Part shown: positions 1 through 46,060 of the stretch, one piece after another
Position numbering within the stretch: position 1 is the first letter of the stretch
Layout: the number at the start of each line of letters is the position of its first letter
DNA from: Escherichia phage EC147
Sequence record: ON185589.1
Length of the DNA: 46,060 nt
Reading direction: 5' to 3' (one strand)
Program-made: the position numbers and the translations under genes
Notes under the pieces: model-generated
Database searches by the model: none
Seen by the model: the letters and a program-made list of their open reading frames with translations, nothing else
Told to the model about the DNA's origin: nothing

Positions 1-522
1 ATGGCTAAAAACGTTGAGCCAGCAGTAAAGGCTTGCAATTTTAAAAAACTATATAATAAGCAATATGGCGATATTGCAAAAATGACAAAGGCGCACAAGT
101 ACACGCCGGAACAGGTATTTGATCTTGCTGTTCGTTACTTTACGTGGGCCGAGGAAAATCATATACAGGCTGCGGAAACGGCATCCTTTCAGGGTGATGT
201 ATACGAAAGCAAGATTCACAAGCCGCGCGTGTTCACCTTAAATGGATTCCGCTTATTCGCTGGCCTTTCTGCTTCCGTGCTTGAAAAATGGCGACGCGAG
301 CCAGGATTCAGCGATGTTATGGACTTTATCGACGGCGTTGTTTACGAGCAAAAATTCCAGCTTGCTGCAAACAATATTGTTAACGCCGGATTCATTGGTA
401 AAGAGATCGGCATTGAAAAGTCAGCCACCGTTACCATTGAGAATAACACAAGCGCCAGCGTTGACGCTGTAACGGCGGAGGAAGTCAAAGAGGCGGTAAT
501 TGACATTCTGGAGAAGATATAA
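1..522 (+). CDS. putative terminase small subunit
   Basis: 173-aa ORF starting at window base 1, directly upstream of HNH and TerL; size and position fit a T1-like TerS; no diagnostic motif, call rests on synteny. Confidence 0.5.
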   Translation: MAKNVEPAVKACNFKKLYNKQYGDIAKMTKAHKYTPEQVFDLAVRYFTWAEENHIQAAETASFQGDVYESKIHKPRVFTLNGFRLFAGLSASVLEKWRREPGFSDVMDFIDGVVYEQKFQLAANNIVNAGFIGKEIGIEKSATVTIENNTSASVDAVTAEEVKEAVIDILEKI

Positions 523-1013
523 TGAACTACTCAGATTACTTTGTCTTATCTGACGAGTCGCCAAGCGGCTTGAAATGGAAGGTTAACAAAGGTAGATCTA
601 AGGTTGGAGATAACGCGATAACTGCTATCGGTGGCGGCTACTATAAAGGCCGCCTTAATCAAAAAACTGTATATGCGCACAGAATTGTGTTTGCACTTTA
701 CTATGGCTTTGAGCCTGATGTTGTTGATCATATTGATGGTGATAGTTTGAACAATAATCCGTTAAATTTAAGGGATGGCACAAAGGCAACGAATAATCAA
801 AACCGCGTGGTGTTTGGGGCTTACTATCATAAAAGGGATGGTGTTTTTTATTCCTCGATATGTGTTAACGGTGAAAGGCATCATTTAGGAACATTTAAAA
901 GTGAGGTTGAGGCAAGGGCGGCGTACATTTCAGCAAAGCCAAAGTTTCACGAGTTCGCAAATATGGAGAGGTATAAACATGCTAATTTGGGAAGACTTGA
1001 CGCCAGCGCATAA
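522..1013 (+). CDS. HNH homing endonuclease with AP2-like DNA-binding domain
   Basis: HNH motif VDHIDGDSLNNNPLNLR..NNQN followed by AP2-like GVFYSSICVNGERHHLGTFKSEVEARAAY; ATG overlaps TerS stop (TAATG). Confidence 0.85.
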   Translation: MNYSDYFVLSDESPSGLKWKVNKGRSKVGDNAITAIGGGYYKGRLNQKTVYAHRIVFALYYGFEPDVVDHIDGDSLNNNPLNLRDGTKATNNQNRVVFGAYYHKRDGVFYSSICVNGERHHLGTFKSEVEARAAYISAKPKFHEFANMERYKHANLGRLDASA

Positions 1014-2547
1014 AAGAGCAATCAAGGAAATGAGTGAGCATTCATTCGAAAAGATGATCAGAATATGGTTTTCTCTTTTGCAAGGTCAGAAATTCTTAGG
1101 AAACTGGCATTTCAGCTACCTATGTAGCGAAGTTGAAAAAATCATCAAAGGCGAGTCACAGAACGTAATTTTCAACATAACGCCAGGCAGCGGTAAAACA
1201 GAGATATTCTCGATCCATATGTCACCTTATGCGTCATTGAAAAGTAAGAAGGTGCGAAATCTTAATCTTTCGTTTAGTGATGGCCTTGTCCAGCAGAATA
1301 GCAACCGCATCAAAGAGATTATTGGTTCTCCAGAATGGCAGGAGCTATGGCCTGGAAAGCTGGCAAAGGCGAGCGCAAAGGATTTGATTGTAACCGATGG
1401 CGGCAAGGTTAAATTGCAAGTTAACTCGCGTTCTATCGGTGGTCAGGTTACTGGTCTGCGTGGCGGCTACATGGATGATGGATTTACTGGTATGCTGGTT
1501 CTTGACGATCCAGACAAGCCGGATGATATGCTTTCTAAGGTGAAGCGCGAAGCCGGACACATGCGCCTAAAGAACACGGTGCGATCACGTCGAATGAAGG
1601 ACACCACGCCAATCGTAATGGTCCAGCAACGGCTACACGTCAATGATTCAACATGGTTCATGACAAACGGCGGCATGGGCGGCATCCAGTTTAAGGTGGT
1701 CAGTATTCCGGCGCTCGTTACTAAGGAATATCGCGAAACGCTTCCTGATTGGTTAAAGCCTGAGTTTGATCGCGATGTTTTGTCCAGTAAGCCAGTAATG
1801 ATTGATGGTGTTGCTCATTATTCATTCTGGCCTGCTAAGGAAAGCGCGGAGGAATTACTTGCACTTCGAAATGCTGATCCGTACACGTTTGCTAGTCAGT
1901 ATCAGCAACAGCCTGTTGCGCTTGGCGGCAACGTGTTTAAAACAGAGTGGTTTCAGTATTACGGAAGCAGCGAGAAATGCACGCTACCAAAACCGGATCG
2001 CTTTGAATATACATTTATCACGGTTGATACCGCGCAGAAAACAGGGGAGCTTAACGACTACTCCGTGATCTGTTATTGGGGGATGTATAAAGATCGCGTT
2101 TACTTCATTGATGGTGTTCGCGGAAAATGGGAAGCGCCAGACCTTGAGACTAATTTTGTTGCGTTCGTTAATCAGTGCTGGAAGCGCAATAAAGAATGCG
2201 GAACGTTGAGAAGGATTCATGTTGAAGATAAATCGTCTGGCACTGGCTTGATTCAGAGCGCAGCGAAAAAAATCATGATCAAGATCAATCCCGTTCAGCG
2301 CGATAAAGACAAGGTTACTCGTGCAATGGACGCAGCGCCAGTAATGCGCGCCGGACGCGTAGCACTTCCAGAATCGCATCCTATGCTGGCTGAGATACTA
2401 GCTGAAGTTGCGGCGTTCACATTCGATGATTCGCATCCTCATGATGATATTGTTGATAACATCATTGATGCGGTTAACATTGAAATGAACATGGCAGATG
2501 ATCCGGTTGGAAGAATGAAAAAATTGGCAGGTTTGCGGAACAAATAG
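979..2547 (+). CDS. terminase large subunit
   Basis: ORF track frame 901..2547; first ATG with RBS GGAGAGG is at 979 (MLIWEDL..); P-loop-like ITPGSGKTE and acidic VLDDPDKPDD; 522 aa; overlaps HNH 3' end by 35 nt. Confidence 0.85.
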   Translation: MLIWEDLTPAHKRAIKEMSEHSFEKMIRIWFSLLQGQKFLGNWHFSYLCSEVEKIIKGESQNVIFNITPGSGKTEIFSIHMSPYASLKSKKVRNLNLSFSDGLVQQNSNRIKEIIGSPEWQELWPGKLAKASAKDLIVTDGGKVKLQVNSRSIGGQVTGLRGGYMDDGFTGMLVLDDPDKPDDMLSKVKREAGHMRLKNTVRSRRMKDTTPIVMVQQRLHVNDSTWFMTNGGMGGIQFKVVSIPALVTKEYRETLPDWLKPEFDRDVLSSKPVMIDGVAHYSFWPAKESAEELLALRNADPYTFASQYQQQPVALGGNVFKTEWFQYYGSSEKCTLPKPDRFEYTFITVDTAQKTGELNDYSVICYWGMYKDRVYFIDGVRGKWEAPDLETNFVAFVNQCWKRNKECGTLRRIHVEDKSSGTGLIQSAAKKIMIKINPVQRDKDKVTRAMDAAPVMRAGRVALPESHPMLAEILAEVAAFTFDDSHPHDDIVDNIIDAVNIEMNMADDPVGRMKKLAGLRNK

Positions 2548-2576
2548 CACGAATCGACAAACCAATATATAATCAA

Positions 2577-2602
2577 AGGCTGGTTAATCCAGCCTTTTTT
2601 AT
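2577..2602 (+). terminator. rho-independent terminator-like hairpin after TerL
   Basis: AGGCTGG-TTAAT-CCAGCCT stem-loop followed by TTTTTT. Confidence 0.5.
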
Positions 2603-2615
2603 TGGAGGAAAGATA

Positions 2616-3896
2616 ATGAGTAAATCACGAATCGTTAAGGCCGATGGCTATAACGAGATCTTTAAAGGCGAGAATTGCAAATCTCGAGTAGAGCAACCAT
2701 TCTACATGCAATCAATGCCATACAAGACGCTTGCTGACTTTTACGAAAAAGATGGCCTGGCAAAAAGGGTTATTGACGTAGTACCAGAGGAAATGGTTTC
2801 CCCTGGCTTTACTGTTGACGGCGTGGCAGACGAGGCAGCATTCCGTTCTTTGTGGGATGAGAAGCGATTGAATGCAAAAATTATTGATGCGCTTTGCTGG
2901 TCGCGTTTGTTTGGCGGATCTGCAATCATTGCTCTTGTTCAGGATGGGCGGGCGCTCAAATCACCTGTAAAGCCTGGTGCCATGCTGGAAGATGTGCGCG
3001 TTTATGATCGTTATCAGATTCGCGTTGAAGCGCGAGAAACTAATCCCCGCAAGGTTCGCTATGGTGAGCCAGTGCTTTACACTGTAACGCCAGGTGGAGA
3101 CTTGCCAGAATACCAGGTACACTACACGCGCGTTTGCATTATCGACGGTGAGCGGATACCTAACGCAAAGCGACGCAGCAATGATGGCTGGGGTGAGTCA
3201 GTTCTTAACAAGCGACTTGTCGAGGCTATTGTTGATTATAACTATTGTGAAACATTAGCGACGCAATTATTGCGAAGAAAACAACAGGCAGTATGGAAAG
3301 CTAAAGGTCTTGCGGACTTGTGTGATGATGAGGAAGGTGTTAGCGCGGCACGCCTGAGACTTGCGCAGGTTGACGACGAGGGCGGCGTAGGCAAGGCCAT
3401 TGGTATTGATGCTGAGGATGAGGAATATGATGTTCTTAACTCTGACATTAGCGGCGTTGATTCTTTTCTGGAAAAGAAAATGGATCGCATCGTTTCCCTT
3501 TCAGGTATTCATGAAATCATCCTGAAAAATAAAAACGTTGGCGGCGTTAGCGCAAGCCAAAACACGGCGCTTGAAACATTCTATAAGCTGATTGAACGAA
3601 AACGCGTTGAGGATTACAAGCCTATCCTTGAATTTCTATTACCGTTCATTATTAGTGAGCAGGAGTGGAGCATTGAGTTTTCACCTTTGAGCGTGCCTAG
3701 CGATAAAGATCAGGCTGAAATTCTGAATAAGAATATCGACTCAATCAGCAAGGCTATTGATGGTCAGTTCCTTGATGTTGAAGAAGCGCGAGACACGTTG
3801 CGAGCAATCGCCACAAGAGTTAAACTAAAGGACACTAATAAAATCAAGCTGCCGGAGCCAACTGAGCAGGAGCCAGGCACACAGGGGAATGAGTAA
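2616..3896 (+). CDS. portal protein
   Basis: 426-aa ORF immediately after TerL, RBS GGAGG; size and position typical of siphovirus portal. Confidence 0.7.
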   Translation: MSKSRIVKADGYNEIFKGENCKSRVEQPFYMQSMPYKTLADFYEKDGLAKRVIDVVPEEMVSPGFTVDGVADEAAFRSLWDEKRLNAKIIDALCWSRLFGGSAIIALVQDGRALKSPVKPGAMLEDVRVYDRYQIRVEARETNPRKVRYGEPVLYTVTPGGDLPEYQVHYTRVCIIDGERIPNAKRRSNDGWGESVLNKRLVEAIVDYNYCETLATQLLRRKQQAVWKAKGLADLCDDEEGVSAARLRLAQVDDEGGVGKAIGIDAEDEEYDVLNSDISGVDSFLEKKMDRIVSLSGIHEIILKNKNVGGVSASQNTALETFYKLIERKRVEDYKPILEFLLPFIISEQEWSIEFSPLSVPSDKDQAEILNKNIDSISKAIDGQFLDVEEARDTLRAIATRVKLKDTNKIKLPEPTEQEPGTQGNE

Positions 3897-4660
3897 TGAA
3901 AGTGAAGGGCGTCGTTAAACAATGGCGCTTTCCTGAAGCAAGCGAGCGGCAATTTAGCCGCTCAATTCAGGAGGCAATTAGAGATCTTGTAGTTCTCATG
4001 CGCAAGCGAACAAAAGCGATGAAGTTTGACGCAACAGATAATGAGATCAACAGCGCAGAAGATGAAATTAACAGCCTGGCAACTGACCTTATAGCTGGCA
4101 TTGTTTCCACTCTTCCTGCAATCGCGTTGACCATTTATAAATTCAATGCGAAGCAGTTTATCAATGTTGCCAAGTCAACTGGCGGAAAGGATAACACGGC
4201 GGTAATTGTTTTGATCGCGGTTGGAGCTAACGCTAACGAGGAATGGTATCAGACGCTTTACGGGCAATGGCACGGACTCACAGAATCATCGCTAAGAAAA
4301 TTGTTCACAAATATTGTGTCTGACTGGTCAACAAACATTCGCAATGCAAACTTTCGCGGAAGCGATGATAAACAGGTTAATGATCTTGCAGAAAAGAGAT
4401 TTGCTGTTTATAGCTCTTGGGGTAAGACGAGATCAGAAAACATTATCGGAGCGTGGAATAGTCGCCTGATGCGCCAGCGTCTTTATGATGCTAAGGTAAC
4501 TCATTATTTCTGGCATGGAATGTTAGATGACAGAGAGCGTTTGCAACATGTGTTATGGGAAGGTAAAAGAATAGCGCTTGATGCAATTCATGATTTCCCT
4601 GGTGAGCCGTGGGGTTGCCGTTGCTGGGCGATTCCAGATTGGAATAGTAAAGGAGAGTAA
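3896..4660 (+). CDS. putative head morphogenesis (minor head) protein
   Basis: 254-aa ORF translationally coupled to portal (TAATG); position typical of SPP1 gp7 / Mu F-like head morphogenesis protein. Confidence 0.5.
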   Translation: MKVKGVVKQWRFPEASERQFSRSIQEAIRDLVVLMRKRTKAMKFDATDNEINSAEDEINSLATDLIAGIVSTLPAIALTIYKFNAKQFINVAKSTGGKDNTAVIVLIAVGANANEEWYQTLYGQWHGLTESSLRKLFTNIVSDWSTNIRNANFRGSDDKQVNDLAEKRFAVYSSWGKTRSENIIGAWNSRLMRQRLYDAKVTHYFWHGMLDDRERLQHVLWEGKRIALDAIHDFPGEPWGCRCWAIPDWNSKGE

Positions 4661-4663
4661 TTA

Positions 4664-5776
4664 ATGAAGGCAAAACAAAGATTTGATAGCGTCCAGGTTA
4701 AGGCGCATTTTGATGATAATGGCTTTTTAGTTGATCGCCCAATTGTGGCGCGAATTGGCTTGCAGGAGTATCACACGCCGTATGGAATCAGACGAGAGTT
4801 CAGACCAGCGTCCGAGGTGTTCAAGGCTGATTCCCTTGCTACTTTCGCAGGTAAGCCGATCACTATCGGTCACGTCACGGTAACACCGGACAATGCGGAT
4901 CAGGTTGTTGTTGGTTCATGCGCTGGTGCTGGTGTTCCAAATGGTGTTGGCGTTGAAGTTCCGTTAAGCATTTACTCAAAGCGAGCAATTGAGAGCGCAA
5001 AAAAGAAAGACACGGCTGAAATTTCAGTTGGTTACACATCGGTTGATATTGATAAGCCAGGCTGGGGTAATAATAAAACTGGTGACTACTTGTTTGAGGA
5101 AGACATTAAGGAAGACTGGAGGCCTGATTCTCCTGATTGGGTTAAATTTGACGTCATTCAGACGAATATTCGCGTTAATCACATTGCGCTTGTCTTTCGT
5201 GGTCGTGCTGGCATTGCCAAATTAAATCTTGATAGTGAACAAGAATTTCCGTATAGTGACGAGATTCTAAATGACAAAGGAGATGAGGAAATGACAGTAA
5301 AAATTAAACTTGATGGCGCGGTAGAATTTGATGTTCCAAAGGCCGTTGCTGATCATATTGAGGCGTTAAAGGCAGATGCAAAAGCTGCAACCGAAAAAGC
5401 TGATGGCCTTGAGGCCGAGCGCGACGCCCTGAAAACTAAAGTCGATGGCATTCCGGCGCAGATTGCAGAAGCTGTTAAGAAGGCAAAGACTGACGCAGAA
5501 GAACACGCCAAGCTGGTTGCAGATGCAACTGAAATTGGCATCAAGTGTGACGGCTTGGACGCTAAAGCGATCAAGGTTGCTTACGTCAAAGAAGTCACTG
5601 GCGCTGATATTTCAGAAAAAGCCGATGCATATATTGAAACAGCTTTTGACCTTGCGAAGCAGTCTGATAAAATGGCGGCGCAGCGTAAATCTGTTAAGGG
5701 CGATTCTTTCGGGTCTGGCAAGAGTGAAAAAACCGACTCCCTTGATCCGACTGCGCGTTTGAAAAAACTTAAATAA
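4664..5776 (+). CDS. putative scaffolding / prohead-associated protein
   Basis: 370 aa; C-terminal half is Ala/Lys/Glu-rich and predicted coiled-coil (KADAKAATEKADGLEAERDALKTKVDG..); lies between head morphogenesis and capsid genes. Confidence 0.5.
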   Translation: MKAKQRFDSVQVKAHFDDNGFLVDRPIVARIGLQEYHTPYGIRREFRPASEVFKADSLATFAGKPITIGHVTVTPDNADQVVVGSCAGAGVPNGVGVEVPLSIYSKRAIESAKKKDTAEISVGYTSVDIDKPGWGNNKTGDYLFEEDIKEDWRPDSPDWVKFDVIQTNIRVNHIALVFRGRAGIAKLNLDSEQEFPYSDEILNDKGDEEMTVKIKLDGAVEFDVPKAVADHIEALKADAKAATEKADGLEAERDALKTKVDGIPAQIAEAVKKAKTDAEEHAKLVADATEIGIKCDGLDAKAIKVAYVKEVTGADISEKADAYIETAFDLAKQSDKMAAQRKSVKGDSFGSGKSEKTDSLDPTARLKKLK

Positions 5777-5788
5777 GGAGAAATAAAC

Positions 5789-6301
5789 ATGGCTACAATT
5801 GGAGAAAGTTATTTTGATGTAATGTCTCGTGCGTTACCTGGTCAGGTTTCTGACACTTCAGCTTATAATATTGATGGCGCTTGTGTTCTTGAGAATGCAG
5901 AAGGCAATCAGAATAAGTCTGTTTTTGTTGGTGTGGCGGTACAGCATGGCGGCGTTGATGCTATGGGTAATAAGCTAATTAAGCCGATGGCGGCAAGCGG
6001 CAAGGCTTACGGCGTTGCAATTCGATCTCACTTTCAGACAACTTCGTCTGACGGTCGAATGATTTATGAATCTGGCAGCGTAATCAACGTAATGACTGAG
6101 GGGCGTGTTTGGATGTTGGCTAAAGACGCCTCCGCGCCAGCTTTCGGCACTGCAATCAAACTGTCTGATGATGGTCAGGTCGATACCACGTCTGGCACTA
6201 TCGAAACAAACTGGATCGCGACTGGTGATTTCACCAAGTTTCAAGACTTGAAGCTGGTAGAGGTTCAGGTGCAAAAAATTCCGGCAGTTTCAGCAGGTTA
6301 A
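5789..6301 (+). CDS. capsid-associated structural protein, paralog A
   Basis: 170 aa, RBS AAGGAG; shares motif EGRVWMLAKDASAPAFG with the next ORF (RGNVWCLTSESEAPEYG). Confidence 0.5.
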   Translation: MATIGESYFDVMSRALPGQVSDTSAYNIDGACVLENAEGNQNKSVFVGVAVQHGGVDAMGNKLIKPMAASGKAYGVAIRSHFQTTSSDGRMIYESGSVINVMTEGRVWMLAKDASAPAFGTAIKLSDDGQVDTTSGTIETNWIATGDFTKFQDLKLVEVQVQKIPAVSAG

Positions 6302-6308
6302 TAAATAT

Positions 6309-6333
6309 GGCGCTCAGTGAGCGCCTTTTTTAT
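6309..6333 (+). terminator. terminator-like hairpin
   Basis: GGCGC-TCAGTGA-GCGCC followed by TTTTTT. Confidence 0.5.
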
Positions 6334-6346
6334 ATTTGGAGTTCTC

Positions 6347-6781
6347 ATGAGTGATTATTCAGTCATTGTTGGCGCTGAGTCGCCAGGGTGCATGGTCGAT
6401 TCTTCAATAATGGTGATTAACGGATCTTTCGTGTGCGGAGATGAATTTATTGCGCCAGGTAAGATTGTGCGACTATCACATATAACAAATGGATACAAAA
6501 TAGCAAGTGTTAATGGGGATCTCGTTATTGGCGTGGCAGTAAGGCCGCCGGACTCGTGCATATATGAAGAGGGCGATCCAGTTAATGTGGTTAGTCGAGG
6601 TAATGTTTGGTGCTTAACTTCTGAGAGCGAAGCGCCAGAATATGGAGATAAAGTATTTGTAACGCAAGATGGAGATGTGGCATACAGTGAAGGCGACTTG
6701 CTGATTGGTTGGATCTTTACTGGCGAACATGTAAAGGTTGATAATGATTCATATATTGTCGGGGTAAGCATTGACCCATAA
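6347..6781 (+). CDS. capsid-associated structural protein, paralog B
   Basis: ORF track start 6317 is a GTG inside the terminator stem; ATG at 6347 has RBS GGAG; 144 aa; paralogous to 5789..6301. Confidence 0.5.
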   Translation: MSDYSVIVGAESPGCMVDSSIMVINGSFVCGDEFIAPGKIVRLSHITNGYKIASVNGDLVIGVAVRPPDSCIYEEGDPVNVVSRGNVWCLTSESEAPEYGDKVFVTQDGDVAYSEGDLLIGWIFTGEHVKVDNDSYIVGVSIDP

Positions 6782-6799
6782 CACAAAATTATGTTGCAC

Positions 6800-6820
6800 G
6801 TTTAACAAAAAATGCTATCA
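6800..6820 (-). promoter_or_regulatory. copy of conserved 21-bp element, reverse orientation, without a good -10
   Basis: GTTTAACAAAAAATGCTATCA on plus strand (revcomp TGATAGCATTTTTTGTTAAAC); on minus strand followed by CATAAT after only 6 nt instead of 18. Confidence 0.35.
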
Positions 6821-6864
6821 TTGGTCAGTTACATACTAACGACCTTTATATATGGAGGAAGAAA

Positions 6865-7839
6865 ATGGAAAAAGAAAAATTTGATCAGCTAGATGCGGAC
6901 ATTGTTTCTAGCTATCTGGCTACTCGCGGCGTTAAAGGTGATGCGTCCGATATGGGTATTTGGGCCGCTCAAGAACTGCATAAGATTCGCTCTAATGCTT
7001 ACGAGAAAGAATATCCGGCAGGTTCGGCGCTTCGCGTATTCCCTGTAACTAATGAGCTTTCTGATACTGATAAGACTTTTGAATATCAGGTGTTTGACAA
7101 AGTTGGTTACGCAAAAATTATCGCTGAGTACACCGACGACCTGCCGACCGTTGACGCGCTGATGTCTAGCGAATTCGGTAAAGTATTCCGCCTGGGTAAC
7201 GCGTTCTTGATCTCCATTGACGAAATCAAGGCTGGTCAGCGCACTGGTAAGAGCCTTTCCGCTCGCAAGGCAAACGCAGCGCAAAACGCTCATGATCAGG
7301 AAGTTAACCGCCTGGTGTTTAAGGGTTCAAAGCCGCATAAGATTCTTTCGGTGTTCGAACATCCTAACCTGCCAAAGATCGCGTCTTCTGGCTGGTTAAG
7401 TAAAGATGAAAACACTAAGTTCCCACAGGCGGCATCTGATGAACTGGAAAAGGCTATTGAAATCATTCATACCATCACCAATGGTCAGCACCGAGCAACC
7501 AACATCCTGATTCCGCCGTCTATGCGCAAGGTTCTTTCCGTTCGAATGGAAAACACCACTGAAAGTTATCTGGAATACTTCCAGAAACAAAACAGCGGAA
7601 TCACCATCGACTCAATCGCAGAGCTTGAGGATATTAATGGCACTGGAACGAAAGGTTGCCTGGTATATGAGAAAGACCCGATGAACATGTCGATCGAAAT
7701 TCCAGAAGCATTTAACATGCTTCCGGCGCAACCAAAAGATCTGCATTTCAAAGTTCCGTGCACTTCAAAATGTACTGGCCTGACGATTTACCGTCCGTTT
7801 ACGCTAGTGCTTATTACTGGCTTGAAAAAATCAGGTTAA
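6865..7839 (+). CDS. major capsid protein
   Basis: 324 aa, strong RBS GGAGGAAG, flanked by terminators on both sides (monocistronic high-expression unit); position after scaffold. Confidence 0.65.
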   Translation: MEKEKFDQLDADIVSSYLATRGVKGDASDMGIWAAQELHKIRSNAYEKEYPAGSALRVFPVTNELSDTDKTFEYQVFDKVGYAKIIAEYTDDLPTVDALMSSEFGKVFRLGNAFLISIDEIKAGQRTGKSLSARKANAAQNAHDQEVNRLVFKGSKPHKILSVFEHPNLPKIASSGWLSKDENTKFPQAASDELEKAIEIIHTITNGQHRATNILIPPSMRKVLSVRMENTTESYLEYFQKQNSGITIDSIAELEDINGTGTKGCLVYEKDPMNMSIEIPEAFNMLPAQPKDLHFKVPCTSKCTGLTIYRPFTLVLITGLKKSG

Positions 7840-7851
7840 TCGTATAACATT

Positions 7852-7882
7852 GGGGAATCCTTAACTGGATTCCCTTTTTTAT
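7852..7882 (+). terminator. rho-independent terminator
   Basis: GGGGAATCC-TTAACT-GGATTCCC stem followed by TTTTTT. Confidence 0.65.
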
Positions 7883-7895
7883 TGGAGGTTATGAA

Positions 7896-8168
7896 ATGGC
7901 TAAAGAAAAAACTGTAACGCTAAAGGTTTCCGGCGTGTGCCTTATCATTGTTGATGGTGAGCATTATCATCCAGGCAAAGAGTTTGACGTAGAAGAATCA
8001 AAATTGAAAACAAGCGCGTTTGAATATCTAATTGCAAAAGGCGATCTGGAGGTTAAAGACAACTCCGCATTGAACGAAGAAATCAAACAGAGCGCAGCAA
8101 GCAAACGTAAAAAAGACCCACGAGAGGGCAAGAGCAAAGCCGAACTTGAAGACGGCGGCATCTATTAA
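7896..8168 (+). CDS. hypothetical head-associated protein
   Basis: 90 aa, RBS GGAGG; Lys/Glu-rich C-terminus. Confidence 0.45.
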   Translation: MAKEKTVTLKVSGVCLIIVDGEHYHPGKEFDVEESKLKTSAFEYLIAKGDLEVKDNSALNEEIKQSAASKRKKDPREGKSKAELEDGGIY

Positions 8169-8174
8169 TAAAGA

Positions 8175-8196
8175 GGGCGCTATAAGCGCCCTTTGT
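8175..8196 (+). terminator. weak terminator-like hairpin
   Basis: GGGCGC-TATAA-GCGCCC followed by TTTGT. Confidence 0.35.
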
Positions 8197-8215
8197 CATA
8201 TCTGGAGGAAACACA

Positions 8216-8632
8216 ATGGTTGATGAATTTTTCACTGACGCAGAAATCACGCAGCAAATCGTGAAATTAGCGCCACCGATGAAGCAGATTGATCCAGATT
8301 TAATGGTGGCATGGATTGAGCTTGCAAAGGAATTTGTTTGCAAGAAGCGGTTTAAAGAATCATATCCTAAAGCGGTTGCCCTTTATACTTTGCACCTTAT
8401 GACGCTTGATGGAGCCATGAAGCAAGAAGGGGAAAGCGTAGAGAGTTACTCACGGCGCGTGGCGTCATTTTCCCTGACTGGTGAATTTAGCCAGACATTT
8501 GATCGCGTGTCCGGCGATTCAAGCGGAAAAGAGATTAGACAAACTCCGTGGGGTAAAATGTATGAGACGTTAAATAGAAAAAAAGGCGGTGGATTTGGCC
8601 TTGTGACTGGATTTCGGAGGCGCTGCAAATGA
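8216..8632 (+). CDS. hypothetical head-tail joining region protein
   Basis: 138 aa, RBS GGAGG; position between capsid and tail genes. Confidence 0.45.
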
Positions 8633-9000
8633 ACTATAACGAGATCGCAAGAATGGCAACCGAAGGAATTAACTTCTTTAGTGATAGCAACGGTGAGTTT
8701 AAGTGCATAACGCAGCGTGGAAGCGTTGAAATCATCGGAGGCGAAGAAGTAGAAAAGCCAGAGATTAGTGTAATGATTAAGGGTTTAATTAGATCACCCA
8801 AAGTCCGAGAGGTTGACGGCGAGACAATACGAGTAACCGACAAGTTGGGAGTTTTTAACAATAAAGTTGAAATTAAGAACGGGTATCATATTGATGTTGA
8901 TGGTGAGTTATATGTTGTAGTTGAAGCAAGACCAATCAGGCAAACCAATGTCACTGTTGCTTATCGGCCTATTTTGAGAAGGATTTCTGTACATGGCTAA
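8629..9000 (+). CDS. hypothetical head-tail joining region protein
   Basis: 123 aa; ATGA start/stop overlap with upstream ORF. Confidence 0.45.
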
Positions 9001-9436
9001 AAACTACACGATAAGGGAATTTCACGGCAACATTGATGCGTGGATAAACGCCGTTGATAGTGGATTAAAAGATTGCGTGGAGTTGTTCGCCGAAAAAGTA
9101 CACACAGATTTGGTTAAGCGTTCTCCGGTAGATACTGGTCGTTACCGTGGAAACTGGCAGGTAACAGCAAATAAGCCGCCATTGTATGCGCTTAATCAGT
9201 ACGATAAGCACGGAGACAAAACGATCGCGGAAGGAAAACGTGCCATATACGCAATATTACGAGGTGGCGGCGCAGTAAGAGCTATTTATTTTTCTAACAT
9301 GCTTATTTATGCTAACGCGCTTGAGTACGGTCATTCAAAACAAGCGCCAGCGGGTGTGCTTGGTATTGTTGCCGTGAAATTGCGTTCATATATGGCTGAG
9401 GCAATAAAAGAGTCGAGGGCAAAAAATGCACTATGA
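8993..9436 (+). CDS. putative neck / tail completion protein (HK97 gp10-like)
   Basis: 147 aa; motif PVDTGRYRGNW resembles HK97 gp10-family tail-completion proteins; overlaps upstream ORF. Confidence 0.6.
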   Translation: MAKNYTIREFHGNIDAWINAVDSGLKDCVELFAEKVHTDLVKRSPVDTGRYRGNWQVTANKPPLYALNQYDKHGDKTIAEGKRAIYAILRGGGAVRAIYFSNMLIYANALEYGHSKQAPAGVLGIVAVKLRSYMAEAIKESRAKNAL

Positions 9437-9824
9437 ATTAATGCTATCGGCGCGTAAGGCGCTGGCGACTGAATACGAAAGCAGATTCAAGATCGCTTAT
9501 GAAAACGTAGAGTTTACGCCACCTGGTGACGGTTCGCCGTGGTTGAAGTTTGACTATGCCGAAGTTGATACAGAATACTTGTCATTGGATCGAAAATGCG
9601 TTTCCTGTATCGGAATGATTCAGGTTGGCATTGTGTTTCCACCAGGTTACGGAACTGACAGGCCGCGCGTTCTCGCTAAAGAGATTGCGCAATTCTTTTA
9701 CGATGGTAAAATGTTGGAGCATGGTTATATATATGAGGGTGCAAGAGTTCACAAGCCGCTCAAGAGTGAAAGCGGTTGGCTTCTCCCTGTAAGATTTTAT
9801 GTTCGAATTGAAACAAAGGAGTAA
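9426..9824 (+). CDS. putative tail terminator protein
   Basis: 132 aa ORF directly upstream of major tail protein gene; call by synteny. Confidence 0.4.
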   Translation: MHYELMLSARKALATEYESRFKIAYENVEFTPPGDGSPWLKFDYAEVDTEYLSLDRKCVSCIGMIQVGIVFPPGYGTDRPRVLAKEIAQFFYDGKMLEHGYIYEGARVHKPLKSESGWLLPVRFYVRIETKE

Positions 9825-9829
9825 AAATT

Positions 9830-10492
9830 ATGCATTTACCAAATGGATCGCAAATTTTCGTTGAGAGAAATCGCGGCAGCGAAATCCAAGCAAAGGCAGT
9901 GTCAAACGATAAAGATCCTGTATTCACAGTTGCATCTGGTGGAACTGCGTACAAGAAAGGTGATTATGTGATCATCACTGCGTCTTCTTGGGGTAAGCTG
10001 ATTGATCGCGTTATGCGTGTAAAGGCTGACGGTAAAGAAACAAGCGTGACTCTTGAAGGCGTAGATACTAATGATCCGAACGTTTTCCCGACTGGAGGTA
10101 CTGCATCTTTTGCCAAAATTGATGCATGGACTGAGATCCCTTGCGTTCAAGATTTGTCGCAGGACGGCGGCGAACAGCAATACTACACTTATCAGTGTTT
10201 GGCAGACGATCAGGAGCAACAGTTGCCTACCTATAAGAGCGCCGTTTCTCTTACCTACACTTTTGCGCACGAATACGATAACGCGATCTATCCGCTATTA
10301 CGTTCAGCAGATGAATCAGGCGAAGTAACGGCGCTTCGCATGTATGTACCAAAAGCAAAAGAGATGCGTTGCTGGGCTGGTGTACTTTCGTTTAACGAGA
10401 TCCCACAAACGACCGTTAACGAAATTGAAACTGTTTCCCTTTCTGTATCCCTGAAAAGTCGATTCACCTTCCTACCTTCTCAAGTAGCATAA
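9830..10492 (+). CDS. major tail protein
   Basis: 220 aa, RBS AAGGAG, followed by strong terminator and then chaperone/tape-measure genes. Confidence 0.6.
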   Translation: MHLPNGSQIFVERNRGSEIQAKAVSNDKDPVFTVASGGTAYKKGDYVIITASSWGKLIDRVMRVKADGKETSVTLEGVDTNDPNVFPTGGTASFAKIDAWTEIPCVQDLSQDGGEQQYYTYQCLADDQEQQLPTYKSAVSLTYTFAHEYDNAIYPLLRSADESGEVTALRMYVPKAKEMRCWAGVLSFNEIPQTTVNEIETVSLSVSLKSRFTFLPSQVA

Positions 10493-10498
10493 TCACAA

Positions 10499-10522
10499 GG
10501 GGCGTTGCGCCCCTTTTTTTGT
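10499..10522 (+). terminator. rho-independent terminator
   Basis: GGGGCG-TTG-CGCCCC followed by TTTTTTT. Confidence 0.7.
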
Positions 10523-10534
10523 TACTGTACAATC

Positions 10535-10579
10535 ATGATACACGATTCATAATCAATTCTTTTAACAAAAAGTGCTGTT
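10535..10579 (-). promoter_or_regulatory. copy of conserved 21-bp element with -10-like TATCAT, antisense to tail genes
   Basis: minus-strand reading AACAGCACTTTTTGTTAAAAG + 18 nt + TATCAT; sits between terminator and tail chaperone RBS. Confidence 0.35.
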
Positions 10580-10591
10580 AAGGAGAAAGAA

Positions 10592-10909
10592 ATGTCAAAA
10601 ATGAAATTGACGCTTGGGCCGCTTCCTGACTTTAAATTACCAGTGAAATTTGCAATGCCCAACGGAGAAGATCAAACAATTGTATTTACGGTTCGTCATC
10701 GCAAAACAAGTGAGATTCACGAGCGATACACTTCGGACAATCCAATGAGCGATGTTGAAATGATCACCTTCCTTGCTTCCGGTTGGAATCTTGATGATGA
10801 ATTTAACGAAGAAAATATTAAACAGCTTCTTGATTACTACCCAGCAACAGCAATCGGATTAACTAGCGCATACATGAAAGCGCTTGCGGGGCAGCGAGTA
10901 AAAAACTAA
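10592..10909 (+). CDS. tail assembly chaperone (lambda G-like)
   Basis: 105 aa, RBS AAGGAG; ends at slippery heptamer A_AAA_AAC; directly upstream of tape measure gene. Confidence 0.75.
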   Translation: MSKMKLTLGPLPDFKLPVKFAMPNGEDQTIVFTVRHRKTSEIHERYTSDNPMSDVEMITFLASGWNLDDEFNEENIKQLLDYYPATAIGLTSAYMKALAGQRVKN

Positions 10910-11220
10910 AAAGGGCGGTTTACCTGTTTTATCAGAAACCGCCGACAGATGCAGAGCTTGAGGCCGTTGGCCTTACAAGGGCAGACTATGAAGGAGAATA
11001 TCCGCCAGAGGTTATATTTGATGAAAGCATGATGCAATCATGGGATATATTTTGCGCAATGCAAACGCAATGGAGATGTTCTGGCGGTGGCGCTTACGGA
11101 TTTGATTATAATGTCTTGCCTATGCTTTTTGAGATTTACAAGGTTGAGGATCGCGAGATGGCGCTAAACGACTTGCGAATCATGGAACAAAAAGCACTTG
11201 AAATGATGCATTCAAAATAA
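10592..11220 (+). CDS. tail assembly chaperone G-T fusion via programmed -1 frameshift
   Basis: -1 frame is open from the slippery site (10900-10906) through 11220, covering ORF 11029..11220; stem-loop 7 nt downstream; conserved G/GT arrangement before the tape measure gene. Confidence 0.65.
10900..10943 (+). promoter_or_regulatory. -1 frameshift site: slippery A_AAA_AAC plus downstream stem-loop
   Basis: heptamer 10900-10906 in X_XXY_YYZ register of the upstream ORF; 7-nt spacer; 8-bp stem GGCGGTTT / AAACCGCC (10914-10943). Confidence 0.65.
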
Positions 11221-11242
11221 GCGCCTACGGGCGCTTTTTTAT
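11221..11242 (+). terminator. terminator-like hairpin before tape measure gene
   Basis: GCGCC-TACG-GGCGC followed by TTTTTT. Confidence 0.5.
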
Positions 11243-11259
11243 TACCTGGAGGATTAATA

Positions 11260-13932
11260 ATGTCAGAACAATACGCAGGCTTGACGCTTGGGGTTGATGT
11301 ATCTCAACTCAACAATGCTGTAAAGTCTTTGCAGCAATTCAAGAAGGCAAACGACGACGCAAAGGGAAGCGTTGAGGGTTTTGTTGATTCAGAGGTTGTT
11401 GCAAGACAAAGATCCAAACAACTGGCTGAGGAATTGGCAAAGCAGAAGCAAGAATTTAAAGCAATTCAGTCGGCAATAGATCCGACAGCAAGCAAAATGG
11501 ATAAGTTGCGCCAGGCTGCGACACAGCTTGATGCGCTTTGGAAAAAAGGAATTGTGCCGGATGATACATTCTTTGAGTTAGGATCAATTCTTGAGACGCA
11601 GCAAAACAAACTGATCGCAACTAAAAAGGCTCTAACTGAAGAAGGCCGCGCGGCGCTTGAGGAAGCAAAAAACAAGGCAAGGGCAGAGGCTGAGGCAAGA
11701 AAGTTTATTGCGGCATTGCAGGCGCAAGCTGACGCAGCGGAAAAAACAAAATCAGAGCTTGTCGAAATGAGAGCCGCACAACTTGGAGTTAGTGCAGAGG
11801 CCGCGCCATTTATTGCAAAAATGAAGGAGCAGGAAAAACAAGCCTCAAAACTTGGCGTTTCTATGGGGCAGTACAAGCAAGCAATGGCGCAATTGCCAAT
11901 GCAAATCACTGACGTTGTTACTTCTCTTGCTTCAGGTATGCCAGTATGGATGATCGCAATCCAGCAGGGGGGACAAATCAAGGACTCATTCGGCGGTGTT
12001 GCTAATACGTTTAAAGCGCTAATGACATTTGTCACGCCTTTAAGTGTAGGAATGACGGCACTGACTGGTGCTCTTGGTTATGCTGCATATAATGCATACA
12101 AAGCAAATGCACAATTGAAGGAGATCACAAAAACCGTTCAGGAGGCAACTGGTCTTTCTGGTGATTTTGCGGAGAGGATTGCAACTGGAATCCAGGCGCT
12201 ATCTGACAAGACAGGTGAGAGCGCCGATAATCTGGCAAAGGCATACATAAGCACTAAGGATGGAGCAACCGAGGCCATACAAAAACTCGTCGATGTTGGA
12301 TTTACCTATGACGAAGCAAAGGCAAAAGTAAACGAATACAAAAACGCATCAAGTTTTGTAAGTCTTAACAATGAAATCGCTGATCATAAAAACAAAGTTC
12401 TTGAGCTTGGCGATTCATGGTATGCGGTCTTAAAAGCAAAGCGTGATTATGCTTCACCTTCCGGCGGGCTGTTGGGGAAAGAGCTTGGTTATGTGAATCC
12501 AATGCTGCAATTTGCAAAGAACACCTATGAGGATATAGGAAAGATCGTAAAAGATGCGAATAAGGATATGGCGGAACGAGCAGCACGCATCGACAGAGAA
12601 AACCTTTCCTTAAACAGAGTTCGAGCGGCGCAAGAGGCTTTAAACAAAGCCATAGAGGATCAGAAGAACGTAGCAAGGACAGCAGACGAAGAGTTGAAAA
12701 AACGAGCGGCTGAGAACGTTGAGTTCAGGCGAAAAGAGCTTGAAGAGGCGAAGAAGGCACAGCAGCAAAAGGAAAAAGTTGGTGGAGTTGTAAAAGCACC
12801 AACAGAGCAGCTTGATAAGGAGTTATATGTTCTCAAAGCGCAACTTGAAACACTAAAAGAGCACCGAACTGTAAATGATGTTATTTCACGCCAGAGGCAA
12901 TCTTTGTGGAGCATTGAAAAGCAGATCCAGATCCTGGAGGAAGCGCAAAGCAAACGTAAGCTGACAAAAGCGGAACAGGCGTTACTAAACGAGCAAAAAG
13001 CAGTTATTGCTATGGCAAAAGAAAAGGCCGAGATAGGCGATCAGATTGTTTTGCAACAGAGAAAGAATAAGCAATACCAGGAAGGTCTTAAATTCATTCA
13101 GCAAACATCAGATGCTATTGACGCTATGAACTTGCGACAGTCTGGAGCTACAGATCTGCAAATCCAGCGAGAGCTTGAGTTGAAGAAGTTGCGAACTGAT
13201 TATGTTGCTGGCGGAGGTAGTATCGACGATGAAATTTATCAGCAGATGGAAGCAAAGCTGAAAGAGTATTACGCCACTGAGGATCAGCTAAGAAATAACT
13301 GGATTGCAGGAGCAAAAAACGCATGGGAGGTTTACGGACAAGATGCAATGGATATGTACGGAAACGTGCAAGATATTGCAAGCCAGGCGCTCAACGGTCT
13401 AACCAACCAAATGGCTACATTCCTTGCAACAGGCAAGGCAAACTTTAAGAGCTTCGCAACGTCAATCATCCAAATGATTATCCAGATGATCACGAAGATG
13501 GTTATCTTTAATGCCATATCTGGTGCGATTGGCGGTGACACTTGGACGATTGGAAGCCTTCTTAAGAATGTTGGATTTGCAACTGGTGGATACACTGGCG
13601 ACGGCGGGAAGTATGAGCCAGCAGGTGTTGTCCATAAAGGCGAGTTTGTCATGACGAAGGAGGCCACGAAGCGGATCGGAGTTGGAAACCTTTACAAAAT
13701 GATGCGCGGTTATGCAAATGGCGGCGTTGTTGGCGGAACTTCATACACTGGCGGCGGCGTTTCATCAGGAGCAACAAACCTTAATATTGGTGGGATTAGC
13801 GTTGATATTAACAACGGAAACGATCCGAAGGGGTTAGAGACTGGCGTAAAAATGATTTTCACTGATATGATTAAGCGTTCCTGTACGCAGGGTGGGGAAG
13901 TTTACGAATTTGTTATGTCTAAGCGGGGGTGA
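11260..13932 (+). CDS. tail tape measure protein
   Basis: 890 aa; long Ala/Lys/Glu/Gln-rich coiled-coil region; Gly-rich C-terminus; RBS GGAGG; follows G/GT chaperone. Confidence 0.9.
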
Positions 13933-13988
13933 TAGTGAAACTTGAGCAATTCAAATGGTGCACGCAAACGCAAGGAGGCGGCGGCACT

Positions 13989-14285
13989 ATGACCACATCA
14001 AATAACGACAGGGAAATCTCATTTGGTAATGGTTACACGCAGGTTGCTTCAGGAGGGTTTAACACGGTACGCAGGGAGTTTTCCATTGTCTATGTTGGCA
14101 AGGATTACAGAGACGTTGTTGACTTTCTGAATGGACACAGGCTGAAGCCGTTTTTATGGTTTATGCCTGACGGTCAACCTGGTCTATTCAGGATAAAATC
14201 TGGTAGCGTTGGATTAACTCCAATATCAGCAACCGTTCAGGAAGTGAAAGCAACATTTACTGAGCAATTTACATCAATGCAATAA
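13989..14285 (+). CDS. minor tail protein (lambda M-like)
   Basis: ORF track start 13929 is GTG overlapping tape measure; ATG at 13989 preceded by AAGGAGG; 98 aa; first gene after tape measure. Confidence 0.7.
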   Translation: MTTSNNDREISFGNGYTQVASGGFNTVRREFSIVYVGKDYRDVVDFLNGHRLKPFLWFMPDGQPGLFRIKSGSVGLTPISATVQEVKATFTEQFTSMQ

Positions 14286-14290
14286 TTCAA

Positions 14291-14314
14291 GCCGCCTTTG
14301 TGCGGCTTTTTTAT
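14291..14314 (+). terminator. terminator-like hairpin
   Basis: GCCGC-CTTTGT-GCGGC followed by TTTTTT. Confidence 0.5.
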
Positions 14315-14346
14315 TGATGATACAATGCACGAAAGGAGGTGCAATT

Positions 14347-15108
14347 ATGGCTAATGAAACAACAGGTCGCGCGGATCTTGAAAATTGTCTGCAAAGCCTT
14401 TACCCTGGCGAGATTATCACGCTAATTGAAATTGACGGCACAAAGTTTGGCGCAAACATTTACCGCATACACAATGAGAACATCTCATACACTGCGGAAG
14501 AATTATTGCAGGCGCGAGAAACTGGAGTTCTTCCGCCGAAAGAGATTACATTCCGTGGTGAGGTTTACGGCGCGCGCCCGTTCGGAATATCTGGAATCAA
14601 CTTCACAAGCAACGGAAAGGCTGATAAGCCACAATTGATACTATCAAACCTTGATAGCCAGGTGAGCGCGATGATTCGCAACTTTAACGGCATGATGCAA
14701 GCTAAGGTTACAATCTGGATTACGCCAGCGGAATTAATGGGGAAAGATGGCAGCATTAAAGATGGAGCTTCAAGAAAGCTGGTTTACTACATTGAGCGCC
14801 CAAGCCACTACAATAGGATGATGGCAAAATTTGATCTGACATCGCCTTATGATATGGATGGAATAATGATTCCTCCTCGAATAACTCAAAGCGTTTGTTA
14901 TTGGGCGCAGCGTGGATGGTATCGAAGCGGAAAAGGTTGCGGATACAATGGATCGCGAATGTTTGACAAAGACAACAATCCTGTAACCGATCCATCTCAA
15001 GACTTTTGCGCCGGAACTGTAACCGCGTGTAAACTTCGGTTTGGTGCAGATCAGCAGCTTGATTTTGGCGGTGCACCAGTAGCAAGCCTGTTAAGGAGAA
15101 ATCAGTGA
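14347..15108 (+). CDS. minor tail protein (lambda L-like)
   Basis: ATG at 14347 after AGGAGG (ORF track 14314 is TTG); 253 aa; C-terminal Cys cluster (CYWAQ, GKGCG, FCAG, TAC) consistent with the gpL Fe-S site. Confidence 0.75.
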   Translation: MANETTGRADLENCLQSLYPGEIITLIEIDGTKFGANIYRIHNENISYTAEELLQARETGVLPPKEITFRGEVYGARPFGISGINFTSNGKADKPQLILSNLDSQVSAMIRNFNGMMQAKVTIWITPAELMGKDGSIKDGASRKLVYYIERPSHYNRMMAKFDLTSPYDMDGIMIPPRITQSVCYWAQRGWYRSGKGCGYNGSRMFDKDNNPVTDPSQDFCAGTVTACKLRFGADQQLDFGGAPVASLLRRNQ

Positions 15109-15839
15109 TGATTAGTGCAAAAATAAAACTTGAAATAATGCAGCACGTAAAAGATGAATACCCGCGAGAGGCGTGCGGTGTTATCACTCAAAAATCACGC
15201 GCGCAAAAATACCACCGCATAAACAACGTGCATAATGATCCTGAAAATCATTTTGAGATGGACGCAATTGAATACGTTGAGGCTTGTGAAAGTGGTGAGC
15301 TTATTGCTGTTGTGCATAGCCACACAGGAGACGGGGCAAGTACAATTCCAAGCGCCCATGATACATGCATGTGTGATGAAATGGGTGTTTCATGGGTTAT
15401 TTTGTCATGGCCAGAAGGTGACATGAGAATCATAGAGCCTGAATCTCGTCCCCTGATTGGTCGCCCGTGGTCGCTTGGTTCTTATGATTGCTGGGGTCTT
15501 ATTATGGCATGGCACAAGCAACATGGGGTTATCCTGAATGATTTCAGGAAACCATATGAATGGTGGAAGCCTGAGCACGGTGAAAATCTTTATCAAGAAA
15601 ATTATCTGAAAGAGGGTTTTGTTGAAACAGGAGAGCCGCCAAAACCTGGTGATATGGTTATCTTTCAGCTTTCCGCGCCAGTTTGGAATCATGCAGGCAT
15701 TTATCTTGGCAACAATCAGTTGCTTCATCATGCCTTTGGTAAGTTGTCGAGGGTTGATTTGTATTCTGGATGGTATCAGGAACATGTAAAAATGGTTTGT
15801 AGACATAAGGATCTGAAATATGACTTTGAAGGTGATTAA
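15105..15839 (+). CDS. tail tip assembly protein (lambda K-like; MPN/JAMM + NlpC/P60)
   Basis: JAMM motif HSHTGDGASTIPSAHD and NlpC/P60-like DCWG..H..H; start is GTG 15105 or ATG 15108. Confidence 0.85.
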   Translation: MMISAKIKLEIMQHVKDEYPREACGVITQKSRAQKYHRINNVHNDPENHFEMDAIEYVEACESGELIAVVHSHTGDGASTIPSAHDTCMCDEMGVSWVILSWPEGDMRIIEPESRPLIGRPWSLGSYDCWGLIMAWHKQHGVILNDFRKPYEWWKPEHGENLYQENYLKEGFVETGEPPKPGDMVIFQLSAPVWNHAGIYLGNNQLLHHAFGKLSRVDLYSGWYQEHVKMVCRHKDLKYDFEGD

Positions 15840-16416
15840 ATTATCTGGATCTTTAGGGCGAAGATTTGGTGTATTTCATAAGATGGCTGTTGACTCATAC
15901 CCTGAAGCAATCCGTGCGCTATCTTCGCAGGTGGAAGGATTCAAGGAATACATGCAAAGCGAAGTAGGATCGCGAATGCGTTATGCTGTATTTGTTGACG
16001 GCAATAATGTAGGACAGCACGATGAAAAAGCGTGGCAATGCGCAAAGGAAGTGAGGATTATTCCAATCCCAACAGGTTCAAAGTCTGGCGGGTTGTTTCA
16101 GGTTGTTCTTGGCGCGGTTATTATGACGACTGCATTTTTCACTGGCGGCGCTTCACTTGCGTTGATGGGTGCTTTTGCATCGTCTGCTTTTATGATGGGT
16201 GGCGCTATGGTGCTGGGTGGCGTAATGCAGATGATTTCACCACAGCAAGGAGGGTCGCGGTTATCATCCCAATCAGCAGAGAATAAGCCGTCTTACGCTT
16301 TCGGTGGCGCTGTTAACACAACGGCGGCAGGATACCCAATACCATTGCCATATGGTCAGAGGACCGTTGGCGGTGCTATCTGGTCGGCTGGAAGCTATGC
16401 AGAGGATAAGGCTTAA
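15820..16416 (+). CDS. tail assembly protein (lambda I-like)
   Basis: 198 aa; Gly/Ala-rich hydrophobic C-terminal half; overlaps K-like gene; directly precedes J-like gene. Confidence 0.75.
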   Translation: MTLKVIKLSGSLGRRFGVFHKMAVDSYPEAIRALSSQVEGFKEYMQSEVGSRMRYAVFVDGNNVGQHDEKAWQCAKEVRIIPIPTGSKSGGLFQVVLGAVIMTTAFFTGGASLALMGAFASSAFMMGGAMVLGGVMQMISPQQGGSRLSSQSAENKPSYAFGGAVNTTAAGYPIPLPYGQRTVGGAIWSAGSYAEDKA

Positions 16417-16425
16417 TATAAAAGA

Positions 16426-16452
16426 GTCGCGCGTTGCGCGGCTTTTTTTTTG
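16426..16452 (+). terminator. rho-independent terminator
   Basis: GTCGCGC-GTT-GCGCGGC followed by a 9-T run. Confidence 0.6.
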
Positions 16453-16496
16453 CCCGTATAATTCAACAAATCAAATAGCACAAAAGGTGAAAAAGT

Positions 16497-19400
16497 ATGA
16501 CTGAAAATATGATAACGGGCAGTAAGGGCGGATCATCAAAACCTTATGTTCCGAAAGAGATGGAAGATAACCTGATCTCAATCAACAAAATCAAAATCCT
16601 TCTTGCCGTTTCCGATGGCGAGTGCGATCCAGATTTTACACTTCGCGATCTGTATCTTGATGATGTTCCGGTAATTGCAGACGACGGAACTGTTAACTAC
16701 CAGGGTGTGAAAGCTGAATTTCGACCTGGAACGCAGACGCAAGATTACATCCAGGGGTTTACTGACACATCAAGCGAAGTGACGCTGGCGCGTGACATTA
16801 CTACATCAAATCCTTATGTAATTTCTGTAACCAACAAAACATTATCGGCTATCAGAATCAAAATGCTAATGCCAACAGGCATTAGACAAGAGGATAACGG
16901 CGATCTTGTCGGCGTTAAGGTTACTTATGCTGTTGATATGGCTGTTGACGGAGACTCTTACAAAGAGGTATTGCTAGACACTATCGAAGGTAAAACGCGT
17001 TCCGGTTACGACAGAAGCCGGAGGATTGACCTTCCGGCATTTAATGATCGCGTACTACTTAGGGTTAGAAGGGTTACGGCAGACAGCACATCTTTTCGTG
17101 TTACTGATCTGATTAAGCTACAAAGTTACGCTGAGGTTATTGATGCAAAATTCCGTTATCCTCTGACTGGTCTTGTATACGTTGAATTTGACAGTGAGTT
17201 GTTCCCTAACCAGATCCCTAACATTTCAATCAAGAAGAAATGGAAGTTGATTAATGTTCCGAGCAATTACGATACGGTAATGCGAGAGTATCACGGTTCA
17301 TGGGATGGTACATTCAAGAAAGCGTGGTCGAACAATCCGTCGTGGGTACTTTATGACATTATCACAAACCAGCGATACGGATTAGATCAGAGAGAACTTG
17401 GTGTGCATGTTGACAAATGGAGTCTTTACGAAGCGGCGCAATACTGCGATCAGAAAGTGCCTGACGGAAAAGGAGGCACAGAGCCACGCTATCTATGTGA
17501 TGTTGTTATCCAGAGTAAGATTGAGGCTTATCAGCTTATTCGTGATATTTGCTCAATCTTCCGAGGCATGAGCTTTTGGAATGGCGAGAGCTTGTCAATC
17601 GTCATTGATAAGCCGCGCGATCCGTCGTACATCTTCACCAATGACAACGTTGTTGATGGTGATTTTCAGTACACAACAGCAAGCGAAAAGAGCATGTACA
17701 CGCAGTGCAACGTGACGTTCGACGACGAACAAAACATGTATCAACAGGACGTTGAGGGCGTATTCGACACCGAGGCAGCATTGCGATTTGGATACAATCC
17801 AACAAGCATAACAGCTATCGGATGTACACGCAGGAGTGAGGCTAATCGGCGCGGTCGATGGATACTAAAAACCAACTTGCGCAGCACTACGGTAAACTTT
17901 GCTACTGGACTGGAAGGCATGATCCCATCAATAGGTGATGTGATTGCTATTTCTGACAATTTTCACAGCAGCAACCTTAAATTAAACCTATCAGGTCGCG
18001 TGATGGAAGTTTCCGGCTTGCAGGTGTTCGCTCCGTTTAAGATTGACGCGCGACCAGGTGATTTCATTATCATCAACAAGCCTGACGGAAAGCCAGTTAA
18101 GCGCACAATCTCAAAGGTAAGCGGTGACGGAAAAACCATTGAGTTAAACATTGGGTTTGGATTTGAAGTTAAACCGGACACGGTTTTTGCAATCGACCGC
18201 ACTGATATTGCATTGCAGCAATACGTTGTAACGAGTATCGGCAAAGGTGATGATGATGATGAATTTACATACTCCATCACAGCTGTTGAATATGACCCGA
18301 ACAAATACGACGAGATTGATTATGGAGTAAACATTGACGACAGGCCAACTTCAATTGTCCAGCCTGACACAATGGCAGCGCCTGAAAATGTGCAAATATC
18401 CTCCTACTCGCGAATTGTCCAGGGTGCAAGCGTTGAAACAATGGTTGTGTCGTGGGATAAAGTACCTTACGCATCGCTGTATGAAATGCAGTGGCGAAAA
18501 GGTGATGGCAACTGGCTGAATACACCACAGACTGCAAACAAAGAAATTGAGGTTGAAGGTATTTATTCAGGAAACTACCAGGTAAGGGTAAGATCTGTTT
18601 CTGCTTCCGGTTCTACGTCGCCGTGGTCCAGAATTGTGACAGCTTCACTGACTGGTAAGGTAGGAGAGCCAGGCGCGCCAGTTAACTTAACTGCATCCGA
18701 CAATGAGGTGTTTGGCATTCGTGTTAAGTGGGGGATGCCAGAAGGGAGCGGAGACACGGCATACATTGAGCTTCATCAGTCGCCTGATGGAACGGCTGAA
18801 AACTCAAGCCTGTTAACGCTGATCCCATATCCACAATATGAATACTGGCACGGTACGCTTCCGGCTGGTCATGTTGTATGGTATAGAATCCGCAGCGTTG
18901 ACAGAATCGGCAACGTTTCCGGCTGGACTGATTTTGTTAGAGGTATGGCTTCAGATGATGTGGAGGCTGTTTTAGGAGATATTCTTGATAAGATTTTTGA
19001 TACTGAAGCAGATCAGGATCTGAAAGAGAACGCCATTGACAGTGCAAACAAGATAAAGGACCAGGCGCAAAGCATCATTCAAAACGCATTAGCGAATGAT
19101 ACTGACGTTAGGATTATGAGGAAGGAAAACGGCAAGCGCAAAGCCGAGTTTAAACAATCAATCCAATTGATCGCAAATGAAACGGAAGCGCGCGTTACCG
19201 CAATGACGCAACTAAAGGCTGAATTTGACGAGGAGATAACTAGCGAAGTAACGAGACTTGATCAGGCAATTGCAACAGAATCGGAAACGCGAGCCACAGC
19301 CATTGAGGAATTGAAATCACAGATTGGTGATGATATTCAGGGGCAATTAACGAGAGTTGAGGAGGCGATTGCAAGCGAAACAGAGGCGCGCGTTTCGGCT

Positions 19401-19922
19401 GATACAGCATTAACAGCGAAGTTTGGAGATGTTGAATCAGCGCTGACTGAGAAACTTGATTCATGGGCTGGCGTTAATGGAGTTGGCGCACAGTACGCAA
19501 TGAAACTTGGATTGACATACAACGGGCAGAAGTACAGCGCCGGAATGGTCATGCAGTTATCAAACAGCAATCAAGGGTTGATCTCACAAATCCTGTTTGA
19601 TGCTGGCAGATTTGCGATCATGACGAGTTCTACTGGAGGATCGTATACATTGCCTTTCGTGGTCGAAAATAACCAAGTTTTCATTAACAGCCTGTTAGTG
19701 AAAAACGGATCAATCACAAACGCCATGATCGGTAACTTCATCCAATCAAACAATTATGTTTGGAATCAAACAGGATGGAGGCTGGATAAAAACGGCACGT
19801 TTGAAAATTATGGTTCTACTCCTGGAGAAGGGGCCATGAAGTTGACAAACGAAACGATAAGTGTACGAGACGCAAACGGGCGCTTGCGTGTTCAGATTGG
19901 TAGGCTTACTGGTACGTGGTAA
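16497..19922 (+). CDS. tail tip / central fiber protein (lambda J-like host specificity protein)
   Basis: 1141 aa; follows the M/L/K/I-like genes in lambda order; RBS AAGGTGA. Confidence 0.85.
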   Translation: MTENMITGSKGGSSKPYVPKEMEDNLISINKIKILLAVSDGECDPDFTLRDLYLDDVPVIADDGTVNYQGVKAEFRPGTQTQDYIQGFTDTSSEVTLARDITTSNPYVISVTNKTLSAIRIKMLMPTGIRQEDNGDLVGVKVTYAVDMAVDGDSYKEVLLDTIEGKTRSGYDRSRRIDLPAFNDRVLLRVRRVTADSTSFRVTDLIKLQSYAEVIDAKFRYPLTGLVYVEFDSELFPNQIPNISIKKKWKLINVPSNYDTVMREYHGSWDGTFKKAWSNNPSWVLYDIITNQRYGLDQRELGVHVDKWSLYEAAQYCDQKVPDGKGGTEPRYLCDVVIQSKIEAYQLIRDICSIFRGMSFWNGESLSIVIDKPRDPSYIFTNDNVVDGDFQYTTASEKSMYTQCNVTFDDEQNMYQQDVEGVFDTEAALRFGYNPTSITAIGCTRRSEANRRGRWILKTNLRSTTVNFATGLEGMIPSIGDVIAISDNFHSSNLKLNLSGRVMEVSGLQVFAPFKIDARPGDFIIINKPDGKPVKRTISKVSGDGKTIELNIGFGFEVKPDTVFAIDRTDIALQQYVVTSIGKGDDDDEFTYSITAVEYDPNKYDEIDYGVNIDDRPTSIVQPDTMAAPENVQISSYSRIVQGASVETMVVSWDKVPYASLYEMQWRKGDGNWLNTPQTANKEIEVEGIYSGNYQVRVRSVSASGSTSPWSRIVTASLTGKVGEPGAPVNLTASDNEVFGIRVKWGMPEGSGDTAYIELHQSPDGTAENSSLLTLIPYPQYEYWHGTLPAGHVVWYRIRSVDRIGNVSGWTDFVRGMASDDVEAVLGDILDKIFDTEADQDLKENAIDSANKIKDQAQSIIQNALANDTDVRIMRKENGKRKAEFKQSIQLIANETEARVTAMTQLKAEFDEEITSEVTRLDQAIATESETRATAIEELKSQIGDDIQGQLTRVEEAIASETEARVSADTALTAKFGDVESALTEKLDSWAGVNGVGAQYAMKLGLTYNGQKYSAGMVMQLSNSNQGLISQILFDAGRFAIMTSSTGGSYTLPFVVENNQVFINSLLVKNGSITNAMIGNFIQSNNYVWNQTGWRLDKNGTFENYGSTPGEGAMKLTNETISVRDANGRLRVQIGRLTGTW

Positions 19923-19929
19923 AATCAAA

Positions 19930-19952
19930 GCGGGGCGTTTGCCCCGCATTTA
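19930..19952 (+). terminator. terminator-like hairpin
   Basis: GCGGGGC-GTTT-GCCCCGC followed by ATTTAT. Confidence 0.45.
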
Positions 19953-19965
19953 TGGAGGTTTAATA

Positions 19966-20271
19966 ATGGCTGAGTATGGAATTTCAACGTGGGATGCAAA
20001 CGGTAATTATAATAACTATGGGATCAAACCTGTTTCAGTTGTTGGTATCATTTCTTTAAGTCAAGGCCAAACAAGTGGATCTTGGTCCTTTACAATACCA
20101 AGCGGGATGAAAGTCGGATTCGCAATTGCCCTTGATCAAGGTGATGTTGGAGTTGGGAGGAATATAGTAGCATCAGGAAATACAATAAAAGTTTCACCTG
20201 CAAGTAACGTTGGGCCTGGAAATTATGCTGCGTCTGCTTGTGAATTGATAGTTTTTGTGGAGAAATCTTAA
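19966..20271 (+). CDS. hypothetical protein (tail fiber-associated by position)
   Basis: ATG at 19966 after GGAGG; 101 aa; directly downstream of J-like gene. Confidence 0.45.
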   Translation: MAEYGISTWDANGNYNNYGIKPVSVVGIISLSQGQTSGSWSFTIPSGMKVGFAIALDQGDVGVGRNIVASGNTIKVSPASNVGPGNYAASACELIVFVEKS

Positions 20272-20272
20272 T

Positions 20273-20944
20273 ATGAGTTACGGTGCTTTATTAAATCTTA
20301 ATAACGGAAATCCATTTGTTACGCCAAATTCAACGCCTTTTGTATTATATAAAAAAGTAAATGTATCATCTTCCGCTAACGGAGTTTTTCAATCAGCATC
20401 AACTAATATTCCAATCAGTTCAAGTTATCCGGCAATAGCATTTTTGAAAACAACTTACACAGCACAACCAACAATGGTTGGTTCAAGAAGAAATGGAGAC
20501 AGTATAGTTGTTAGCTCAAGCAATCCATTTGGTAAATCACACACTTTAACAGCTTATGTTTTTGCAAGATTCCCTCAGCCATTGCCAAAATATGGAATGG
20601 CAATTTGGGATGAAGGAGGTACGTGTATATTAACAAATGAATCAAAGGTTTTAACAGATCTAGTGACCATTGGGGCACCTGGAGTTAATGGTGGTATAAA
20701 TATAGATGAAACGTTATCAGGAAGTTATGCAGTATCACCTGGAATATTGGGTTCTACGCTAATTAGATTTTTTGTTCAAGGTCAACCACAGGTTATTTCT
20801 ATTACTGCATTCACAGGCGCCAGGTTTAACGGGTCAACAACAAGAATATCAGCAGCAAGCGGTAATAATGCAACCGGATCTGTTGTTGGATATACAAATA
20901 ATGGCAATGCAATAACAGCCATCAAGACTGATATTTACGACTAA
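20273..20944 (+). CDS. hypothetical protein (tail fiber-associated by position)
   Basis: ATG at 20273 after GGAGAAA; 223 aa; Ser/Thr/Asn/Gly-rich; last gene of the structural operon. Confidence 0.45.
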   Translation: MSYGALLNLNNGNPFVTPNSTPFVLYKKVNVSSSANGVFQSASTNIPISSSYPAIAFLKTTYTAQPTMVGSRRNGDSIVVSSSNPFGKSHTLTAYVFARFPQPLPKYGMAIWDEGGTCILTNESKVLTDLVTIGAPGVNGGINIDETLSGSYAVSPGILGSTLIRFFVQGQPQVISITAFTGARFNGSTTRISAASGNNATGSVVGYTNNGNAITAIKTDIYD

Positions 20945-20980
20945 TGAAAAAAGGGGCTTTCGCCCCTTTATTTTTATTTA
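20945..20980. terminator. bidirectional terminator between tail operon and cor
   Basis: AGGGGC-TTTC-GCCCCT flanked by an A-run upstream and a T-run downstream. Confidence 0.65.
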
Positions 20981-21205
20981 CAGACTGCAATCAGCGTTTT
21001 TAAAGTTATCAATACTTACCCACTGAAAATTAAACGGATAGCCAGCCTTAACAAGAGTGCGGTCGCCAACTCGTTTTACTCCAAAAATAGCAACTGAATA
21101 CTGCATACCGCTATTTTCATAAATAGCCGTGCATTCACGTTTAGGCATATTTGCGCAACCAGTCAGGGTTACGGCTGCAATCAAAACGGCGATTAATTTT
21201 TTCAT
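20978..21205 (-). CDS. cor: Cor-like superinfection-exclusion lipoprotein
   Basis: 75 aa; signal peptide with lipobox LTGC; small minus-strand lipoprotein gene right after the tail genes, as in T1/phi80. Confidence 0.7.
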   Translation of the reverse strand: MKKLIAVLIAAVTLTGCANMPKRECTAIYENSGMQYSVAIFGVKRVGDRTLVKAGYPFNFQWVSIDNFKNADCSL

Positions 21206-21236
21206 CTTGGTATCTCCTTCGTTGTTGTTGGTTGCA

Positions 21237-21281
21237 ACTATACACGATCTTACAGCAGGCGTTTAGCAAAAAGTGCTATTC
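21237..21281 (-). promoter_or_regulatory. conserved 21-bp element + N18 + TATAGT (cor promoter)
   Basis: minus-strand reading ATAGCACTTTTTGCTAAAC + 18 nt + TATAGT, about 30 nt upstream of the cor ATG. Confidence 0.55.
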
Positions 21282-21339
21282 TGTTCTTTTTGCTCTCATG
21301 TGTTCTCAAATCTGCGGAGGCGTAAATTTAGAGCAAAAA

Positions 21340-21520
21340 GTAAACAACAATAGAGAGCAATATATACAGATAAATATATATAAATACATATAAATCAATA
21401 AGTTAGTGGTATATGTATTTATATCTGTTCTTTATTGTTATCTATGTTTTGTGTGATTTTGCGTGTCTGGTGATTTTTCTGTGATTATGCATGTGTCAGT
21501 GGTTATGTGTGTATATATCT
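21340..21520. repeat. AT-rich region with ATAAAT/ATATATA tracts and GTGATT-type direct repeats
   Basis: about 500 bp non-coding between cor and exonuclease; GTGATTTT-like repeats near 21453, 21470, 21481, 21499; TGTTATC at 21436. Confidence 0.5.
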
Positions 21521-21647
21521 ATATCCTGCGCAAATGGAGGAACAAGAGAACAAAAAGACAACTCGGATATTTATCAATAACTTACATGTAAGTTTTGTTA
21601 TCCAGGTTGGTGAGAACGTTGTTAGAACATAAAAAACAAAATAGCTA

Positions 21648-21675
21648 TTGACTAAACGCATCAAATAGCTACAAT
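21648..21675 (+). promoter_or_regulatory. sigma70-like promoter for the recombination operon
   Basis: TTGACT (21648-53), 16-nt spacer, TACAAT (21670-75), about 30 nt upstream of ATG 21705. Confidence 0.5.
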
Positions 21676-21704
21676 GCAGGCATACCAACAAACGAGGGCA
21701 AATC

Positions 21705-22766
21705 ATGAATAAGTTTATGGCGTACACCAGCGAAGAAATGAGCAACGAGCTTTATCACGATCCAGAAGCGTGGACGGCTGATTATGTTAGCGGTTCAAGC
21801 CTGGCGGAGATTTACAGCACATGCCCGGCAGCGTGGAAGTTCAAGCCGCGTGACGACAAGAGCAAGGCGCTAGTTTTTGGTACGCAGTCGCATACCAACT
21901 TTGAAAGCAAGGAGCTTTTCGAAAAAACCTATCGCCGTGCGCCAGCGCCAGAAGACTTTAAGGATCTGATAACCAGCCAAACGGCGCTTGCTGCAAAGCT
22001 GAAATCATTTGGCCTGAAAGGTACAACCGGAAAGACTTACCCCGAACTTATAAAAATGATGGTCGACTGCGGAGAAGACCTTAACGTCATGTGGTTAATC
22101 GACATGATCGCAGAAAGTCAGGCCAGGGCCGATGGGGTTCAGTTAATCGAAGCTAAAGATTACGATTCGTGCGTTGCAATGCGCCAGGTTCTGGAATCAA
22201 TACCGGAACATAACGCATGTATGAATAGCAAGACAGCACAACGTGAATTATCGTTGTTCGGTGAAATCAACGGCGTAAAAGTCAAAGTGCGATGCGATCA
22301 CGTTGACGTAACAAAGAACGTCACCGCAACGCTGATTGATGGTTACGATGAAAAAGGTCAACCGATTTGCCGCGATATTATTTATCCAGAGGCGATTGTG
22401 ATTACTGACTACAAAACAACAATGAGCGCTAATCCGGTTGAGTTTATGCGCCTGGCTTACAATCACGGCTATTATCTGAAAATGGCGTTGCAATGTGATT
22501 TATTCAGGAAAGCGTATCCAGAAGAAAAGCGACCTATAGTTGTGCGCCTGTTAGCGCAAGAGAAGAAAGAGCCTTACTTGCCGTTAGCTTTCCGCATGAA
22601 CAGCGAGCAATTGAAGATCGGGCGCATTCAGTACATGAGCGTAATTAACCAGTTTGCCATGTGCCAGCAACATGACGTTTGGCCTTCGTATTCAAACGGC
22701 GAGCCGGAGGTTTGCCTTGATACTCCTGATTGGGTGCGACGCCAGTTTAAGCAATATCTTATTTAA
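21705..22766 (+). CDS. PD-(D/E)xK family exonuclease (RecE-like)
   Basis: 353 aa; motif VRCDHVDV..ITDYKT fits a D..(D/E)xK nuclease core; first gene of the exonuclease-Erf-SSB cluster. Confidence 0.55.
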   Translation: MNKFMAYTSEEMSNELYHDPEAWTADYVSGSSLAEIYSTCPAAWKFKPRDDKSKALVFGTQSHTNFESKELFEKTYRRAPAPEDFKDLITSQTALAAKLKSFGLKGTTGKTYPELIKMMVDCGEDLNVMWLIDMIAESQARADGVQLIEAKDYDSCVAMRQVLESIPEHNACMNSKTAQRELSLFGEINGVKVKVRCDHVDVTKNVTATLIDGYDEKGQPICRDIIYPEAIVITDYKTTMSANPVEFMRLAYNHGYYLKMALQCDLFRKAYPEEKRPIVVRLLAQEKKEPYLPLAFRMNSEQLKIGRIQYMSVINQFAMCQQHDVWPSYSNGEPEVCLDTPDWVRRQFKQYLI

Positions 22767-22794
22767 ACAGCACAAATAGCTAAACAAATGAAAA

Positions 22795-22818
22795 ATGCGG
22801 TGTTATAATTCACCGCAT
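22795..22818 (+). other. stem-loop with TTATAATT loop
   Basis: ATGCGGTG-TTATAATT-CACCGCAT, 8-bp stem, no T-run; possible RNA processing/stability element or -10-containing site. Confidence 0.35.
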
Positions 22819-22847
22819 AAGTTAACAATAAGCGTAAGGAAATAAAC

Positions 22848-23135
22848 ATGGAAAACAAACAAGTGTCAAAGGTAGCAGTTCATATCAACAATTTTGCAAC
22901 TGGCATGGCTATGTTGCTTCGTGACTTTGTAGAGCCACTTGATCCAACAGCAGGCGAAGAAGAAATGGAGTACATCAGAAAAGTAATAGATGCAGTCGAT
23001 AACGTCGTGCTCATTGCGACAATGAGTGAAGACAACGAGGAAGCAATCAAGGCGGTAAAAGAAAGTTCTGATCGCATGATGGAAAATCTTATTAAATTAC
23101 ACACTAAAGAAGAAACAAAACACCAACAGCAATAA
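22848..23135 (+). CDS. hypothetical acidic protein
   Basis: 95 aa, RBS AAGGA; about 19 acidic vs 11 basic residues; between exonuclease and Erf. Confidence 0.5.
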   Translation: MENKQVSKVAVHINNFATGMAMLLRDFVEPLDPTAGEEEMEYIRKVIDAVDNVVLIATMSEDNEEAIKAVKESSDRMMENLIKLHTKEETKHQQQ

Positions 23136-23171
23136 GGCGGCGAAAGCCGCCATGAGTTACGGGAATTAATC

Positions 23172-23828
23172 ATGAAACTATCAGAGCAATTCGACAAGGT
23201 TTTACCAGCACTGCACAAGGCGCGCAGTTTGTTTGTAAAGGTTAAGAAGGATAAACAAAATACACACTTAAAAAACCGTTACGCTACACTTGATGCCGTT
23301 CTTGATGCAATCACTCCAGCATTGAATGATAACGAGCTAATGTTGATGCAGGATATGATTGAAAGCGAGCAACCCAACCGCATCAAAGTTGAAACAACAG
23401 TTCTGCATGTTTCCGGTCAGTGGGTGAAATTCTACGCTGAATTACCAATAGTTAAAAACGATCCTCAAGGTGTAGGATCTGCATTCACATACGCGCGTCG
23501 TTATGCAGCCGCCGCAGCATTTGGCTTAAGCCAGGCAGACGATGACGCACAGATTGCCGTTAAATCTGCAAACGACTGGAAACGTGACATTGAGAAATGC
23601 GAAAGCGTAAACGAATTACAAGAAGTGCTTAAATCAGCATGGAAGGCAAGCGATCCGGCAAGCAAACAGGTAATTAAAGAGCATTACGAAAAACGCAAGG
23701 CAGAGCTTGAGATAGGCAAAGCACGAGGATTTAATCCAGCGCAACCAAAGCAAAATCTTGCCTCGCCAGAAGTTGACACAAAAAACGACGAGCAAGTAAA
23801 ATCACAAAGTATCACTGATTTTGAATAA
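23172..23828 (+). CDS. erf: Erf-family single-strand annealing protein
   Basis: 218 aa; motif [25 protein letters not shown] matches the Erf core as remembered from P22 Erf (GATSSYARKY..FGIDDAKDAD). Confidence 0.8.
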
Positions 23829-23835
23829 TTGACAT

Positions 23836-23858
23836 GGGGCGCTTGCGCCCCTTTCTTA
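23836..23858 (+). terminator. terminator-like hairpin
   Basis: GGGGCGC-TT-GCGCCCC followed by TTTCTT. Confidence 0.5.
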
Positions 23859-23872
23859 CAGGAGAATAAATA

Positions 23873-24325
23873 ATGCATATTATTACTGGTGAGATCCGAA
23901 AAGAGCCGCGAGTAAAGCAAATGCCTAACGGCAGCACACTTTATGTGGTTGAACTTTCAGAGCGATACAAAGATAAAGATGGAAACTGGCAATATACAAA
24001 CTACAGTTTCTTTTTTAATGCTAAAACAGAAGGTCTTAAGGGTTGGTATGATGAGGCATTCCAGGTTGGCAAGGTTATTTCTGTATCTTGCGACACGCTG
24101 CGCATTGAAACGCGCGAATATAACGGAAAGATGTATTCAAGTTTAATTCCTGGTGGATTTGCAAACCTGCTATTTAGCCAGCGCGGTGAAAGCCAGCAAC
24201 AATATCAGCAGCGCACGCAAGGAGGATGGGGGCAGCCACAACAACAGAATCAACCGCAACAACCGCAACAGCCAAGACAAAGCAATCAACCTCCTATGGA
24301 CTTTGACGACGACATTCCTTTCTGA
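23873..24325 (+). CDS. ssb: single-stranded DNA-binding protein
   Basis: 150 aa; OB-fold N-terminus, Gln/Pro-rich linker, canonical acidic tail DFDDDIPF. Confidence 0.95.
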   Translation: MHIITGEIRKEPRVKQMPNGSTLYVVELSERYKDKDGNWQYTNYSFFFNAKTEGLKGWYDEAFQVGKVISVSCDTLRIETREYNGKMYSSLIPGGFANLLFSQRGESQQQYQQRTQGGWGQPQQQNQPQQPQQPRQSNQPPMDFDDDIPF

Positions 24326-24332
24326 TCAACAA

Positions 24333-24355
24333 AGGGGCATTACGCCCCTTTTTCA
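24333..24355. terminator. bidirectional terminator between ssb and minus-strand module
   Basis: AGGGGC-ATTAC-GCCCCT with flanking T/A runs. Confidence 0.6.
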
Positions 24356-24597
24356 CTTTCAGCCATCCCAAGCACGGCAATAACCTTAACAGCAATTCGC
24401 TTTGCAAGTTCAGTTTGATGAGCATTAAGTTTTCCAGTGGTCATTATTGACAACATTCCGCTCATACTACCTAGACCGTTAAAATCTGACATTGCAGATT
24501 TCATTATTGATATTGGTGAATGACCATCATCAGATATTGTGTGCGCTCTCTCTGACAGGTCTTTAACTACCTGATCAATTCCTTCACTTTTCGTCAT
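24340..24597 (-). CDS. hypothetical protein
   Basis: 85 aa, RBS AAGGA; Ser/Met/Gly-rich; last gene of the minus-strand module. Confidence 0.45.
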   Translation of the reverse strand: MTKSEGIDQVVKDLSERAHTISDDGHSPISIMKSAMSDFNGLGSMSGMLSIMTTGKLNAHQTELAKRIAVKVIAVLGMAESEKGA

Positions 24598-25075
24598 TTG
24601 CTTTTCCTTCAGGCGTTGATTTCTGTTCTGGCATTACAGGCCACGGGCTAATTGATTCCCTTTCTGCTACTGGCTTTTCAGGTTCAATTCCTAAAAACTT
24701 TCCTACAAACTCACCAACAAAATTTGAACTATCGCTTACATAAACGTGCATCCTGTCGAGATCTGCAACCGTAACGCTATTTGGTGCGATCATAATTCGC
24801 TGTTGGTGAAAACCGATATACATCACATTAGCAGGACGCTCAAGAGTTCCCATATTTGGCGCAATTACGCCCATTATCCAACAATAATGAATGTTGCCAT
24901 CAAGCGGCTCACATCCAGCGTTAAGCCAGTTTACTTTCTGGTGAGGAAACGCCATTGATGAATCAGTAGCATCACGCCGTAACGACCATTTAACGCCGCC
25001 AATCTCAATGATTTGTTTCGGCCTCATCCCGTTGAATTGAGTCACGCCAGCGCCATTTTGATTAATGTTTTGCAT
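24584..25075 (-). CDS. hypothetical protein
   Basis: 163 aa; RBS AAAGG; overlaps downstream ORF by 14 nt. Confidence 0.5.
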   Translation of the reverse strand: MQNINQNGAGVTQFNGMRPKQIIEIGGVKWSLRRDATDSSMAFPHQKVNWLNAGCEPLDGNIHYCWIMGVIAPNMGTLERPANVMYIGFHQQRIMIAPNSVTVADLDRMHVYVSDSSNFVGEFVGKFLGIEPEKPVAERESISPWPVMPEQKSTPEGKANDEK

Positions 25076-25089
25076 ATCGGTTAACCTTT

Positions 25090-25413
25090 TTACATTGATT
25101 TCATTTTACGCAATGCGCAGATACAAGCGGCAGCAAGATCGGTTAATTCTTTCTCAATGCCATGATGCGAGCCGTCTGCCTTTTCGGTCATTAGCTCTTT
25201 GTATTCCATTTCTACAATCGACATTAAGCCGCCTGGCTTGTCAATGTGCGCGTCCCAGGTTTTAGGATAGTGCTTAGTTCTTTCAATAACACTTCCCATA
25301 ACTGAATCATGTTCATGATCTCGATCATAATCTCCATCATGATCCTTTCCTCCAATTACTACTCGCGGCAAATGCACGCGCGGTAAATGATAGCCAGCGA
25401 CACGAATTTTCAT
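25090..25413 (-). CDS. hypothetical His/Asp-rich protein
   Basis: 107 aa; RBS AAGGGG; stretch HDGDYDRDHEHD suggests metal binding. Confidence 0.5.
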   Translation of the reverse strand: MKIRVAGYHLPRVHLPRVVIGGKDHDGDYDRDHEHDSVMGSVIERTKHYPKTWDAHIDKPGGLMSIVEMEYKELMTEKADGSHHGIEKELTDLAAACICALRKMKSM

Positions 25414-25429
25414 GAGTATATCCCCTTAT

Positions 25430-25451
25430 AAAAAAGCGCCCCGAAAGGCGC
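25430..25451 (-). terminator. minus-strand terminator after the Gly-rich protein gene
   Basis: minus-strand hairpin AGCGCC-TTTCGG-GGCGCT followed by a U-run. Confidence 0.55.
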
Positions 25452-25459
25452 TTGATTTA

Positions 25460-26155
25460 TTAGCAACCGCAGCAGCCAGTCGGCGGAGTCGCCGGAGTAG
25501 GCAACTTGAAGTTTACCAGTTGCTCGACTTGGTTGATTTTGCAATTCAGTGCGGCGGTCTGGTTTGCCTGAGAAAGAGCAAAACGAGCCTCCTGCAACTG
25601 AGCTTTCATATCGCAAATCAGAACAGCCTGAGAATCAGCGAACTGTTGACGAATCAGATCTCGCGTTGCATTGCCTTGTCGCTCAATATTCAGGTTTGTA
25701 TCACAGCAACATCTCTCCGCTGCAATCTGTGCCTGATAGGAACGCTCAAGAGCATTAACATCGGCAGCATTAATCGCAGCAACTGTATGGTTAGTACCGC
25801 TAACAATCGCGGTATTCAGTCCGGCGAAACCTTGCACCGATGCAAGCAGGTTTTGCGTATTCTGGCTGGTAATGCCGTTAAAGGTTGACGCGGCGGAGCG
25901 CTCAACGGCAAGGTTTGTGGAGTTTTGACCTTGCAGAGTTTGCAGCCCCAGGTTGTTTACTCCTGTCTGGATGTTATTAATACCATCAAGAACAGCGTTA
26001 GCACCGACAGCACCATCACCACCATAACCACCACGACCATTAAAGCCGTTACCAAACCATGACCCAATCAGGCCACCAACAGCACCGCCAAGACCAGCCG
26101 CGCCAGCTTCGCCACCAAAACCACCACCAGTAGGGAGTAAAGTCATATCTGACAT
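25460..26155 (-). CDS. glycine-rich protein with C-terminal Cys cluster (possible fiber/structural protein)
   Basis: ATG at 26155 after GAGGA (ORF track extends to 26203); 231 aa; N-terminal GGGFGGEAGAAGLGG..GRGGYGGDG; internal CCC; ends PTGCCGC; terminators on both sides. Confidence 0.6.
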   Translation of the reverse strand: MSDMTLLPTGGGFGGEAGAAGLGGAVGGLIGSWFGNGFNGRGGYGGDGAVGANAVLDGINNIQTGVNNLGLQTLQGQNSTNLAVERSAASTFNGITSQNTQNLLASVQGFAGLNTAIVSGTNHTVAAINAADVNALERSYQAQIAAERCCCDTNLNIERQGNATRDLIRQQFADSQAVLICDMKAQLQEARFALSQANQTAALNCKINQVEQLVNFKLPTPATPPTGCCGC

Positions 26156-26291
26156 AGTAAATTCCTCTTTGACGTTAAAAAAATTAAAAAAAGTTTGCAA
26201 CATTTATGTTACGACAAAGAGTATGCGCCCAATTACCAGGAATAGATATAAAATGTTTGTAAGCGATATGTCAGCAAATGGCATAAAGACG

Positions 26292-26317
26292 AAAAAAGGC
26301 GCAGCCGTAGCCGCGCC
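26292..26317 (-). terminator. minus-strand terminator
   Basis: minus-strand hairpin AGGCGC..GCGCCT followed by TTTTTT. Confidence 0.55.
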
Positions 26318-26333
26318 TTGTGATTATTTTTTG

Positions 26334-26855
26334 TTAACTTTCCAGCGTTGTTGGCTTGTCGAGTAACGCCGCCACCGCCTCTTTGAGATCTGCAATTTCA
26401 GATTTAAGTGTTTCGATCTCCTCTTGTTGCTTGTCAACTTTTGCCTTTTGCTCCTTGATTGCGTTAGTGTCTGCTTTAACCTGATTAGCCAGATCTTGCA
26501 ACTGTTTTAGGTCAAAGTTTTTGAAAAATTCAATAGCTTCCTCGATCTGAGTTTCTTTGCTTTGATAGTAACGCAGAGTTTCCGCAACATCTTGCGCAAG
26601 GCCGTCAACCGTGATTGAGTCATGCAGCAAAATAATGTAATTGCTTCGCCCAATTTCAGCGCCTCCAGTTGTGATGGCGCGGATTTGTGTATCGCTGATA
26701 ACTTCACTGATCACAGCCGCTTGAAATGGCGCATCAATGAAAAAGATTGTTGCACCAGGGCGAATGAGCGTTAGTTGCTCTCGCCATTTCGTGTCGTATC
26801 CAGTAATATAACCTTGAGCGTCCATTGACGCTTGTCCGGTTCTGTAAATTGCCAT
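26334..26855 (-). CDS. hypothetical coiled-coil protein (possible fiber/structural protein)
   Basis: ATG at 26855 after GGGAG; upstream part of ORF track frame lies inside a terminator; 173 aa; C-terminal third predicted coiled-coil. Confidence 0.55.
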
Positions 26856-26910
26856 GCGTTTTCTCCCATGTTGCATGTTAATGTCAATGCAGATAATAGC
26901 ATTTGCTAAG

Positions 26911-26938
26911 GCAAAAAAAAACCCCGCAATGCGGGGTA
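26911..26938 (-). terminator. minus-strand terminator after primase gene
   Basis: minus-strand CCCCGC-ATT-GCGGGG followed by a 9-U run. Confidence 0.7.
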
Positions 26939-26954
26939 AAAGTAGCAGTGACAT

Positions 26955-27887
26955 TTAGAGAATAGATTCAGGTTTGAAAACCTTCCTCTCTATCCCTTGT
27001 CTGTAATTATCATTAATCGGCATCATAATTTCAAGTCCTCTTTCCTCGGCAGCAATGATCGCGTCACGATCTGTGCTCTTACAGACAACTCGCATTCTTC
27101 TGTTGCCTTTATACCTGTAAGCCACAATCTCAATGTTAGTTGCATCAAAACAGGCCCAAACCTCCTGACCAGTTGCAAGATGAATATGTTGCGCATCAAT
27201 CCAGTCAACGCAAAGATAGATAGTCTTATCTGTACTTCCGGTTCTAACAATCGACCCTCGCGTGTAGTCCTTTGCTAGAAAAGACTGTTTACCTTCTTCA
27301 TCAATGAAAAGCACATTGCACATTTCATCATCAATATCATCTGAATGCACAAGGTAACATGATAACGCGTGAATGTATCGACCATCTTTTACGCCGCAAT
27401 CATAATGACCATCTTCAGGCGGGCATATTCCTTCATATGTGCTTAACGGCGTGCGATCAAATTTTAGTGTTTTTGACATAACGCGCTCGCAGCATTCATG
27501 GCTTGCCTGTTTCCCAAACGAATAACCAGAATCACGAGATACTCGCTTATTTGCCTTGATTCTATAGCCCTGCGGAACTTTTCCAAGAAAGCGGCCCAAA
27601 ATATTGATCACTTCGCTGTAAGGTTCTCCGGTTAGCTTCATGATCCAACCTATTCCAGTATCGTTTCCGCACACGTTGCAGATCGCACCGCCATCGCCTT
27701 TTTTATCTCCAAGTTTATCCGTCCATCTAAAGCGATCCTTTCCGCCGCAGTGGGGGCAAGATTGATGCTTGCCGTTAAAAACTTCATTTGGAAGACCGCA
27801 AATACTTTGTAGCGCCTCACGCCATAATCCCTGCATATATGGGAGAACATCTTCCTTTTGATAAACCATAAAGTTTTCGTTGTTCAT
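26955..27887 (-). CDS. DNA primase (zinc-ribbon + Toprim-like)
   Basis: ATG at 27887 after GAGGTG; zinc ribbon CPHCGGKDRFRW..CNVCG typical of phage primase Zn-binding domains; 310 aa. Confidence 0.65.
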   Translation of the reverse strand: MNNENFMVYQKEDVLPYMQGLWREALQSICGLPNEVFNGKHQSCPHCGGKDRFRWTDKLGDKKGDGGAICNVCGNDTGIGWIMKLTGEPYSEVINILGRFLGKVPQGYRIKANKRVSRDSGYSFGKQASHECCERVMSKTLKFDRTPLSTYEGICPPEDGHYDCGVKDGRYIHALSCYLVHSDDIDDEMCNVLFIDEEGKQSFLAKDYTRGSIVRTGSTDKTIYLCVDWIDAQHIHLATGQEVWACFDATNIEIVAYRYKGNRRMRVVCKSTDRDAIIAAEERGLEIMMPINDNYRQGIERKVFKPESIL

Positions 27888-27942
27888 ATGCACCTCAAAC
27901 AAAAAAGCCTGACAGATGATAACATCATGCCAGGCATTGTTT

Positions 27943-28416
27943 TTAGCAATTAGTGCTTTCAGGTTTATACAGGAATCCGCCAGGTTCATAATCTGACATT
28001 CTTACCACTCGCAACATTTCACGCTTATCACATCTCTTTGTGAGCGGTTTTCCATTGGAATCAAATCGCAGATCTGGACGGCAGAATGAAGCGCGATAGC
28101 CTTGACAGTCATACTTTTTGTAATCGTTATGCACCTTTTGAGCACCAGCGGCTGAAATCATACCACGAACGCGCCACTGATTTACAGTTTGCTGGCTAAC
28201 GTTAAGACGTTTTGCCATTGCTGACACACTTCCGTAATACTCAATAAGGATTTCAAGTCGCGCTTTTAGTCCGGCTCGCACTTCATCTTTTAAAACATAG
28301 TATCCTGTAGGGCGCTTGCGCTTCTTCTTATCCTTGCCTCGTCTTGTTCCGTTATTGCCATTAATTGTGCGCTTGTCAATCTTGCCTGTTGATGCTGCAA
28401 TTCGTTGCTCTTTCAT
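27943..28416 (-). CDS. putative HTH DNA-binding regulator
   Basis: 157 aa; basic N-terminus (KDKKKRKRP) and helix-turn-helix-like VSAMAKRLNVSQQTVNQWRVRG; diverges from the helicase promoter. Confidence 0.55.
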   Translation of the reverse strand: MKEQRIAASTGKIDKRTINGNNGTRRGKDKKKRKRPTGYYVLKDEVRAGLKARLEILIEYYGSVSAMAKRLNVSQQTVNQWRVRGMISAAGAQKVHNDYKKYDCQGYRASFCRPDLRFDSNGKPLTKRCDKREMLRVVRMSDYEPGGFLYKPESTNC

Positions 28417-28428
28417 TATTCATTCTCC

Positions 28429-28472
28429 AATAGCATTTTTTGTTAAACGATGATTTAATGATTGTGTATTAT
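28429..28472 (+). promoter_or_regulatory. conserved element + N18 + TATTAT (helicase promoter)
   Basis: AATAGCATTTTTTGTTAAAC (28429-48), 18 nt, TATTAT (28467-72). Confidence 0.55.
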
Positions 28473-28476
28473 ACAC
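28464..28476. promoter_or_regulatory. perfect 13-bp palindrome overlapping both divergent -10 elements (candidate operator)
   Basis: GTGTAT-T-ATACAC; overlaps TATTAT of the plus promoter and TATAAT of the minus promoter. Confidence 0.5.
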
Positions 28477-28495
28477 GCCAAATGGCATTACTCAA
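28468..28495 (-). promoter_or_regulatory. sigma70-like promoter for the HTH regulator gene
   Basis: minus-strand TTGAGT, 16-nt spacer, TATAAT. Confidence 0.45.
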
Positions 28496-28505
28496 AGGTT
28501 TTAGA

Positions 28506-30551
28506 ATGATTCCAAACATTGAAAAGCAAATATCAGCACTTGGTGAAGCGGTAATTAAATCCATTCAGGAGAGATTCACTGTTGGCGATATTGTGCCTTA
28601 CCCTTACCAGTGCGTTGCATACGCTGAGATCGCAAAGCGTATGAAAAATTATGATCATCCATTCTTTGTTAAAGCGTCCGTATCGGCTGGCAAAACATTG
28701 ATGTTTGCAATGGTTGCTCACCAGTGCCGGAAAATGGGCTTGAAAATGATGGTCCTTGCTCGCCAGGCTGAGATTGTGGATCAGGATTCTGAAGAGATAA
28801 CAAATCTTGGTGTGCCGAACTCCATCTATTGTGCAGGACTGAAGACAAAAAGAGCATACTTTCCGATCGTTGTTGGTTCTGAGGGAACTGTAGTTAATGG
28901 ACTGTTTAAAGCGCTTGGCGACTATGTTCCGCACGTTATCGGGATTGACGAGTGTCACCAGGTGGATTGGGAAGACCTTGCCGACGCAATAGAGAAAGAC
29001 GAATCATTTTTACAAATGACGACGAAGAAAGGCGAAAAAGTACCAAATCCAGATTATGACATAACAAAGGGAAGCAGGAACAGAAATACAGAGTTCCTGA
29101 TTGGTGATGATGGCTTGCCAATGGAGGGAACAGGACGCACACAATACACTGTCATTATTATGGAAATGATGCGCCGTTGCCGGAAAACATATGGTCATGA
29201 ACTACGCATATTTGGCATGACTGGATCAGAGTTTCGCGGTGTAGTGCCAATACTGGTAGAAGATAAAAAGCAAAAAGGATTCTGGCGTGAGCAGGTTACT
29301 AATATTGACACCAACTACCTGATCAAGTTCGGATCTGTTGTTCCGACTAATTTTGGCGACGTTGGCGATCTCGGGTATGACCTTTCAGAGTTTGAGGCAT
29401 CAAGTGAGGATGGAGTTGCAGACTTTGACGCTAAAACGCTTCGCAGGATGGAACAAAAAATTCATGAAGAAGCGACCATGACAAAGCGCATCATGGCGAA
29501 AGTTCACGAGATCTGTAAAAACCGCAATGGCGTACTTGTGACATGTGCAGGAGAAAGGCATTGCAAAGAGGCAGCGGCAGCGTTGCCACCTGGAACTACT
29601 TACAGGATCATTACTGGTAAGACTGGCGATAACCAGCGCAAGGAGTGGTTGAAAGAAGCATACGAGGGAAAGGTTAAATACATCTTCCAGGTGCAGGCGC
29701 TAACTACTGGCGTTAACGTGCCGTTTTGGGATACGTCTGTTATTCTGCGTAAGATTGGATCTCTTACGTTGCTGATTCAGCTTTTAGGTCGCGGAATGCG
29801 ACTACTTAAGAAGTGGCATAAGGAGCAAGGATTCCAGAAGGATGATCATCTAGTCATGGATTTTTCAGGAACGATGGACGAGCTAGGGGAGCTTTATTTT
29901 GATCCGATACTGGAACAGGCGCAGCATCAGAAGCGATTCAGAAATGGTAAAGATCCGAAGCCTTGCCCTATTTGCGGAACTCTTAATAGCTATTATGCTC
30001 GTCGTTGTATGCACGTAGACGAAAACGGCAACAGATGCGAATGGTTCTTTAAATTCAGGACATGTGATGATCAGATTGACCCGCGCACTAAAAAGATTAT
30101 TCAGCGCGGTTGTGGAACGAAAAATGATATTGCGGCCAGGGTATGCAGACATTGTGACATGTCATTGATTGACCCCAACGAGAAGTTAAGCGGAAAGCAC
30201 TACACAAAAAACGACTGGTTCCAGGTGCAATCTTTCGCGGTTGATATGACGAAAAACCAGAAAGGGATAATATTTAATTATGAGCTTTCCGATGGCATAG
30301 ACACTTTCAGGGCGAGAGAGATATTTTTCCCTGAATCTGAGAGCCAAATTTGCCGCGCAAAATGGCGAAGCGTTGCTCTTAAGCACATACCGGATCGCCG
30401 TGTCGCTGGTATGGTGGCGAGCTATCGCAATGCGCGTAAAATCATGCAATATGTGAATCACATCATGCCGCCATCGCGTGTGACTCACCGCAAGACTAGC
30501 AAGGGCGAAGATAATTTGTACAAGAAGGAATTTAATTATGGCAATGACTGA
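28506..30551 (+). CDS. superfamily 2 DNA helicase
   Basis: Walker A SVSAGKT and DExH box GIDECHQ; ORF track start 28440 is TTG inside the promoter element; ATG 28506 has AAAGG 7 nt upstream; 681 aa. Confidence 0.8.
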   Translation: MIPNIEKQISALGEAVIKSIQERFTVGDIVPYPYQCVAYAEIAKRMKNYDHPFFVKASVSAGKTLMFAMVAHQCRKMGLKMMVLARQAEIVDQDSEEITNLGVPNSIYCAGLKTKRAYFPIVVGSEGTVVNGLFKALGDYVPHVIGIDECHQVDWEDLADAIEKDESFLQMTTKKGEKVPNPDYDITKGSRNRNTEFLIGDDGLPMEGTGRTQYTVIIMEMMRRCRKTYGHELRIFGMTGSEFRGVVPILVEDKKQKGFWREQVTNIDTNYLIKFGSVVPTNFGDVGDLGYDLSEFEASSEDGVADFDAKTLRRMEQKIHEEATMTKRIMAKVHEICKNRNGVLVTCAGERHCKEAAAALPPGTTYRIITGKTGDNQRKEWLKEAYEGKVKYIFQVQALTTGVNVPFWDTSVILRKIGSLTLLIQLLGRGMRLLKKWHKEQGFQKDDHLVMDFSGTMDELGELYFDPILEQAQHQKRFRNGKDPKPCPICGTLNSYYARRCMHVDENGNRCEWFFKFRTCDDQIDPRTKKIIQRGCGTKNDIAARVCRHCDMSLIDPNEKLSGKHYTKNDWFQVQSFAVDMTKNQKGIIFNYELSDGIDTFRAREIFFPESESQICRAKWRSVALKHIPDRRVAGMVASYRNARKIMQYVNHIMPPSRVTHRKTSKGEDNLYKKEFNYGND

Positions 30552-30957
30552 TAAAGGCGATTATCTGGAGTTTTACGAAAGAGATCCGACAGATACGCTA
30601 AAAGAGGAATCGCACCAGATCGGGGCGTTTCAATGGTTGACTTATGCATACCCTGAATTGCTGGCATGGCATACGAAAAACGAGGGCGACAAGGGGATCG
30701 CTACAGCAATGATGGATCAGCAAGCTGGGCTTGTTAAGGGCGTAAGTGATTTTATCATCCTGATTGGATTAAAAGGCCGTTACCCGTTCGCGGCAATTGA
30801 GATGAAGCGCGTCAATAAGTCCGGCAATGGTAAGGCTTCACCAGTCAGCAAAGAGCAAAAAGCCTTCTTGCGACGTGTGCGTGAGCTTGGCGGATTCGCC
30901 GCCGTAACATACGGATATAAGCAATTCATGATCGCTGTAGAATACATGATGAAATAG
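30538..30957 (+). CDS. VRR-NUC domain nuclease
   Basis: 139 aa; PD-(D/E)xK-type core (VSDFIIL..AIEMKR) typical of VRR-NUC; overlaps helicase 3' end. Confidence 0.65.
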   Translation: MAMTDKGDYLEFYERDPTDTLKEESHQIGAFQWLTYAYPELLAWHTKNEGDKGIATAMMDQQAGLVKGVSDFIILIGLKGRYPFAAIEMKRVNKSGNGKASPVSKEQKAFLRRVRELGGFAAVTYGYKQFMIAVEYMMK

Positions 30958-30997
30958 CACTTTTTGTTAAAACAGGCGCGAAGGATTGCGCCATAAT
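30953..30997 (+). promoter_or_regulatory. conserved element + N18 + CATAAT (dam promoter)
   Basis: AATAGCACTTTTTGTTAAAAC (30953-73) overlapping the VRR-NUC stop TAG; CATAAT at 30992-97. Confidence 0.55.
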
Positions 30998-31031
30998 AAC
31001 ACCAGTTCAACAAGCAACAGGTAATTAAGAA

Positions 31032-31733
31032 ATGAGCAAAGAAACCGAAGTGACATTTGAACAAATAGAACGCGAAACATTCATTGGCAATGCTCTTGCT
31101 ACTGGTGGTCATTACCAGGCTGTTAAACCAAATCAATATTTCAAAGTGACTGGCAACCGCTATAACGGCAGCAATACGCCGGACGTTGTGCGCGATTTGT
31201 GGTCTACGCCGTCTGAGGTTGTCACATGGATGGAAAGCGAATACGGTGATTATGACATCGACGCGGCTGCAAGCAAAGAAAATTCTGTATGTGAAAAATT
31301 CTACAGCAAGGAAACAAATTGCTTAAAGCGTTGGTGGGGTAGTAACAAGCATATATGGCTGAATCCGCCGTACAGCAATATAACGCCTTTCGTTAAGAAA
31401 GCGATTGAGCAAATGGAGCACAATAACCAGATCGACATTCTGTTACCTTGCGACACATCTACAGGATGGTTTTATGAGGCACAACAGAAAGCAGCGGAAA
31501 TTATCTGGATCACTGGCGAAGTTTATCAGGAGGAAGGAACAGAATATTCCCGCACAGGACGCCTTGCGTTTACCTCGGCTCTTACAGGTAAACCAGTGCA
31601 GGGCAACAACAAAGGAAGCGTTATTTTCATCATGCGCGAACTTAAAGAAGGTGAGCAGCAGAAAACGCGATACGTTAAAATCAGCGACATTTGCCCTTCG
31701 GTGGCAGACCGTCGCGCACGGAAACGGAGCTAA
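31032..31733 (+). CDS. dam: DNA N6-adenine methyltransferase (phage Dam-type)
   Basis: 233 aa; catalytic NPPY motif (WLNPPYSN); overall pattern of phage Dam-type methyltransferases. Confidence 0.8.
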   Translation: MSKETEVTFEQIERETFIGNALATGGHYQAVKPNQYFKVTGNRYNGSNTPDVVRDLWSTPSEVVTWMESEYGDYDIDAAASKENSVCEKFYSKETNCLKRWWGSNKHIWLNPPYSNITPFVKKAIEQMEHNNQIDILLPCDTSTGWFYEAQQKAAEIIWITGEVYQEEGTEYSRTGRLAFTSALTGKPVQGNNKGSVIFIMRELKEGEQQKTRYVKISDICPSVADRRARKRS

Positions 31734-31737
31734 AGCC

Positions 31738-31995
31738 ATGCAAAAAGAAAGAAGCATTTATTTAAATGAAACTGGAAAGTGGTTGTTATTTCGCGCTATG
31801 GTATGCGATGCACTTGATAAAAACCCTAACGTGAAAAAGATGATTGATTGCGATCCGTGGGAATTTTCAAGCGCATTAGATATGAGCTTTGAGGAGACAA
31901 AAAAACTACCGCTTGAAAAATGGAGCGAGCAAATCAGAAATGACATGCAAGAATTTGTCGATTCGTGGAATTTTCAGCACGGAATAATCCACTAA
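31738..31995 (+). CDS. hypothetical protein
   Basis: ATG at 31738 with GGAG 8 nt upstream; 85 aa; ORF track 31405..31995 is an upstream extension overlapping dam. Confidence 0.5.
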   Translation: MQKERSIYLNETGKWLLFRAMVCDALDKNPNVKKMIDCDPWEFSSALDMSFEETKKLPLEKWSEQIRNDMQEFVDSWNFQHGIIH

Positions 31996-32038
31996 TAGCA
32001 CTTTTTGTTAAAACGCCAGACCTTGTGTCGGGCATAAT
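31994..32038 (+). promoter_or_regulatory. conserved element + N18 + CATAAT
   Basis: AATAGCACTTTTTGTTAAAAC (31994-32014) starting inside the stop codon of the upstream gene; CATAAT 32033-38. Confidence 0.55.
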
Positions 32039-32070
32039 TATTTCATCAAAACGAACAAGAGGAAAATAAA

Positions 32071-32250
32071 ATGGTTGTTTACGATCCACGCGCTTTTAAA
32101 ATTGCTCAAGAAGTTTCACGCGAATCTGTTGCTGGCGGTTCGGTTAACGGCTATCAGTTTGATTGGTCGGCAGCAATGACCCTGCTTAAGGTTGCATATG
32201 GTCACGCGCCAATTGAAACAGCGGAGGAATATTATAAGCATGAAGGTTGA
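32071..32250 (+). CDS. hypothetical small protein (59 aa, below ORF-track cutoff)
   Basis: ATG 32071 after AGAGGA; MVVYDPRAFKIAQEV..; stop overlaps next start (ATGAAGGTTGA). Confidence 0.45.
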   Translation: MVVYDPRAFKIAQEVSRESVAGGSVNGYQFDWSAAMTLLKVAYGHAPIETAEEYYKHEG

Positions 32251-32482
32251 ACAAGGTAGGCAGGCCGTATGGGATCACGCAAAGGAATGCGGGATAGCAG
32301 AAGACATAGCCAGGATAGCGAAATATTTTGATATTGCTGACATAAGCATTATCAGCGGCGACAAAATGACATTTCTCAATGAACGACCGCGCAAGATGCA
32401 TCGCGTACCAGCAATACCAACAAAGATTGATTTCAAAGAGGCTATGGCGAAAATTCGCGAGCCGCGCAAATACTACAAATGA
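32240..32482 (+). CDS. hypothetical protein
   Basis: ATG 32240 (in-frame internal Met of ORF 32192..32482) with GGAGG 11 nt upstream; 80 aa. Confidence 0.45.
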   Translation: MKVEQGRQAVWDHAKECGIAEDIARIAKYFDIADISIISGDKMTFLNERPRKMHRVPAIPTKIDFKEAMAKIREPRKYYK

Positions 32483-32493
32483 GGATTATTATC

Positions 32494-32568
32494 ATGTGGC
32501 GTTTGTTACTTTTGCCATTACCTGTTATGATGGCGATCTCTATTGTATATGTTGTCATAATGAGATAA
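32494..32568 (+). CDS. possible 24-aa hydrophobic peptide
   Basis: ATG 32494 after GAGGA; MWRLLLLPLPVMMAISIVYVVIMR; stop overlaps RBS of next gene; not in ORF track. Confidence 0.3.
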   Translation: MWRLLLLPLPVMMAISIVYVVIMR

Positions 32569-32580
32569 GGAGAATTTTTG

Positions 32581-33696
32581 ATGAAGCAAATCAAAATCAC
32601 AGATGAACAATTTATCAATGAGCGCAAGCAGGGAAAGACATATAAGCAGATCGCTAGTGAGTATGGCATGAACGTTCGCAGCATTGAGCGACGCGCGGCA
32701 CGATTAGCAAAGCAAGGTAAAGTTACAACCATCGGATCACCTGGTTTTGGTGTTACTGGAGAATCAAAGCTAATTGATAAAGATGGCAATGTGGTTATGA
32801 TATGGATTAAGACAAGCAAAGACCGCGAACAGTTAGAAGCATTAATGCAGGCCGCTATGGATGCATTTAGCGAAGAGGTTCCTCGACTTGATCCACAGAC
32901 AGAATCACAAAAGGATTATAGCGAGACGCTATCACTGTATCCGATCTTTGACATGCACTTGGGCGCAATGGCGCATAAGCATGAATGCGGCGAGAATTGG
33001 GATACAGCAACAGCAGAGCGCGTAATGAATAATTTCATTGATTATTCCATCCAGTGTGCGCCGGATAGTGAAAAAGCTGTTTTGCTGATTGGTGGTGATA
33101 TGCTTCACAGCGACGGACTGGAAGCGGTGACACCTGCAAGCGGTCACGTATTGGATCAAGATAGTAGATATGCAAAACTTGTTTATGTTGCCATCCGGTC
33201 AGTGCGTCGAGCAATTACAAAGCTGTTATCAAAACACAAAAACGTCGAGATTCAGATCATTGAAGGCAACCACGACCAAAGCGGCATGATCTGGTTGCGC
33301 GCAGCAATGGCGGCAGCATATGAGAATGAGCCACGAGTGCATGTTGATGTGTCTCCGCGAGTGGTTCATCACACACAATATGGCAAAACGTTCCTGGCAT
33401 ACCATCACGGGCATACTATCCGCAAACCTGAAACATTGCTAATGATGTGCGCGGCAGACTGGCGCGAAGACTTCGGCAATTCAAAAATGATGTATGCTCA
33501 CGTAGGGCACTGGCATCATCAAACAGTAACTGAAACAAGCCTGGGAATTGTTGAAGTGCATAGCACTATGGCGGCAAAAGATGCATATGCTGCGCGCGGT
33601 GGATGGCGTTCTCGTCGCCGTGCGGCTGTTATTGTTTATGATAAAGAATACGGAGAAGTAGGGCGATTTATGCATTATCCAGAAATGGCTGGTTGA
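32581..33696 (+). CDS. calcineurin-like metallophosphoesterase with N-terminal HTH-like region
   Basis: motifs DMH, GGDMLHSDG, EGNHD, HHGH, GHWHH; N-terminal KTYKQIASEYGMNVRSIERRAARL; ATG 32581 after AGGAG. Confidence 0.65.
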   Translation: MKQIKITDEQFINERKQGKTYKQIASEYGMNVRSIERRAARLAKQGKVTTIGSPGFGVTGESKLIDKDGNVVMIWIKTSKDREQLEALMQAAMDAFSEEVPRLDPQTESQKDYSETLSLYPIFDMHLGAMAHKHECGENWDTATAERVMNNFIDYSIQCAPDSEKAVLLIGGDMLHSDGLEAVTPASGHVLDQDSRYAKLVYVAIRSVRRAITKLLSKHKNVEIQIIEGNHDQSGMIWLRAAMAAAYENEPRVHVDVSPRVVHHTQYGKTFLAYHHGHTIRKPETLLMMCAADWREDFGNSKMMYAHVGHWHHQTVTETSLGIVEVHSTMAAKDAYAARGGWRSRRRAAVIVYDKEYGEVGRFMHYPEMAG

Positions 33697-33739
33697 ACTT
33701 TTAATCATTAAAATATAAATATAAATCATCAATTTAATT

Positions 33740-33771
33740 GGGCGTGGCATTTTGCTTCGCCCTTTTTTTAT
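33740..33771 (+). terminator. terminator-like hairpin before lysis cassette
   Basis: GGGCG..CGCCC followed by a 7-T run. Confidence 0.5.
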
Positions 33772-33842
33772 TCCTTTTTGTGCGTTCAATGGTTAGGATA
33801 CAATCAATTAATTGTTGACTTTTATCTACAGGAGATCTAATC

Positions 33843-34058
33843 ATGAAAGATTTTTTAAACACTGCAACTTCCGGCACTGGCGGCGCGTCAATCACTGGCG
33901 CTGTAACTGGTCAAACAACTATTGCAATAGCCAGCTTCGTTTTGATGGCTGCATTTGGTATGTGGGGCGCTTATCTTCGCTGGCGTGATAGTAAGGCGCT
34001 ACGTGACGCGCTTGAATGCGGTGATATTAAGAAAGCTATTGAGATCAGAGGTAAATAA
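33843..34058 (+). CDS. holin
   Basis: 71 aa, hydrophobic core [19 protein letters not shown], charged C-terminus; directly upstream of and overlapping endolysin (TAATG). Confidence 0.65.
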
Positions 34059-34546
34059 TGAGTATAAAACAAAGAGTGACAGCTGCGGCTTTTGGCGTTG
34101 CTCTTGCCCTTACTTCTCCGCTACTGGAGGAAATAGAAGGAGTAAAACATAAGCCGTACAAAGATATTGCTGGGATATGGACGGTTTGCGCCGGAATAAC
34201 TGGACCTGACGTAATACCAGGCAAAACGTACACACAGAGAGAGTGCGATGCGCTACTGGCAAAGCATATCAAGATCGCAAAGGATGAAGTTGATAAACGT
34301 GTGAAGGTTGAGATTCCTGATACAATGCGCGCAGCGATGTATTCATTCACATACAATGCTGGCACTGGTGCTTTTAGAAATTCAACCATGCTTAAGCTGA
34401 TTAATAACGGTCGTTATATGGAAGCGTGCAATCAGTTATGGCGATGGACAAAATACACCAATCCAAAAACAGGAAAGAAAGAAACGTCTAAAGGACTGCG
34501 CAACCGCCGCGCGGTGGAATTTAAATATTGCATTAAGGATCTGTAA
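34058..34546 (+). CDS. endolysin (lysozyme-family, likely SAR-type)
   Basis: T4-lysozyme-like pattern ([33 protein letters not shown]); weakly hydrophobic Gly/Ala-rich N-terminus suggests a signal-anchor-release domain. Confidence 0.85.
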
Positions 34547-34548
34547 TC

Positions 34549-34947
34549 ATGAGAAAGTTATCAGCAATCGCGATCGCTGTTATTTTGTCTGGATGTTCAA
34601 GCGTTACGCCACTGACCGGATTAATCGGTAGTAAGCCGGAAATCACAGCACAGGCAGGAGCGGAGAACGTAAAGCAGACCGTTGGCGTTACCGCAAAGCA
34701 GGACACCAGCACGAAACAGGAAACTACAATAAAGGAATCTGCGGTTGATAAGGTGGACACTTCCAGCAAGAAGGATTTCACTACGTCAACCATTCAGGCA
34801 AACACCATCAAGGCTGATAAAATCCAGGTTGTGCATGGTGAGCAAAGGAAGTGGTACGATCCTATAATCTATTGCGCTGCAATTTTCAGTGGTCTTTTGA
34901 CTATGCTTTACTTTTCCTACCGCAAAGATAACAAAAAGGAGGCTTAA
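34549..34947 (+). CDS. unimolecular spanin (lipoprotein with C-terminal transmembrane domain)
   Basis: lipobox LSGC at N-terminus, Thr/Lys-rich periplasmic region, C-terminal TMD IIYCAAIFSGLLTMLYF; third gene of the lysis cassette. Confidence 0.7.
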   Translation: MRKLSAIAIAVILSGCSSVTPLTGLIGSKPEITAQAGAENVKQTVGVTAKQDTSTKQETTIKESAVDKVDTSSKKDFTTSTIQANTIKADKIQVVHGEQRKWYDPIIYCAAIFSGLLTMLYFSYRKDNKKEA

Positions 34948-34964
34948 TGCCTCCTTTATTTTTA
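34937..34964. terminator. bidirectional terminator between lysis cassette and minus-strand operon
   Basis: AGGAGGC-TTAAT-GCCTCCT followed by TTTATTTTTAT. Confidence 0.65.
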
Positions 34965-35180
34965 TGCATCGGGCCATTCGTGGGAATGGTTTGTTAATTG
35001 TTGGTTTTCTTGAAACTCAATATCGTAATTACCAGCCATCACGCGCATTGCCATGTTTTCAACATATTCTACAGCTTGCTCACGAGTCCATGAGTCGGCT
35101 GGGAACTTTGTAGGAATTTCAGTAGTAGTTCCGTTTTCATGCTTGACAACCAGCGCCACGGTGAAAAATTTGTTGCTCAT
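34962..35180 (-). CDS. hypothetical protein
   Basis: 72 aa, RBS AAGGAAG; has its own copy of the conserved promoter element. Confidence 0.5.
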   Translation of the reverse strand: MSNKFFTVALVVKHENGTTTEIPTKFPADSWTREQAVEYVENMAMRVMAGNYDIEFQENQQLTNHSHEWPDA

Positions 35181-35216
35181 GGTAACTTCCTTTTGTTGTT
35201 TCGTTTCGATGAAACA

Positions 35217-35261
35217 AATATACCCGATACGAGATCGGGAGTTTTAACAAAAAGTGCTATT
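35217..35261 (-). promoter_or_regulatory. conserved element + N18 + TATATT
   Basis: minus-strand AATAGCACTTTTTGTTAAAAC + 18 nt (contains GATC) + TATATT. Confidence 0.55.
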
Positions 35262-35377
35262 CAATACGCTTTACAGTAACCAACAAAACGCCGTCCTCAT
35301 CACACAAATTATGCTCTGATATATCAAACGCTCGCATGTCAGAATGAATGAGCGTTAACATTGCGTGCATGAAGTCG

Positions 35378-35770
35378 TCATGTGAGATTGAACTTACGGC
35401 GCAGAACTTCAATATTTTGTCTATTAGCATTTGACGTAAACAATTCTTCATCGCTCATTTCTCCGATCCTTAAAACATCCCTTACCCATTCGTTTTGCAT
35501 ACCTTCCAGACTGTAAAGTTCAAACGAGAAAGGTCGATTTGCAGACCCTTTCTTACACCAGAACTTTCCACCAACTCCATCAAGATAACCAGCGGTCATC
35601 ATTCTTGCGCAAAACTCTTTTGAAACGGCGGTTGCAAACATTCTCGGCGTAAATCCTGCGGCCCTTGCGAGCCGCTCACATTCTCTATGCTGAAATATAA
35701 ATTTTGCGATATGTTGACGTGTAAACCATTCGAATGACTCACACCAGCGATACAGATCCAGAAGAAACAT
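35378..35770 (-). CDS. hypothetical protein
   Basis: 130 aa; start 2 nt after the stop of the upstream gene (translational coupling); preferred over overlapping ORF 35257..35451. Confidence 0.45.
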   Translation of the reverse strand: MFLLDLYRWCESFEWFTRQHIAKFIFQHRECERLARAAGFTPRMFATAVSKEFCARMMTAGYLDGVGGKFWCKKGSANRPFSFELYSLEGMQNEWVRDVLRIGEMSDEELFTSNANRQNIEVLRRKFNLT

Positions 35771-35772
35771 AA

Positions 35773-37356
35773 TTACCCCAGCAATGTTGGATTTACGAAA
35801 ACAACGCCATTAATCACACAAATATAATTTCTTTCTTCAAGCATCGGCAGCAGTTGCGTTTCCATACGCTTCATTACGCCAGCCTGACCAACAAACGGCT
35901 TAACTTTTCGTGCAGCCTCATATATGGCGCGAACATTCAAGATTCCCTTGTTAGCCTTACCGTGTCGAGTGATAATCTCGATTAGTTTACCCATTTCAGC
36001 ATCATCACCAGCATAGCCAGAAGCGTTGGCGGCGCTAATGTATGTTTTGCTCAACTCGCTAAACATCAGCAACGCCTCTTGAACGGTTTCAACCTCAATC
36101 TCTTTCGACTTCTGAGGGTATCCACCAGGATTAAACCAGTTGCGGATAGTGTGCAAAACTGAAGCAATCCTGATCACCTGCTTATCCATTTTGCCAAGCG
36201 CGCCGCGCAGCATTGTATGCGAATACTTTCCGCCATCGGCAAGGTGCGGTTCCATCTCCTGACGAGCCATGTTAAGAACTCGCATTGCTGATTTGCTGAT
36301 CTTAAGCTGGATGTTTGATTCACTCATGATGTTATGGATCAGCTTAAAATATTGACTTTTCAGTTCTCCATCAACAGGCTCATAAGTCGAATCACCGTTA
36401 TCATCAACAAACTTTCGACGACCTAAAAATGATTCCTCACGCACAAGCAAATAACGCTCACTTACACCGATACCGCGCGATCCTGCATCCATGATGGCAT
36501 TGATTGTTTCATCCTGAGCAATTACCGCCATACAGCCAAGAGCTTTAAAACTCATATTGTTGTCAGCGTTTGCACGAGCTATAGAAACATGACCATGATC
36601 CCATGCTTTTAGCACAAGTTCGCTGTTGGTTTTACGTTCGCTATTGGCATATGTCAGACCTAAAAGGCTGTTAATACTGGTTGCCTCGTCTGAAATCACA
36701 GCAAAGTTACCCTGGCGATTGTTGATTCTTGCAAGTCCTTCCGGCGTTGTGTCGGAGACAGGGAAAACAATGTCACACATCTTTTCCAGCTTTTCTTCAA
36801 GATCTTCTTTCTCCTGGTATAGCGATTCCATATCAGCGCCAGATCGCTCGCTTTTCATCTCTTTTGCAAGACCTGCCAACTTTGCCTGAATCTTTTTTCG
36901 TTCCTTCTTTCGCTGATCATTAATTCTTTCCACTTCAGCAACCATAGGAGCAATAGCCAGGCTGTTAACGGCAGATTTACCAGTTGAAGGAGGCTGACTT
37001 GTGACAACATAAAGAGCGGTTGGCTGATCCGTTCCGTGATACTCAACCGTGAAGCGTCCAAGCATTGCAGCAGACACGCAGCCGATGAAATGCATATAGG
37101 CCGATGATTCAGGGAATTGAACAGAGCGAGCAATGTTTCGCGCCAACTTACCAACAACATCAACATCATTGCCAAGAGAAATTACAGGGTAGCGATCGTT
37201 TCCGTTATTAACATCATTAACCTCACCCCAAAAGCTGGACGATTGACGGTATCCGTTAGCCTGAATGGACACGCGCACCGGAGACAGTCCTTGTGCATCA
37301 GCTAATTCGATAATTTGTTTTGGTGTTAGTTTATTTGTTTCAAACGAAAAATTCAT
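35773..37356 (-). CDS. putative P-loop ATPase (replication-associated)
   Basis: ATG 37356 after AAAGGAG (ORF track extends into the promoter); Walker A-like QPPSTGKS and Walker B-like VISDEA; 527 aa. Confidence 0.45.
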   Translation of the reverse strand: MNFSFETNKLTPKQIIELADAQGLSPVRVSIQANGYRQSSSFWGEVNDVNNGNDRYPVISLGNDVDVVGKLARNIARSVQFPESSAYMHFIGCVSAAMLGRFTVEYHGTDQPTALYVVTSQPPSTGKSAVNSLAIAPMVAEVERINDQRKKERKKIQAKLAGLAKEMKSERSGADMESLYQEKEDLEEKLEKMCDIVFPVSDTTPEGLARINNRQGNFAVISDEATSINSLLGLTYANSERKTNSELVLKAWDHGHVSIARANADNNMSFKALGCMAVIAQDETINAIMDAGSRGIGVSERYLLVREESFLGRRKFVDDNGDSTYEPVDGELKSQYFKLIHNIMSESNIQLKISKSAMRVLNMARQEMEPHLADGGKYSHTMLRGALGKMDKQVIRIASVLHTIRNWFNPGGYPQKSKEIEVETVQEALLMFSELSKTYISAANASGYAGDDAEMGKLIEIITRHGKANKGILNVRAIYEAARKVKPFVGQAGVMKRMETQLLPMLEERNYICVINGVVFVNPTLLG

Positions 37357-37383
37357 TGGTGATAACTCCTTTTTGATGCGGCA

Positions 37384-37428
37384 ATAATACCGCACCAATG
37401 CTACCCGCATTTAACAAAAAATGCTATT
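37384..37428 (-). promoter_or_regulatory. conserved element + N19 + TATTAT
   Basis: minus-strand ATAGCATTTTTTGTTAAAT + 19 nt + TATTAT; element overlaps stop TAG of the upstream gene. Confidence 0.55.
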
Positions 37429-37645
37429 TGATCCGCTCTATGCTAACTAAGATTTTTTCTGGTTCCTTTGCACTATGGCAATGCGCGGTTACAGAATCAA
37501 CAAAATCAAAGTAAAGTGATTTGTGATATGAGAATCCAATCAGCCACCCAACCATCGTTTTCTTTATTGGCCTGACTATATCGCCAGGCTTAAAGGTTTT
37601 TGTTGCCGAATGAGTCACCTTATAGCGATATTCAGCCTTGATCAC
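37424..37645 (-). CDS. hypothetical protein (GTG start)
   Basis: 73 aa; GTG start overlaps stop of upstream gene (GTGA). Confidence 0.4.
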   Translation of the reverse strand: MIKAEYRYKVTHSATKTFKPGDIVRPIKKTMVGWLIGFSYHKSLYFDFVDSVTAHCHSAKEPEKILVSIERIK

Positions 37646-38028
37646 TTATACATAGCCTCAAACAAATGACAGCCACCAGCGGAAAATCCAACTTCTTCGC
37701 GGTATAGCGTCCAGCGGTCGCCAGCTTCATCAAACACATAACCAGCAACAGCACCAAGCGCGCGCCCTTGCTCAATCTGGTAACGCTTTCCTTCTTTGAA
37801 ATGCTTTTTGCACGGGATCTTGTGATCTACAAATGTGCATTTAATTGTTTTTGTCTTGATATGACGATAGTCAGACTCAACAGCGTTTTGCCACTTGCTA
37901 CCCTTTGTAATGCTCTTTACCTGGAATTGTTCCAACTCGATCACATCATCGCTACCAGCAATTTTTTCGTATACAGCTTTATAACGACCGTTCATCAAAA
38001 CGTTGGTTTTATTGCAGATAACTTTCAT
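37642..38028 (-). CDS. hypothetical protein
   Basis: 128 aa, RBS AAGGAG. Confidence 0.5.
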   Translation of the reverse strand: MKVICNKTNVLMNGRYKAVYEKIAGSDDVIELEQFQVKSITKGSKWQNAVESDYRHIKTKTIKCTFVDHKIPCKKHFKEGKRYQIEQGRALGAVAGYVFDEAGDRWTLYREEVGFSAGGCHLFEAMYK

Positions 38029-38059
38029 CGTTTATTTCTCCTTTCGTTTCGGTGAAGTG

Positions 38060-38104
38060 ATTATGCCAGGCTTTTACACCTGGCTTTTAACAAAAAGTGC
38101 TATT
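38060..38104 (-). promoter_or_regulatory. conserved element + N18 + CATAAT
   Basis: minus-strand ATAGCACTTTTTGTTAAAAG + CCAGGTGTAAAAGCCTGG + CATAAT; element TAG is the stop codon of the methyltransferase-like gene. Confidence 0.55.
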
Positions 38105-38810
38105 TTGCGTTTGCTTCAAAGACGGCGCGAGCAAAGCCGCGCGGAGTGAGGGAGCGGATCATCTTTGTGCGCGATGATTTTCCGCCAGTTTTGGCCCAGC
38201 CAGGATTATCCTTGTCGTCCTCTTTCGGAAGGATTGTTGCGCGCGGAGGAATAACAAAGCCGTTGCCAGTCCAAAGGCATGTTTTCTTAAAGTAGCGATC
38301 CCGCGCCGGAATAATATCAGGGAAGTCGGGATGTTTATCATCTTCCGGCAGATAGCCAGCGTAATCGCACGGATGGAACGTATAATCAGGCTTACGCCAT
38401 AACGTTGACAGCTTGCCTACAGGATTTTCGATCATGTAAGGAACGCCGAAATAATCAGCGATATGCGCCGCGATTCTGCAAGTGTCGGCGGCCTCATCCT
38501 GGAAAGAGGGGTTCTCAAGGCGTTTTTTGGACCAATGGCGAGATCCGCTATTTGCAAGGTCAGTGCACGGCGGAAATGCCATAATGAAATCAGGCTTACC
38601 CCAATTTTCAAGTTTTGCGGTATATTTGAATAGCTCATCAATCCACACATTAACGTAAAAAATATTATCATGGATTATGCGCACTGATTGGTAATCTCCG
38701 TGATCGGCATCATCGTAATTAAAGCAAATGCATTTATATCCAGCATCAGCCCAATCTTTAACGGCTTTACCAGATCCATCAAACAAAGAGAATATTAAAC
38801 CTTTATACAT
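38100..38810 (-). CDS. compact DNA (cytosine-5) methyltransferase-like protein
   Basis: 236 aa; motif I-like FSLFDGSG, motif IV-like FPPCTD (Pro-Cys), motif VI-like IENPVG; too short for a canonical target-recognition domain. Confidence 0.5.
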   Translation of the reverse strand: MYKGLIFSLFDGSGKAVKDWADAGYKCICFNYDDADHGDYQSVRIIHDNIFYVNVWIDELFKYTAKLENWGKPDFIMAFPPCTDLANSGSRHWSKKRLENPSFQDEAADTCRIAAHIADYFGVPYMIENPVGKLSTLWRKPDYTFHPCDYAGYLPEDDKHPDFPDIIPARDRYFKKTCLWTGNGFVIPPRATILPKEDDKDNPGWAKTGGKSSRTKMIRSLTPRGFARAVFEANAK

Positions 38811-38819
38811 TTCATCACC

Positions 38820-39011
38820 TCAAAACGGAAAGCATCGCGGGCAGTTAGGATCAAAATTGCAGCCGCAATCATTGACAATCATAGTTGGATCTGCAAATGC
38901 AGCGCCGCATTCATGATCCATATCCATTTCACCCAACGCATCATCAAGCGTCCTGATCTTATATGCAACTTCAAGCGCTGCCTCTTTATTTAATCCGGCA
39001 TCTTCAGCCAT
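38820..39011 (-). CDS. small Cys-rich protein (possible zinc-binding)
   Basis: 63 aa; HECG..DCGCNFDPNCPRC; stop lies 7 nt before the start of the methyltransferase-like gene. Confidence 0.45.
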   Translation of the reverse strand: MAEDAGLNKEAALEVAYKIRTLDDALGEMDMDHECGAAFADPTMIVNDCGCNFDPNCPRCFPF

Positions 39012-39040
39012 TTGCAGGCGCTCAAAAAATCCGTCCTAAC

Positions 39041-39154
39041 TCATTTCATAAACTCCTTGATAACAACAATAATAATAGCAAGACCAGCAGTGACAACCAA
39101 AAGACCAGCAAGGCCAATCATCACTCCAAATAAAATATCAAGAAATTTCATCAT
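39041..39154 (-). CDS. possible 37-aa hydrophobic membrane peptide
   Basis: MMKFLDILFGVMIGLAGLLVVTAGLAIIIVVIKEFMK; RBS AAGGTGA 6 nt upstream; below ORF-track cutoff. Confidence 0.4.
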   Translation of the reverse strand: MMKFLDILFGVMIGLAGLLVVTAGLAIIIVVIKEFMK

Positions 39155-39201
39155 TATTATCACCTTTATTTAAAGGGAGGCGAAAACCTCCCGTTCATTA
39201 A

Positions 39202-39429
39202 TTAGACAGCCTTCCAGCTTTCAATGAACATGCTGTTCTCTTCAAGAAGTTTAATCAATTCTTCGCGTGTATATTTGCGGATTTTACTACCAGGATGCGA
39301 GCCAACAACAAACACGCCTTTACCGCTTGTTATTGTCAACTGGTTGATTCCGCAAGATTTATCCATTTTCACAGCGACGCGGTGATGTGCATCAACAGTG
39401 TGCATGATGTTAGTGACTTTAGCTTTCAT
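39202..39429 (-). CDS. hypothetical protein
   Basis: ATG 39429 after GAGGA (ORF track extends into the promoter); 75 aa. Confidence 0.5.
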   Translation of the reverse strand: MKAKVTNIMHTVDAHHRVAVKMDKSCGINQLTITSGKGVFVVGSHPGSKIRKYTREELIKLLEENSMFIESWKAV

Positions 39430-39459
39430 TATGCAATCCTCATTATATTCGGTGTGGTA

Positions 39460-39502
39460 ACTATACCAAGTTTGCGAAATATTGTTTAACAATTCGTGCT
39501 AT
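39460..39502 (-). promoter_or_regulatory. conserved element variant + N18 + TATAGT
   Basis: minus-strand ATAGCACGAATTGTTAAAC + 18 nt + TATAGT. Confidence 0.5.
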
Positions 39503-39603
39503 CAGTTGAAATAGCTATGGCGCTTTGCTCGCTTGTCGTCTCCGCCATAATGATCATTAGAAACGGCAATCATCCAGGCATTATGGAATATTATTAACTT
39601 CAT

Positions 39604-39885
39604 CTAATTAATACCCACCACGTTAAAACTTACAGCTTTTGTTGCGCCAAATACATACGCCTCAACAGCGCCGCCAAATACGCGAATTTTTCCCTGGCCG
39701 TACTGCGCATTCATATTGCGCCAAACCGTTCTATTACAACAGAACGCGTGACCAGTCTTAATAAGCGTATCCATATCTTTTCTTAGATCGCGATAGTCAA
39801 GCCAGAATGTAAAAGCGCGTTGTTTAATTCGCGCCGCCTTGATTGTTTCGATTGCGCTATTGAAATCATTCTTTTCGTATGCCAT
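39604..39885 (-). CDS. hypothetical protein
   Basis: 93 aa; start overlaps stop of upstream gene (TAATG). Confidence 0.45.
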   Translation of the reverse strand: MAYEKNDFNSAIETIKAARIKQRAFTFWLDYRDLRKDMDTLIKTGHAFCCNRTVWRNMNAQYGQGKIRVFGGAVEAYVFGATKAVSFNVVGIN

Positions 39886-40124
39886 TAGATTTTCTCCAAA
39901 TTCTCGATCTTGTTATTGCCAATTGAAGAATGAACGCAACGCTCTTGCGTCTCCTTGTTGCCATGAACATCAATATAATACCCTGGTATAACAGTAAAAA
40001 ACCAATTGCCACGCCAGAAGAAATAAAGGCCGTGCTTGCTTCCTTTCGCGCATTTATTCGCATTTTTAGGTATTGGAAGTCCGTGGACTCGCCGCAATTC
40101 TACATTCTTGTTAAAATTTGGCAT
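39885..40124 (-). CDS. hypothetical protein
   Basis: 79 aa, RBS GGAGG; Trp/Phe-rich. Confidence 0.45.
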   Translation of the reverse strand: MPNFNKNVELRRVHGLPIPKNANKCAKGSKHGLYFFWRGNWFFTVIPGYYIDVHGNKETQERCVHSSIGNNKIENLEKI

Positions 40125-40318
40125 TATACAACCTCCATAAATGTATTAAACCCGCGAAGTTTGAAAGCATCGCCATGTTTAACAACGTTCCATGTCAGGC
40201 CGGAGTGATACGCAACCATATCCTCAAGATCAATTGTGATGATAGCGCCTTTCTTAAAGATTCCTTTCTCGTGAGTGGTGTCACGCTGTACAACTTTAAC
40301 ATCAACCTGTGTTTCCAT
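40124..40318 (-). CDS. hypothetical protein (first gene of minus-strand early operon)
   Basis: 64 aa, RBS GAGGA; promoter element directly upstream. Confidence 0.5.
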   Translation of the reverse strand: METQVDVKVVQRDTTHEKGIFKKGAIITIDLEDMVAYHSGLTWNVVKHGDAFKLRGFNTFMEVV

Positions 40319-40349
40319 TTTTAAATCCTCGTTCGTTGTCGATGCGCTT

Positions 40350-40394
40350 AATATACCAATCAGAGGCGCATCGGTTTTAACAAAAAGTGCTATT
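40350..40394 (-). promoter_or_regulatory. conserved element + N18 + TATATT
   Basis: minus-strand AATAGCACTTTTTGTTAAAAC + 18 nt + TATATT. Confidence 0.55.
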
Positions 40395-40430
40395 TCTCAA
40401 CTGGCGATTATTCCATCTATTCAATTAATC

Positions 40431-40928
40431 AGGAATAACAGGAATAACTTATTCGAGATCACCTTGATTGTGAGATCTTGAGTTTGATCAATTTTAATCA
40501 GTTGATTAACTTTTTGTGTGGAGGGGATAGAGAAACACGGTCCTCTTGCATCCTTTCCGGTAATCCTAGCGCGCGCATCTGTTATCTTCTGTTATCGCTG
40601 TTATGCGTGTTATTCCGGCGTGGAATCGCATAACAAAAAATAACAAGAAAAATCCATATAACATACTAAAAAATAAGGATTATTTATTTATATGTATCTA
40701 TAAATTATTATCTGTTATGTGTGTTATGTGGGTGTATTGATAACTGATGTATTTTTGGTGGTTGTGTGTGGTTGTGTGTTGGTTGGTATGTATATATAGG
40801 GGTGGGGCGTATCCGCGCATTTTTAGATAACACGCAAAAACAACATTGATTTATAAGAAAAAAAACGCGAATCTTGTTATCTTCTGAAAAGATAACATCG
40901 GAAAACCGCCAGTAACAATAAAAAACAG
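40431..40928. repeat. iteron-rich, AT-rich intergenic region (candidate origin / control region)
   Basis: tandem AGGAATAAC x2 (40431-48); GATC x3 (40457-89); palindrome TAATCAGTTGATTA (40495-508); TGTTAT x4 at 9-10 bp period (40580-614); more TGTTATC/GATAACA copies; GTTGTGTGTG x2 (40761-80). Confidence 0.6.
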
Positions 40929-40958
40929 TTGACACGCCAGGTGGCGGTAAATGATAAT
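40929..40958 (+). promoter_or_regulatory. sigma70-like promoter for plus-strand early operon
   Basis: TTGACA (40929-34), 18-nt spacer, GATAAT (40953-58). Confidence 0.5.
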
Positions 40959-40989
40959 GCAGTCACTGAGTCACGAGGGGGTATAAAGC

Positions 40990-41460
40990 ATGAGTGAATC
41001 TGTATTTACAAATGAGCTTCGCAAGGTTGCGATTGCGCTCGCATCTGGATTGCACGAATCGATCCAGATACCTGAAAGATGGGTAAGGCAGCACCTGGAG
41101 GGCAAGAAGTCAGCCAGCAATGCTGGATCATATATCCGTCAGATTATGGGGCGCGTTCCAGAAGTGGCGGAGAAGGGGAGAGTTTCAGTTTCAAAGAAAC
41201 CTTACGGCCCTGATAGCGAATATTTCGGAGAAAATTACTTTGATGTGGCGATTGTTAGTGCGCCGAATCGCAGGGTGTACAATAAGGCCGCGCTTGAGAA
41301 GGCTGTAGCGAAAGCAAAACGCCAGGTTGCTGAGTCGATGCTTAAAGTCTCACCAAACCTAGCGAACTACTCGCCAGATGAATATGAAACACTTGCTAAG
41401 GCGATCGCAGACTTTCACGCGATCATTAAAGAAACATATCTTAACGATGAGGGGCAATAA
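40990..41460 (+). CDS. hypothetical protein
   Basis: 156 aa, RBS GAGGGGG. Confidence 0.5.
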   Translation: MSESVFTNELRKVAIALASGLHESIQIPERWVRQHLEGKKSASNAGSYIRQIMGRVPEVAEKGRVSVSKKPYGPDSEYFGENYFDVAIVSAPNRRVYNKAALEKAVAKAKRQVAESMLKVSPNLANYSPDEYETLAKAIADFHAIIKETYLNDEGQ

Positions 41461-41461
41461 A

Positions 41462-41710
41462 ATGAGCAAACTTACTCTTGATGAACTGATGGAAAAAATT
41501 GATGAAGTGGGCTTTAACAAACTGGTTGATTTCCACTTGACCGCATGTGAAATCACCGCACAGGAGTTTAGCGACATGCTATCTGATGCGAGCGAGATTT
41601 ATACAAGCCTATGCGGAAGAGAAATCAAAGTCATTGAAATTGAAATGCCTGGAGATCCGGTATTTGCAAGGCTTGTGGCTGCATTCGATGAGGAGAATGT
41701 TGGACTCTGA
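41462..41710 (+). CDS. hypothetical protein
   Basis: ATG 41462 after GAGGGG, 1 nt after upstream stop; 82 aa (internal Met of ORF 41378..41710). Confidence 0.5.
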   Translation: MSKLTLDELMEKIDEVGFNKLVDFHLTACEITAQEFSDMLSDASEIYTSLCGREIKVIEIEMPGDPVFARLVAAFDEENVGL

Positions 41711-41715
41711 GCGGA

Positions 41716-41760
41716 AATAGCACTTTTTGTTAAAACGCCAGGCGCAAAACCTGGCATAAT
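41716..41760 (+). promoter_or_regulatory. conserved element + N18 + CATAAT
   Basis: AATAGCACTTTTTGTTAAAAC + GCCAGGCGCAAAACCTGG + CATAAT. Confidence 0.55.
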
Positions 41761-41792
41761 AGCCTCATCGAAACGAGATTGAGGAAACAAAA

Positions 41793-41978
41793 ATGGCACG
41801 TCGCATCACCAAAGACCTTAAAGTCCTGAACAAAGAAAACGTAGTTAAAATCCTGGTTATCTGGGGCTACAACGAAGAAGCAGCAAAGCAGAAGGTAGAG
41901 GCAGGTTATGAACTGGCTGTAAAAGCAATGCCAAACGACGACGCCAAAGGCATTGCAAACTATGTGGCTTTCTTTTAA
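41793..41978 (+). CDS. hypothetical protein
   Basis: 61 aa, RBS GAGGAAA. Confidence 0.45.
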   Translation: MARRITKDLKVLNKENVVKILVIWGYNEEAAKQKVEAGYELAVKAMPNDDAKGIANYVAFF

Positions 41979-41993
41979 TTAGCAGGTGAATAA

Positions 41994-42179
41994 ATGAAAA
42001 CGAAATTAGTCCATAAATCAGAAATCAAGATCGGCGATACTGTGATTCACAACGGCGAGCTTAGAACGGTTGGCAAAGAGTCAATAAGCAAAGATGAATT
42101 TATGGGGATCTTGTTGTTCGGTGACTCTTATCGTCTTGGTTATAAAATGGTTGAGCTTGTGGAAGAGGTAAAATTCTAA
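41994..42179 (+). CDS. hypothetical protein
   Basis: 61 aa, RBS AGGTGA. Confidence 0.45.
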   Translation: MKTKLVHKSEIKIGDTVIHNGELRTVGKESISKDEFMGILLFGDSYRLGYKMVELVEEVKF

Positions 42180-42223
42180 ATAGCACTTTTTGTTAAAACT
42201 CAAAAACGATAACCAGGCATAAT
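42179..42223 (+). promoter_or_regulatory. conserved element + N18 + CATAAT
   Basis: AATAGCACTTTTTGTTAAAAC starting at the last base of the upstream stop; CATAAT 42218-23. Confidence 0.55.
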
Positions 42224-42278
42224 AAATCACATAGGGCGGCACGGCATCGCCCAGTTAAACCAATCAGGAGAAAGCACC

Positions 42279-42596
42279 ATGTTAAAACTTGCTGACATTA
42301 AATACCCGATCACATTCGAATCTCGCGGCGTTGGTCATTTCATGTTTACCGACGAGAAGACATGCACTAAGTTTAACGAATACGGAAGCCCAAACGCTTC
42401 AACAATGGAGATTGAACACTTCATTGAAGCGCACAATAAACACTACAACTCACTCAGAGACTACGCTTACGCAATGCCAGGATACACATGTTTTCACTAC
42501 AAGCCATATAAAGGCCAGGTGTTACCAGTGCGCTCACCGGAACGCGCAGAGATTCCGATGGTCAATATGAAAACCTGCGACTACAAAAAGCTGTGA
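42279..42596 (+). CDS. hypothetical protein (N-terminal domain paralogous to next ORF)
   Basis: 105 aa, RBS AGGAG; ADIKYPITF..AHNK resembles DNIKYPIVF..AHNK of ORF 42622; stop TGA is created inside a 16-bp tandem duplication. Confidence 0.5.
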   Translation: MLKLADIKYPITFESRGVGHFMFTDEKTCTKFNEYGSPNASTMEIEHFIEAHNKHYNSLRDYAYAMPGYTCFHYKPYKGQVLPVRSPERAEIPMVNMKTCDYKKL

Positions 42597-42610
42597 CTAC
42601 AAAAAGCTGT
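42579..42610 (+). repeat. perfect 16-bp tandem duplication (GACTACAAAAAGCTGT x2)
   Basis: copy 1 at 42579-94, copy 2 at 42595-610; spans the stop codon at 42594-96; 16 is not a multiple of 3. Confidence 0.9.
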
Positions 42611-42621
42611 GGTGCTTAAGC

Positions 42622-43176
42622 GTGGATAACATCAAGTATCCGATTGTTTTTCATTGTGGCGGTGGTTCAACAATCAGGTTCACATCGCGCGACAATGGCG
42701 TTTATAGCAATGGTCAGAAATCAGAGTTGAAAGTTGATTTCTTTGTCAACGCTCATAACAAATTCAATCCACACAATAAAGAAGATAAGGTGTACTACGT
42801 GGAAGACATTACAAAACACTTGTTTGGAGAAACACCATTCGGCGGCGGTAAGTCATATTTTGCGCAGGCGATAGATAACGCTGCGCGACGCATTGGTGAG
42901 CAGATTCACAGTCAAACAATTAAGGCGTCTGGTCTTGTTGCGAAAGACGTCGTAAGTCAGGGCGCTATTGAATACATGCCAGTTGCCGCCACGCTAAAAG
43001 GCGTCCAAATTGCGGATGGCACATGGTTTGAATTAACGGCAAAACCAAAGACTATCGAGATTCATGATGACGTTGTTATCCTCCTACTTCACTATGGCGG
43101 CGCTAAAAACCGGACTGTTGCAGGTGAGATCAGCATCAAGCGCGGGACGATGGTTAAGTGGAAGGTCAAAGTGTAA
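42622..43176 (+). CDS. hypothetical protein (GTG start; paralogous N-terminus)
   Basis: 184 aa; no in-frame ATG near the start; GTG at 42622 with GGTG 7 nt upstream; reading frame is continuous with the upstream ORF if one repeat copy is removed. Confidence 0.5.
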   Translation: MDNIKYPIVFHCGGGSTIRFTSRDNGVYSNGQKSELKVDFFVNAHNKFNPHNKEDKVYYVEDITKHLFGETPFGGGKSYFAQAIDNAARRIGEQIHSQTIKASGLVAKDVVSQGAIEYMPVAATLKGVQIADGTWFELTAKPKTIEIHDDVVILLLHYGGAKNRTVAGEISIKRGTMVKWKVKV

Positions 43177-43219
43177 ATAGCACGAATTGTTAAAACTCAA
43201 ATGTGGGGCCAGGTATAAT
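43176..43219 (+). promoter_or_regulatory. conserved element variant + N17 + TATAAT
   Basis: AATAGCACGAATTGTTAAAAC + 17 nt + TATAAT (43214-19). Confidence 0.55.
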
Positions 43220-43249
43220 GGCCCTACTTTCAACGAAGGAGATAAAACG

Positions 43250-43480
43250 ATGTACATTAACAAGAAGATGAAATGCATTTCCGTTAACTATGGTTGCTCT
43301 GGCATGTTCAAGCCTGGCGAAATCTATATGGCGCAAAAGTTGAAATCATCAACCGGATCTTTTTACGTCAGCAACAGTAAAGGACATCGCATGTTCCTGA
43401 ACGGTGGTGAAGGCAATAAGGTTATGGCACACGCTATGGTAATTGCTGAATTTGAAGAGGTGAAAGATGGAAACAAATAA
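43250..43480 (+). CDS. hypothetical protein
   Basis: ATG 43250 after AGGAG (ORF track start 43187 lies in the promoter); 76 aa. Confidence 0.5.
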   Translation: MYINKKMKCISVNYGCSGMFKPGEIYMAQKLKSSTGSFYVSNSKGHRMFLNGGEGNKVMAHAMVIAEFEEVKDGNK

Positions 43481-43688
43481 GCGCGTTAAGCACAAGTTTA
43501 TTGATAATCATCGCGATGCACTTGAGGTATATAAGGTTGGTGATCTCGTGTTTATTGATGGCACGTTTGAAGGTGGACGCAGGCCTGATTTTAGGTCGAT
43601 ACTTACCGTTGACCAAGTGCGCAAGCTGGCGGATAAGTTAAATGATCTGGCAGATGAAATCGAATACAAGCAAATCCATTTTAATTGA
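43467..43688 (+). CDS. hypothetical protein
   Basis: 73 aa, RBS GAGGTGA; overlaps upstream ORF. Confidence 0.45.
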   Translation: METNKRVKHKFIDNHRDALEVYKVGDLVFIDGTFEGGRRPDFRSILTVDQVRKLADKLNDLADEIEYKQIHFN

Positions 43689-43699
43689 TAGGTTTGATA

Positions 43700-44173
43700 A
43701 TGAAAAAATACACTTTCGAACTGTGGGGCAAGAAGTACGAATTAATGACCAGTAAGCCGATTGTTATCGTTGACCTGGACGGCACACTATCGGACGGATC
43801 GCATCGTTTGCATTTGCTGCCAACTGAAAACTTGCACCTTACGGAATCGTGGCGCGAGTTTAACAGGGCCGCCGCCGGAGATTCACCGATTAAAAGCTAT
43901 CGTAAAATGTTGATTAACGCATTCGAAAAGGCAGCGCTTGAGCGTGGTTGGAATGACTCATTTCACACAGCAAACTGTATCCGCCGTTACGGATTCAAGA
44001 ATTGCCGCTCATGGGCGCGTGAAATGGCTTCATGGTATGATCTTGATGCGCATTACCTTGATATGGATTGCGCCCTGGTTGAAATGATTGAACAGGCAGC
44101 ATTAGAGGATCGACCATTAACGCAATCTGATTTTGACGATTTTGTGCGCGATGAAATTTATTATATGAGCTAA
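43700..44173 (+). CDS. HAD-superfamily phosphatase (polynucleotide 3'-phosphatase-like)
   Basis: HAD motif I VIVDLDGTLSDG (DxDGT); ATG 43700 (ORF track 43685 is TTG); 157 aa. Confidence 0.55.
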   Translation: MKKYTFELWGKKYELMTSKPIVIVDLDGTLSDGSHRLHLLPTENLHLTESWREFNRAAAGDSPIKSYRKMLINAFEKAALERGWNDSFHTANCIRRYGFKNCRSWAREMASWYDLDAHYLDMDCALVEMIEQAALEDRPLTQSDFDDFVRDEIYYMS

Positions 44174-44216
44174 TAGCACTTTTTGTTAAAACTTCCGCGA
44201 GGGCATTTGTTAAAGT
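44172..44216 (+). promoter_or_regulatory. conserved element + N18 + TAAAGT (weaker -10)
   Basis: AATAGCACTTTTTGTTAAAAC overlapping the upstream stop TAA; TAAAGT at 44211-16. Confidence 0.45.
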
Positions 44217-44248
44217 GTCCTCATTGAAGCGAAACAGAGGAAATCAAA

Positions 44249-44461
44249 ATGAAAATTCGAATCACCAGGGTTGACATTGACCGCAACGACGGAAGCATTA
44301 CCCTTGAGCAATGCGGGTTCAAAGTTGGTGACATTGTAGAGGTTGACGGATTCTTTTGCGATGGTTCTTACTGCGTGTTAGCAATCCGCAACACAGAAGA
44401 AATTCGAATCGGTGATAACATCGGCGTAAATCATGACGAATGCGAGGTAGTAGAAGAATGA
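44249..44461 (+). CDS. hypothetical protein
   Basis: 70 aa, RBS AGAGGAAA. Confidence 0.45.
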   Translation: MKIRITRVDIDRNDGSITLEQCGFKVGDIVEVDGFFCDGSYCVLAIRNTEEIRIGDNIGVNHDECEVVEE

Positions 44462-44691
44462 TCACGATTAACCTTTCAGAGAAGCAAGCATATCAAGTGA
44501 TGCGCTACATTTCTGGCTTTGGTATGGAAGGCGCTATGGGTGAAGTTGCGGATCAGATTTGCCGTCAACTTACACCAGCACCAACGCGAGCGGCAGAAAC
44601 TGCCGCATGGCGCAACGAGGCTGGATACATCCAGAAAGCTATTGAAGACTGGAAGCGCAAAAACGAGACTGCGGAGGATGCAGGATTATGA
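44458..44691 (+). CDS. hypothetical protein
   Basis: ATG 44458 after GAGGTAG, ATGA overlap with upstream stop; 77 aa. Confidence 0.45.
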   Translation: MITINLSEKQAYQVMRYISGFGMEGAMGEVADQICRQLTPAPTRAAETAAWRNEAGYIQKAIEDWKRKNETAEDAGL

Positions 44692-45002
44692 TTTACATTC
44701 ACTACTACCAGATCGGGACAAACGAAAACAAGCAGGAGCGCAGAGCAATTTGTGACACGCTCGACGATGCGAAAGCACAGCAACGCGTTTTGGGTGGCGT
44801 AATTCAGGCTTTTGAGTCAGTGGAAGACATAGAGCACCGAGAGCATTTGAAAGAGATTGTTGTTGATGAAATTTCATCACTAATCGACGACATGACAAAT
44901 CACGGGCCTGGTTCTCCGTGGGAAGAAGCCGGATCGACGGAGTGGGATTGCGCTAAAGTTGCAACGCTTAACAACTTTCGTGAGTTGCTCGACGATTTTT
45001 AA
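44688..45002 (+). CDS. hypothetical acidic protein
   Basis: 104 aa; ATGA overlap with upstream gene. Confidence 0.45.
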   Translation: MIYIHYYQIGTNENKQERRAICDTLDDAKAQQRVLGGVIQAFESVEDIEHREHLKEIVVDEISSLIDDMTNHGPGSPWEEAGSTEWDCAKVATLNNFRELLDDF

Positions 45003-45011
45003 TTAAAATTG

Positions 45012-45058
45012 AATGCCTCATACAGCGAACAGGACGCATTTTGACGAGGCATTTTTTA
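45012..45058 (+). terminator. terminator-like hairpin
   Basis: AATGCCTC..GAGGCATT (8-bp stem, long loop) followed by TTTTTT. Confidence 0.45.
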
Positions 45059-45064
45059 GGTAAG

Positions 45065-45190
45065 GTGATTCACATAAAACCGTCGCAGTGGTGCGCACAG
45101 AAGCAAGAGGAAGCATTAGAACGCGGCGACACTGAAACGGCAATGCACTATTTCGAAATGTACAACTTGTGGAAGGGTAGAGGTCTGTAA
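45065..45190 (+). CDS. possible small protein (41 aa, GTG start)
   Basis: GTG after AGGTAA; stop overlaps ATG of next gene (TAATG); below ORF-track cutoff. Confidence 0.25.
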   Translation: MIHIKPSQWCAQKQEEALERGDTETAMHYFEMYNLWKGRGL

Positions 45191-45420
45191 TGTTTGGAAT
45201 GAACGAGACACAATTCAACGCTGCAAAACGCCAGGCCAAGAAGTGCGGCGAGGCAATGAAGGCGGATGTTGAAAAGCGCGGGAAGTATGTTGATGAAGTT
45301 ATGAAGGGCATTATTGCCGAACATTATCAGCCAGTTGCGCCAATGCTGACAATTACCCAATTCATCTGGTTGTGTGGTTATCTTCGTGGGCGATGGGGAA
45401 ACGCATTTGACCGCGAATGA
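45190..45420 (+). CDS. hypothetical protein
   Basis: 76 aa, RBS GGTAGAGG; preferred over overlapping minus-strand ORFs. Confidence 0.5.
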   Translation: MFGMNETQFNAAKRQAKKCGEAMKADVEKRGKYVDEVMKGIIAEHYQPVAPMLTITQFIWLCGYLRGRWGNAFDRE

Positions 45421-45449
45421 TTGACAACGATTTCCTGATTGGATAGCAT
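45421..45449 (+). promoter_or_regulatory. sigma70-like promoter (TTGACA-17-TAGCAT) at the start of a structured leader
   Basis: TTGACA at 45421-26 immediately after the upstream stop; 17-nt spacer; TAGCAT at 45444-49; near-palindrome GATTGGATAGCATATCAATC in the spacer/-10. Confidence 0.4.
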
Positions 45450-45510
45450 ATCAATCGTTTACATAAGAGCGGCTAAGGCCGAACGGGTGGCGCGGTTGCC
45501 ACGCAACAAC

Positions 45511-45552
45511 GGCGATATGCAGGTTTTTACCGTAAGACGTATCGCCTTTTTA
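45511..45552 (+). terminator. terminator / attenuator-like hairpin in the leader
   Basis: GGCGATA..TATCGCC followed by TTTTT, ending 13 nt before ATG 45565; contains a 12-codon mini-ORF (45517..45555). Confidence 0.45.
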
Positions 45553-45564
45553 TGAGGATAAAGA

Positions 45565-45747
45565 ATGAAGTGGAAAGTTATCCTTACCATACGGAAAATG
45601 GGCAGGAACTGCGCGACATGTAAACAAGAATTTGAAACAACTGTTACGGCATGTAGCGCCGAGATGGCAGTAAGACTGGCAAAAGATTACTCCGGAGCCA
45701 ATCAAGAAACGCACCAGTTTTCAGTTAATTTAGTGAGGAAAATATAA
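45565..45747 (+). CDS. hypothetical protein
   Basis: 60 aa, RBS GAGGA; basic; Cys pair CATC. Confidence 0.5.
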   Translation: MKWKVILTIRKMGRNCATCKQEFETTVTACSAEMAVRLAKDYSGANQETHQFSVNLVRKI

Positions 45748-45980
45748 TGTTAAACTTAATTTCTGCCTTTGTTGTTGGTTTTGTTTTTGCTGTAATTATT
45801 TTGCTTATAGCGTCGGAAAAGATTTGCAAATTTTTTGCTAAGAACGGGAAGTTTGCAAGCGCGACATGGAATAACAAGATGCAGCGATGGGATGTGCGCG
45901 GTCACTATCTGACGATTGGTAGCAAAATCCATCAGCATCTGAAGAATCAAGAAGATGAAAAAGTAAAATACAAGTGTTGA
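45747..45980 (+). CDS. hypothetical membrane protein
   Basis: 77 aa; N-terminal TMD LISAFVVGFVFAVIILLIA; RBS GAGGAAA; TAATG overlap with upstream gene. Confidence 0.5.
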   Translation: MLNLISAFVVGFVFAVIILLIASEKICKFFAKNGKFASATWNNKMQRWDVRGHYLTIGSKIHQHLKNQEDEKVKYKC

Positions 45981-45986
45981 ACAACT

Positions 45987-46011
45987 ACCCGCCAAATGGC
46001 GGGTTTTTTAT
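45987..46011 (+). terminator. rho-independent terminator
   Basis: ACCCGCC-AAAT-GGCGGGT followed by TTTTTT; then TATAAT and AAGGAGG at the window edge point to a gene starting just past 46060. Confidence 0.65.
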
Positions 46012-46060
46012 TGCCTGCAATTTGTCTATAATGATGCTTTGTTATAAAGGAGGGCGCATT

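Follow-up and report, generated by a model that had tools for sequence, protein, structure and literature searches.

Why does an element that otherwise stands upstream of genes in the direction of their transcription also occur, in mixed orientation, in the late region of a T1-like coliphage? The DNA studied here (the window, 46,060 nucleotides from Escherichia phage EC147, ON185589.1) belongs to a Hanrivervirus with about 97% identity to phage haarsle. Its repeated element is aaATAGCACnnnTTGnTAAAA, the 21-nt repeat of phage TLS. T1, Rtp and Rogue1 are reported to have these direct repeats too (PMC11447400, Suppl. Table S1). In TLS they run with transcription and precede start codons by about 76 nt; their function was left unknown, and a stoperator, an enhancer site and an UP element were named as options (PMC11447400). 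In the literature searched, we found no start-site mapping for the T1-like phage family. An earlier note on the window described four off-pattern copies in the late region as possible antisense promoters, relics, or binding sites whose use would not depend on promoter function. It overlooked the prior report of the element (PMC11447400) and the predicted plus-strand late promoter around every one of these copies.

We scored copies by their match to the 15 specified positions of ATAGCACnnnTTGnTAAAA. The canonical set includes 15 copies in the window, every one oriented as its downstream gene. On the plus strand these are 22767-22785 (an A-type element, 12/15, with TTATAAT in a hairpin loop), 28430-28448 (the element of the helicase promoter, whose reverse complement lies directly against the Shine-Dalgarno sequence of the regulator gene discussed below), 30954-30972, 31995-32013, 41717-41735, 42180-42198, 43177-43195 (G-type) and 44173-44191. 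On the minus strand they are 21261-21279, 27941-27959 (the element for the primase gene, with its -10 box in the terminator loop of the regulator gene), 35242-35260, 37409-37427, 38085-38103, 39484-39502 (G-type) and 40375-40393. Stable hairpins come after the canonical copies of the window.

The geometry of 231 canonical copies is T36 G37 n T39 A40 T41 A42 n T44, followed by conserved C50 A51. The element occupies about -50 to -32, upstream of an extended -10 (TG plus TATAnT), and there is no -35 box. The region from -43 to -32 is A/T-rich, the spacing of 18-19 nt to the -10 box is strict, and +1 is conserved. The dyad TAGCA-N5-TGyTA within the element is centred at about -42. It comprises 5+5 bp only, and the strongly conserved flanks (A1, C7, T11, A17-19) are asymmetric. 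An element at -42 without a -35 box is, as far as can be read from DNA, the geometry of a promoter that would depend on a bound protein or be boosted by it.

All four off-pattern copies were found at their sites when scored against ATAGCACnnnTTGnTAAAA. First-order Markov simulations of the late region (1-20900) gave the chance expectation. Matches of at least 13/15 number 2 against 0.06 expected, so both reverse copies are significant by themselves; matches of at least 12/15 number 4 against 1.26 expected. The two forward copies (12/15) are not significant alone and are validated only by their conserved position and strand in relatives. We surveyed 75 related loci, both close and distant. Position and strand are kept in T1 and in relatives with as little as 52% capsid-protein identity, which rejects the relic reading at the family level; T1 and TLS also carry copies. 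Among the late-region gaps, only the four with a -10-like box carry an element, and its orientation there is mixed. Judged by this comparison, the off-pattern copies are real and conserved across the phage family, and each belongs to a conserved late promoter on the plus strand, of predicted sigma-70 type.

The copy upstream of the major capsid gene, ATAGCATTTTTTGTTAAAC (6800-6818, minus strand, 13/15), is the homologue of TLS DR7 (minus strand, 15044-15024, beside terminator T35). As described before, the minus strand has CATAAT 6 nt past the copy and no -10 box at 18 nt, where the sequence is TTATGG. Relatives have TTATGG, GTAGGG, TTAGCA or GGTGCA at this site, and its TTA is the reverse complement of the stop codon of the upstream gene; an antisense promoter at this copy is thus not borne out. 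On the plus strand the same stop codon (6779-6781) is directly followed by a predicted capsid-gene promoter, with an A-tract (6785-6788), the -35 box TTGCAC (6794-6799), the extended -10 TGcTATCAT (6813-6821) and a predicted start at about 6828. Read on this strand, the reversed element supplies the 16-nt spacer as well as TGnTAT, the first half of the extended -10. The copy is present in 69 of the 75 loci (36/37 close and 33/38 distant), and wrong-strand matches are almost nil. All 54 distinct contexts have an A-tract of at least 4, TTG immediately upstream of the reversed element and the TG of the extended -10; TAnnnT is found in 52, and in the other two it is shifted by 1 nt. The copy varies as the canonical elements do (the middle is T-type or G-type; TAGCA and TAAC are fixed) and is therefore likely to be under the same constraint as they are, not under a generic spacer constraint. 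Ahead of the capsid gene, this window has only a weak hairpin.

The degenerate copy reported at the TerL stop was located in the gap between the TerL and portal genes (2544-2562, plus strand, ATAGCACGAATCGACAAAC, 12/15); the stop codon TAG (2545-2547) falls within it. The suspicion of a relic holds in part for this phage and its closest relatives, in which the right half is lost. It fails for other relatives, whose copy at this site, ATAGCACGAATTGCTAAAA, scores 14-15/15 and is often a perfect match. A forward copy is found in 21 of 35 close loci. The predicted portal promoter consists of TAGCAC (2545-2550), a 17-nt spacer and TATAAT (2568-2573), and the pattern ATAGCAC-N17-TAnAAT is kept in 12 of 14 distinct contexts, the remaining two having N18. 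Thus the forward element covers about -36 to -18, across the -35 box and the spacer. A terminator-like hairpin with a T-run (2575-2597) begins 2 nt past the -10 box.

The second reverse copy, ACAGCACTTTTTGTTAAAA (10560-10578, minus strand, 14/15), abuts the Shine-Dalgarno sequence of the chaperone gene (10580-10586). It lies, as had been noted, between this sequence and the terminator of the major tail gene (10497-10515). The minus-strand TATCAT (10540-10535) was confirmed as well; it is 19 nt from the 19-mer, i.e., 18 nt from the 21-mer of the earlier note. Of 34 close loci, 18 have the copy, as does T1; it scores 15/15 in T1 and in most relatives. The loop and right arm of the terminator hold the -35 box TTGCGC (10505-10510) of a predicted plus-strand promoter for the chaperone and tape-measure genes (TTGCGC-N17-TACAAT, -10 at 10528-10533, predicted start at about 10540), so that the element corresponds to about +21 to +39. 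The pattern TTGnnn-N17-TAnnnT is kept in 16 of 17 contexts. On the minus strand, TAnnnT stands 18-19 nt past the element in all 17 distinct contexts, and the sequence of this spacer itself varies among relatives. The antisense reading therefore stands, at the sequence level, for this copy only, which is a complete and conserved predicted antisense promoter. Its transcript, with a predicted start at about 10528, would read into the reverse complement of the terminator and form a stable hairpin with UUGUGAUUA after it. The two -10 boxes are offset by 7 nt in 17/17 contexts, with a gap of 1 bp, and the two promoters should therefore exclude each other. TLS-like phages keep the chaperone promoter without the element, so this copy is dispensable.

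The half-element before the J-like gene was also found (16475-16493, plus strand, ATAGCACAAAAGGTGAAAA, A-type, 12/15). It ends 3 nt upstream of the ATG, contains the Shine-Dalgarno AAGG and is the homologue of TLS DR8 (24906-24926); 29 of 30 close loci have it. The predicted promoter (16434-16462) has TTGCGC within a terminator, a 17-nt spacer and TATAAT (16457-16462), and is conserved in 20 of 22 contexts; the element occupies about +7 to +25. Similar arrangements occur elsewhere. In the terS gap, TATAAT (46027-46032) is followed by a decayed remnant, gatgctttgttataaa, extending to 46048, and at the matching site the T1 terS leader has a copy scoring 13/15. At the T1 tail-fibre gene ST26, on the other strand, TTGCAA-N17-TAAAAT is followed by a reversed element and then by the Shine-Dalgarno sequence. 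The anatomy of the copies at 6800, 2544 and 16475 favours putative binding sites independent of promoter function.

The most likely element-binding factor, and still only a possible one, is a Cro-like helix-turn-helix protein (27943-28416, minus strand). Its predicted promoter (28467-28495, minus strand) has TTGAGT (28495-28490), a 16-nt spacer and TATAAT (28473-28468), and shares its -10 with TATTAT of the helicase promoter (28467-28472); P57/DR11 is the equivalent in TLS. The layout is the same in the window, T1 and TLS, and even a Vibrio phage has both the element and the regulator. The basic N-terminal arm of the protein is invariant. Its predicted recognition helix varies among phages while the element is invariant, which is an argument against such a factor.

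We give about an even chance to the reading in which the late copies are conserved cis-regulatory copies of the element in four promoters internal to the structural region, those for portal, major capsid, tape-measure chaperone and J-like tip, and couple early and late expression. A sequence-specific factor, possibly the Cro-like protein, would drive the early promoters from about -42 and hinder late promoters where its site overlaps or follows the core promoter. We infer this binding and the sign of its effect from the position of each site. At the portal promoter, the factor would hinder RNA polymerase from a forward site over the -35 box and spacer; at the capsid promoter, from a reversed site over the spacer and -10. 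In the chaperone (reversed) and J-like (forward) units it would sit in the first 40 or so nt of the leader, beside the Shine-Dalgarno sequence, and at the chaperone site the reversed element, keeping its own -10, may also form an antisense promoter that competes with the late one. An activator of element-type promoters that also restrains late promoters would provide built-in coupling. The interleaving of the regulator's consensus sigma-70 promoter with the helicase element promoter may provide autoregulation. This reading offers no account of late-promoter release, which counts against it, as do the missing chaperone element of TLS-like phages, the half-lost portal copy and the weak capsid-gene hairpin of this window, the asymmetric flanks of the dyad and its shortness: by a rough estimate, a few percent of 19-mers would have a 5+5-bp dyad by chance.

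Comparable systems are known. Bound at OR, lambda cI activates PRM through a site centred at -42 and represses PR. Class II activator-dependent promoters are served by CRP at -41.5, and Mu Mor/C act at promoters without a -35 box. The window site is likewise centred at about -42 in promoters without a -35 box and would repress when placed over a core promoter, and the regulator gene stands beside a divergent promoter pair sharing DNA. Unlike in these systems, the element is strongly asymmetric outside its dyad; the window phage is virulent, with one site per promoter and not cooperative triplets. Promoter-early stem-loop (PeSL) cassettes of the T4 type consist of a conserved early promoter and a stem-loop, and recur between small early genes in a plastic region. 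The canonical copies followed by stable hairpins resemble them, but the sequence is unrelated and nothing in PeSL cassettes corresponds to the late copies. Warman et al. (Nature Microbiology, 2021) reportedly described bidirectional promoters whose -10 elements overlap. The regulator and helicase -10 boxes similarly overlap, displaced by 1 nt, and those of the chaperone promoter and its antisense partner are displaced by 7 nt. Here, however, one partner is a specialised element-type promoter, the antisense partner at the chaperone site has no gene to express, and predicted starts are about 12 bp apart, not 18.

A possible, if doubtful, alternative is that no additional factor exists: to host RNA polymerase the element would serve as an upstream module, or as a surrogate for the -35 box, in strong promoters of the extended -10 type. 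Such promoters can be active without an activator, and the early promoters may therefore need no factor. The canonical TG plus TATAnT with an A/T-rich -43 to -32 region, the left half of the element in the -35 slot of the portal promoter, and the identity of the element in phages of Vibrio, Citrobacter and Escherichia, hosts with conserved RNA polymerases, all agree with this. The copy at 10560 would be a constitutive antisense promoter that damps the chaperone promoter by occlusion or through an antisense RNA of about 35-45 nt ending at the reverse-complement terminator, as its predicted hairpin and the following UUGUGAUUA allow. The copies at 6800, 2544 and 16475 would be sequence reused as a spacer, a -35-like hexamer (TAGCAC resembles TTGCAC) and a ribosome-binding region. 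However, 15 near-invariant positions, G and C included, hold much more information than contacts with the alpha subunit or sigma normally impose, and the element is 5 bp too far upstream for a -35 box (a 22-bp spacer). Nor is there a reason for the capsid spacer to stay an element copy in 69/75 loci, or for a constitutive competitor to be kept at a fixed 7-nt offset.

It is improbable that the copies are stoperator-like roadblocks, at which a phage repressor made during infection would bind every copy and stop transcription, the late copies attenuating or insulating units. The site is asymmetric, multi-copy and oriented with transcription, several late copies lie within transcribed leaders, and the candidate protein is Cro-like. 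The stoperators of mycobacteriophage L5 similarly are many asymmetric copies in short intergenic gaps whose orientation tracks transcription (Brown et al. 1997, cited in PMC11447400), but L5 sites are 13 bp long and serve a lysogenic repressor. The window copies, unlike those of L5, are spaced precisely from a -10 box; the strict 18-19 nt and the conserved +1 thus identify the canonical copies as parts of promoters and not as roadblocks within operons. If the protein only repressed, it would silence the capsid promoter as well, from which the most abundant late protein is expressed; the late copies, moreover, are of mixed orientation.

A role in RNA, with the transcribed copy of the chaperone, regulator and J-like leaders acting as an A/U-rich translational enhancer or processing site, is very unlikely. 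The Shine-Dalgarno sequence lies within or directly beside the copy in these three genes, and the leader is UUUUAACAAAAAG; however, transcription reads opposite strands of the element from site to site, which makes the RNAs different, the predicted start lies downstream of the copy at the capsid and portal sites, and the minus-strand -10 is kept at the chaperone site. Functionless relics of promoter-cassette shuffling, or chance matches, are hardly credible and appear largely refuted by the comparative data: the copies at 2544 and 16475 (only 12/15) are within chance by statistics alone, the 2544 and terS copies are decayed and TLS has no chaperone copy, but position and strand are conserved across subfamilies, relatives have near-perfect copies and the geometry is invariant.

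The previous description of the repeats (PMC11447400) does not take up the copies in reverse orientation, the late promoters into which they are built, the predicted antisense promoter interleaved with one of them or the core dyad. The late copies look like control sites that would couple late-gene expression to the early-promoter system, not like relics.

A 6-kb query from the structural region is 96-97% identical to Escherichia phages haarsle, aalborv, egaa, aaroes, and grams, and by this query the nearest relatives of the window belong to Drexlerviridae, Tempevirinae, Hanrivervirus. Genes lie on the plus strand from terS (position 1) to the J-like gene (16497-19922); the remainder of the window carries early and replication genes on both strands. 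No known RNA families or tRNAs were found in a scan of the window. The side tail-fibre region (24340-26954, minus strand), between ssb and the primase gene, is unlike that of the 97%-identical haarsle (L001 31028-33962): several shorter ORFs stand where haarsle has a 683-aa Stf, a difference suggestive of a swap of host-range modules. T1 is one of the seven classical T phages. To our knowledge it has neither its own polymerase nor its own sigma factor, and we know of no published account of the timing of its early and late genes.

The 2024 re-annotation of phage TLS described a 21-nt direct repeat, aaATAGCACnnnTTGnTAAAA, at 21 places, distinguished T, G, and A subtypes of it, noted its presence in T1, Rtp, and Rogue1 as well, and suggested that it may be a stoperator, an enhancer site, or an UP element (PMC11447400). 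Our literature search found the motif described nowhere outside that re-annotation (PMC11447400), and it found no transcript or start-site mapping for the T1 family or Drexlerviridae. Canonical copies in the window read (A)ATAGCACTTTTTGTTAAAA(C), with CATAAT or TATAAT about 19 nt further on. Matches to ATAGCACnnnTTGnTAAAA at 12/15 positions or better number 19 in the whole window (2.7 expected), and matches at 13/15 or better number 16 (0.25 expected). Fifteen of these matches are canonical: they are intergenic, are oriented with the downstream gene, and lie about 76 nt 5' of its start codon.

A position matrix was built from 231 distinct copies, each matching at least 14/15 positions, collected from 80 related loci as well as the window. 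If the element is numbered 1-19, the matrix contains an extended -10 box (T36 G37 n T39 A40 T41 A42 n T44) and, past it, conserved C50 and A51, which we take as -1/+1. Counted from this +1, the canonical element would span -50 to -32. The -35 slot of the canonical promoters reads TAAAAC, i.e., there is no -35 box. Within the element is a dyad of 5+5 bp, TAGCA-N5-TG(C/T)TA, centred at about -42 with the variable T/G/A triplet at its centre; the dyad is perfect in the C-variants (TAGCA-N5-TGCTA), and position 14 is C in 59% of the copies. A1, C7, T11, A17-19, and C20 are conserved in the matrix yet asymmetric. A dimeric helix-turn-helix operator would be expected to have symmetric half-sites one helical turn apart; the dyad of the element is limited to 5+5 bp, and its conserved flanks lack the symmetry. 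The two marks of a class II promoter, a site near -41.5 and a missing -35 hexamer, are both present in the canonical matrix if +1 is where we infer it to be.

Several other identities of the element were considered. A comparison by eye with the consensus sequences of IHF, Fis, DnaA, CRP, and FNR sites, which gives a lead only, showed no convincing match. TTGyTA was rejected as a -35 box, since 22 bp would separate it from the -10 box. An UP element, the A/T-rich target of the alpha C-terminal domain at -59 to -38, does not fit an element at -50 to -32 that has invariant G/C at five positions. The likeness to a sigma-54 promoter (TGGCACG-N4-TTGCW, with GG and GC exactly 10 nt apart) is striking, but this reading was rejected: the element reads TAGCACG-AA-TTGCT, with AG for GG and a spacing 2 nt short, and a sigma-70 -10 box stands at a fixed distance downstream.

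The 40 nt 3' of the canonical elements form stable hairpins (mean z -2.8, n = 15 copies), among them those at 22786-22825, 27901-27940, 37369-37408, 40335-40374, 43196-43235, and 44192-44231. At many copies the -10 hexamer lies in the hairpin loop, and the stems differ in sequence from copy to copy, which implies that structure is kept rather than sequence. Protection of the 3' end of the upstream transcript, its termination, or processing are possible roles of these hairpins. The leader past the canonical promoters is also conserved, C-A(+1)-TCGAAACGAA and then GGAG (for example, at 41761-41792, 38030-38060, and 35190-35217). Since the initially transcribed region is conserved, the repeated unit appears to be a cassette of about 76 nt made of the element, hairpin, -10 box, and leader, which recalls mobile promoter cassettes.

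Four copies in the late region depart from the canonical pattern, and all of them were found where and as the earlier note had described them. Scored against aaATAGCACnnnTTGnTAAAA, the reverse copy at 6800-6818 (minus strand, in front of the capsid gene) matches at 13/15 positions and that at 10560-10578 (minus strand, in front of the chaperone gene) at 14/15; the forward copies at 2544-2562 (after TerL, in front of the portal gene) and 16475-16493 (in front of the J-like gene) match at 12/15 each. Two late-region matches of at least 13/15 compare with 0.06 expected, so both reverse copies are significantly above chance. On statistics alone the forward copies could be chance matches; they are syntenic with 14-15/15 copies in relatives. 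The element is the same as the TLS/T1 repeat, and the off-pattern copies fall outside the orientation and distance rules of that family. All four are intergenic. Those at 6800 and 10560 are oriented opposite to the transcription of the plus-strand late genes, and this reversal is conserved. As for the -10 box, TGnTAnnnT at 18-19 nt, the copy at 10560 has TATCAT at 19 nt but no gene downstream, and a -10 box with a start codon at the proper distances is missing at 6800, at 2544 (TATAAT at 5 nt), and at 16475 (ATG at 3 nt).

For comparison, 78 viral contigs were taken by way of their capsid-protein homologues (from 96% down to 52% identity), together with T1, TLS, Stevie, swan01, and tonnikala; loci with capsid identity ≥74% are termed close and those with 52-56% distant. 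Across these loci, position and strand are conserved at all four off-pattern sites, and wrong-strand matches are nearly absent there. The reverse capsid copy, 62-105 nt 5' of the capsid-gene ATG, is present in 36/37 close and 33/38 distant loci. The gap between the major tail and chaperone genes has a reverse copy in 18/34 close loci and no real one in distant loci, whose reverse matches at about +3100 to +3780 are a coding coincidence at the N-terminus of a gene. Forward copies follow TerL in 21/35 close loci and 1/36 distant ones, and precede the J-like gene in 29/30 and 0/32, respectively. Homologous copies lie at 15068(-), 18832(-), and 25021(+) in T1 and at 15024(-) (DR7) and 24908(+) (DR8) in TLS.

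The earlier note had offered three readings of these copies: promoters of short antisense RNAs, relics, or binding sites used independently of promoter function. Conserved position and strand argue against relics at the level of the family, and decay is seen in part at 2544, where the right half has degenerated in the window phage. An antisense promoter is favoured at 10560 by a conserved minus-strand -10 box and disfavoured at 6800, where the minus-strand -10 slot is not conserved. What is partly supported, then, is one antisense promoter and three operator-like placements, with no relics at the family level.

At 6800 the minus-strand -10 slot varies (TTATGG, GTAGGG, TTAGCA, GGTGCA), and the TTA in it is the reverse complement of the stop codon of the upstream gene. 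The plus strand has an A-tract, TTG directly 5' of the reversed element, and then TG in 54/54 distinct contexts, with TAnnnT in 52/54 and shifted by 1 nt in the other two. The -35 forms are TTGCAC, TTGAAC, TTGACC, and TTGACG. In the window, AAAA at 6785-6788, TTGCAC at 6794-6799, a 16-nt spacer, and TGcTATCAT at 6813-6821 match the motifs of a plus-strand promoter, and the A-tract 5' of the -35 box fits an UP-element proximal subsite. The reversed element is thus the spacer and half of the extended -10 box of a conserved predicted capsid-gene promoter. Between clades the copy varies only at the sites that are variable in canonical elements (the middle changes from T-type to G-type and the outer blocks are fixed), so the constraint on it appears to be that of canonical elements and not one on spacers in general. 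The hairpin upstream of the capsid gene is weak in the window (-6.6 kcal/mol, z about 0) and stronger in relatives; a capsid transcript starting within a terminator arm is accordingly unsupported in the window.

The chaperone gap appears to hold two opposed promoters. A minus-strand TAnnnT lies 18-19 nt past the element in 17/17 distinct contexts, with widely differing spacer sequence, and a plus-strand TTGnnn-N17-TAnnnT is present in 16/17. By motif match, the chaperone promoter of the window is TTGCGC (10505-10510) with TACAAT (10528-10533), its -35 hexamer being supplied by the loop, together with the right arm, of the terminator behind the major tail gene, and the antisense -10 box is TATCAT (10540-10535). 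The offset between the two -10 boxes is always 7 nt, with a gap of 1 bp. The predicted starts, 10540(+) and 10528(-), fall within one another's -10 box, so the chaperone and antisense open complexes should exclude each other. In the RNA predicted from 10528(-), the reverse complement of the terminator folds at -15.9 kcal/mol (z -3.0) and is followed by UUGUGAUUA. The Shine-Dalgarno sequence of the chaperone gene adjoins the reversed element. T1 has both the plus-strand promoter and the element in this gap; TLS keeps the promoter (TTGCGT-N17-TAATAT) without the element, which makes the antisense partner accessory. The conserved predicted motifs partly support a true antisense promoter at 10560.

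The two forward copies are likewise embedded in predicted promoters. After TerL, relatives have ATAGCACGAATTGCTAAAA, 5-6 nt, TATAAT or TACAAT, and then a terminator hairpin. The portal layout, found in 12/14 contexts, is TAGCAC-N17-TAnAAT, in which the element covers about -36 to -18; the -35 slot is TAGCAC in 12/14. In the window phage and its closest relatives the right half of the portal element has decayed to CGACAAAC, and TAGCAC, TATAAT, and the hairpin are retained. The TerL stop codon (TAG, 2545-2547) lies within the ATAGCAC block of the element, i.e., coding sequence and regulatory site would overlap by design in the window phage. In front of the J-like gene are TTGCGC, which is in the terminator, 17 nt, TATAAT, 11-14 nt, and the element; the promoter motif is conserved in 20/22 contexts. 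The Shine-Dalgarno AAGG lies within this element; some relatives instead have a 14/15 copy with GGAGG after it.

Sigma-70 motifs of the predicted late promoters (TTGnnn, a 16-18-nt spacer, TAnnnT) are thus conserved in relatives. A generic promoter scan gave a total of matches not above shuffles; it misses -35 boxes of the TTGCAC/TTGCGC type and hence neither supports nor refutes these promoters. A -10-like box occurs in only four late-region gaps of the window, the very four that hold an element copy; other late terminator gaps pass straight to a Shine-Dalgarno sequence. Five further terminator-like hairpins of the late region have no promoter-like box (6309-6325, 7852-7875, 8174-8192, 11219-11236, and 14289-14308), and since they abut the Shine-Dalgarno sequence of the next gene, leaky termination or read-through within late operons is implied.

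Two further cases come from T1 (L005). In the terS leader, a 13/15 copy at 8362-8380 is directly 5' of the terS Shine-Dalgarno sequence; the corresponding gap of the window (46027-46048) has only TATAAT and a decayed remnant at 46033-46048 (gatgctttgttataaa) that is shorter by about 4 nt. The other T1 copy, at 34902-34920(+), is reversed and lies 5' of the minus-strand tail-fibre gene ST26, where TTGCAA-N17-TAAAAT, the reversed element, and a Shine-Dalgarno sequence follow one another in the design of the chaperone and regulator genes. It has no counterpart in the window, whose fibre region differs from those of haarsle and T1. In every case, as judged from predicted promoters, late copies are placed within or downstream of the core promoter and early copies at -50 to -32.

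The same design recurs at the gene of a Cro-like regulator (27943-28416, minus strand), which encodes a 157-aa protein. Its predicted promoter, TTGAGT-N16-TATAAT at 28495-28468(-), has a -10 box in common with the element promoter of the divergent helicase gene (element 28430-28448, TATTAT 28467-28472). The regulator mRNA would cross the reversed element, which adjoins the regulator Shine-Dalgarno sequence. The arrangement is alike in T1 and TLS, the TLS counterpart being P57/DR11. An element-free, consensus-like sigma-70 promoter, TTGACT-N16-TACAAT at 21648-21675(+), lies 5' of the RecE-like exonuclease gene and is equivalent to TLS P51; this promoter and that of the regulator are among the very few in the early region without an element. 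The regulator terminator, a hairpin with T6 at 27886-27940(-), holds the -10 box of the primase promoter (TATCAT) in its loop, so that terminator and promoter use the same DNA; it is equivalent to TLS terminator T57.

Pfam matches of the regulator to Cro/YdaS are below threshold, and by sequence it also matches solved Cro proteins. Its structure is predicted with confidence (mean pLDDT 86), and superposition of the predicted central domain on Xfaso 1 Cro and N15 Cro gave target-normalised TM-scores of 0.70-0.75. All 116 homologues are on contigs of T1-like size, no longer than about 78 kb and in most cases near 50 kb, and wherever a phage is named as the source it is T1-like. Among these, Vibrio phage Vc1 and Citrobacter phage HCF1 have both a homologue and the same element. 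Conservation in the protein is highest in a basic N-terminal arm at residues 9-35 (STGxIDKRTINGNNGTRRGKDKKxRK), modelled with low confidence, in which D14, R16, N19-G23, R26, D29, and R33 are invariant from Escherichia phages to a Vibrio phage; C112 and C129 are also conserved. The recognition helix of the predicted helix-turn-helix varies among phages, and this, next to the conserved arm, counts against the regulator as the protein that recognises the element.

A factor that occupies the element would assist polymerase from -42 and would hinder it where the element overlaps the -35 box, spacer, or -10 box, or the early transcribed region. At the chaperone site the bound factor would also steer polymerase into a non-productive antisense direction. 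Late promoters would be tied negatively to the early-promoter system, and the candidate regulator would gain negative feedback together with activation of the helicase gene. In function, the closest parallels are the action of lambda cI at OR, activation of the class II or Mor type, and bidirectional promoters whose -10 boxes overlap.

Stoperators of the L5 type are asymmetric repressor sites within the transcription units of a temperate phage. The asymmetry and orientation bias of the element copies would agree with such a role; their fixed spacing to the -10 box speaks against it, and TLS has been described as virulent (PMC11447400). In the main rival reading, polymerase would recognise the element without any further factor, and 10560 would be a constitutive competitor or a small-RNA promoter. 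This accounts for the canonical promoters but leaves the element copy in the capsid spacer (69/75 loci) unexplained. Our own proposal is tentative, and we hold it with less than even confidence: a single sequence-specific factor, probably the conserved Cro-like protein, may act as master timer in T1-like phages. Bound at about -42, it would activate about 15 early or middle promoters that have no -35 box, and through differently placed 21-bp sites it would hold down every internal late promoter, including an antisense/tape-measure toggle, with an identical autoregulatory toggle at its own gene.

T1-like phages are common therapy candidates and fermentation contaminants, and the element may serve as a compact promoter/operator pair for their engineering. 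The element itself was already known; the TLS paper (PMC11447400) discusses neither its off-pattern copies nor their place within late promoters, nor the interleaving of promoter pairs. The late-region copies are informative exceptions, as the same sequence that is at -42 in early promoters would lie over or just past the core of late ones. This contrast of placements turns the question of what the repeat does in T1-like phages into specific and cheap experiments.

Follow-up and report, generated by a model that had tools for sequence, protein, structure and literature searches.

A predicted −1 frameshift signal at the tail assembly chaperone genes of Escherichia phage EC147

The tail assembly chaperones gpG and gpGT of phage lambda have reportedly been studied by Levin in 1993 and by Xu, Hendrix & Duda in 2004, 2013 and 2014. 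The lambda G/GT frameshift is not known to need a downstream structure. The two proteins are made at about 30:1 and neither is found in virions; binding of the tape measure protein is a function of the G moiety, and the T moiety brings in the tube protein (PMC5009743). For the A6C heptamer of IS1 (insA-insB'), −1 frameshifting in E. coli has been proven at a level of <2% (PMC12903888; PMC4066793). The product is a low-level transframe fusion arising shortly before the upstream ORF ends, with no established stimulator (PMC4066793). Among T1-like phages, the genome announcements of Stevie and U136B mention a conserved frameshift or slippery sequence in the tape measure chaperones. In phage TLS, the tape measure chaperones are called tfmA and tfmS, and the record gives tfmS as a CDS joined from two pieces, flagged ‘non-experimental’. 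Published proof by protein analysis, ribosome profiling or reporter assay was looked for and found for none of the T1-like phages.

We analyzed a stretch of 46,060 nucleotides from Escherichia phage EC147 (ON185589.1), called the window here. Its region 9800–11300 is ~96% identical to Hanrivervirus phages, among them JLBYU09, pSf-1, and PGN590, and the window comes from a T1-like siphophage that is Hanrivervirus-like (Drexlerviridae, Tempevirinae). The features of the locus are as follows.

9830–10492, + strand: tail tube (major tail) protein gene, the upstream neighbour (Pfam Phage_tail_3, E = 1.5e-63)
10497–10515, between the tube gene and G: terminator-like hairpin (terminator scan)
10592–10909, + strand: G, short tail assembly (tape-measure) chaperone of 105 aa (Phage_TAC_4, E = 1.3e-30; PHROG 569/17368)
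10900–10906, + strand: slippery heptamer A_AAA_AAC in X_XXY_YYZ register, with the P site on a Lys codon and the A site on an Asn codon
10907–10909, + strand: G-frame stop TAA, directly 3' of the heptamer
10906–11220, + strand: −1-frame T extension of 104 codons and a stop (DUF1799, E = 3.9e-12; PHROG 17368 and PHROG 680)
10914–10943, + strand: RNA hairpin (predicted fold), starting 7 nt past the heptamer
11219–11236, between T and the tape measure gene: terminator-like hairpin (terminator scan)
11260–13932, + strand: tape measure protein gene, the downstream neighbour (TMP_2, 5.4e-35; Tape_meas_lam_C, 3.8e-22)

An AAGGAG ribosome-binding site, read from the sequence, lies at 10580–10585, 6 nt before the start of G. 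Phage_TAC_4 (PF08748) covers residues 1–105 of the G-T fusion with 106.6 bits (gathering cut-off 21.1), and DUF1799 (PF08809) covers residues 127–206 with 46.6 bits (gathering cut-off 26). A Pfam scan of the fusion at E ≤ 0.01 gave nothing beyond these two families, a PDB sequence search with the fusion gave no relevant structure, and NCBIfam holds no model for it. In the 213-position ‘tail’ profile PHROG 17368, positions 1–107 correspond to G and positions 109–211 to the −1 product, contiguously. Hence, a family of G-T proteins that are already fused, in the same register, exists.

Among known systems, the nearest are the chaperone pairs of TLS, Stevie, and U136B. The tfmA/tfmS pair of TLS is orthologous to that of EC147 (~74% nucleotide identity over 99% of the query), and it too has the tube gene on one side and the tape measure gene on the other. 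The TLS junction GTAAAAAACTAA (GTA AAA AAC TAA) is identical, and the same hairpin arms, GGCGGTTT and AAACCGCC, follow it. The two phages differ in genus, TLS being a Tlsvirus and the EC147 window being Hanrivervirus-like.

The lambda pair resembles that of EC147 in gene position, in the production of a short and a −1-extended chaperone, and in having the motif near the end of G. The lambda heptamer, G_GGA_AAG, differs from A_AAA_AAC and is closer to the G_GGA_AAC found in prophage relatives of EC147. Unlike in lambda, the stop abuts the heptamer in EC147 and a stable predicted hairpin then follows. The lambda G and T proteins belong to Pfam families other than PF08748 and PF08809, and the EC147 fusion (Phage_TAC_4 and DUF1799) has no Pfam match to them at E ≤ 0.01. 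By analogy, then, the EC147 site would work like lambda G/GT, yet it is not a member of the lambda sequence family.

IS1 shares with EC147 the identical A_AAA_AAC heptamer and the E. coli translation system, but its product is a transposase, whereas that of EC147 is a putative virion assembly factor with a hairpin 7 nt downstream of the heptamer. In the dnaX and IS3-family sites, as in EC147, a stable stem-loop follows the heptamer after a short spacer. A stem-loop of this type should lie 5–9 nt 3' of the heptamer and be selected beyond coding, and the predicted EC147 fold has both properties. Upstream of the EC147 heptamer, the one candidate for a Shine-Dalgarno-like enhancer is a GGGG (10888–10891) that varies among relatives, and a clearly conserved stimulator of this kind was not seen.

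The G ORF ends with GTA (10898–10900), AAA (10901–10903), AAC (10904–10906), and TAA (10907–10909). The first-pass annotation of this DNA had read the end of the chaperone ORF in the same way, with A_AAA_AAC in X_XXY_YYZ register, and the translation agrees with it. That annotation also described the −1 frame as open for 105 codons, to 11220. The frame has an upstream stop, TAG at 10864, is open from 10867 and ends at the stop 11218–11220; the figure of 105 holds if the re-read AAA (10903–10905) is counted, and otherwise 104 sense codons follow from 10906. The mechanically called ORF 11029–11220 is the 3' part of this frame. When G codons 1–105 are joined to the T extension by a −1 slip after Asn105, a GT fusion of 209 aa results. 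A_AAA_AAC at 10900–10906 is the sole canonical heptamer in the 40-nt overlap of G with the −1 frame. In the long + strand ORFs of the window, ~0.33% of codons carry an in-register X_XXY_YYZ heptamer (38 sites), and one heptamer within the 13-codon overlap would be only a ~4% event by chance. A long −1 frame follows 2 of the 38 (10900 and 8578).

The junction was compared across 21 annotated Drexlerviridae loci, 80 from IMG/VR, and 38 from prophages in bacterial genomes. The 101 viral relatives and the window made a set of 102, from which five loci with obvious indels were left out, giving 97 clean loci. Past the G stop, the −1 frame was open for 103–107 codons in all 97 clean Drexlerviridae loci (window included), and the +1 frame for just 4–38 codons in the same loci. 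All 38 prophage relatives, which span Pseudomonas, Comamonadaceae, Neisseria, Gilliamella, and others at 23–60% amino-acid identity, likewise carried a T-like ORF of 100–114 codons in the −1 frame.

The coding signal was assayed as column entropy per codon position over 83 distinct relative sequences. Upstream of ~10895, position 3 of the G frame was the most variable (means 0.74/0.51/1.46); from 10910 onward, the most variable was position 3 of the −1 frame. The switch of codon phase between the two frames was thus placed at ~10895–10910, which bounds the site of the shift. The periodicity of 10910–11028 (0.64/0.53/1.34) matched that of 11029–11217 (0.72/0.43/1.20). It is clear that the coding frame switches at the heptamer. 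No ATG, GTG, or TTG occurs in the −1 frame from 10867 to 11029, and no properly spaced Shine-Dalgarno sequence before 11029 was found by reading of the sequence. Together with the −1-frame coding signal that begins at the heptamer, the lack of a start codon and of a Shine-Dalgarno sequence indicates that the region is translated in the −1 frame and that recoding is required. The junction peptide ...RVKN-LKRAVYL... was kept straight across the junction in relatives.

We therefore consider it very probable that −1 programmed ribosomal frameshifting at A_AAA_AAC produces a 105-aa G and a minority 209-aa GT. A programmed −1 frameshift in the tail assembly chaperone had been proposed in the first-pass annotation, and the gene context, the fused family, the coding signal and the conservation all favour that proposal. 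The EC147 pair has, moreover, every sequence-testable property of the G/GT class of Xu, Hendrix & Duda 2004: two ORFs between the tube and tape measure genes, a −1 overlap with no start at the overlap, an in-register X_XXY_YYZ heptamer within it, and an arrangement that is conserved despite divergence. By these properties, the EC147 site would belong to the conserved G/GT frameshift class.

In the mechanism that we propose, most ribosomes would end at the TAA at 10907 and release the 105-aa G, and a minority would slip back one base on A_AAA_AAC. In a tandem slip, tRNA-Lys would leave its AAA for the AAA one base back, and tRNA-Asn would leave AAC for AAA. The slipped ribosomes would read the −1 frame to 11220 and produce the 209-aa GT with the junction ...RVKN-LKRAVYL... 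We infer from the motif that the slippage is ribosomal and tandem. The predicted chymotryptic junction peptide of a tandem slip is MKALAGQRVKNLKRAVY, and that of Lys-only or transcriptional slippage would be ...VKKLKRAVY. The hairpin would stand at the mRNA entry channel while the heptamer is decoded, where it would impede translocation and probably raise the frequency of slipping. A_AAA_AAC counts as a weak E. coli motif, as judged from IS1 (<2%), and the slip efficiency at EC147 is probably a few percent. If the proteins act as lambda gpG and gpGT do, G would be the part that binds the tape measure protein and T the part that recruits the tail tube protein, and a low, fixed GT:G ratio would be a requirement of tail assembly.

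The outer stem of the hairpin has 8 bp, formed by GGCGGTTT (10914–10921) and AAACCGCC (10936–10943), with 14 nt between the arms. The first-pass annotation had described this 8-bp stem, 7 nt downstream of the heptamer, and that part stands; its ‘14-nt loop’ is refined here, as it is predicted to close further. In the minimum-energy fold, the 8 bp are followed by a 2-nt 5' bulge, a 3-bp inner stem of CUG (10924–10926) with CAG (10933–10935), and a 6-nt loop. The hairpin lies within the minimum-energy fold of 10895–10975, which had z = −2.2 compared with dinucleotide shuffles. When 10700–11300 was scanned against Rfam at E ≤ 10, just sub-threshold chance matches appeared, and no family covers the hairpin.

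As a recoding control, the 14 −1-frame codons after the stop were recoded synonymously, 500 times, according to phage codon usage. The native segment had −15.1 kcal/mol compared with −5.4±2.5 for the recoded ones, and none of the 500 recodings was as stable. In 29 of 49 distinct Drexlerviridae junctions, from loci that are not phylogenetically independent, the hairpin exceeded its recodings (P ≤ 0.01). It was significant in Hanrivervirus, Tlsvirus, Warwickvirus, Changchunvirus, Henuseptimavirus, and Tunavirus (T1). By the same test it was missing or not significant in Rogunavirinae, in WaterSpirit (L016), in Phc, and at L027, L061, L082, and L084. A divergent clade gave marginal values (P = 0.05–0.14), with the stem shifted by 6 nt. 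Among the prophages, GC-rich hairpins of unrelated sequence begin 6–7 nt past G_GGA_AAC, and 19 of the 36 distinct junctions, again phylogenetically non-independent, reached P ≤ 0.025; L134 was left out of this count since its test window was misplaced.

Over the 49 distinct viral junctions, 78.8% of the cells of the 8-bp stem were paired, compared with 29–52% when the 3' partner was slid. True double changes were limited to one pair (G-C vs. U-A) and came from the clade that uses the 6-nt-shifted stem, and most arm positions are under coding constraint too. With covariation so thin, it is by itself no proof of structure, and the synonymous-recoding test is the more informative one. In the 27 junctions with a GGCGG/CCGCC core in the outer stem, the wobble bases of the inner stem were nearly fixed (CTG in 27/27, CAG in 26/27), and the wobble base at 10944, just outside the stem, took three values. 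It may be noted that the core was the criterion by which these 27 were selected, so that its own invariance carries no weight.

The hairpin could instead be a by-product of coding for RAVY...QKPP, or serve another role such as mRNA stability, leaving frameshifting unaffected. This is the alternative to which we give most weight, although we still regard it as unlikely. Both arms fall within conserved codons, covariation is thin, several lineages by inference frameshift without a significant structure, and for IS1, where the heptamer is identical, no stimulator has been established. A by-product of the peptide is, however, hard to reconcile with a native segment whose stability exceeds that of 500 synonymous versions of its coding sequence by ~10 kcal/mol, with the occurrence of significant hairpins of unrelated sequence at the same offset in the distant G_GGA_AAC prophages, or with the near-fixed inner-stem wobble bases in core-bearing junctions where 10944 varies freely. 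A spacing of 7 nt is also within the usual range for stimulators of −1 frameshifting. We conclude that the hairpin, as predicted from sequence, is a real, selected and recurrent yet dispensable feature. Its probable role is that of a clade-specific enhancer of slippage that would set the GT:G ratio.

In all loci compared, the shift motif is formed at the last two sense codons of G. Its forms were distributed as follows.

A_AAA_AAC: 73 of the 97 clean viral loci, the window, T1, and TLS among them
A_AAG_GGT: one viral locus, WaterSpirit
A_AAG_GTC: six viral loci, Rogunavirinae
A_AAA_GTY or A_AAA_GCC: 17 viral loci, the divergent clade (L085–L101)
G_GGA_AAC: 30 prophage loci
A_AAA_AAC: seven prophage loci
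A_AAG_CCC: one prophage locus (L103)

Three canonical heptamers, A_AAA_AAC, G_GGA_AAC, and A_AAG_GGT, thus interchange in one register. Such a swap of canonical heptamers in the same register over deep divergence is as predicted by selection for ribosomal slipperiness. At the non-canonical sites A_AAG_GTC, A_AAA_GTY, and A_AAG_CCC, tandem re-pairing is impossible, and just the shifty Lys tetramer, A_AAG or A_AAA, is kept. Other than U_UUY and C_CCY, no tetramer is more prone to shift in E. coli than these two (PMC4066793). Judging by these motifs, tRNA-Lys alone may slip in the non-canonical lineages, and conceivably at the EC147 site too.

The 0-frame stop abuts the motif in all 97 viral loci and in 36 of the 38 prophage loci. 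The wobble base of the Leu codon that overlaps the stop was A in 47 and G in two of the 49 distinct viral junctions, and both bases keep the stop. The abutting stop either aids slippage or merely limits the dual-coding overlap.

The same fusion would arise at EC147 if tRNA-Lys slipped alone on A_AAA, in the P or the A site and possibly helped by the adjacent stop, with the junction ...VKK-LKRAVY; the hairpin and the AAC codon would then be secondary. The −1 arrangement persists in the A_AAG_GTC, A_AAA_GTY, and A_AAG_CCC lineages, where a shifty Lys tetramer is followed by a non-slippery codon, and this, with the shift-prone nature of A_AAG and A_AAA in E. coli (PMC4066793) and a stop that abuts the motif almost everywhere, speaks for a lone slip. 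The large prophage clade that uses G_GGA_AAC has no Lys codon to slip on, however, and most loci retain a full canonical heptamer, as is expected if both tRNAs re-pair. Moreover, the stop in the non-canonical lineages lies one codon past the Lys codon and so outside the A site during the slip. On balance, a slip of tRNA-Lys alone appears improbable for EC147, and tandem slippage on A_AAA_AAC is preferred.

Combinations of motif and structure differ by lineage. In Tempevirinae and Tunavirinae, the weak heptamer A_AAA_AAC is joined with a strong hairpin; in many prophages, G_GGA_AAC is joined with GC-rich hairpins; Rogunavirinae have A_AAG_GTC, with neither a canonical heptamer nor a hairpin. 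As a speculation that we ourselves doubt, the signal might be a tunable module made of the heptamer, the abutting 0-frame stop and an optional hairpin, the parts of which trade off across the Phage_TAC_4/DUF1799 family. If so, the lineages would differ strongly in their GT:G set-points, or an unrecognized stimulator would exist. The near-invariant adjacent stop could then be a stimulator, with a termination pause leading to −1 slippage.

Translation of ORF 11029–11220 (63 aa) as an independent gene from its own ATG, with no fusion, is very hard to maintain. Gene callers and many records do list a separate 192-nt CDS here, and the Met codon is kept in relatives (M147 is invariant). Nevertheless, the 119 nt before the ATG (10910–11028) evolve as −1-frame coding sequence with a periodicity like that of the ORF itself, and the peptide LKRAVYL...TDAELEAVGL is conserved from the G stop onward. 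The nearest GAGG is 17 nt off, and no Shine-Dalgarno sequence was seen by reading in the 5–10 nt before 11029. The PHROG 680 and PHROG 17368 alignments begin at residues 1–9 of the extension, and DUF1799 starts at fusion residue 127, 20 codons before Met147 (ATG 11029). The first-pass annotation had taken this ORF for the tail of a G-T fusion and not for an independent gene, with which gene context, PHROG 17368, coding periodicity and conservation agree.

Equally remote is transcriptional slippage, in which RNA polymerase would add one A to the A6 run at 10900–10905 and so bring T in frame (junction ...VKK-LKRAVY): six A's are short for productive slippage by bacterial RNA polymerase, the constant X_XXY_YYZ register with the G frame matters to ribosomes and not to a polymerase, and relatives with G_GGA_AAC, A_AAG_GGT, or A_AAG_GTC keep the −1 arrangement without a long run, the first two being canonical heptamers whose lack of a long homopolymer argues against this route. 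Slippage at homopolymeric stretches of A is known (review PMC5009743), and four public assemblies of relatives have A5 instead of A6, showing that the run is prone to length errors, but these A5 variants accompany other indels, which suggests sequencing error.

In all eight close Hanrivervirus records that were inspected, the two parts are given as separate CDSs or the T part is omitted, and the T1 RefSeq record is likewise. The Hanrivervirus records show a 318-nt ‘chaperone’ together with a 192-nt ‘hypothetical protein’ or with no second CDS. This 192-nt CDS is spurious, and the proper annotation should be G plus a 209-aa frameshifted GT. The EC147 coordinates permit a correct joined CDS, and their main value is for annotation. 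The proposal of a frameshift at EC147 is correct but known in kind, since TLS, Stevie, and U136B have already been annotated or mentioned in this respect, and it adds one more case to the very widespread G-T recoding. Mildly new is only the family-wide view, with heptamers that replace one another, a stop directly next to the site, and hairpins particular to certain clades.

Three other candidates in the window were rejected. A second frameshift at A_AAA_AAA (8578–8584) was ascribed to chance, since atuna, PHB07, Brooksby, and K50 do not keep the run; the −1 frame that follows it merely runs into the next gene. A pseudoknot between CUGU(U) (10924–10928) and ACAG (10945–10948), found by eye, would need a 1-nt loop across the 8-bp stem, which is sterically implausible, and its pairing is at odds with the predicted CUG/CAG inner stem. 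Besides the heptamer, the overlap holds a single shifty motif, G_GGG at 10888–10891, which is not conserved and lies upstream of the codon-phase switch. The same GGGG, 8 nt upstream of the heptamer, is the only Shine-Dalgarno-like candidate there; GCAGGG is found in TLS and GCCGGA in T1.

Non-canonical junctions, reading GCA AAG GTC TAA and GCA AAA GTY TAA, were found in place of the slippery heptamer at the G-T loci of four Rogunavirinae relatives (L018, L019, L079, and L081) and at the loci L085-L101, respectively. The 105-codon -1 extension was retained in all of these. In the four Rogunavirinae loci, no downstream structure reached significance.

The run of six A residues (10900-10905) was shortened to A5 in the IMG/VR loci L022, L026, L056, and L060, which are public assemblies of relatives, and T was consequently no longer in the -1 register. 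Since these loci also carry further indels in G or T, homopolymer sequencing error is the likely origin of their A5 runs. The difference between A5 and A6 may otherwise represent a genuine length heterogeneity of the slippery run.

A start codon just past the G stop was found in only one of the 102 viral loci, that of phage vB_EcoS_G29-2 (L005). There, a single change of AGG to ATG at the equivalent of 10912-10914, replacing Arg by Met in the T frame, created an ATG 2 nt past the G stop, and a 309-nt CDS beginning at this ATG is annotated in the phage record. Judged from the sequence, this lineage could also make free T protein by reinitiation.

Upstream of G, a run resembling a second frameshift site was considered:

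8578-8584, A_AAA_AAA run, in register (ORF 8216..8632; next ORF 8629..9000)

The stop of the virion structural/head-tail adaptor gene lies 48 nt 3' of the run, and ORF 8629..9000, in the -1 frame relative to ORF 8216..8632, overlaps it by ATGA. Despite this resemblance, the site was rejected because the run is unconserved: the equivalent positions read CGT AAG CAC in atuna and AAG AAA AAA in both PHB07 and Brooksby, and the run is not kept in K50 either. It is probably due to chance. The top database match for 8400-8760 was 'Campylobacter phage A123' (MG065669.1, unannotated; 99.4%). About 20 'Campylobacter phage' records match the same typical T1-like coliphage backbone, and their host label looks doubtful.

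Two terminator-like GC hairpins, each with a T tract, flank G-T:

10497-10515, directly 3' of the tube protein gene
11219-11236, directly 3' of the T stop

Terminators are annotated at the counterparts of both hairpins in the T1, G29-2, and AHP42 records. This arrangement suggests transcriptional attenuation, stepping expression down from the tube protein to the chaperones and then to the tape measure. At the T-tape measure junction, the 95%-identical relative L026 (IMGVR_UViG_2974632794) has an apparent deletion at the equivalent of ~11150-11262, so that the end of T (…EIYKVEDREM) runs straight into the beginning of the tape measure protein (SEQYAGL…). The apparent deletion may have arisen during assembly, or this may be a naturally occurring deletion variant.

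Follow-up and report, generated by a model that had tools for sequence, protein, structure and literature searches.

A conserved 21-bp repeat of Escherichia phage EC147 as the putative upstream half of a promoter cassette lacking a -35

The window covers the whole genome (46,060 bp) of the T1-like Escherichia phage EC147 (Drexlerviridae), in which strict and looser pattern searches together find 18 copies of a 21-bp element. With up to three mismatches allowed, the element has 13 matches against 0.01 expected by shuffling, far above chance; 12 of these were among the 13 copies listed in the initial annotation, while one, at 10559-10579(-), was previously unlisted. The 39484(-) copy is real, a 'GAA' variant that is picked up by the looser pattern only. 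All 13 listed copies are present within 1 base of the positions given for them, and five more (2543-2563(+), 6799-6819(-), 10559-10579(-), 22766-22786(+) and 27940-27960(-)) extend the count to 18. Although 88.7% of the genome is coding, all but one of the 18 elements lie essentially outside coding sequence. The stop codon of the upstream gene is overlapped or abutted in nine copies, where at least seven had been claimed. The copies, the canonical promoters and the gene of a candidate binder are as follows, the gap being the distance from element to -10:

2543..2563 (+): degenerate element AATAGCACGAATCGACAAACC between TerL and portal; TerL stop codon formed by its TAG
6799..6819 (-): antisense 'orphan' copy, shortly before the major head protein gene (start 6865)
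10559..10579 (-): antisense 'orphan' copy, flanked by the major-tail-protein terminator and the tape-measure chaperone gene (start 10592)
21260..21280 (-): Cor superinfection-exclusion cassette; gene 20978-21205; gap 17; -10 TATAGT 21237-21242; start predicted near 21230; 54 nt from element to ATG
22766..22786 (+): gp17 cassette, 'AAA' variant AACAGCACAAATAGCTAAACA; gene 22848-23135; gap 17; -10 TATAAT 22804-22809, enclosed by hairpin GCGGTG..CACCGC (22795-22818)
27940..27960 (-): primase cassette within the 3' end of the regulator gene; -10 TATCAT 27916-27921 in a hairpin loop; T6 after the hairpin, a real terminator shape; primase ATG near 27887, 52 nt after the element
27943..28416 (-): 157-aa core Cro/cI-fold HTH protein, candidate element binder
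28429..28449 (+): replicative helicase cassette, divergent from the regulator gene; gene 28506-30551; gap 17; -10 TATTAT 28467-28472; predicted start near 28479
28468..28495 (-): canonical sigma-70 promoter of the regulator gene, TTGAGT-16-TATAAT
30953..30973 (+): Dam methyltransferase cassette; gene 31032-31733; VRR-NUC stop codon formed by the element TAG; spacer hairpin GGCGC..GCGCC; -10 CATAAT 30992-30997; predicted start near 31004
31994..32014 (+): gp31 cassette; gene 32071-32250; spacer hairpin 32015-32033; -10 CATAAT 32033-32038; predicted start near 32045
35241..35261 (-): gp37 cassette; gene 34962-35180; spacer hairpin CCCGAT-ctcgt-ATCGGG (-29 to -13); -10 TATATT 35217-35222; leader CATCGAAACGAAAC
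37408..37428 (-): second DNA helicase cassette; gene 35773-37356; element TAG is the gp40 stop codon; -10 TATTAT 37384-37389 in the loop of hairpin TGCGG..CCGCA
38084..38104 (-): gp41 cassette; gene 37642-38028; Dcm stop codon formed by the element TAG; spacer hairpin GCCAGG-tgtaaaag-CCTGGC; -10 CATAAT 38060-38065
39483..39503 (-): gp44 cassette, 'GAA' variant; gene 39202-39429; gap 17; -10 TATAGT 39460-39465; predicted start near 39453
40374..40394 (-): gp47 cassette, first leftward; gene 40124-40318; -10 TATATT 40350-40355 within an 8-bp inverted repeat, CGATGCGC..GCGCATCG
40929..40958 (+): canonical sigma-70 promoter before gp51/gp52, TTGACA-18-GATAAT; upstream of the first rightward cassette
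41716..41736 (+): gp53 cassette, first rightward; gene 41793-41978; spacer hairpin GCCAGG-cgcaaaa-CCTGGC; -10 CATAAT 41755-41760; leader CATCGAAACGAG
42179..42199 (+): gp55 cassette; gene 42279-42596; -10 CATAAT 42218-42223; no hairpin; longer leader, ATG 79 nt after the element
43176..43196 (+): gp57 cassette, 'GAA' variant; gene 43250-43471; -10 TATAAT 43214-43219 in the loop of a GGGGCCAGG..(C)CTGGCCC-type hairpin (43203-43227)
44172..44192 (+): gp67 cassette; gene 44249-44461; TGn-extended -10 TAAAGT 44211-44216 in the loop of hairpin GAGGGCA..TGTCCTC

A good -10 hexamer, counted as TATAAT, CATAAT, TATTAT, TATATT, TATAGT, TAAAGT or TATCAT, follows 15 of the 18 copies, the chance of which is about 5e-24 at a background rate of 1.8%. 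The fixed distance previously given as 17-19 bp holds, with the restriction that the gap in EC147 is 17 or 18 bp and never 19. A start codon lies ahead of 15 copies (14 of the 15 with a good -10, plus the degenerate 2543 copy), at a distance of 51-61 nt and once of 79 nt.

The element is the published intergenic repeat of T1-like phages and hence not new: a 21-nt direct repeat, aaATAGCACnnnTTGnTAAAA, was described in 2024 for phage TLS and also reported in T1, Rtp and Rogue1, with its function left as an open question (PMC11447400). This publication was not known to the initial annotation. The accessible literature on T1-like phages yielded no 5'-end mapping, reporter or binding data for any of them. 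What is added here is a place for the repeat, which we infer to be the upstream half of a -35-less promoter cassette before most early genes.

The anatomy of the cassette and its conservation are established by a family comparison of 236 unique element copies from about 20 T1-like genomes. The best -10, of the sigma-70 type, lies 17-19 bp downstream of the element in 195 of the 236 copies (83%) and at offset 18 in 167. In the sequence logo, G-14 reaches 81% and T-17 67%, while C-1 (68%) and A+1 (85%) fall exactly at the expected transcript start, followed by a conserved leader (ATCGAAACGA; in the logo, TCGAAACGAA). An RBS, a start codon and an open frame are found in 197 copies, a median of 56 nt past the element. 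No -35 hexamer is present at -35 to -30 in the element copies, where the logo reads AAAACn, which bears out the earlier claim that nothing TTGACA-like occurs there, and the full TGn of an extended -10 is missing from most copies. The element itself spans -52 to -31 and is centred at about -41/-42 across the family, in agreement with the centre near -41 proposed before. Its core is a dyad, TAGCA-N5-TG(C/T)TA, centred at -42 and imperfect in that T occupies -37 in 44% of copies and the conserved flanks are asymmetric. Element, -10 and leader are kept across the relatives, and not even in Vibrio phage Vc1 or Pantoea phage AAS23 does the element vary. The earlier promoter reading is thus strongly supported by the fixed -10, G-14, C-1/A+1, the leader, the RBS/ATG and the missing -35. 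Because most copies have neither a -35 nor a full TGn extended -10, it is reasonable to suppose that an activator or an unusual RNA polymerase contact would be needed. The further idea of a displaced UP element is not supported, as the invariant positions contain G/C (AGCAC, TTG) and the location, -52 to -31, is not upstream of a -35.

Hairpins in the spacer or around the -10 form a further layer of the cassette. The region from -32 to +12 has a fold energy of -11.1 kcal/mol against -5.5 kcal/mol in shuffles (p = 5e-26), and perfect inverted repeats are commoner than in shuffles (53% of copies vs 7.5%) and take two registers, either within the spacer or bracketing the -10. Their covariation is established by orthologous promoters, in which compensatory changes leave 76.9% of cells paired against 61.7% in shuffles (none of 500 shuffles reaches 76.9%) and 36-44% in slid controls; the helix of the gp67 cassette is kept in this way in 12 relatives. 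The loops are frequently UNCG or GNRA, G.T mismatches outnumber A.C (11 vs 3), and folding is better for the forward strand than for the reverse, all of which argues for selection on the sense-strand RNA. Several of these hairpins are annotated as rho-independent terminators in the T1 RefSeq record, as is the T1 counterpart of the primase-cassette hairpin, and the covarying hairpins have the look of attenuators acting on the gene before them.

EC147 shows no enrichment of canonical -35/-10 pairs (33 found vs 39 expected). The few canonical promoters precede the regulator gene and the first two genes read rightward, a layout conserved in T1, TLS and AAS23. Equivalents of the regulator promoter can be read from the sequences of T1 (TTGAAT-17-TATAAT) and Pantoea phage AAS23 (TTAACA-17-TAGAAT), and a promoter at 35881..35909 stands beside DR11 in TLS (Supplementary Table S1), where P01 at 523..549 and then DR1 at 1521 also match the rightward layout; in T1, similarly, the first element, at 1450, comes after two genes (ST77, ST76). 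The helicase element at 28429..28449 covers, on the other strand, positions of about +12 to +32 relative to the canonical promoter of the regulator itself, from which the gene of the candidate binder would be transcribed. This 157-aa Cro/cI-like protein (phrog_2856, with weak Pfam matches to P22_Cro and YdaS) has the sole DNA-binding fold among 41 scanned proteins, and its family occurs in 830 phage records, all T1-like. The invariant N-terminal arm DKRxxNGNNGTxRG counts for a role as binder. The recognition helix, by contrast, varies (QQTVNQW in EC147, NQTVQGW in T1, TKVVTGW in TLS-like phages, VRLTNAY in Vc1) while the element is invariant, which makes it probable that the HTH recognises something else; replication initiator or Cro-like repressor are other possible roles for the protein.

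Among the conserved copies, three have either no usable spaced -10 or no gene downstream. That at 2543..2563(+) has no -10 at 17-19 bp and is followed by a strong terminator-like hairpin (about 2575-2597) with a T-run, then by the portal RBS and ATG at 2616; it is probably a decayed cassette or a copy for protein binding only. At 6799..6819(-), a position and orientation matched in T1 (15086-) and many relatives, the hexamer in the -10 position is TTATGG/TATGGG, without T at -7, and the minus strand downstream holds no gene. The copy at 10559..10579(-), conserved in position in T1 (18850-) and relatives, has a -10 TATCAT at 10535-10540 and a predicted start near 10528 that heads into the reversed major-tail terminator and could yield a short antisense RNA. 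That such copies lack a -10 or a gene points to some role of the element not tied to driving a gene. The initial annotation had neither these antisense orphans of the late operon nor the conserved leader nor the covarying hairpins within the promoter.

The explanation that best fits this arrangement, to which about an even chance is given, is a modular promoter-terminator cassette in which the element replaces the -35 as a protein-binding site, a sigma-70 -10 is retained and the hairpins end the upstream unit. Each copy would be the upstream half of such a cassette before most early, replication and accessory genes of T1-like phages, in the order upstream stop codon, 21-bp element (-52 to -31), 18-bp spacer with usually a GC-rich hairpin, G-14 and sigma-70 -10, C-1/A+1, leader, and RBS with ATG. 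The -10 would be used by host sigma-70 RNA polymerase, recruited or stabilised by a most likely phage-encoded protein that binds the element sequence-specifically near -42, the class II activator position, as lambda cI does at PRM. In RNA reading through from the gene upstream, the hairpins would work as terminators, attenuators or 3' stabilisers, so that each cassette would close one transcription unit and open the next. A binding site is favoured by the dyad core and by the Cro/cI-like fold of the one candidate. Counted against this reading are the imperfection of the dyad with its asymmetric flanks, the variable recognition helix, the three copies without a usable -10 or a gene, and the deep conservation across hosts, which would also fit direct recognition by a conserved host component.

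Such a component could be host RNA polymerase itself, reading the element without a phage factor, with TTG(C/T)TA contacting sigma region 4 and the T/A tracts the alpha C-terminal domain, so that the copies would be constitutive strong early promoters of unusual geometry. Invariance across hosts from Vibrio to Pantoea and E. coli is expected of a highly conserved host reader, TTGnTA and the T5/A4 tracts do lie within the element, nearly all early genes use it, the first leftward one included, and no convincing phage binder was found. It is nevertheless unlikely, as TTGnTA sits 22 bp from the -10, well beyond the 16-18 bp tolerated by sigma-70, and hairpin extrusion is no remedy, since about half of the copies have no inverted repeat and those present span 14-21 bp. 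The invariant AGCAC is G/C-containing and, at -47 to -44, matches no known UP-element consensus, and the two or three canonical promoters kept at conserved places suggest two promoter classes. Just as doubtful is an operator for a Cro-like phage repressor that shuts off the early genes, with promoters running on the -10 and G-14 alone, similar to the 'stoperators' of mycobacteriophage L5, an analogy raised by the TLS authors (PMC11447400). The sole HTH protein has the fold of Cro proteins, which are repressors, the element overlaps the -35 region, the classic repressor position, one copy sits just past the start of the regulator's own promoter, and orphans without a usable -10 at late-gene junctions resemble pure binding sites or roadblocks. 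However, promoters without a -35 and mostly without TGn should be too weak for unaided expression of helicase, primase and Dam, the rigid phasing of 18 +/- 1 bp to the -10 in about 20 genomes is more typical of a polymerase-touching activator, and the mismatch between variable recognition helix and invariant element applies here also.

The apparent selection on the hairpins as sense-strand RNA, the terminators annotated in T1 and the indel bounded by two copies could also mean that the block is mainly an RNA signal (processing, termination or antitermination) or a cassette-shuffled repeat with an incidental -10. On its opposite strand the element includes UUUUAACAA, which may resemble the 3' part of the rrn boxA. 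An RNA signal or shuffled repeat is nevertheless highly improbable, as it leaves the fixed-distance sigma-70 -10 (A-11, T-7), G-14 and C-1/A+1 in 83% of copies unexplained; moreover, Rfam gave no match, the hairpins differ in sequence and loop among copies, so that no specific protein-recognition hairpin like boxB is present, and the element itself lies outside any conserved helix. Least credible is that the inverted repeats act as DNA, a supercoil-extruded hairpin exposing the non-template strand of the -10 as single-stranded DNA in a sigma-70 counterpart of the hairpin promoters of the phage N4 virion RNA polymerase. About 40 of 186 copies do have arms at about -24 to -19 and -6 to -1, with the extended -10 and -10 wholly in the loop and the 3' arm ending exactly at -1, but in about equally many the hairpin stays wholly on the upstream side of the -10, and a strong repeat is missing from nearly half. 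The tolerance of G.T and not of A.C and the UNCG/GNRA loops speak for RNA rather than DNA, and the register is more simply explained by -30 to -18 and -6 to -1 being the sole free positions between conserved blocks.

As the promoter-terminator cassette is repeated, it would also serve as a homologous recombination site that shuffles small genes. Comparison with phage damhaus shows an indel of 855 bp whose limits coincide exactly with two element copies, its exact junction in EC147 being the copy at 40374..40394.

The 21-bp element is a real repeat of the EC147 genome, present far beyond chance, and has already been published as an unexplained feature of T1-like phages. With AATAGCACTTTTTGTTAAAAC at up to 3 mismatches, 13 matches were found in the window against a shuffle-type expectation of 0.01, and a looser pattern, ATAGCANNNNTTGNTAAA, recovered every one of the 13 copies listed in the initial annotation, including the 'GAA' variant at 39483-39503(-). 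The looser pattern also adds copies at 2543+, 6799-, 10559-, 22766+ and 27940-, giving a total of 18. The -10 hexamer that had been placed 17-19 nt past every copy is present in strong form at 15 of the 18 (P ~5e-24 at a 1.8% background rate), with a gap of only 17 or 18 bp. A start codon lies past the element in 15 of the 18 copies, at 51-61 nt and in one case at 79 nt, so that element start and ATG are 72-82 nt (once 100 nt) apart in these gene-facing copies, while the other three are orphan or antisense. Coding sequence makes up 88.7% of the genome, yet seventeen elements lie essentially outside it, and nine overlap or abut the stop codon of the upstream gene, where at least seven had been noted before.

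A 21-nt intergenic repeat, DR1-DR18, has been described in phage TLS with the consensus aaATAGCACnnnTTGnTAAAA, subtypes A, T and G and a distance of ~76 nt from start codons, and was also reported in T1, Rtp and Rogue1 (PMC11447400, 2024). The TLS authors, who found only three canonical sigma-70 promoters, suggested stoperators, enhancer-binding sites or UP elements and left the function as an open question; hairpins, a conserved leader, a start site and a -10 hexamer are not connected with the repeat in their paper (PMC11447400). The EC147 element is identical to the TLS repeat in sequence, shares its central variants TTT, GAA and AAA, and is likewise intergenic, oriented with transcription and ~76 nt from repeat start to start codon in a Drexlerviridae genome. 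By consensus aaATAGCACnnnTTGnTAAAA, by these variants and by placement it therefore belongs to the T1-like 21-nt repeat; no difference was found in the element, and EC147 is one further carrier genome. In the accessible literature on Drexlerviridae, T1-like phages and Webervirus promoters or starts, only the TLS paper mentions the repeat, and no mapped transcription starts were found for the T1-like family. The interest lies not in the discovery of the element but in a promoter anatomy which, as read from sequence, goes beyond the published description and makes the question of the TLS paper directly testable.

EC147 has a complete, circularly permuted genome of 46,060 bp with 94-95% identity to the phages damhaus and pSf-1 (Drexlerviridae, Tempevirinae, Hanrivervirus), and thus belongs to the same phage family as TLS. 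Its gene layout was obtained by mapping damhaus proteins onto the window.

Gene blocks of EC147 (damhaus mapping)
1-20944 (+), late structural operon
20978-21205 (-), cor
21705-24325 (+), recombination genes
24340-28416 (-), block ending with primase and an HTH 'transcriptional regulator'
28506-34947 (+), helicase through lysis genes
34962-40318 (-), leftward early block
40990-46060 (+), rightward early block, continuing into terS at position 1

Two antisense orphan copies within the late operon, one preceding the major head gene and one following the major tail terminator, are conserved between T1 and EC147; both positions are also conserved in many relatives.

Orphan and degenerate copies
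6799-6819 (-), orphan copy just upstream of the major head gene, with a defective -10; T1 15086-
10559-10579 (-), orphan copy between the major-tail terminator and the RBS of the next gene, with a good -10; T1 18850-
2543-2563 (+), degenerate sense copy, to ~2600, overlapping the TerL stop codon at the TerL/portal junction

The good -10 of the copy at 10559-10579(-) is aimed into the reverse of the major-tail terminator, and could therefore give an antisense RNA of ~45 nt. The degenerate copy at 2543-2563(+) is followed by a strong terminator hairpin and not by a spaced -10; similar pairs of element and terminator occur in relatives.

The promoter anatomy was derived from a pattern scan of viral contigs, which gave 236 unique copies, 186 of which entered a sequence logo. 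The repeat, whose conservation in relatives had been put forward as a check, is present in ~18 T1-like genomes with 6-17 exact copies each, and matches outside these genomes are single and chance-like. Of the central variants, TTT accounts for 131 family copies, GAA for 73 and AAA for 7. The best -10 is found at offset 18 in 167/236 copies and at 17-19 in 195/236, and 197/236 are followed by an RBS and a start codon with an open frame, at a median of 56 nt past the element. In the logo the element occupies -52 to -31 relative to the predicted start, followed by T-17 (67%), G-14 (81%), the hexamer TAtaaT, C-3, C-1 (68%), A+1 (85%) and a leader, TCGAAACGAA, conserved at +2 to +11. A -35 hexamer was not found in the 186 copies, because -35 to -30 reads AAAACn; the TTG(C/T)TA within the element lies 22 bp from the -10. 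A Y-1/R+1 step exactly 7 nt past a near-consensus -10 has the look of a real sigma-70 start, and is the strongest indirect support for reading the sequence as a promoter. The initial annotation is well supported by this comparative anatomy (-10 phasing, C-1/A+1, leader, RBS and start codon) in its promoter interpretation and in the lack of a TTGACA-like -35, and the class II position near -41 that it gave to the element agrees with a span of -52 to -31 and a dyad core centred at -42.

The first 11 transcribed bases, +1 to +11 (ATCGAAACGAA), are conserved over copies and genomes, and may serve in promoter escape, in mRNA stability or in translation.

Examples of the conserved +1 to +11 sequence ATCGAAACGAA
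41767-41777 (+)
35210-35200 (-)

In the spacers (-30 to -13; 236 copies) GATC is ~3-fold enriched, with 36 copies against 12 expected, mostly at -29 to -24 and in 15% of copies only; these phages encode a Dam methylase.

Between the conserved blocks, the promoters carry hairpins. The segment from -32 to +12 folds at -11.1 kcal/mol against -5.5 for shuffles (p = 5e-26), no excess folding being seen in the flanking regions, and perfect inverted repeats scoring at least 14 are found in 53% of copies against 7.5% of shuffles. Class A hairpins lie within the spacer, with the 5' arm from -31 or -30 and the 3' arm to -13 or -12; class B hairpins have arms at ~-24 to -19 and -6 to -1, with the extended -10 and the -10 in the loop. 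These registers are exact because both slots are the sole unconstrained positions between conserved blocks. The arms differ in sequence among copies while complementarity is kept: in 13 orthologous 'TTTGnTAnAG' promoters 76.9% of cells are paired against 61.7% in shuffles, a level that 0/500 shuffles reach, slid controls give 36-44%, and double changes occur at 6/7 inner pairs. A fixed-column complementarity test gave modest z-scores (3.4-4.5), since the register varies among copies. Three features, namely the frequent UNCG or GNRA loops, an excess of internal G.T over A.C mismatches (11 to 3, p = 0.06) and a better folding of the forward than of the reverse strand (p = 1e-5), point to selection on sense-strand RNA, putatively in transcripts reading through from upstream. 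Some hairpins are, by prediction, true terminators whose U-tract extends into the -10 (AAACCCGC-ttcg-GCGGGTTTTGTATTAT). A U-tract directly after a GC-rich stem-loop is found in some copies only (27940-, and the AAACCCGC-ttcg-GCGGGTTTTGTATTAT types in relatives), most hairpins having only (C/T)ATAAT or ATCGAAAC directly 3'. In the T1 RefSeq record several of these hairpins are annotated as rho-independent terminators. Each cassette, meaning the element with its spacer, -10, start and leader, thus has the appearance of a unit's end joined directly to the beginning of the following unit. No Rfam matches were found.

Neither a -35 nor a full TGn is present in most copies, so these promoters would seem to need a positive contact of some kind, from which we infer a requirement for an activator. 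The core of the element is an imperfect dyad, TAGCA-N5-TG(C/T)TA, centred at -42, with position -37 being C in 56% and T in 42% of family copies. Among 41 proteins scanned with Pfam, a DNA-binding fold was found only in the regulator, a 157-aa Cro/cI-fold HTH protein encoded at 27943-28416, and further DNA-binding domains were not found. Its gene is core in the T1-like family (830 phage records), and, unlike ~15 other genes, has a canonical promoter, with equivalents in T1, TLS and AAS23.

Canonical promoters
28495-28468 (-), promoter of the regulator gene, TTGAGT-16-TATAAT
40929-40958 (+), promoter before gp51/gp52

These are the sole convincing canonical -35/-10 promoters near the early regions, and this layout before the HTH regulator and gp51/gp52 is conserved in T1, TLS and AAS23. 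The leader of the regulator gene crosses the element of the helicase promoter at +12 to +32, as is typical for phage regulators under autoregulation. Its recognition helix differs widely within the family, but the element stays the same as far away as Vibrio phage Vc1 and Pantoea phage AAS23, so that no co-variation of helix and element was found among Vc1, AAS23, T1 and TLS (Shigella phage vB_SsoS_008, with fragmented genes in its record, was left out). By contrast, residues 10-35, with the arm STGxxDKRxxNGNNGTRRGxDKK, are invariant family-wide, far more conserved than the helix and modelled as disordered (pLDDT ~60); they include the invariant basic N-terminal arm DKRxxNGNNGTxRG. If the regulator reads the element, it probably does not do so via the HTH helix, and it could just as well act as a repressor or in replication initiation. 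As a binder gp51, the first gene after the canonical promoter at 40929-40958, was rejected, being neither conserved across the family nor core.

Other explanations account for parts of this picture. Direct reading of the element by host polymerase suits the extreme conservation across hosts, but is hard to reconcile with the spacing of 22 bp and with invariant positions that are G/C-rich. An operator for a repressor is in keeping with the Cro fold and the orphan copies, yet the promoters would then be too weak to function without help. The phased -10 and the start site find no explanation in a role purely as RNA or in recombination. Against a DNA-hairpin promoter stand the RNA-type signatures and the many copies that have no hairpin.

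Sigma-54 promoters, UP elements and the MotA box each have a defining feature that the element lacks; they were, like the other sites below, compared by eye with consensus sequences. UP elements have an A/T-only consensus at -59 to -38, upstream of a -35. The displaced UP element of the initial annotation is not supported, as the element is not A/T-only, lies at -52 to -31 with invariant G-47, C-46, C-44 and G-38, and has no -35 downstream. A sigma-54 promoter is defined by TGGCAC-N5-TTGCW, with GG at -24, GC at -12, strict spacing and an AAA+ enhancer-binding protein. The element reads AGCAC-N3-TTG(C/T)T, 2 bp too short in spacing and with AG instead of GG; C occupies the GC position in only 54% of copies, and no AAA+ activator was found among the scanned proteins. 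Sites for sigma-32 (CCCCAT in class B arms), IHF, Fis, CRP and DnaA were rejected for wrong spacing or sequence, and TTGnTA as a -35 with a cruciform-shortened spacer was rejected for its geometry.

The proposed activator-dependent cassette is comparable to class II promoters, such as those of CRP/FNR at -41.5 and of lambda cI at OR2 activating PRM (-42), in which a site near -42 lies over a missing or poor -35. The EC147 copies have a sigma-70 -10 at a fixed distance and no -35 hexamer 16-18 bp upstream, and their dyad centre of -42 corresponds to ~-41.5 if the start is the conserved A 7 nt past the -10. A good -10, fixed helical phasing and a Cro/cI-fold protein beside a divergent promoter pair are common to EC147, class II systems and the controller C proteins of R-M systems. 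In EC147, however, the binder is only a candidate whose helix is not conserved, and the site is weakly dyad-symmetric with asymmetric, conserved flanks. T4 middle promoters (MotA box, AsiA-remodelled sigma-70) are similar in that a lytic phage without its own polymerase replaces the -35 by a phage-specific box and keeps the sigma-70 -10, often with TGn. The MotA box has the consensus (a/t)(a/t)(a/t)TGCTT(t/c)A, which TTTGCTAAA of the element resembles; this motif lies at -41 to -33, where the MotA box is centred at -30, the EC147 box is centred at ~-37 to -42 and spans 21 bp rather than 9, and no MotA/AsiA Pfam match was found in the 41 proteins. L5 stoperators, asymmetric sites of a known repressor that stop elongating polymerase, share the orientation with transcription, but the EC147 element is phased to a -10 and its phage is lytic.

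The PeSL (promoter-early stem-loop) cassettes of T4-type phages combine canonical sigma-70 promoters (-35, -10, AT-rich upstream), read by unmodified host polymerase, with a stem-loop beside the promoter, and mediate modular shuffling, with cassette copies bounding indels between close relatives (PMC2839356, PMC4122927). The EC147 cassettes are comparable as repeated intergenic composites of promoter and G...C stem-loop (often GGGG...CCCC) and as predicted attenuators of upstream transcription flanking small accessory genes. They differ from PeSLs by an invariant 21-bp element instead of a -35, which the logo lacks, by a stem-loop inside the promoter, and by occurring in a Drexlerviridae siphovirus rather than a T4-type myovirus. 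An 855-bp segment of damhaus (gp48-50), flanked by two element copies at 33915-33936 and 34791-34812, is absent in EC147, where a single element copy forms the exact junction at 40374-40395. Cassettes may thus recombine with each other, in the manner of the PeSLs of T4-type phages; other EC147/damhaus indel junctions lie at least 50 bp from an element.

T1 belongs to the original set of T phages, and phages related to it are often met in collections and as contaminants of fermenters. The question at stake is how T1 relatives run a transcription programme without a polymerase, sigma factor or known activator of their own. A tentative answer, which we consider possible though rather doubtful as a whole, is that T1-like phages, including T1, redirect host RNA polymerase by a system that has so far escaped recognition. 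The invariant 21-bp box at -42 would be read by a phage protein, which would activate ~15 -35-less promoters per genome; the reader could be the Cro-like core protein, via its invariant basic arm, or a small protein without detectable homology. Each promoter would hold the terminator of the preceding unit, and the antisense copies at late junctions would restrain late transcription early, by interference or as a roadblock. The anatomy offers base-precise predicted starts, a defined -42 box, a short list of candidates and hairpins that can be tested. An activator, should there be one, would represent a new way to capture host polymerase, with the cassette as a compact, portable promoter-terminator part; if not, sigma-70 polymerase would be using an upstream element of unprecedented geometry.

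Several genes of EC147 differ from their damhaus counterparts. The gp43 homologue (38820-39044(-)) has an in-frame stop, the polynucleotide kinase gene (43685-44173(+)) is truncated and joined to gp66 via a ~3.1 kb deletion, and of the tail-fibre gene, 720 aa in damhaus, only a fragment is present (26334-26954(-)). GenBank records MG065636-MG065687 ('Campylobacter phage A14a, A13a, A136 ...'), which give Campylobacter jejuni as the phage host, share 91-98% identity with EC147, and to judge from this identity their host labels look wrong.

Follow-up and report, generated by a model that had tools for sequence, protein, structure and literature searches.

Two paralogous AT-rich gaps of the T1-like phage aalborv as candidate origin-like unwinding modules between outward-facing promoters

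Results

A conserved non-coding gap with two outward-facing promoters

In the T1-like Escherichia phage aalborv (Hanrivervirus, Drexlerviridae), a gap separates the start of cor (21205, - strand) from the ATG of the exonuclease VIII gene (21705). It is a conserved control region that is non-coding and has two promoters facing outward. We tentatively propose that its centre may be one of two paralogous, origin-like unwinding modules bound by a phage protein. Both ends of the gap are known from the related phage TLS; they are a repeat on the left, located at 77 nt from the start codon here versus approximately 76 nt there, and the equivalent of promoter P51 on the right (PMC11447400). In contrast, the middle part of approximately 330 bp, its paralogue and the unwinding core are not described in the TLS paper and are reported here. 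The window, i.e. the whole stretch analysed, is 46,060 nt long.

The gap measures 499 bp and has no wholly internal ORF longer than 42 aa, in agreement with the first-pass annotation of this DNA, which had claimed a non-coding region of about 500 bp. The aalborv genome is compact, with about 92% of coding DNA, and the gap retains approximately 330 bp more than two promoters need. With a GC content of 0.30, positions 21301-21600 represent the lowest 300-bp bin in the window. In the records inspected the middle part is unannotated, except for one unlabelled repeat_region in phage haarsle that falls at the equivalent of 21443-21512. On its right side the gap adjoins the recE-erf-ssb operon. The features of the gap, of its flanks and of its paralogue are as follows.

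20978-21205 (-): cor, superinfection exclusion lipoprotein gene, left flank; 75-aa ORF, Cor in NC_049829, lipoprotein signal match
21237-21242 (-): hexamer TATAGT, -10-like, of the promoter that reads leftward into cor; spacing to the marbox-like repeat upstream, 19 nt
21261-21281 (-): 21-nt direct repeat of the Drexlerviridae, one copy (gaATAGCACTTTTTGCTAAAC); perfect match to the marbox in its core (21262-21276)
21282-21307 (+): boxes TGTTCT (21282-21287) and TGTTCTC (21301-21307), left of the TA-rich core; second position conserved
21312-21322: left GC-rich clamp CTGCGGAGGCG, then conserved GTAAATTTAG; conserved alignment block
21360-21459: TA-rich core, similar to a DNA unwinding element (DUE-like), least stable 100 bp of the window by nearest-neighbour dG
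21360-21395: ATAAATACAT tract inside the TA-rich core, 10-bp period, 3.6 copies (TRF)
21393-21405 (+): IHF-consensus match AATCAATAAGTTA (WATCAANNNNTTR), by sequence
21426-21442 (+): box pair TGTTCT / TGTTATC, 10 bp apart, directly right of the TA-rich core; conserved position
21443-21512 (+): G+T-rich, strand-asymmetric segment with GTGATTWT repeats and a 20-nt repeat at 28-bp spacing
21523-21535: right GC-rich clamp ATCCTGCGCAAAT; consensus ATCCGGCGCAAAT kept across genera
21539-21558 (-): inverted boxes GGAACA / GAGAACA, then AAAAAGAC; GAACAAGnGAACA conserved
21572-21594 (+): second IHF-consensus match TATCAATAACTTA (21572-21584), overlapping palindrome AACTTACATGTAAGTT (21579-21594)
21597-21617: GTTATC-N9-GAGAAC, two boxes in inverted orientation; centre 41 nt before the -35 hexamer
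21620-21647 (+): A-rich tract (AGAACATAAAAAACAAAATAGCTA) resembling a UP element, adjoining the -35 hexamer on its upstream side; nearly invariant AACAGAAAAAACAAAA
21648-21675 (+): predicted sigma-70 promoter TTGACT-16-TACAAT of the exonuclease VIII-Erf-SSB operon; 10/12 consensus matches
21705-22766 (+): exonuclease VIII / RecE-like gene, right flank; DUF3799 PDDEXK domain, by annotation
40624-40958 (+): paralogue of the module, in the second large gap, with a sigma-70 promoter of its own at the end; colinear alignment

At every distance compared, the gap is nearly as conserved as the neighbouring coding DNA, with identities of the gap and of the first 370 nt of the exonuclease VIII gene of 93.4/93.8, 74.3/74.1, 72.3/74.9 and 67.5/70.0. 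At least 80% of the gap is covered in 134 of 154 matching phage records, and, irrespective of the left-hand gene, it is close to 500 bp long, apart from 342 bp in Rtp. Searches of Escherichia coli genomes and plasmids, e.g. for a hijacking satellite, yielded no match to the gap module. The elements conserved across genera in an alignment of 15 phages are the promoter, three TGTTnnC positions, the TA-rich core, the two clamps and the second IHF-like site. The GTGATT repeats are specific to Hanrivervirus, with just G+T richness remaining in other phages. These comparisons argue that the gap is non-coding yet under selection.

The gap has a paralogue upstream of the other main early promoter

Every Drexlerviridae genome examined carries two copies of the module. 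The second is found upstream of the other main early promoter, in the gap at 40.6-40.9 kb of aalborv, and the hexamers of that promoter are TTGACA (40929-40934) and GATAAT (40953-40958). The first-pass annotation had pointed to sub-motifs shared with the 40.4-40.9 kb region. This sharing is real and stronger than claimed, as positions 21349-21602 are colinear with 40624-40881; the two regions are therefore paralogues. The alignment score is 54, whereas shuffles gave 17.7 +/- 2.8 and the reverse complement gave 41, this last control indicating that similarity scores are inflated between AT-rich, partly palindromic sequences. Gap-versus-gap comparisons within phages gave a better score for the forward orientation than for the reverse complement in 4/4 cases, with z values of at least 7.9. 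The Rtp pair reached a score of 88 versus 17.4 +/- 2.6, with a clearly similar core of approximately 165 nt, and altogether colinear paralogy of the gap pair holds for each of the five phages tested. In both copies the TA-rich core is found at about 245 bp from the -35 hexamer, on the same side. As for the AATAGC sub-motif, which had been thought to link the two regions, it turned out to be the 5' end of the 21-nt repeat, which precedes approximately 12 genes genome-wide, and it is thus specific to neither.

The TA-rich cores are the least stable DNA of the genome

The duplex stability of positions 21360-21459 is -1.03 kcal/mol per bp versus a genome mean of -1.36 (z=5.1; nearest-neighbour model), and the sole site of comparable instability is 40630-40729, in the paralogous gap. 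The TA-rich cores of both gaps hold the first and second ranks of instability in aalborv, T1, Henu7, PHB17 and Rtp, with z values of 4.3-5.9 versus at most 3.8 for the third rank. These five genomes, whose two least stable stretches lie in the paired gaps, span three subfamilies. The local minimum of duplex stability that characterizes unwinding elements is thus found at 21360-21459 and at the homologous sites of four other genomes.

Other structural properties were also considered. A conserved cruciform in the core was rejected, as the hairpin is significant in aalborv (z=-3.8) but not in eight of nine other cores. An intrinsic bend is weakly predicted near 21331 (z=4.4, third in the window) by a curvature model; the same model does not predict the TA-rich core itself to be curved. 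GC skew amounts to +0.26 in 21301-21600; the paralogous bin, 40501-40800, has +0.30. However, GC skew in this genome tracks only transcription, i.e. gene orientation, and it is therefore uninformative as an independent origin signal.

Boxes co-vary between the two gaps

The repeats listed in the first-pass annotation are all present and commoner than expected by chance. GTGATTWT is found at 21453, 21470 and 21481, and the variant GTGGTTAT at 21500; the three exact copies compare with 0.14 expected, a number reached in 0/500 dinucleotide shuffles. TGTTATC is found at 21436 and 21596 (two copies versus 0.2 expected, P=0.017, which is weak taken alone). The wider motif TGTT[AC]T, defined post hoc, occurs seven times in the gap versus 0.6-1.3 expected (0/1000 shuffles). 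Counting either orientation, the gap has about eight boxes of the form TGTT[A/C]T(C). They are sparse and mostly unphased, with one pair only at 10 bp; in the other gap and in Rtp, box arrays phased at 9-11 bp adjoin the TA-rich core.

Several box positions are kept while their sequences vary with the lineage. The box at 21301-21307 reads TGTTATC in Warwickvirus and TGTTCAC/T in Changchunvirus and KLB26. The position of the pair at 21426-21442 is kept, with lineage variants, in 15 phages, and the other gap has the same arrangement after its TA-rich core (CTGTTATGTGTGTTATG at 40712-40728). The inverted boxes at 21539-21558 form inverted repeats with the left-hand TGTTCT boxes. The inverted pair at 21597-21617, of which the left half-site is widely conserved and the right one is found only in the aligned Hanrivervirus and Warwickvirus phages, has its counterpart in GTTATC-N9-GATAAC at 40876-40896, whose centre is 43 nt from the -35 hexamer of that gap, on the upstream side. 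Among the other elements, CCGCGGA, which is analogous to the left clamp, is the top word common to both Rtp gaps, and the counterpart of the right clamp in the alignment of the two gaps is TATCCGCGCATTT. Within the G+T-rich segment, wide conservation is limited to GGTGATTT. There are two IHF-consensus matches in the gap versus 0.08 expected. The first is kept only in the aligned Hanrivervirus phages (including BEK12B, which is filed there), Warwickvirus and Henu7, and the core of the second, AATCAnnnACTTA, is conserved in most genera; the perfect 16-bp palindrome that overlaps it is restricted to Hanrivervirus. No DnaA box (TTWTNCACA) was detected in the gap.

From one phage to another, the box sequence changes jointly in both gaps. 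The aalborv box is TGTTATC. The T1 box, TGTTACA, is present in 4+2 copies in the two gaps and nowhere else in 47.6 kb. The PHB17 box is TGTTCAC, a signal that is weak once corrected for the number of words tested, and Rtp has CCGCGGA and GTTACRC (GTTACGC with CCGCGG). Henu7 has no clear box consensus. That the boxes change jointly by lineage points to a phage-encoded rather than a host factor. Consensus boxes for ArcA, OmpR, Fur, CRP, LexA and Fis were also compared and rejected, as none fits in spacing or sequence, and the lineage specificity of the variants also argues against a host factor. The idea of a protein common to both regions, put forward in the first-pass annotation, is thus supported by the enrichment of boxes in both, by paralogy and by co-variation, with the protein itself being putative.

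The phage encodes a primase with a Zn-ribbon, a RadD-like helicase, a DUF3987 helicase (35773-37410, - strand) and a Cro-like HTH protein. No classical initiator was recognized among the 20 proteins scanned, and the DUF3987 helicase has no sequence homologue among solved structures. The Cro/YdaS-like HTH protein (157 aa, 27943-28416, - strand), whose gene immediately precedes the primase gene in the same orientation, is the best candidate for a box-binding protein, as judged from its sequence. At the first position of its recognition helix the five phages have Q, N, P, H or F, with the rest of the protein conserved, although this correlation with the boxes is drawn from five genomes that differ everywhere.

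The rightward promoter corresponds to P51 of phage TLS

The signature ATTGACTAAA...GCTAnAAT is unchanged across 15 phages including T1. Phage GS71, a Tlsvirus, has the same promoter and 5' UTR, with the same -35 region TTGACTA. The hexamers, a spacing within 16-18 bp, the position upstream of the exonuclease gene and the conservation are, at the sequence level, those of a sigma-70 promoter. In phage TLS, a predicted sigma-70 promoter, P51, is also located upstream of the exonuclease gene, and only three sigma-70 promoters are predicted in that genome (PMC11447400). Two of these three are the promoters of the two gaps. The repeats that were said to flank the promoter are indeed found there, as AATAGCTA at 21640 abuts the -35 hexamer and AATAGCTA at 21664 overlaps the -10 hexamer (P=1.4e-5 for the pair). 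In the other gap, ACAATAAAAAACAG precedes the -35 hexamer, in parallel with the A-rich tract found here.

The leftward promoter harbours a marbox-like repeat

The 21-nt repeat is located 77 nt upstream of the cor ATG and co-oriented with cor. The direct repeats of TLS, with the consensus aaATAGCACnnnTTGnTAAAA, are intergenic and located about 76 nt before start codons (PMC11447400). The 14-mer AATAGCACTTTTTG occurs in nine copies in the window, all co-oriented with the downstream gene. Sequence, orientation, distance and copy number thus place the cor-proximal repeat in the Drexlerviridae 21-nt family. In the -10 region of cor, ACTATAC is kept in 13/15 phages, and the geometry between repeat and hexamer is that of the other 21-nt copies.

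The marbox consensus GCAHWWWWTGYYAAA is matched at 15/15 positions at 21262-21276 (-). We found 14 matches to this pattern in the window versus 0.03 expected, and 9-12 in T1, Henu7, PHB17 and Rtp. Thirteen of the 14 copies are co-oriented with a downstream gene; the exception is the copy at 10575 (-), which is surrounded by tail genes of the + strand and has no gene downstream of it. In 12/14 copies a -10-like hexamer follows the AAA by 19-20 nt, which puts the centre of the marbox near -40. Class II marboxes are in forward orientation, overlap the -35 position and are centred at -36 to -55 (PMC12052159). The 21-nt repeat has this placement, with the transcription start deduced from the -10-like hexamer only. 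By its 15/15 match the repeat in front of cor resembles the class II MarA/SoxS/Rob promoters of E. coli; unlike them, the phage marbox is known from sequence alone. A tblastn search revealed no phage homologue of MarA/SoxS, and our literature search found no paper linking the 21-nt repeat to the marbox.

Discussion

The presence of the least stable DNA and of phage-specific repeats between outward promoters makes this gap a testable candidate for a T1-like origin, and its predicted anatomy fits an origin-type unwinding site; the recombination-dependent replication start suggested in the first-pass annotation is conjectural. To our knowledge, no replication origin is known for T1-like phages. 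Our literature search found neither origins nor mapped transcription starts for them, and the 2024 re-annotation of the TLS genome reports none of the origin-type repeats (PMC11447400). In the mechanism that we propose, a phage-encoded, sequence-specific protein, for which the 157-aa HTH protein would be the best candidate, binds the boxes, and IHF would then bend the DNA. Divergent transcription would drive negative supercoiling into the gap, so that the TA-rich core might melt. The DUF3987 helicase and the primase would be loaded at the core, and replication would start with host Pol III. With the adjacent RecE, Erf and SSB functions, replication might then pass into the phase known for T1, which depends on recombination and forms concatemers. 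The box-bound protein may in addition modulate both flanking promoters.

In the paired SPP1 oriL/oriR and P4 ori/crr, the latter with TGTTCACC repeats, initiator repeats are found beside an AT-rich unwinding element. Like these phages, aalborv has two separated non-coding regions with short direct and inverted repeats beside its least stable DNA, as well as its own primase and helicase, and the box cores TGTTCAC of PHB17 and TGTTATC of aalborv are reminiscent of the P4 octamer. Unlike in these systems, the boxes in the gap are sparse and mostly unphased, and the module is a prediction from sequence. In addition, the primase and the helicase of T1-like phages are separate proteins rather than a single alpha-type protein. 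Two origins in a 46-kb genome would be unusual, but SPP1 has two. Origins located between promoters or activated by them are also found in T7 (primary origin), in oriC with gidA/mioC and in the AT-rich divergent-operon gap of ICP1. As in these cases, the AT-rich core of aalborv is positioned between outward-firing promoters, which concentrate negative supercoiling. In contrast with them, no transcript is predicted across the core, and a mechanism with an R-loop primer is therefore unsupported.

AT-rich bent DNA and repeated operators are also typical of transcription control, and the promoter at the edge of the gap is strong, invariant and preceded by a UP-like tract. The main alternative, somewhat less probable, is that the gap serves transcription control only, of the two main early promoters for host RNA polymerase (here the P51 equivalent) and of the cor promoter, with no part in replication. 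In this case the boxes would be operators of a phage regulator by which early transcription is timed or shut off, and the AT-rich or bent DNA, the UP-like tract and IHF would boost the early promoter. Both copies of the module are upstream of a near-consensus sigma-70 promoter, on a fixed side and at approximately 245 bp, and these are two of the three such promoters predicted in TLS. The conserved A-tract just upstream of the -35 hexamer, the inverted box pair centred 41-43 nt upstream of it in both copies, the predicted bend at 21331 and the phage-encoded Cro-like HTH protein would all suit such a function, as would the inverted GTGTAACAC / GTGTTACA pair that overlaps the presumed promoter core in the other gap of T1, as an operator would. 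Nevertheless, the TA-rich core is 190-290 bp away from the -35 hexamer, too distant for a UP-element effect, no box overlaps the core promoter in aalborv, and the third early promoter (P57 of TLS) lacks such a module. Promoter function needs neither a genome-wide minimum of duplex stability conserved in three subfamilies nor the additional 330 bp or so retained in a compact genome. The lambdoid divergent control regions (CI/Cro operators, PR-PRM) are similar in being short and non-coding, with repeated sites and a phage Cro-like HTH protein. However, the gap of aalborv is five times longer, its boxes are off the core promoters, and it has an extreme TA-rich core and a second copy in the genome.

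An architectural or recombination site, i.e. modules bridged by a phage or host nucleoid protein so that the genome is organised or looped, or a preferred entry point for RecE/Erf that is not a start site in its own right, appears improbable. The existence of exactly two copies with co-varying boxes, the IHF-consensus sites and the proximity of the recE-erf-ssb operon would agree with it. P4 similarly needs two separated regions with the same TGTTCACC repeats, crr being an enhancer-like partner of the P4 origin. Yet the gap has no Chi site or known recombination signal, and simple bridging needs no shared TA-rich unwinding core.

T1 packaging has been reported to start from a single pac site. 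The first-pass annotation had suggested a packaging-related function for the gap, which the comparison of genome records does not bear out, and a pac or terminase small-subunit recognition site is very unlikely here. The records of T1, TLS, Rtp and PHB17 all open inside the other, related gap, and the binding sites of terminases typically contain short phased repeats. TLS pac was mapped by restriction analysis (PMC11447400), and its placement in the other gap is by inference from the opening point of the record only. However, the record starts are left of the shared module (approximately 215 nt left of the TA-rich core in T1 and Rtp), in a segment that has no counterpart in the 21-kb gap, and the four tandem TGTTATC copies found at 40580-40613 in the other gap are missing from the 21-kb gap.

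It is just as hard to regard the gap as a functionless AT-rich spacer between promoters, with repeats arising from slippage. This would fit the lineage-specific GTGATT repeats and palindromes, but not a conservation near that of coding DNA, the length and order kept across subfamilies, or the second, paralogous copy with co-varying boxes. Finally, a small RNA or a small protein encoded in the gap is the least probable reading and largely refuted already: single-sequence folds are more stable than shuffles, but equally so on both strands (z -4.0 and -4.9) because DNA inverted repeats give such folds, no Rfam family or tRNA was matched in the gap, and the consensus fold of 15 homologues reaches only -6.35 kcal/mol, with a negligible covariation term of -0.83; in damhaus, the nearest genus-mate, a 2-nt indel disrupts the longest of the internal ORFs (42 aa, 21463-21591), the small ORFs annotated by some depositors differ from phage to phage, and no internal terminator was found.

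If the 21-nt repeat is a class II marbox at cor and at about a dozen other promoters, the question of its function, which is left open in the TLS paper (PMC11447400), would be answered. A broader model, with two paralogous origins per T1-like phage, one in each large divergent gap, acting via the fast-evolving Cro-like HTH protein and with most non-early transcription driven from class II marbox promoters by host Rob/MarA/SoxS or a mimic, is rather unlikely to hold in its entirety. Coming back to the unwinding modules, the gap and its paralogue provide two precisely bounded candidates of approximately 330 bp that are directly testable. T1 belongs to the seven classic T phages; phages related to it often contaminate laboratories and are also used in therapy cocktails. 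If the two gaps are indeed paralogous origins, this would be the first origin location for a classic T phage. Whether as origins or as master control sites, they would represent pieces needed to engineer or disable T1-like phages.

Layout and conservation of the gap

A 901-base query (window 20900-21800) was 99.3% identical to Escherichia phage aalborv, a T1-like phage (Hanrivervirus, Tempevirinae, Drexlerviridae). A 499-bp gap separates cor from the exonuclease VIII gene (exoVIII), the first gene of an operon with Erf and SSB, and T1 has the same arrangement with a gap of 527 bp. GC content in bin 21301-21600 (0.30) is the window minimum.

Features of the gap and its neighbours
20978-21205, minus: cor, left neighbour of the gap
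21261-21281, minus: 21-nt repeat copy of cor, 77 nt before its ATG
21360-21395: ATAAATACAT tract with a 10-bp period
21453-21507: three exact GTGATTWT copies, plus GTGGTTAT
21640 and 21664: AATAGCTA, around the promoter TTGACT-16-TACAAT
21648-21675: predicted sigma-70 promoter TTGACT-16-TACAAT, equivalent of promoter P51 of phage TLS
21705-22766, plus: exoVIII, right neighbour of the gap

The elements listed by the first-pass annotation were all found at their coordinates. The exact GTGATTWT copies (0.14 expected) were matched by none of 500 shuffles, and TGTTATC, at 21436 and 21596, is weak taken alone (P=0.017). Two IHF-consensus sites are present for 0.08 expected, the second of which is overlapped by a perfect 16-bp palindrome, AACTTACATGTAAGTT (21579-21594), restricted to Hanrivervirus genomes. 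The top-scoring tandem repeat of the window lies elsewhere, at 42570-42611 (AAAAGCTGTGACTACA, 2.6 copies, 92% identity), and stretches across the tail end of an early gene into the short spacer ahead of the following one.

Among the records inspected, only that of phage haarsle carries a non-coding feature within the gap, an unlabelled repeat_region. A few depositors annotated small ORFs that are not common between records; a small gene was rejected, as a 2-nt indel interrupts the longest internal ORF in the closest relative. A bidirectional intrinsic terminator separates cor from a tail-associated gene (AAAGGGGCTTTCGCCCCTTT, 20950-20969; both strands have T-runs).

The centre of the gap is conserved and encodes neither a protein nor an RNA. 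At least 80% of the gap is covered in 134 of the 154 matching phage records, and its length stays at ~500 bp even with a different left-hand gene. At all evolutionary distances, sequence identity in the gap keeps pace with identity over the first 370 nt of exoVIII (gap/exoVIII pairs of, for example, 93.4/93.8, 74.3/74.1 and 67.5/70.0). An Rfam search of the gap returned nothing, and 15 homologues share only a negligible consensus fold (-6.35 kcal/mol, covariation term -0.83). Single-sequence folds score well on both strands, the outcome that DNA inverted repeats would give.

A marbox-like repeat and a predicted sigma-70 promoter at the edges

AATAGC had been proposed as a mark shared by the gap and a related AT-rich non-coding region at ~40.4-40.9 kb (the other gap). 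It is not specific to them, because it belongs to a genome-wide 21-nt repeat: the 14-mer AATAGCACTTTTTG, which starts with AATAGC, has nine copies in the window, all co-oriented with the downstream gene and with a -10-like hexamer ~20 nt further on. The AATAGCACTTTTTG-bearing element is the 21-nt direct repeat aaATAGCACnnnTTGnTAAAA of TLS. German and colleagues (2024) counted 18 intergenic copies in that phage, ~76 nt ahead of start codons, and described their function as unknown (PMC11447400). Only three sigma-70 promoters were predicted in TLS, with P51 upstream of the exonuclease gene (PMC11447400). The P51-equivalent promoter is invariant in 15 phages, T1 included, and a Tlsvirus carries it too, together with the same 5' UTR.

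The 21-nt repeat perfectly matches the E. coli marbox consensus GCAHWWWWTGYYAAA, derived from ChIP for MarA/SoxS/Rob and quoted in PMC6900184. There are 14 matches in the window for 0.03 expected, and 9-12 in T1, Henu7, PHB17 and Rtp.

Marbox-type copies in the window (first base of the 15-mer, own strand)
Minus: 6815, 10575, 21276, 27956, 35257, 37424, 38100, 40390
Plus: 28433, 30957, 31998, 41720, 42183, 44176

The repeat is forward-oriented. In 12 of the 14 copies a -10-like hexamer follows at 19-20 nt, which places the centre of the repeat near -40, inside the class II marbox range of PMC12052159 (-36 to -55). The predicted geometry is thus that of class II MarA/SoxS/Rob promoters. A tblastn search found no homologue of MarA or SoxS in these phages, so that the binder would have to be host Rob/MarA/SoxS or a mimic. 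We found no paper tying the Drexlerviridae 21-nt repeat to the marbox.

Nine of the 14 copies carry a hairpin, mostly between the marbox-like element and the -10 hexamer, with some overlapping or enclosing the latter (for instance 30976-30993, 38068-38085 on the minus strand, 41738-41756 and 44200-44223). Its sequence varies from copy to copy with the pairing preserved; the cor copy has none, and some equivalent T1 hairpins are annotated as terminators. A stem-loop within a promoter spacer is odd.

A paralogous module with the least stable duplexes

Once the promoter cassettes are removed, 21349-21602 and 40624-40881 align colinearly with a score of 54; dinucleotide shuffles score 17.7 +/- 2.8 and the reverse complement 41, such scores being inflated among AT-rich, partly palindromic sequences. 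The common order is a TA-rich core, a TGTT box pair, a G+T-rich stretch, GTATATAT, a GC clamp (ATCC-GCGCA), ACAAAAA-ACAAC, an inverted pair GTTATC-N9-GA(G/T)AAC centred 41 or 43 nt before the -35 hexamer, an A-tract and a near-consensus sigma-70 promoter. The two gaps also resemble each other within T1, Henu7 and PHB17. In Rtp, of another subfamily, the similarity is unmistakable (score 88 versus 17.4 +/- 2.6), with a clearly similar core of ~165 nt. The module found no match in E. coli genomes and plasmids.

A nearest-neighbour stability scan of the whole aalborv, T1, Henu7, PHB17 and Rtp genomes ranked the TA cores of both gaps as the two least stable duplex stretches in all five (21360-21459 and 40630-40729 in the window), with z of 4.3-5.9, the rank-3 site never exceeding 3.8. 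A conserved cruciform in the TA core was rejected, the hairpin being significant in aalborv only. An intrinsic-curvature model tentatively places a bend at 21331 (z=4.4) and predicts no curvature in the TA core itself.

The first gene leftward of the other gap (40124-40318, minus) matches Pfam 'Phage antiviral trigger protein Gp54' (E=5e-37), and the first gene rightward is DUF7174. A segment peculiar to the other gap, 40430-40660, holds several repeat arrays.

Repeat arrays of the other gap
40430-40448: two CAGGAATAA copies
40580-40613: four TGTTAT(C) boxes in tandem, spaced 9-10 bp
40630-40663: three inverted ATAACA boxes, right of the TGTTAT(C) array

Boxes and their candidate binder

The box TGTT[AC]T, defined post inspection, occurs seven times in the gap and 13 times in the other gap, for ~1 expected in each, and no shuffle scored as high. 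An unbiased search, phage by phage, for words enriched in both gaps gave no clear top word in Henu7 and the following elsewhere.

Top word in both gaps
aalborv: TGTTATC
T1: TGTTACA, 4+2 copies, 0 in the remaining 47.6 kb, P=6e-15
PHB17: TGTTCAC, which loses significance once the testing of many words is corrected for
Rtp: CCGCGGA, together with GTTACRC repeats spaced 10-11 bp

The orthologous site just right of the TA core reads TGTTAT in both aalborv copies and TGTTCAC in both PHB17 copies. The boxes co-vary between the two gaps, and the simplest reading is a phage-encoded binder, since a host factor would not switch site between phages of the same host. A Cro/YdaS-like HTH protein of 157 aa (27943-28416, minus), whose gene immediately precedes the primase gene on the same strand, is no more than a candidate. 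Its recognition helix begins with a different residue in every one of the five phages (Q, N, P, H or F), as expected of a specificity-switching DNA binder; the protein is otherwise conserved, with an invariant basic N-terminal arm (INGNNG..R..DKK.R.R). A phosphoesterase/DNA-repair exonuclease homologue (32578-33696, plus) shows weak similarity to HTH and sigma-70 region-4-like domains near its N terminus (residues 11-47, E about 0.002-0.007) and is a further possible DNA-binding candidate.

Possible roles of the gap

The gap combines four parts: an extreme unwinding element, specific repeats flanking it in both orientations, IHF-consensus sites and outward-firing promoters outside. As far as sequence can tell, this anatomy is like that of origins of the repeat-plus-unwinding-element type. 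Because the anatomy fits, and the phage encodes a primase and two helicases of its own but has no recognised origin, we tentatively rank first the possibility that the gap is an origin-like unwinding module.

The main rival, which we rate somewhat lower, gives the gap a role in transcription only, as a control region of the two main early promoters. It is opposed by the distance of 190-290 bp between the TA core and the -35 hexamer, by core promoters that are free of box overlap in this phage, and by a third early promoter that has no such module.

The packaging role that had also been suggested is unlikely, as the T1, TLS, Rtp and PHB17 records all open inside the other gap, left of the common module, in a segment without counterpart between cor and exoVIII. 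In TLS, pac was mapped by restriction analysis (PMC11447400); taking coordinate 1 of these four records as pac is a presumption. As the records open in the segment equivalent to 40430-40660, its arrays are candidates for pac or a terminase-binding array.

As for the cor-exoVIII gap itself, the origin-like and transcriptional readings are not mutually exclusive.

Follow-up and report, generated by a model that had tools for sequence, protein, structure and literature searches.

A fast-diverging orphan gene behind a repeated promoter-like module in the recombination genes of T1-like phages

Between the exonuclease gene and the erf gene of Escherichia phage EC147 (record ON185589.1) lies a short open reading frame at positions 22848–23135, and the question it raises is whether its acidic product protects phage DNA from RecBCD, as the first-pass annotation proposed in calling it a candidate RecBCD inhibitor or DNA mimic, or whether it does something else. 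We refer to the gene and its product as X, and to the whole 46,060-nucleotide stretch that was analysed as the window. By sequence, the window is a Hanrivervirus-like phage of the T1 type (Drexlerviridae): the region around X is 94–97% identical at the nucleotide level to the Hanrivervirus phages aalborv, vojen, pSf-1 and G29-2 (Drexlerviridae, Tempevirinae), and about 95% identical to the corresponding region of the BASEL phage JakobBernoulli. Some matching records carry other host names. Those numbered MG0656xx ('Campylobacter phage A123, A139, A14b...') share 82–96% nucleotide identity with this coliphage-type Hanrivervirus/Tlsvirus region, and OR786094 ('Streptococcus phage MBBL140') matches at the protein level only, with 37% identity to X. 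Several of the records with Campylobacter or Streptococcus labels are marked UNVERIFIED, and it is doubtful whether these host labels are correct; contamination or a wrong assignment may lie behind them.

The local gene order is host-specificity tail protein, Cor-like lipoprotein (minus strand), exonuclease, X, Erf and SSB, followed by convergent minus-strand genes. The features of the recombination module are as follows.

21705–22766, plus strand: RecE-like/DUF3799 (PD-(D/E)XK) exonuclease (Pfam DUF3799, E 3.3e-16; PHROG 412 'exonuclease VIII', E 3.8e-99)
22836–22840, plus strand: Shine-Dalgarno sequence AAGGA, 7 nt 5' of the ATG of X, read from the sequence
22848–23135, plus strand: gene of the small acidic protein X (open reading frame, composition, PHROG 11265, AlphaFold2 model, dN/dS)
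23172–23828, plus strand: Erf-family single-strand annealing protein (Pfam ERF, E 5.9e-25; PHROG 155)
23873–24325, plus strand: phage SSB with an acidic ...DFDDDIPF tail (PHROG 44, E 3.3e-23; translation)

The Pfam and PHROG matches of the neighbours bear out the earlier statement that X is wedged between an exonuclease and Erf. The erf gene is the next gene after X in the same transcription unit, and the SSB gene closes the module, being followed by a terminator-like hairpin at 24331–24351 that was picked up by the terminator scan.

Translation of the reading frame gives 95 residues with a pI of 4.78, and its 19 acidic (D+E) and 11 basic (K+R) residues reproduce the composition reported in the first-pass annotation. 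A protein search of phage records returned X homologues in 197 of them, and in the family alignment H12, Y42 and V46 are invariant, with F27, P33, R44, D51, V53, L81 and H85 nearly so; the conserved pattern can be written as DP.E..E..Y.R.V...DNV plus H12, F27, L81 and H85. In eight close genomes, six of whose loci came from a search with the single X protein, the pooled dN/dS of X is 0.14, as compared with 0.07 for the exonuclease and 0.06 for Erf, and the amino-acid sequence of X is under purifying selection. The AlphaFold2 model is a three-helix bundle (helices 2–28, 37–57 and 64–93) with a pLDDT of 89 and a pTM of 0.74, and the same fold (TM 0.76–0.90) is seen in independent BFVD models of four further members of the family, with identities as low as 24%. 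X is a genuine gene, because it has a ribosome-binding site, homologues in so many records, conserved residues, a low dN/dS and a confidently predicted fold. Its length of 95 residues is peculiar to this genome: in all seven close relatives compared for dN/dS the protein has 92 residues (279 nt), and in the window the usual family stop TAA (after ...KH) is CAA, which adds QQQ up to the next TAA at 23133–23135.

Database names are of little help in assigning a function. Over the full length of its 96-position profile, X matches PHROG 11265 (VOG8563) with an E-value of 2.8e-40, and the name of that group, 'tail length tape measure protein', has been carried into RefSeq (e.g. NC_049829, NC_049824 and NC_021331), while GenBank depositors mostly label the protein hypothetical. 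We rejected a tape measure function, since X has 95 residues, is encoded in the recombination module and has no Pfam TMP match; the real tape measure protein of the window is the 890-residue product of 11260–13932, which matches Pfam TMP_2 and Tape_meas_lam_C. Judged from these matches, the name is clearly wrong for X, a propagated misannotation that should be removed from the many records that carry it. No Pfam (E ≤ 0.1), NCBIfam or PADLOC family was found for X. An NCBIfam match of 14 bits was dismissed as meaningless against a cut-off of 246, weak PHROG matches (antitoxin, small terminase subunit and others; E 0.007–0.07) were rejected as noise, and literature searches found no experimental work on the protein.

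In order to delimit the family, we combined an alignment query with an exhaustive HMMER profile search, which widened it beyond the close relatives found by a single-sequence, word-indexed search. Among 1.84 billion representative proteins the family comprises only 25 clusters, with members of 52–110 residues except for the weakest match, a 451-residue protein (E 3e-4) that is probably spurious. The inspected loci lie on contigs of about 23–51 kb with T1-like gene content, and the order exonuclease, X, Erf, SSB holds in all of them, including those of the three most distant matches (E 1e-6 to 1e-9). The module is found far more widely than X, an Erf homologue being present in 1023 phage records as compared with 197 for X. 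The exonuclease gene adjoins erf directly, without X, in T1 and BIFF (Tunavirus), Skenny (Webervirus), ST44, JK06 and ETEP102, as well as in the Hanrivervirus-like A139. Within Warwickvirus, swan01 and SECphi27 carry X and vB_EcoS-95 does not; the indel is exactly gene-sized, and one upstream ribosome-binding site serves X where it is present and erf where it is not. X is thus dispensable in nature, as shown by a clean gene-sized indel even within one genus. It is also the fastest-diverging gene of the module: relatives share 24–53% identity with the X of the window, as compared with 72–81% for the exonuclease, 57–84% for Erf and 69–86% for SSB, a rate of divergence two to three times higher than that of the other three proteins.

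The place between the exonuclease gene and erf is filled differently elsewhere. In JeanPiccard (Braunvirinae; locus L018, positions 1354–2110) it holds an N6-adenine methyltransferase gene, then the direct repeat described below, then an unrelated 71-residue reading frame, so that the promoter-proximal position before erf is taken, from one subfamily to another, by small genes that are not homologous. The slot has the character of a hotspot for accessory genes. Where X is present, its stop codon abuts or overlaps the erf start in Warwickvirus (swan01) and in a further locus, L010, an arrangement that suggests translational coupling. Such coupling is common among proteins that work together.

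Upstream of X, the first-pass annotation had noticed a stable hairpin at 22795–22818 and had taken it, with a second one downstream, to suggest control at the RNA level. The upstream hairpin is real (−13.2 kcal/mol, z −4.4), and it forms part of a larger arrangement of which X is the first gene downstream.

22769–22784, plus strand: T1-like intergenic direct repeat, variant AGCACAAATAGCTAAA, upstream of and overlapping the −35-like hexamer
22781–22809, plus strand: sigma-70-type promoter-like site, with a −35-like TAAACA at 22781–22786, a 17-nt spacer and an extended −10 TGTTATAAT at 22801–22809
22795–22818, plus strand: 8-bp inverted repeat or hairpin with the −10 element as its loop, ATGCGGTG-TTATAATT-CACCGCAT (folding and covariation)
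2546, 22769, 28432, 30956, 31997, 41719, 42182, 43179 and 44175, plus strand: copies of the direct repeat
6816, 10576, 21277, 27957, 35258, 37425, 38101, 39500 and 40391, minus strand: copies of the direct repeat

The promoter scan scored the site at 22781–22809 with 10 of 12 matches and the TG present. TGTTATAAT, which is a perfect extended −10, is enclosed by the hairpin, and TGNTATAAT at this site is the only copy in the window. The features of a sigma-70 extended −10 promoter are found together here, namely TGnTATAAT and, at a suitable distance from it, a plausible −35 or upstream element, with conservation in relatives; G.G.TATA.T is invariant at the exonuclease–erf junction of 13 diverged relatives. 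From this we infer that 22781–22809 acts as a promoter. In the same 13 relatives the dyad is maintained by compensatory change, with 84.5% of cells paired as compared with 64.3% in shuffles and 22 cells changed on both sides as compared with 8.4 expected (neither value was reached in any of 500 shuffles), and with a covariation score of 0.50 against 0.18, slid controls giving at most 0.15. By itself the covariation cannot separate an RNA or DNA hairpin from a palindromic protein-binding site, or from both at once; six G-U cells in the plus-strand orientation lean slightly towards RNA made by read-through from the exonuclease gene.

The direct repeat occurs throughout the window. The canonical form AGCACTTTTTGTTAAA is present in about 18 copies at zero or one mismatch, and at two mismatches or fewer there are 34 matches as compared with 16.4 expected, a number reached by none of 100 shuffles. 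A −10-like hexamer follows at a fixed offset of 19–20 nt in 16 of the 18 copies, most of which have their own copy-specific GC-rich dyad, either in the spacer or around the −10; the 42 nt 3' of the repeats have a mean MFE of −11.1 kcal/mol, as compared with −5.6 kcal/mol in random windows (Mann-Whitney p = 3e-6). A fixed −10 offset combined with a variable dyad looks like a general promoter architecture. In the accessible text of the paper on phage TLS (PMC11447400), a 21-nt intergenic direct repeat is described with its function given as unknown, and the order 'P51-gp51-DR9-gp52-T52' places the copy DR9 between gp51 and gp52. The element upstream of X is one copy of that repeat and TLS gp52 is the X homologue; what goes beyond the description in that text is the fixed 19–20 nt offset of the −10, the copy-specific GC-rich dyad and the covariation of the dyad across phages.

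Every relative, whether or not it has X, keeps the direct repeat 3' of the exonuclease stop codon, and the whole set of repeat, dyad and −10 stands directly before erf in T1, BIFF, A139 and vB_EcoS-95, none of which has X. Since the module is found there without X, the upstream hairpin with its TTATAAT loop is part of the putative erf–ssb promoter module and not a device specific to X. RNA-level control in the form first proposed is not supported, and the hairpin is better seen as belonging to a promoter module found across the genome than as a riboregulator of X; an Rfam scan of 21200–24400 gave no match.

Several further observations concern the same kind of element. A139 (locus L022, positions 1455–1790, compared with 22720–23230 of the window) matches through the exonuclease gene up to the direct repeat, after which it switches to a Warwickvirus-type dyad, −10 and erf with no small reading frame; this mosaic junction suggests that the direct repeats may serve as module-exchange points. 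The sequence AAATAGCTA occurs at 21639–21647, 21663–21671, 22774–22782 and 39509–39517 (four copies as compared with 0.47 expected, reached by none of 100 shuffles). Two of the copies flank the −35 and the −10 of the exonuclease promoter-like site (TTGACT-16-TACAAT, 21648–21675) and one lies inside the repeat upstream of X. Its core, ATAGCTAT, is palindromic at 21641, 29986 and 39511, and AAATAGCTA may be an operator common to the promoters of the recombination module. In T1 (locus L002, NC_005833), the annotated erf start at 31484 (ATGCACCTCAT...) lies within the promoter hairpin, in its loop and 3' arm, and an alternative ATG after GGAGAAGTTAAG, about 33 nt downstream, is the start used in the BIFF annotation; from the sequence, the latter looks like the true start of T1 erf. 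Finally, 21270–21640 of the window, between the Cor-like gene and the exonuclease promoter, is about 400 bp of very AT-rich non-coding sequence with runs such as ATATATACAGATAAATATATATAAATACATATAAATC and repeated TGTG/TGATTTT motifs.

The second hairpin lies directly behind X, whose extended stop TAA touches it, 23135 being the last base of the stop codon.

23136–23151, plus strand: GC-rich hairpin GGCGGC-GAAA-GCCGCC, directly 3' of the X stop (−14.0 kcal/mol, z −4.2)

The hairpin itself stands as first described, with its coordinates shifted by one base from the 23135–23150 given initially. A hairpin is found 3' of X in most of the relatives that carry the gene, Klebsiella phage K50 having a different stem (GGGAGGC-TTTG-GCCTCCC), and it is absent where X abuts or overlaps erf, as in swan01 and L010. 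The TLS authors call the hairpin after gp52 the terminator T52 (PMC11447400). On the plus strand no U-tract follows either the upstream or the downstream hairpin (the tails are AAGUUAAC and AUGAGUUAC), and neither has the combination of GC-rich stem and U-tract that defines an intrinsic terminator; in the absence of a U-tract the downstream hairpin is at most a weak terminator or an RNA-stabilising stem. The terminator scan lists both hairpins solely as minus-strand terminator-like sites, which we rejected, as there is no gene on the minus strand that would read into either of them and relatives have not kept the T-run.

How far, then, does the protein itself resemble an inhibitor that imitates DNA? 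The acidity of X is real and family-wide, yet moderate. Across the family the net charge ranges from −3 to −11 and the pI from 4.6 to 5.5, so the acidic sign is conserved, and within the window X is among the most acidic 5–7% of reading frames. Per 100 residues its charge is −8.4, as compared with −5.8 for lambda Gam, −15.4 for T7 gp5.9 and −23.4 for P22 Arf. When the sequence is mapped onto the predicted helices, the acidic residues fall into two clusters, at the turns between helices 1 and 2 and between helices 2 and 3, which would put them at opposite ends of the bundle rather than along one stripe. There is hardly any charge on helix 1, and the swan01 lineage has not kept the second acidic cluster. 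This layout, taken from sequence and predicted helices, does not look typical of a mimic of the phosphate backbone. A search of the viral structure library (BFVD) with the X model matched only its own family, a fold search of the PDB gave no match, and a profile search of PDB sequences returned only designed helical proteins (E ≥ 0.03).

Taken as a whole, X looks like an ordinary orphan accessory gene, of interest for where it lies and not surprising in itself. For its role we tentatively favour an accessory protein that binds a host factor. X would then stand outside the core exonuclease and annealing machinery; close relatives whose Erf and exonuclease are nearly identical manage without it, and its divergence is far faster than theirs, so that X is unlikely to be an integral component of this machinery. 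Most likely it would act stoichiometrically through protein–protein binding, and the probable contact surface is formed by conserved residues that lie together at one end of the bundle (F27, P33, E38, Y42, R44, L81 and H85). The probable target would be a host factor that attacks or senses phage recombination and replication intermediates, candidates being a nuclease that processes DNA ends, for instance RecBCD, or a defence system that responds to these intermediates. Several considerations count against a host target. A cofactor working inside the module, on Erf or the exonuclease, would likewise show strict synteny and look vertically inherited. Counter-defence genes often move more freely from one genomic context to another than X does, and the fast divergence could mean no more than that a helical bundle is weakly constrained.

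An internal recombination cofactor is the alternative that fares best, although we consider it doubtful. Here X would resemble P22 Arf in binding Erf, the exonuclease or SSB, and would couple resection to annealing or regulate these proteins. The gene lies between exo and erf in every inspected locus, its stop codon meets or overlaps the erf start in two lineages, and its product is acidic, as Arf is. Position speaks for this alternative as well, X standing where P22 has arf and HK75 has gp33. The first-pass annotation had likened the place of X to those of lambda gam and P22 abc2; gam does precede bet in the same way, and the positional counterpart in P22 is arf, not abc2. Against this stand the lack of similarity of X to Arf or gp33, its identity of 24–53% as compared with 57–86% for the would-be partners, the close relatives that have near-identical Erf and exonuclease and no X, and the non-homologous cargo found in the same slot in another subfamily.

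It appears rather improbable that X is a mimic of the Gam or gp5.9 kind that would occupy the DNA-binding channel of RecBCD and so shield linear ends and recombination intermediates. The case for an anti-RecBCD or DNA-mimic role is essentially one of position, and as an analogy it is sound: X lies immediately upstream of an annealing-protein gene inside the recombination operon, much as gam lies before bet and 5.9 before gene 6. The net negative charge conserved across the family would agree with it, but at −8.4 per 100 residues this charge is well below the −15.4 of gp5.9, and the nearly uncharged helix 1 and the poorly conserved second cluster do not fit such a mimic, nor does the lack of sequence or profile similarity to Gam, Abc2 and gp5.9 or of any fold match in the PDB or, beyond its own family, in BFVD. 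T1 and many relatives also live without X. The window has one Chi site as compared with 0.92 expected, which agrees with the published pattern that Chi is not enriched in phages encoding a recombination module of their own (PMC12315714) and is not diagnostic; we regard the single site as uninformative. P2 Old is triggered by Gam, gp5.9 and HK75 gp33. Published tests report that it protects against lambda, Hendrixvirinae and Dhillonvirus and has a weak effect on T7 and Bas34, but do not report protection against Drexlerviridae. That Drexlerviridae are missing from the sensitive phages is a weak argument against X being a strong inhibitor of RecBCD, weak because T7, which has gp5.9, is itself barely affected, so that the assay can miss real inhibitors.

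That the reading frame has no trans-acting protein function of note and acts mainly in cis, setting the expression level of erf and ssb as a promoter-proximal leader through its translation and the hairpin behind it, would suit a dispensable first cistron with a stable hairpin after it (a terminator in the terms of the TLS authors), and is nonetheless very improbable in view of the purifying selection on the amino-acid sequence (dN/dS 0.14), the persistence of the family residue motif and of a confidently predicted fold at 25–30% identity, and the loss of the hairpin in lineages that keep X.

Returning to the accessory protein with a host target, a bolder version would have X found a new, structurally distinct family of inhibitors, restricted to T1-like phages and directed against RecBCD or another host nuclease or defence sensor that acts on recombination intermediates. 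We think this unlikely; the natural sister phages swan01 or SECphi27, compared with vB_EcoS-95, would provide a ready-made test system. T1-like phages are among the commonest coliphages and are widely used in screens of defence systems, SECphi27 being one that carries an X homologue. As it is becoming apparent that RecBCD modulators and anti-immunity genes are concentrated in recombination loci, X is a reasonable candidate for testing.

Small proteins encoded beside phage recombination genes are often RecBCD modulators, as with Gam, Abc2, gp5.9 and HK75 gp33; T7 gp5.9 and P22 Abc2 have been characterised structurally (eLife 2022, PMC9836394), and a preprint (10.64898/2026.07.10.737580) regards recombination loci as a likely reservoir of such proteins. 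We took lambda Gam, P22 Abc2, Abc1 and Arf, T7 gp5.9 and HK75 gp33 from their genome records and compared each with the X family profile using hhalign. The probabilities were 0.15% for Gam, 0.2% for Abc2, 0.2% for Abc1, 0.22% for Arf, 0.27% for gp5.9 and 0.44% for HK75 gp33, and by profile X is homologous to none of them. Homology is lacking among the known RecBCD inhibitors themselves, so that negative profile and fold searches do not refute an anti-RecBCD function. P22 Abc2 shares with X its place beside phage recombination genes; Abc2 and Abc1 differ from it in being basic (pI 8.95 and 10.28), and neither is similar in sequence. T7 gp5.9 is likewise encoded beside recombination genes, 5.9 preceding the gene 6 exonuclease, and is acidic and helical, but it has no similarity to X and is nearly twice as acidic per residue. 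P22 Arf and HK75 gp33 are closer in layout, being small, acidic and encoded immediately upstream of an Erf-family gene; they have 47–56 residues and a common SDEEFI motif, as compared with the 92–95 residues and the DPxE..E..Y.R.V...DNV pattern of X. Lambda Gam has no sequence or profile similarity to X, and a Gam-like fold was not found for it; in other respects the two are alike, both being small, mildly acidic and all-helical, encoded immediately 5' of an annealing-protein gene in the same operon, and not needed for the chemistry of recombination itself. X would accordingly be best described as a candidate functional analogue, and not a homologue, of the Gam/Abc/Arf class of recombination-module accessories.
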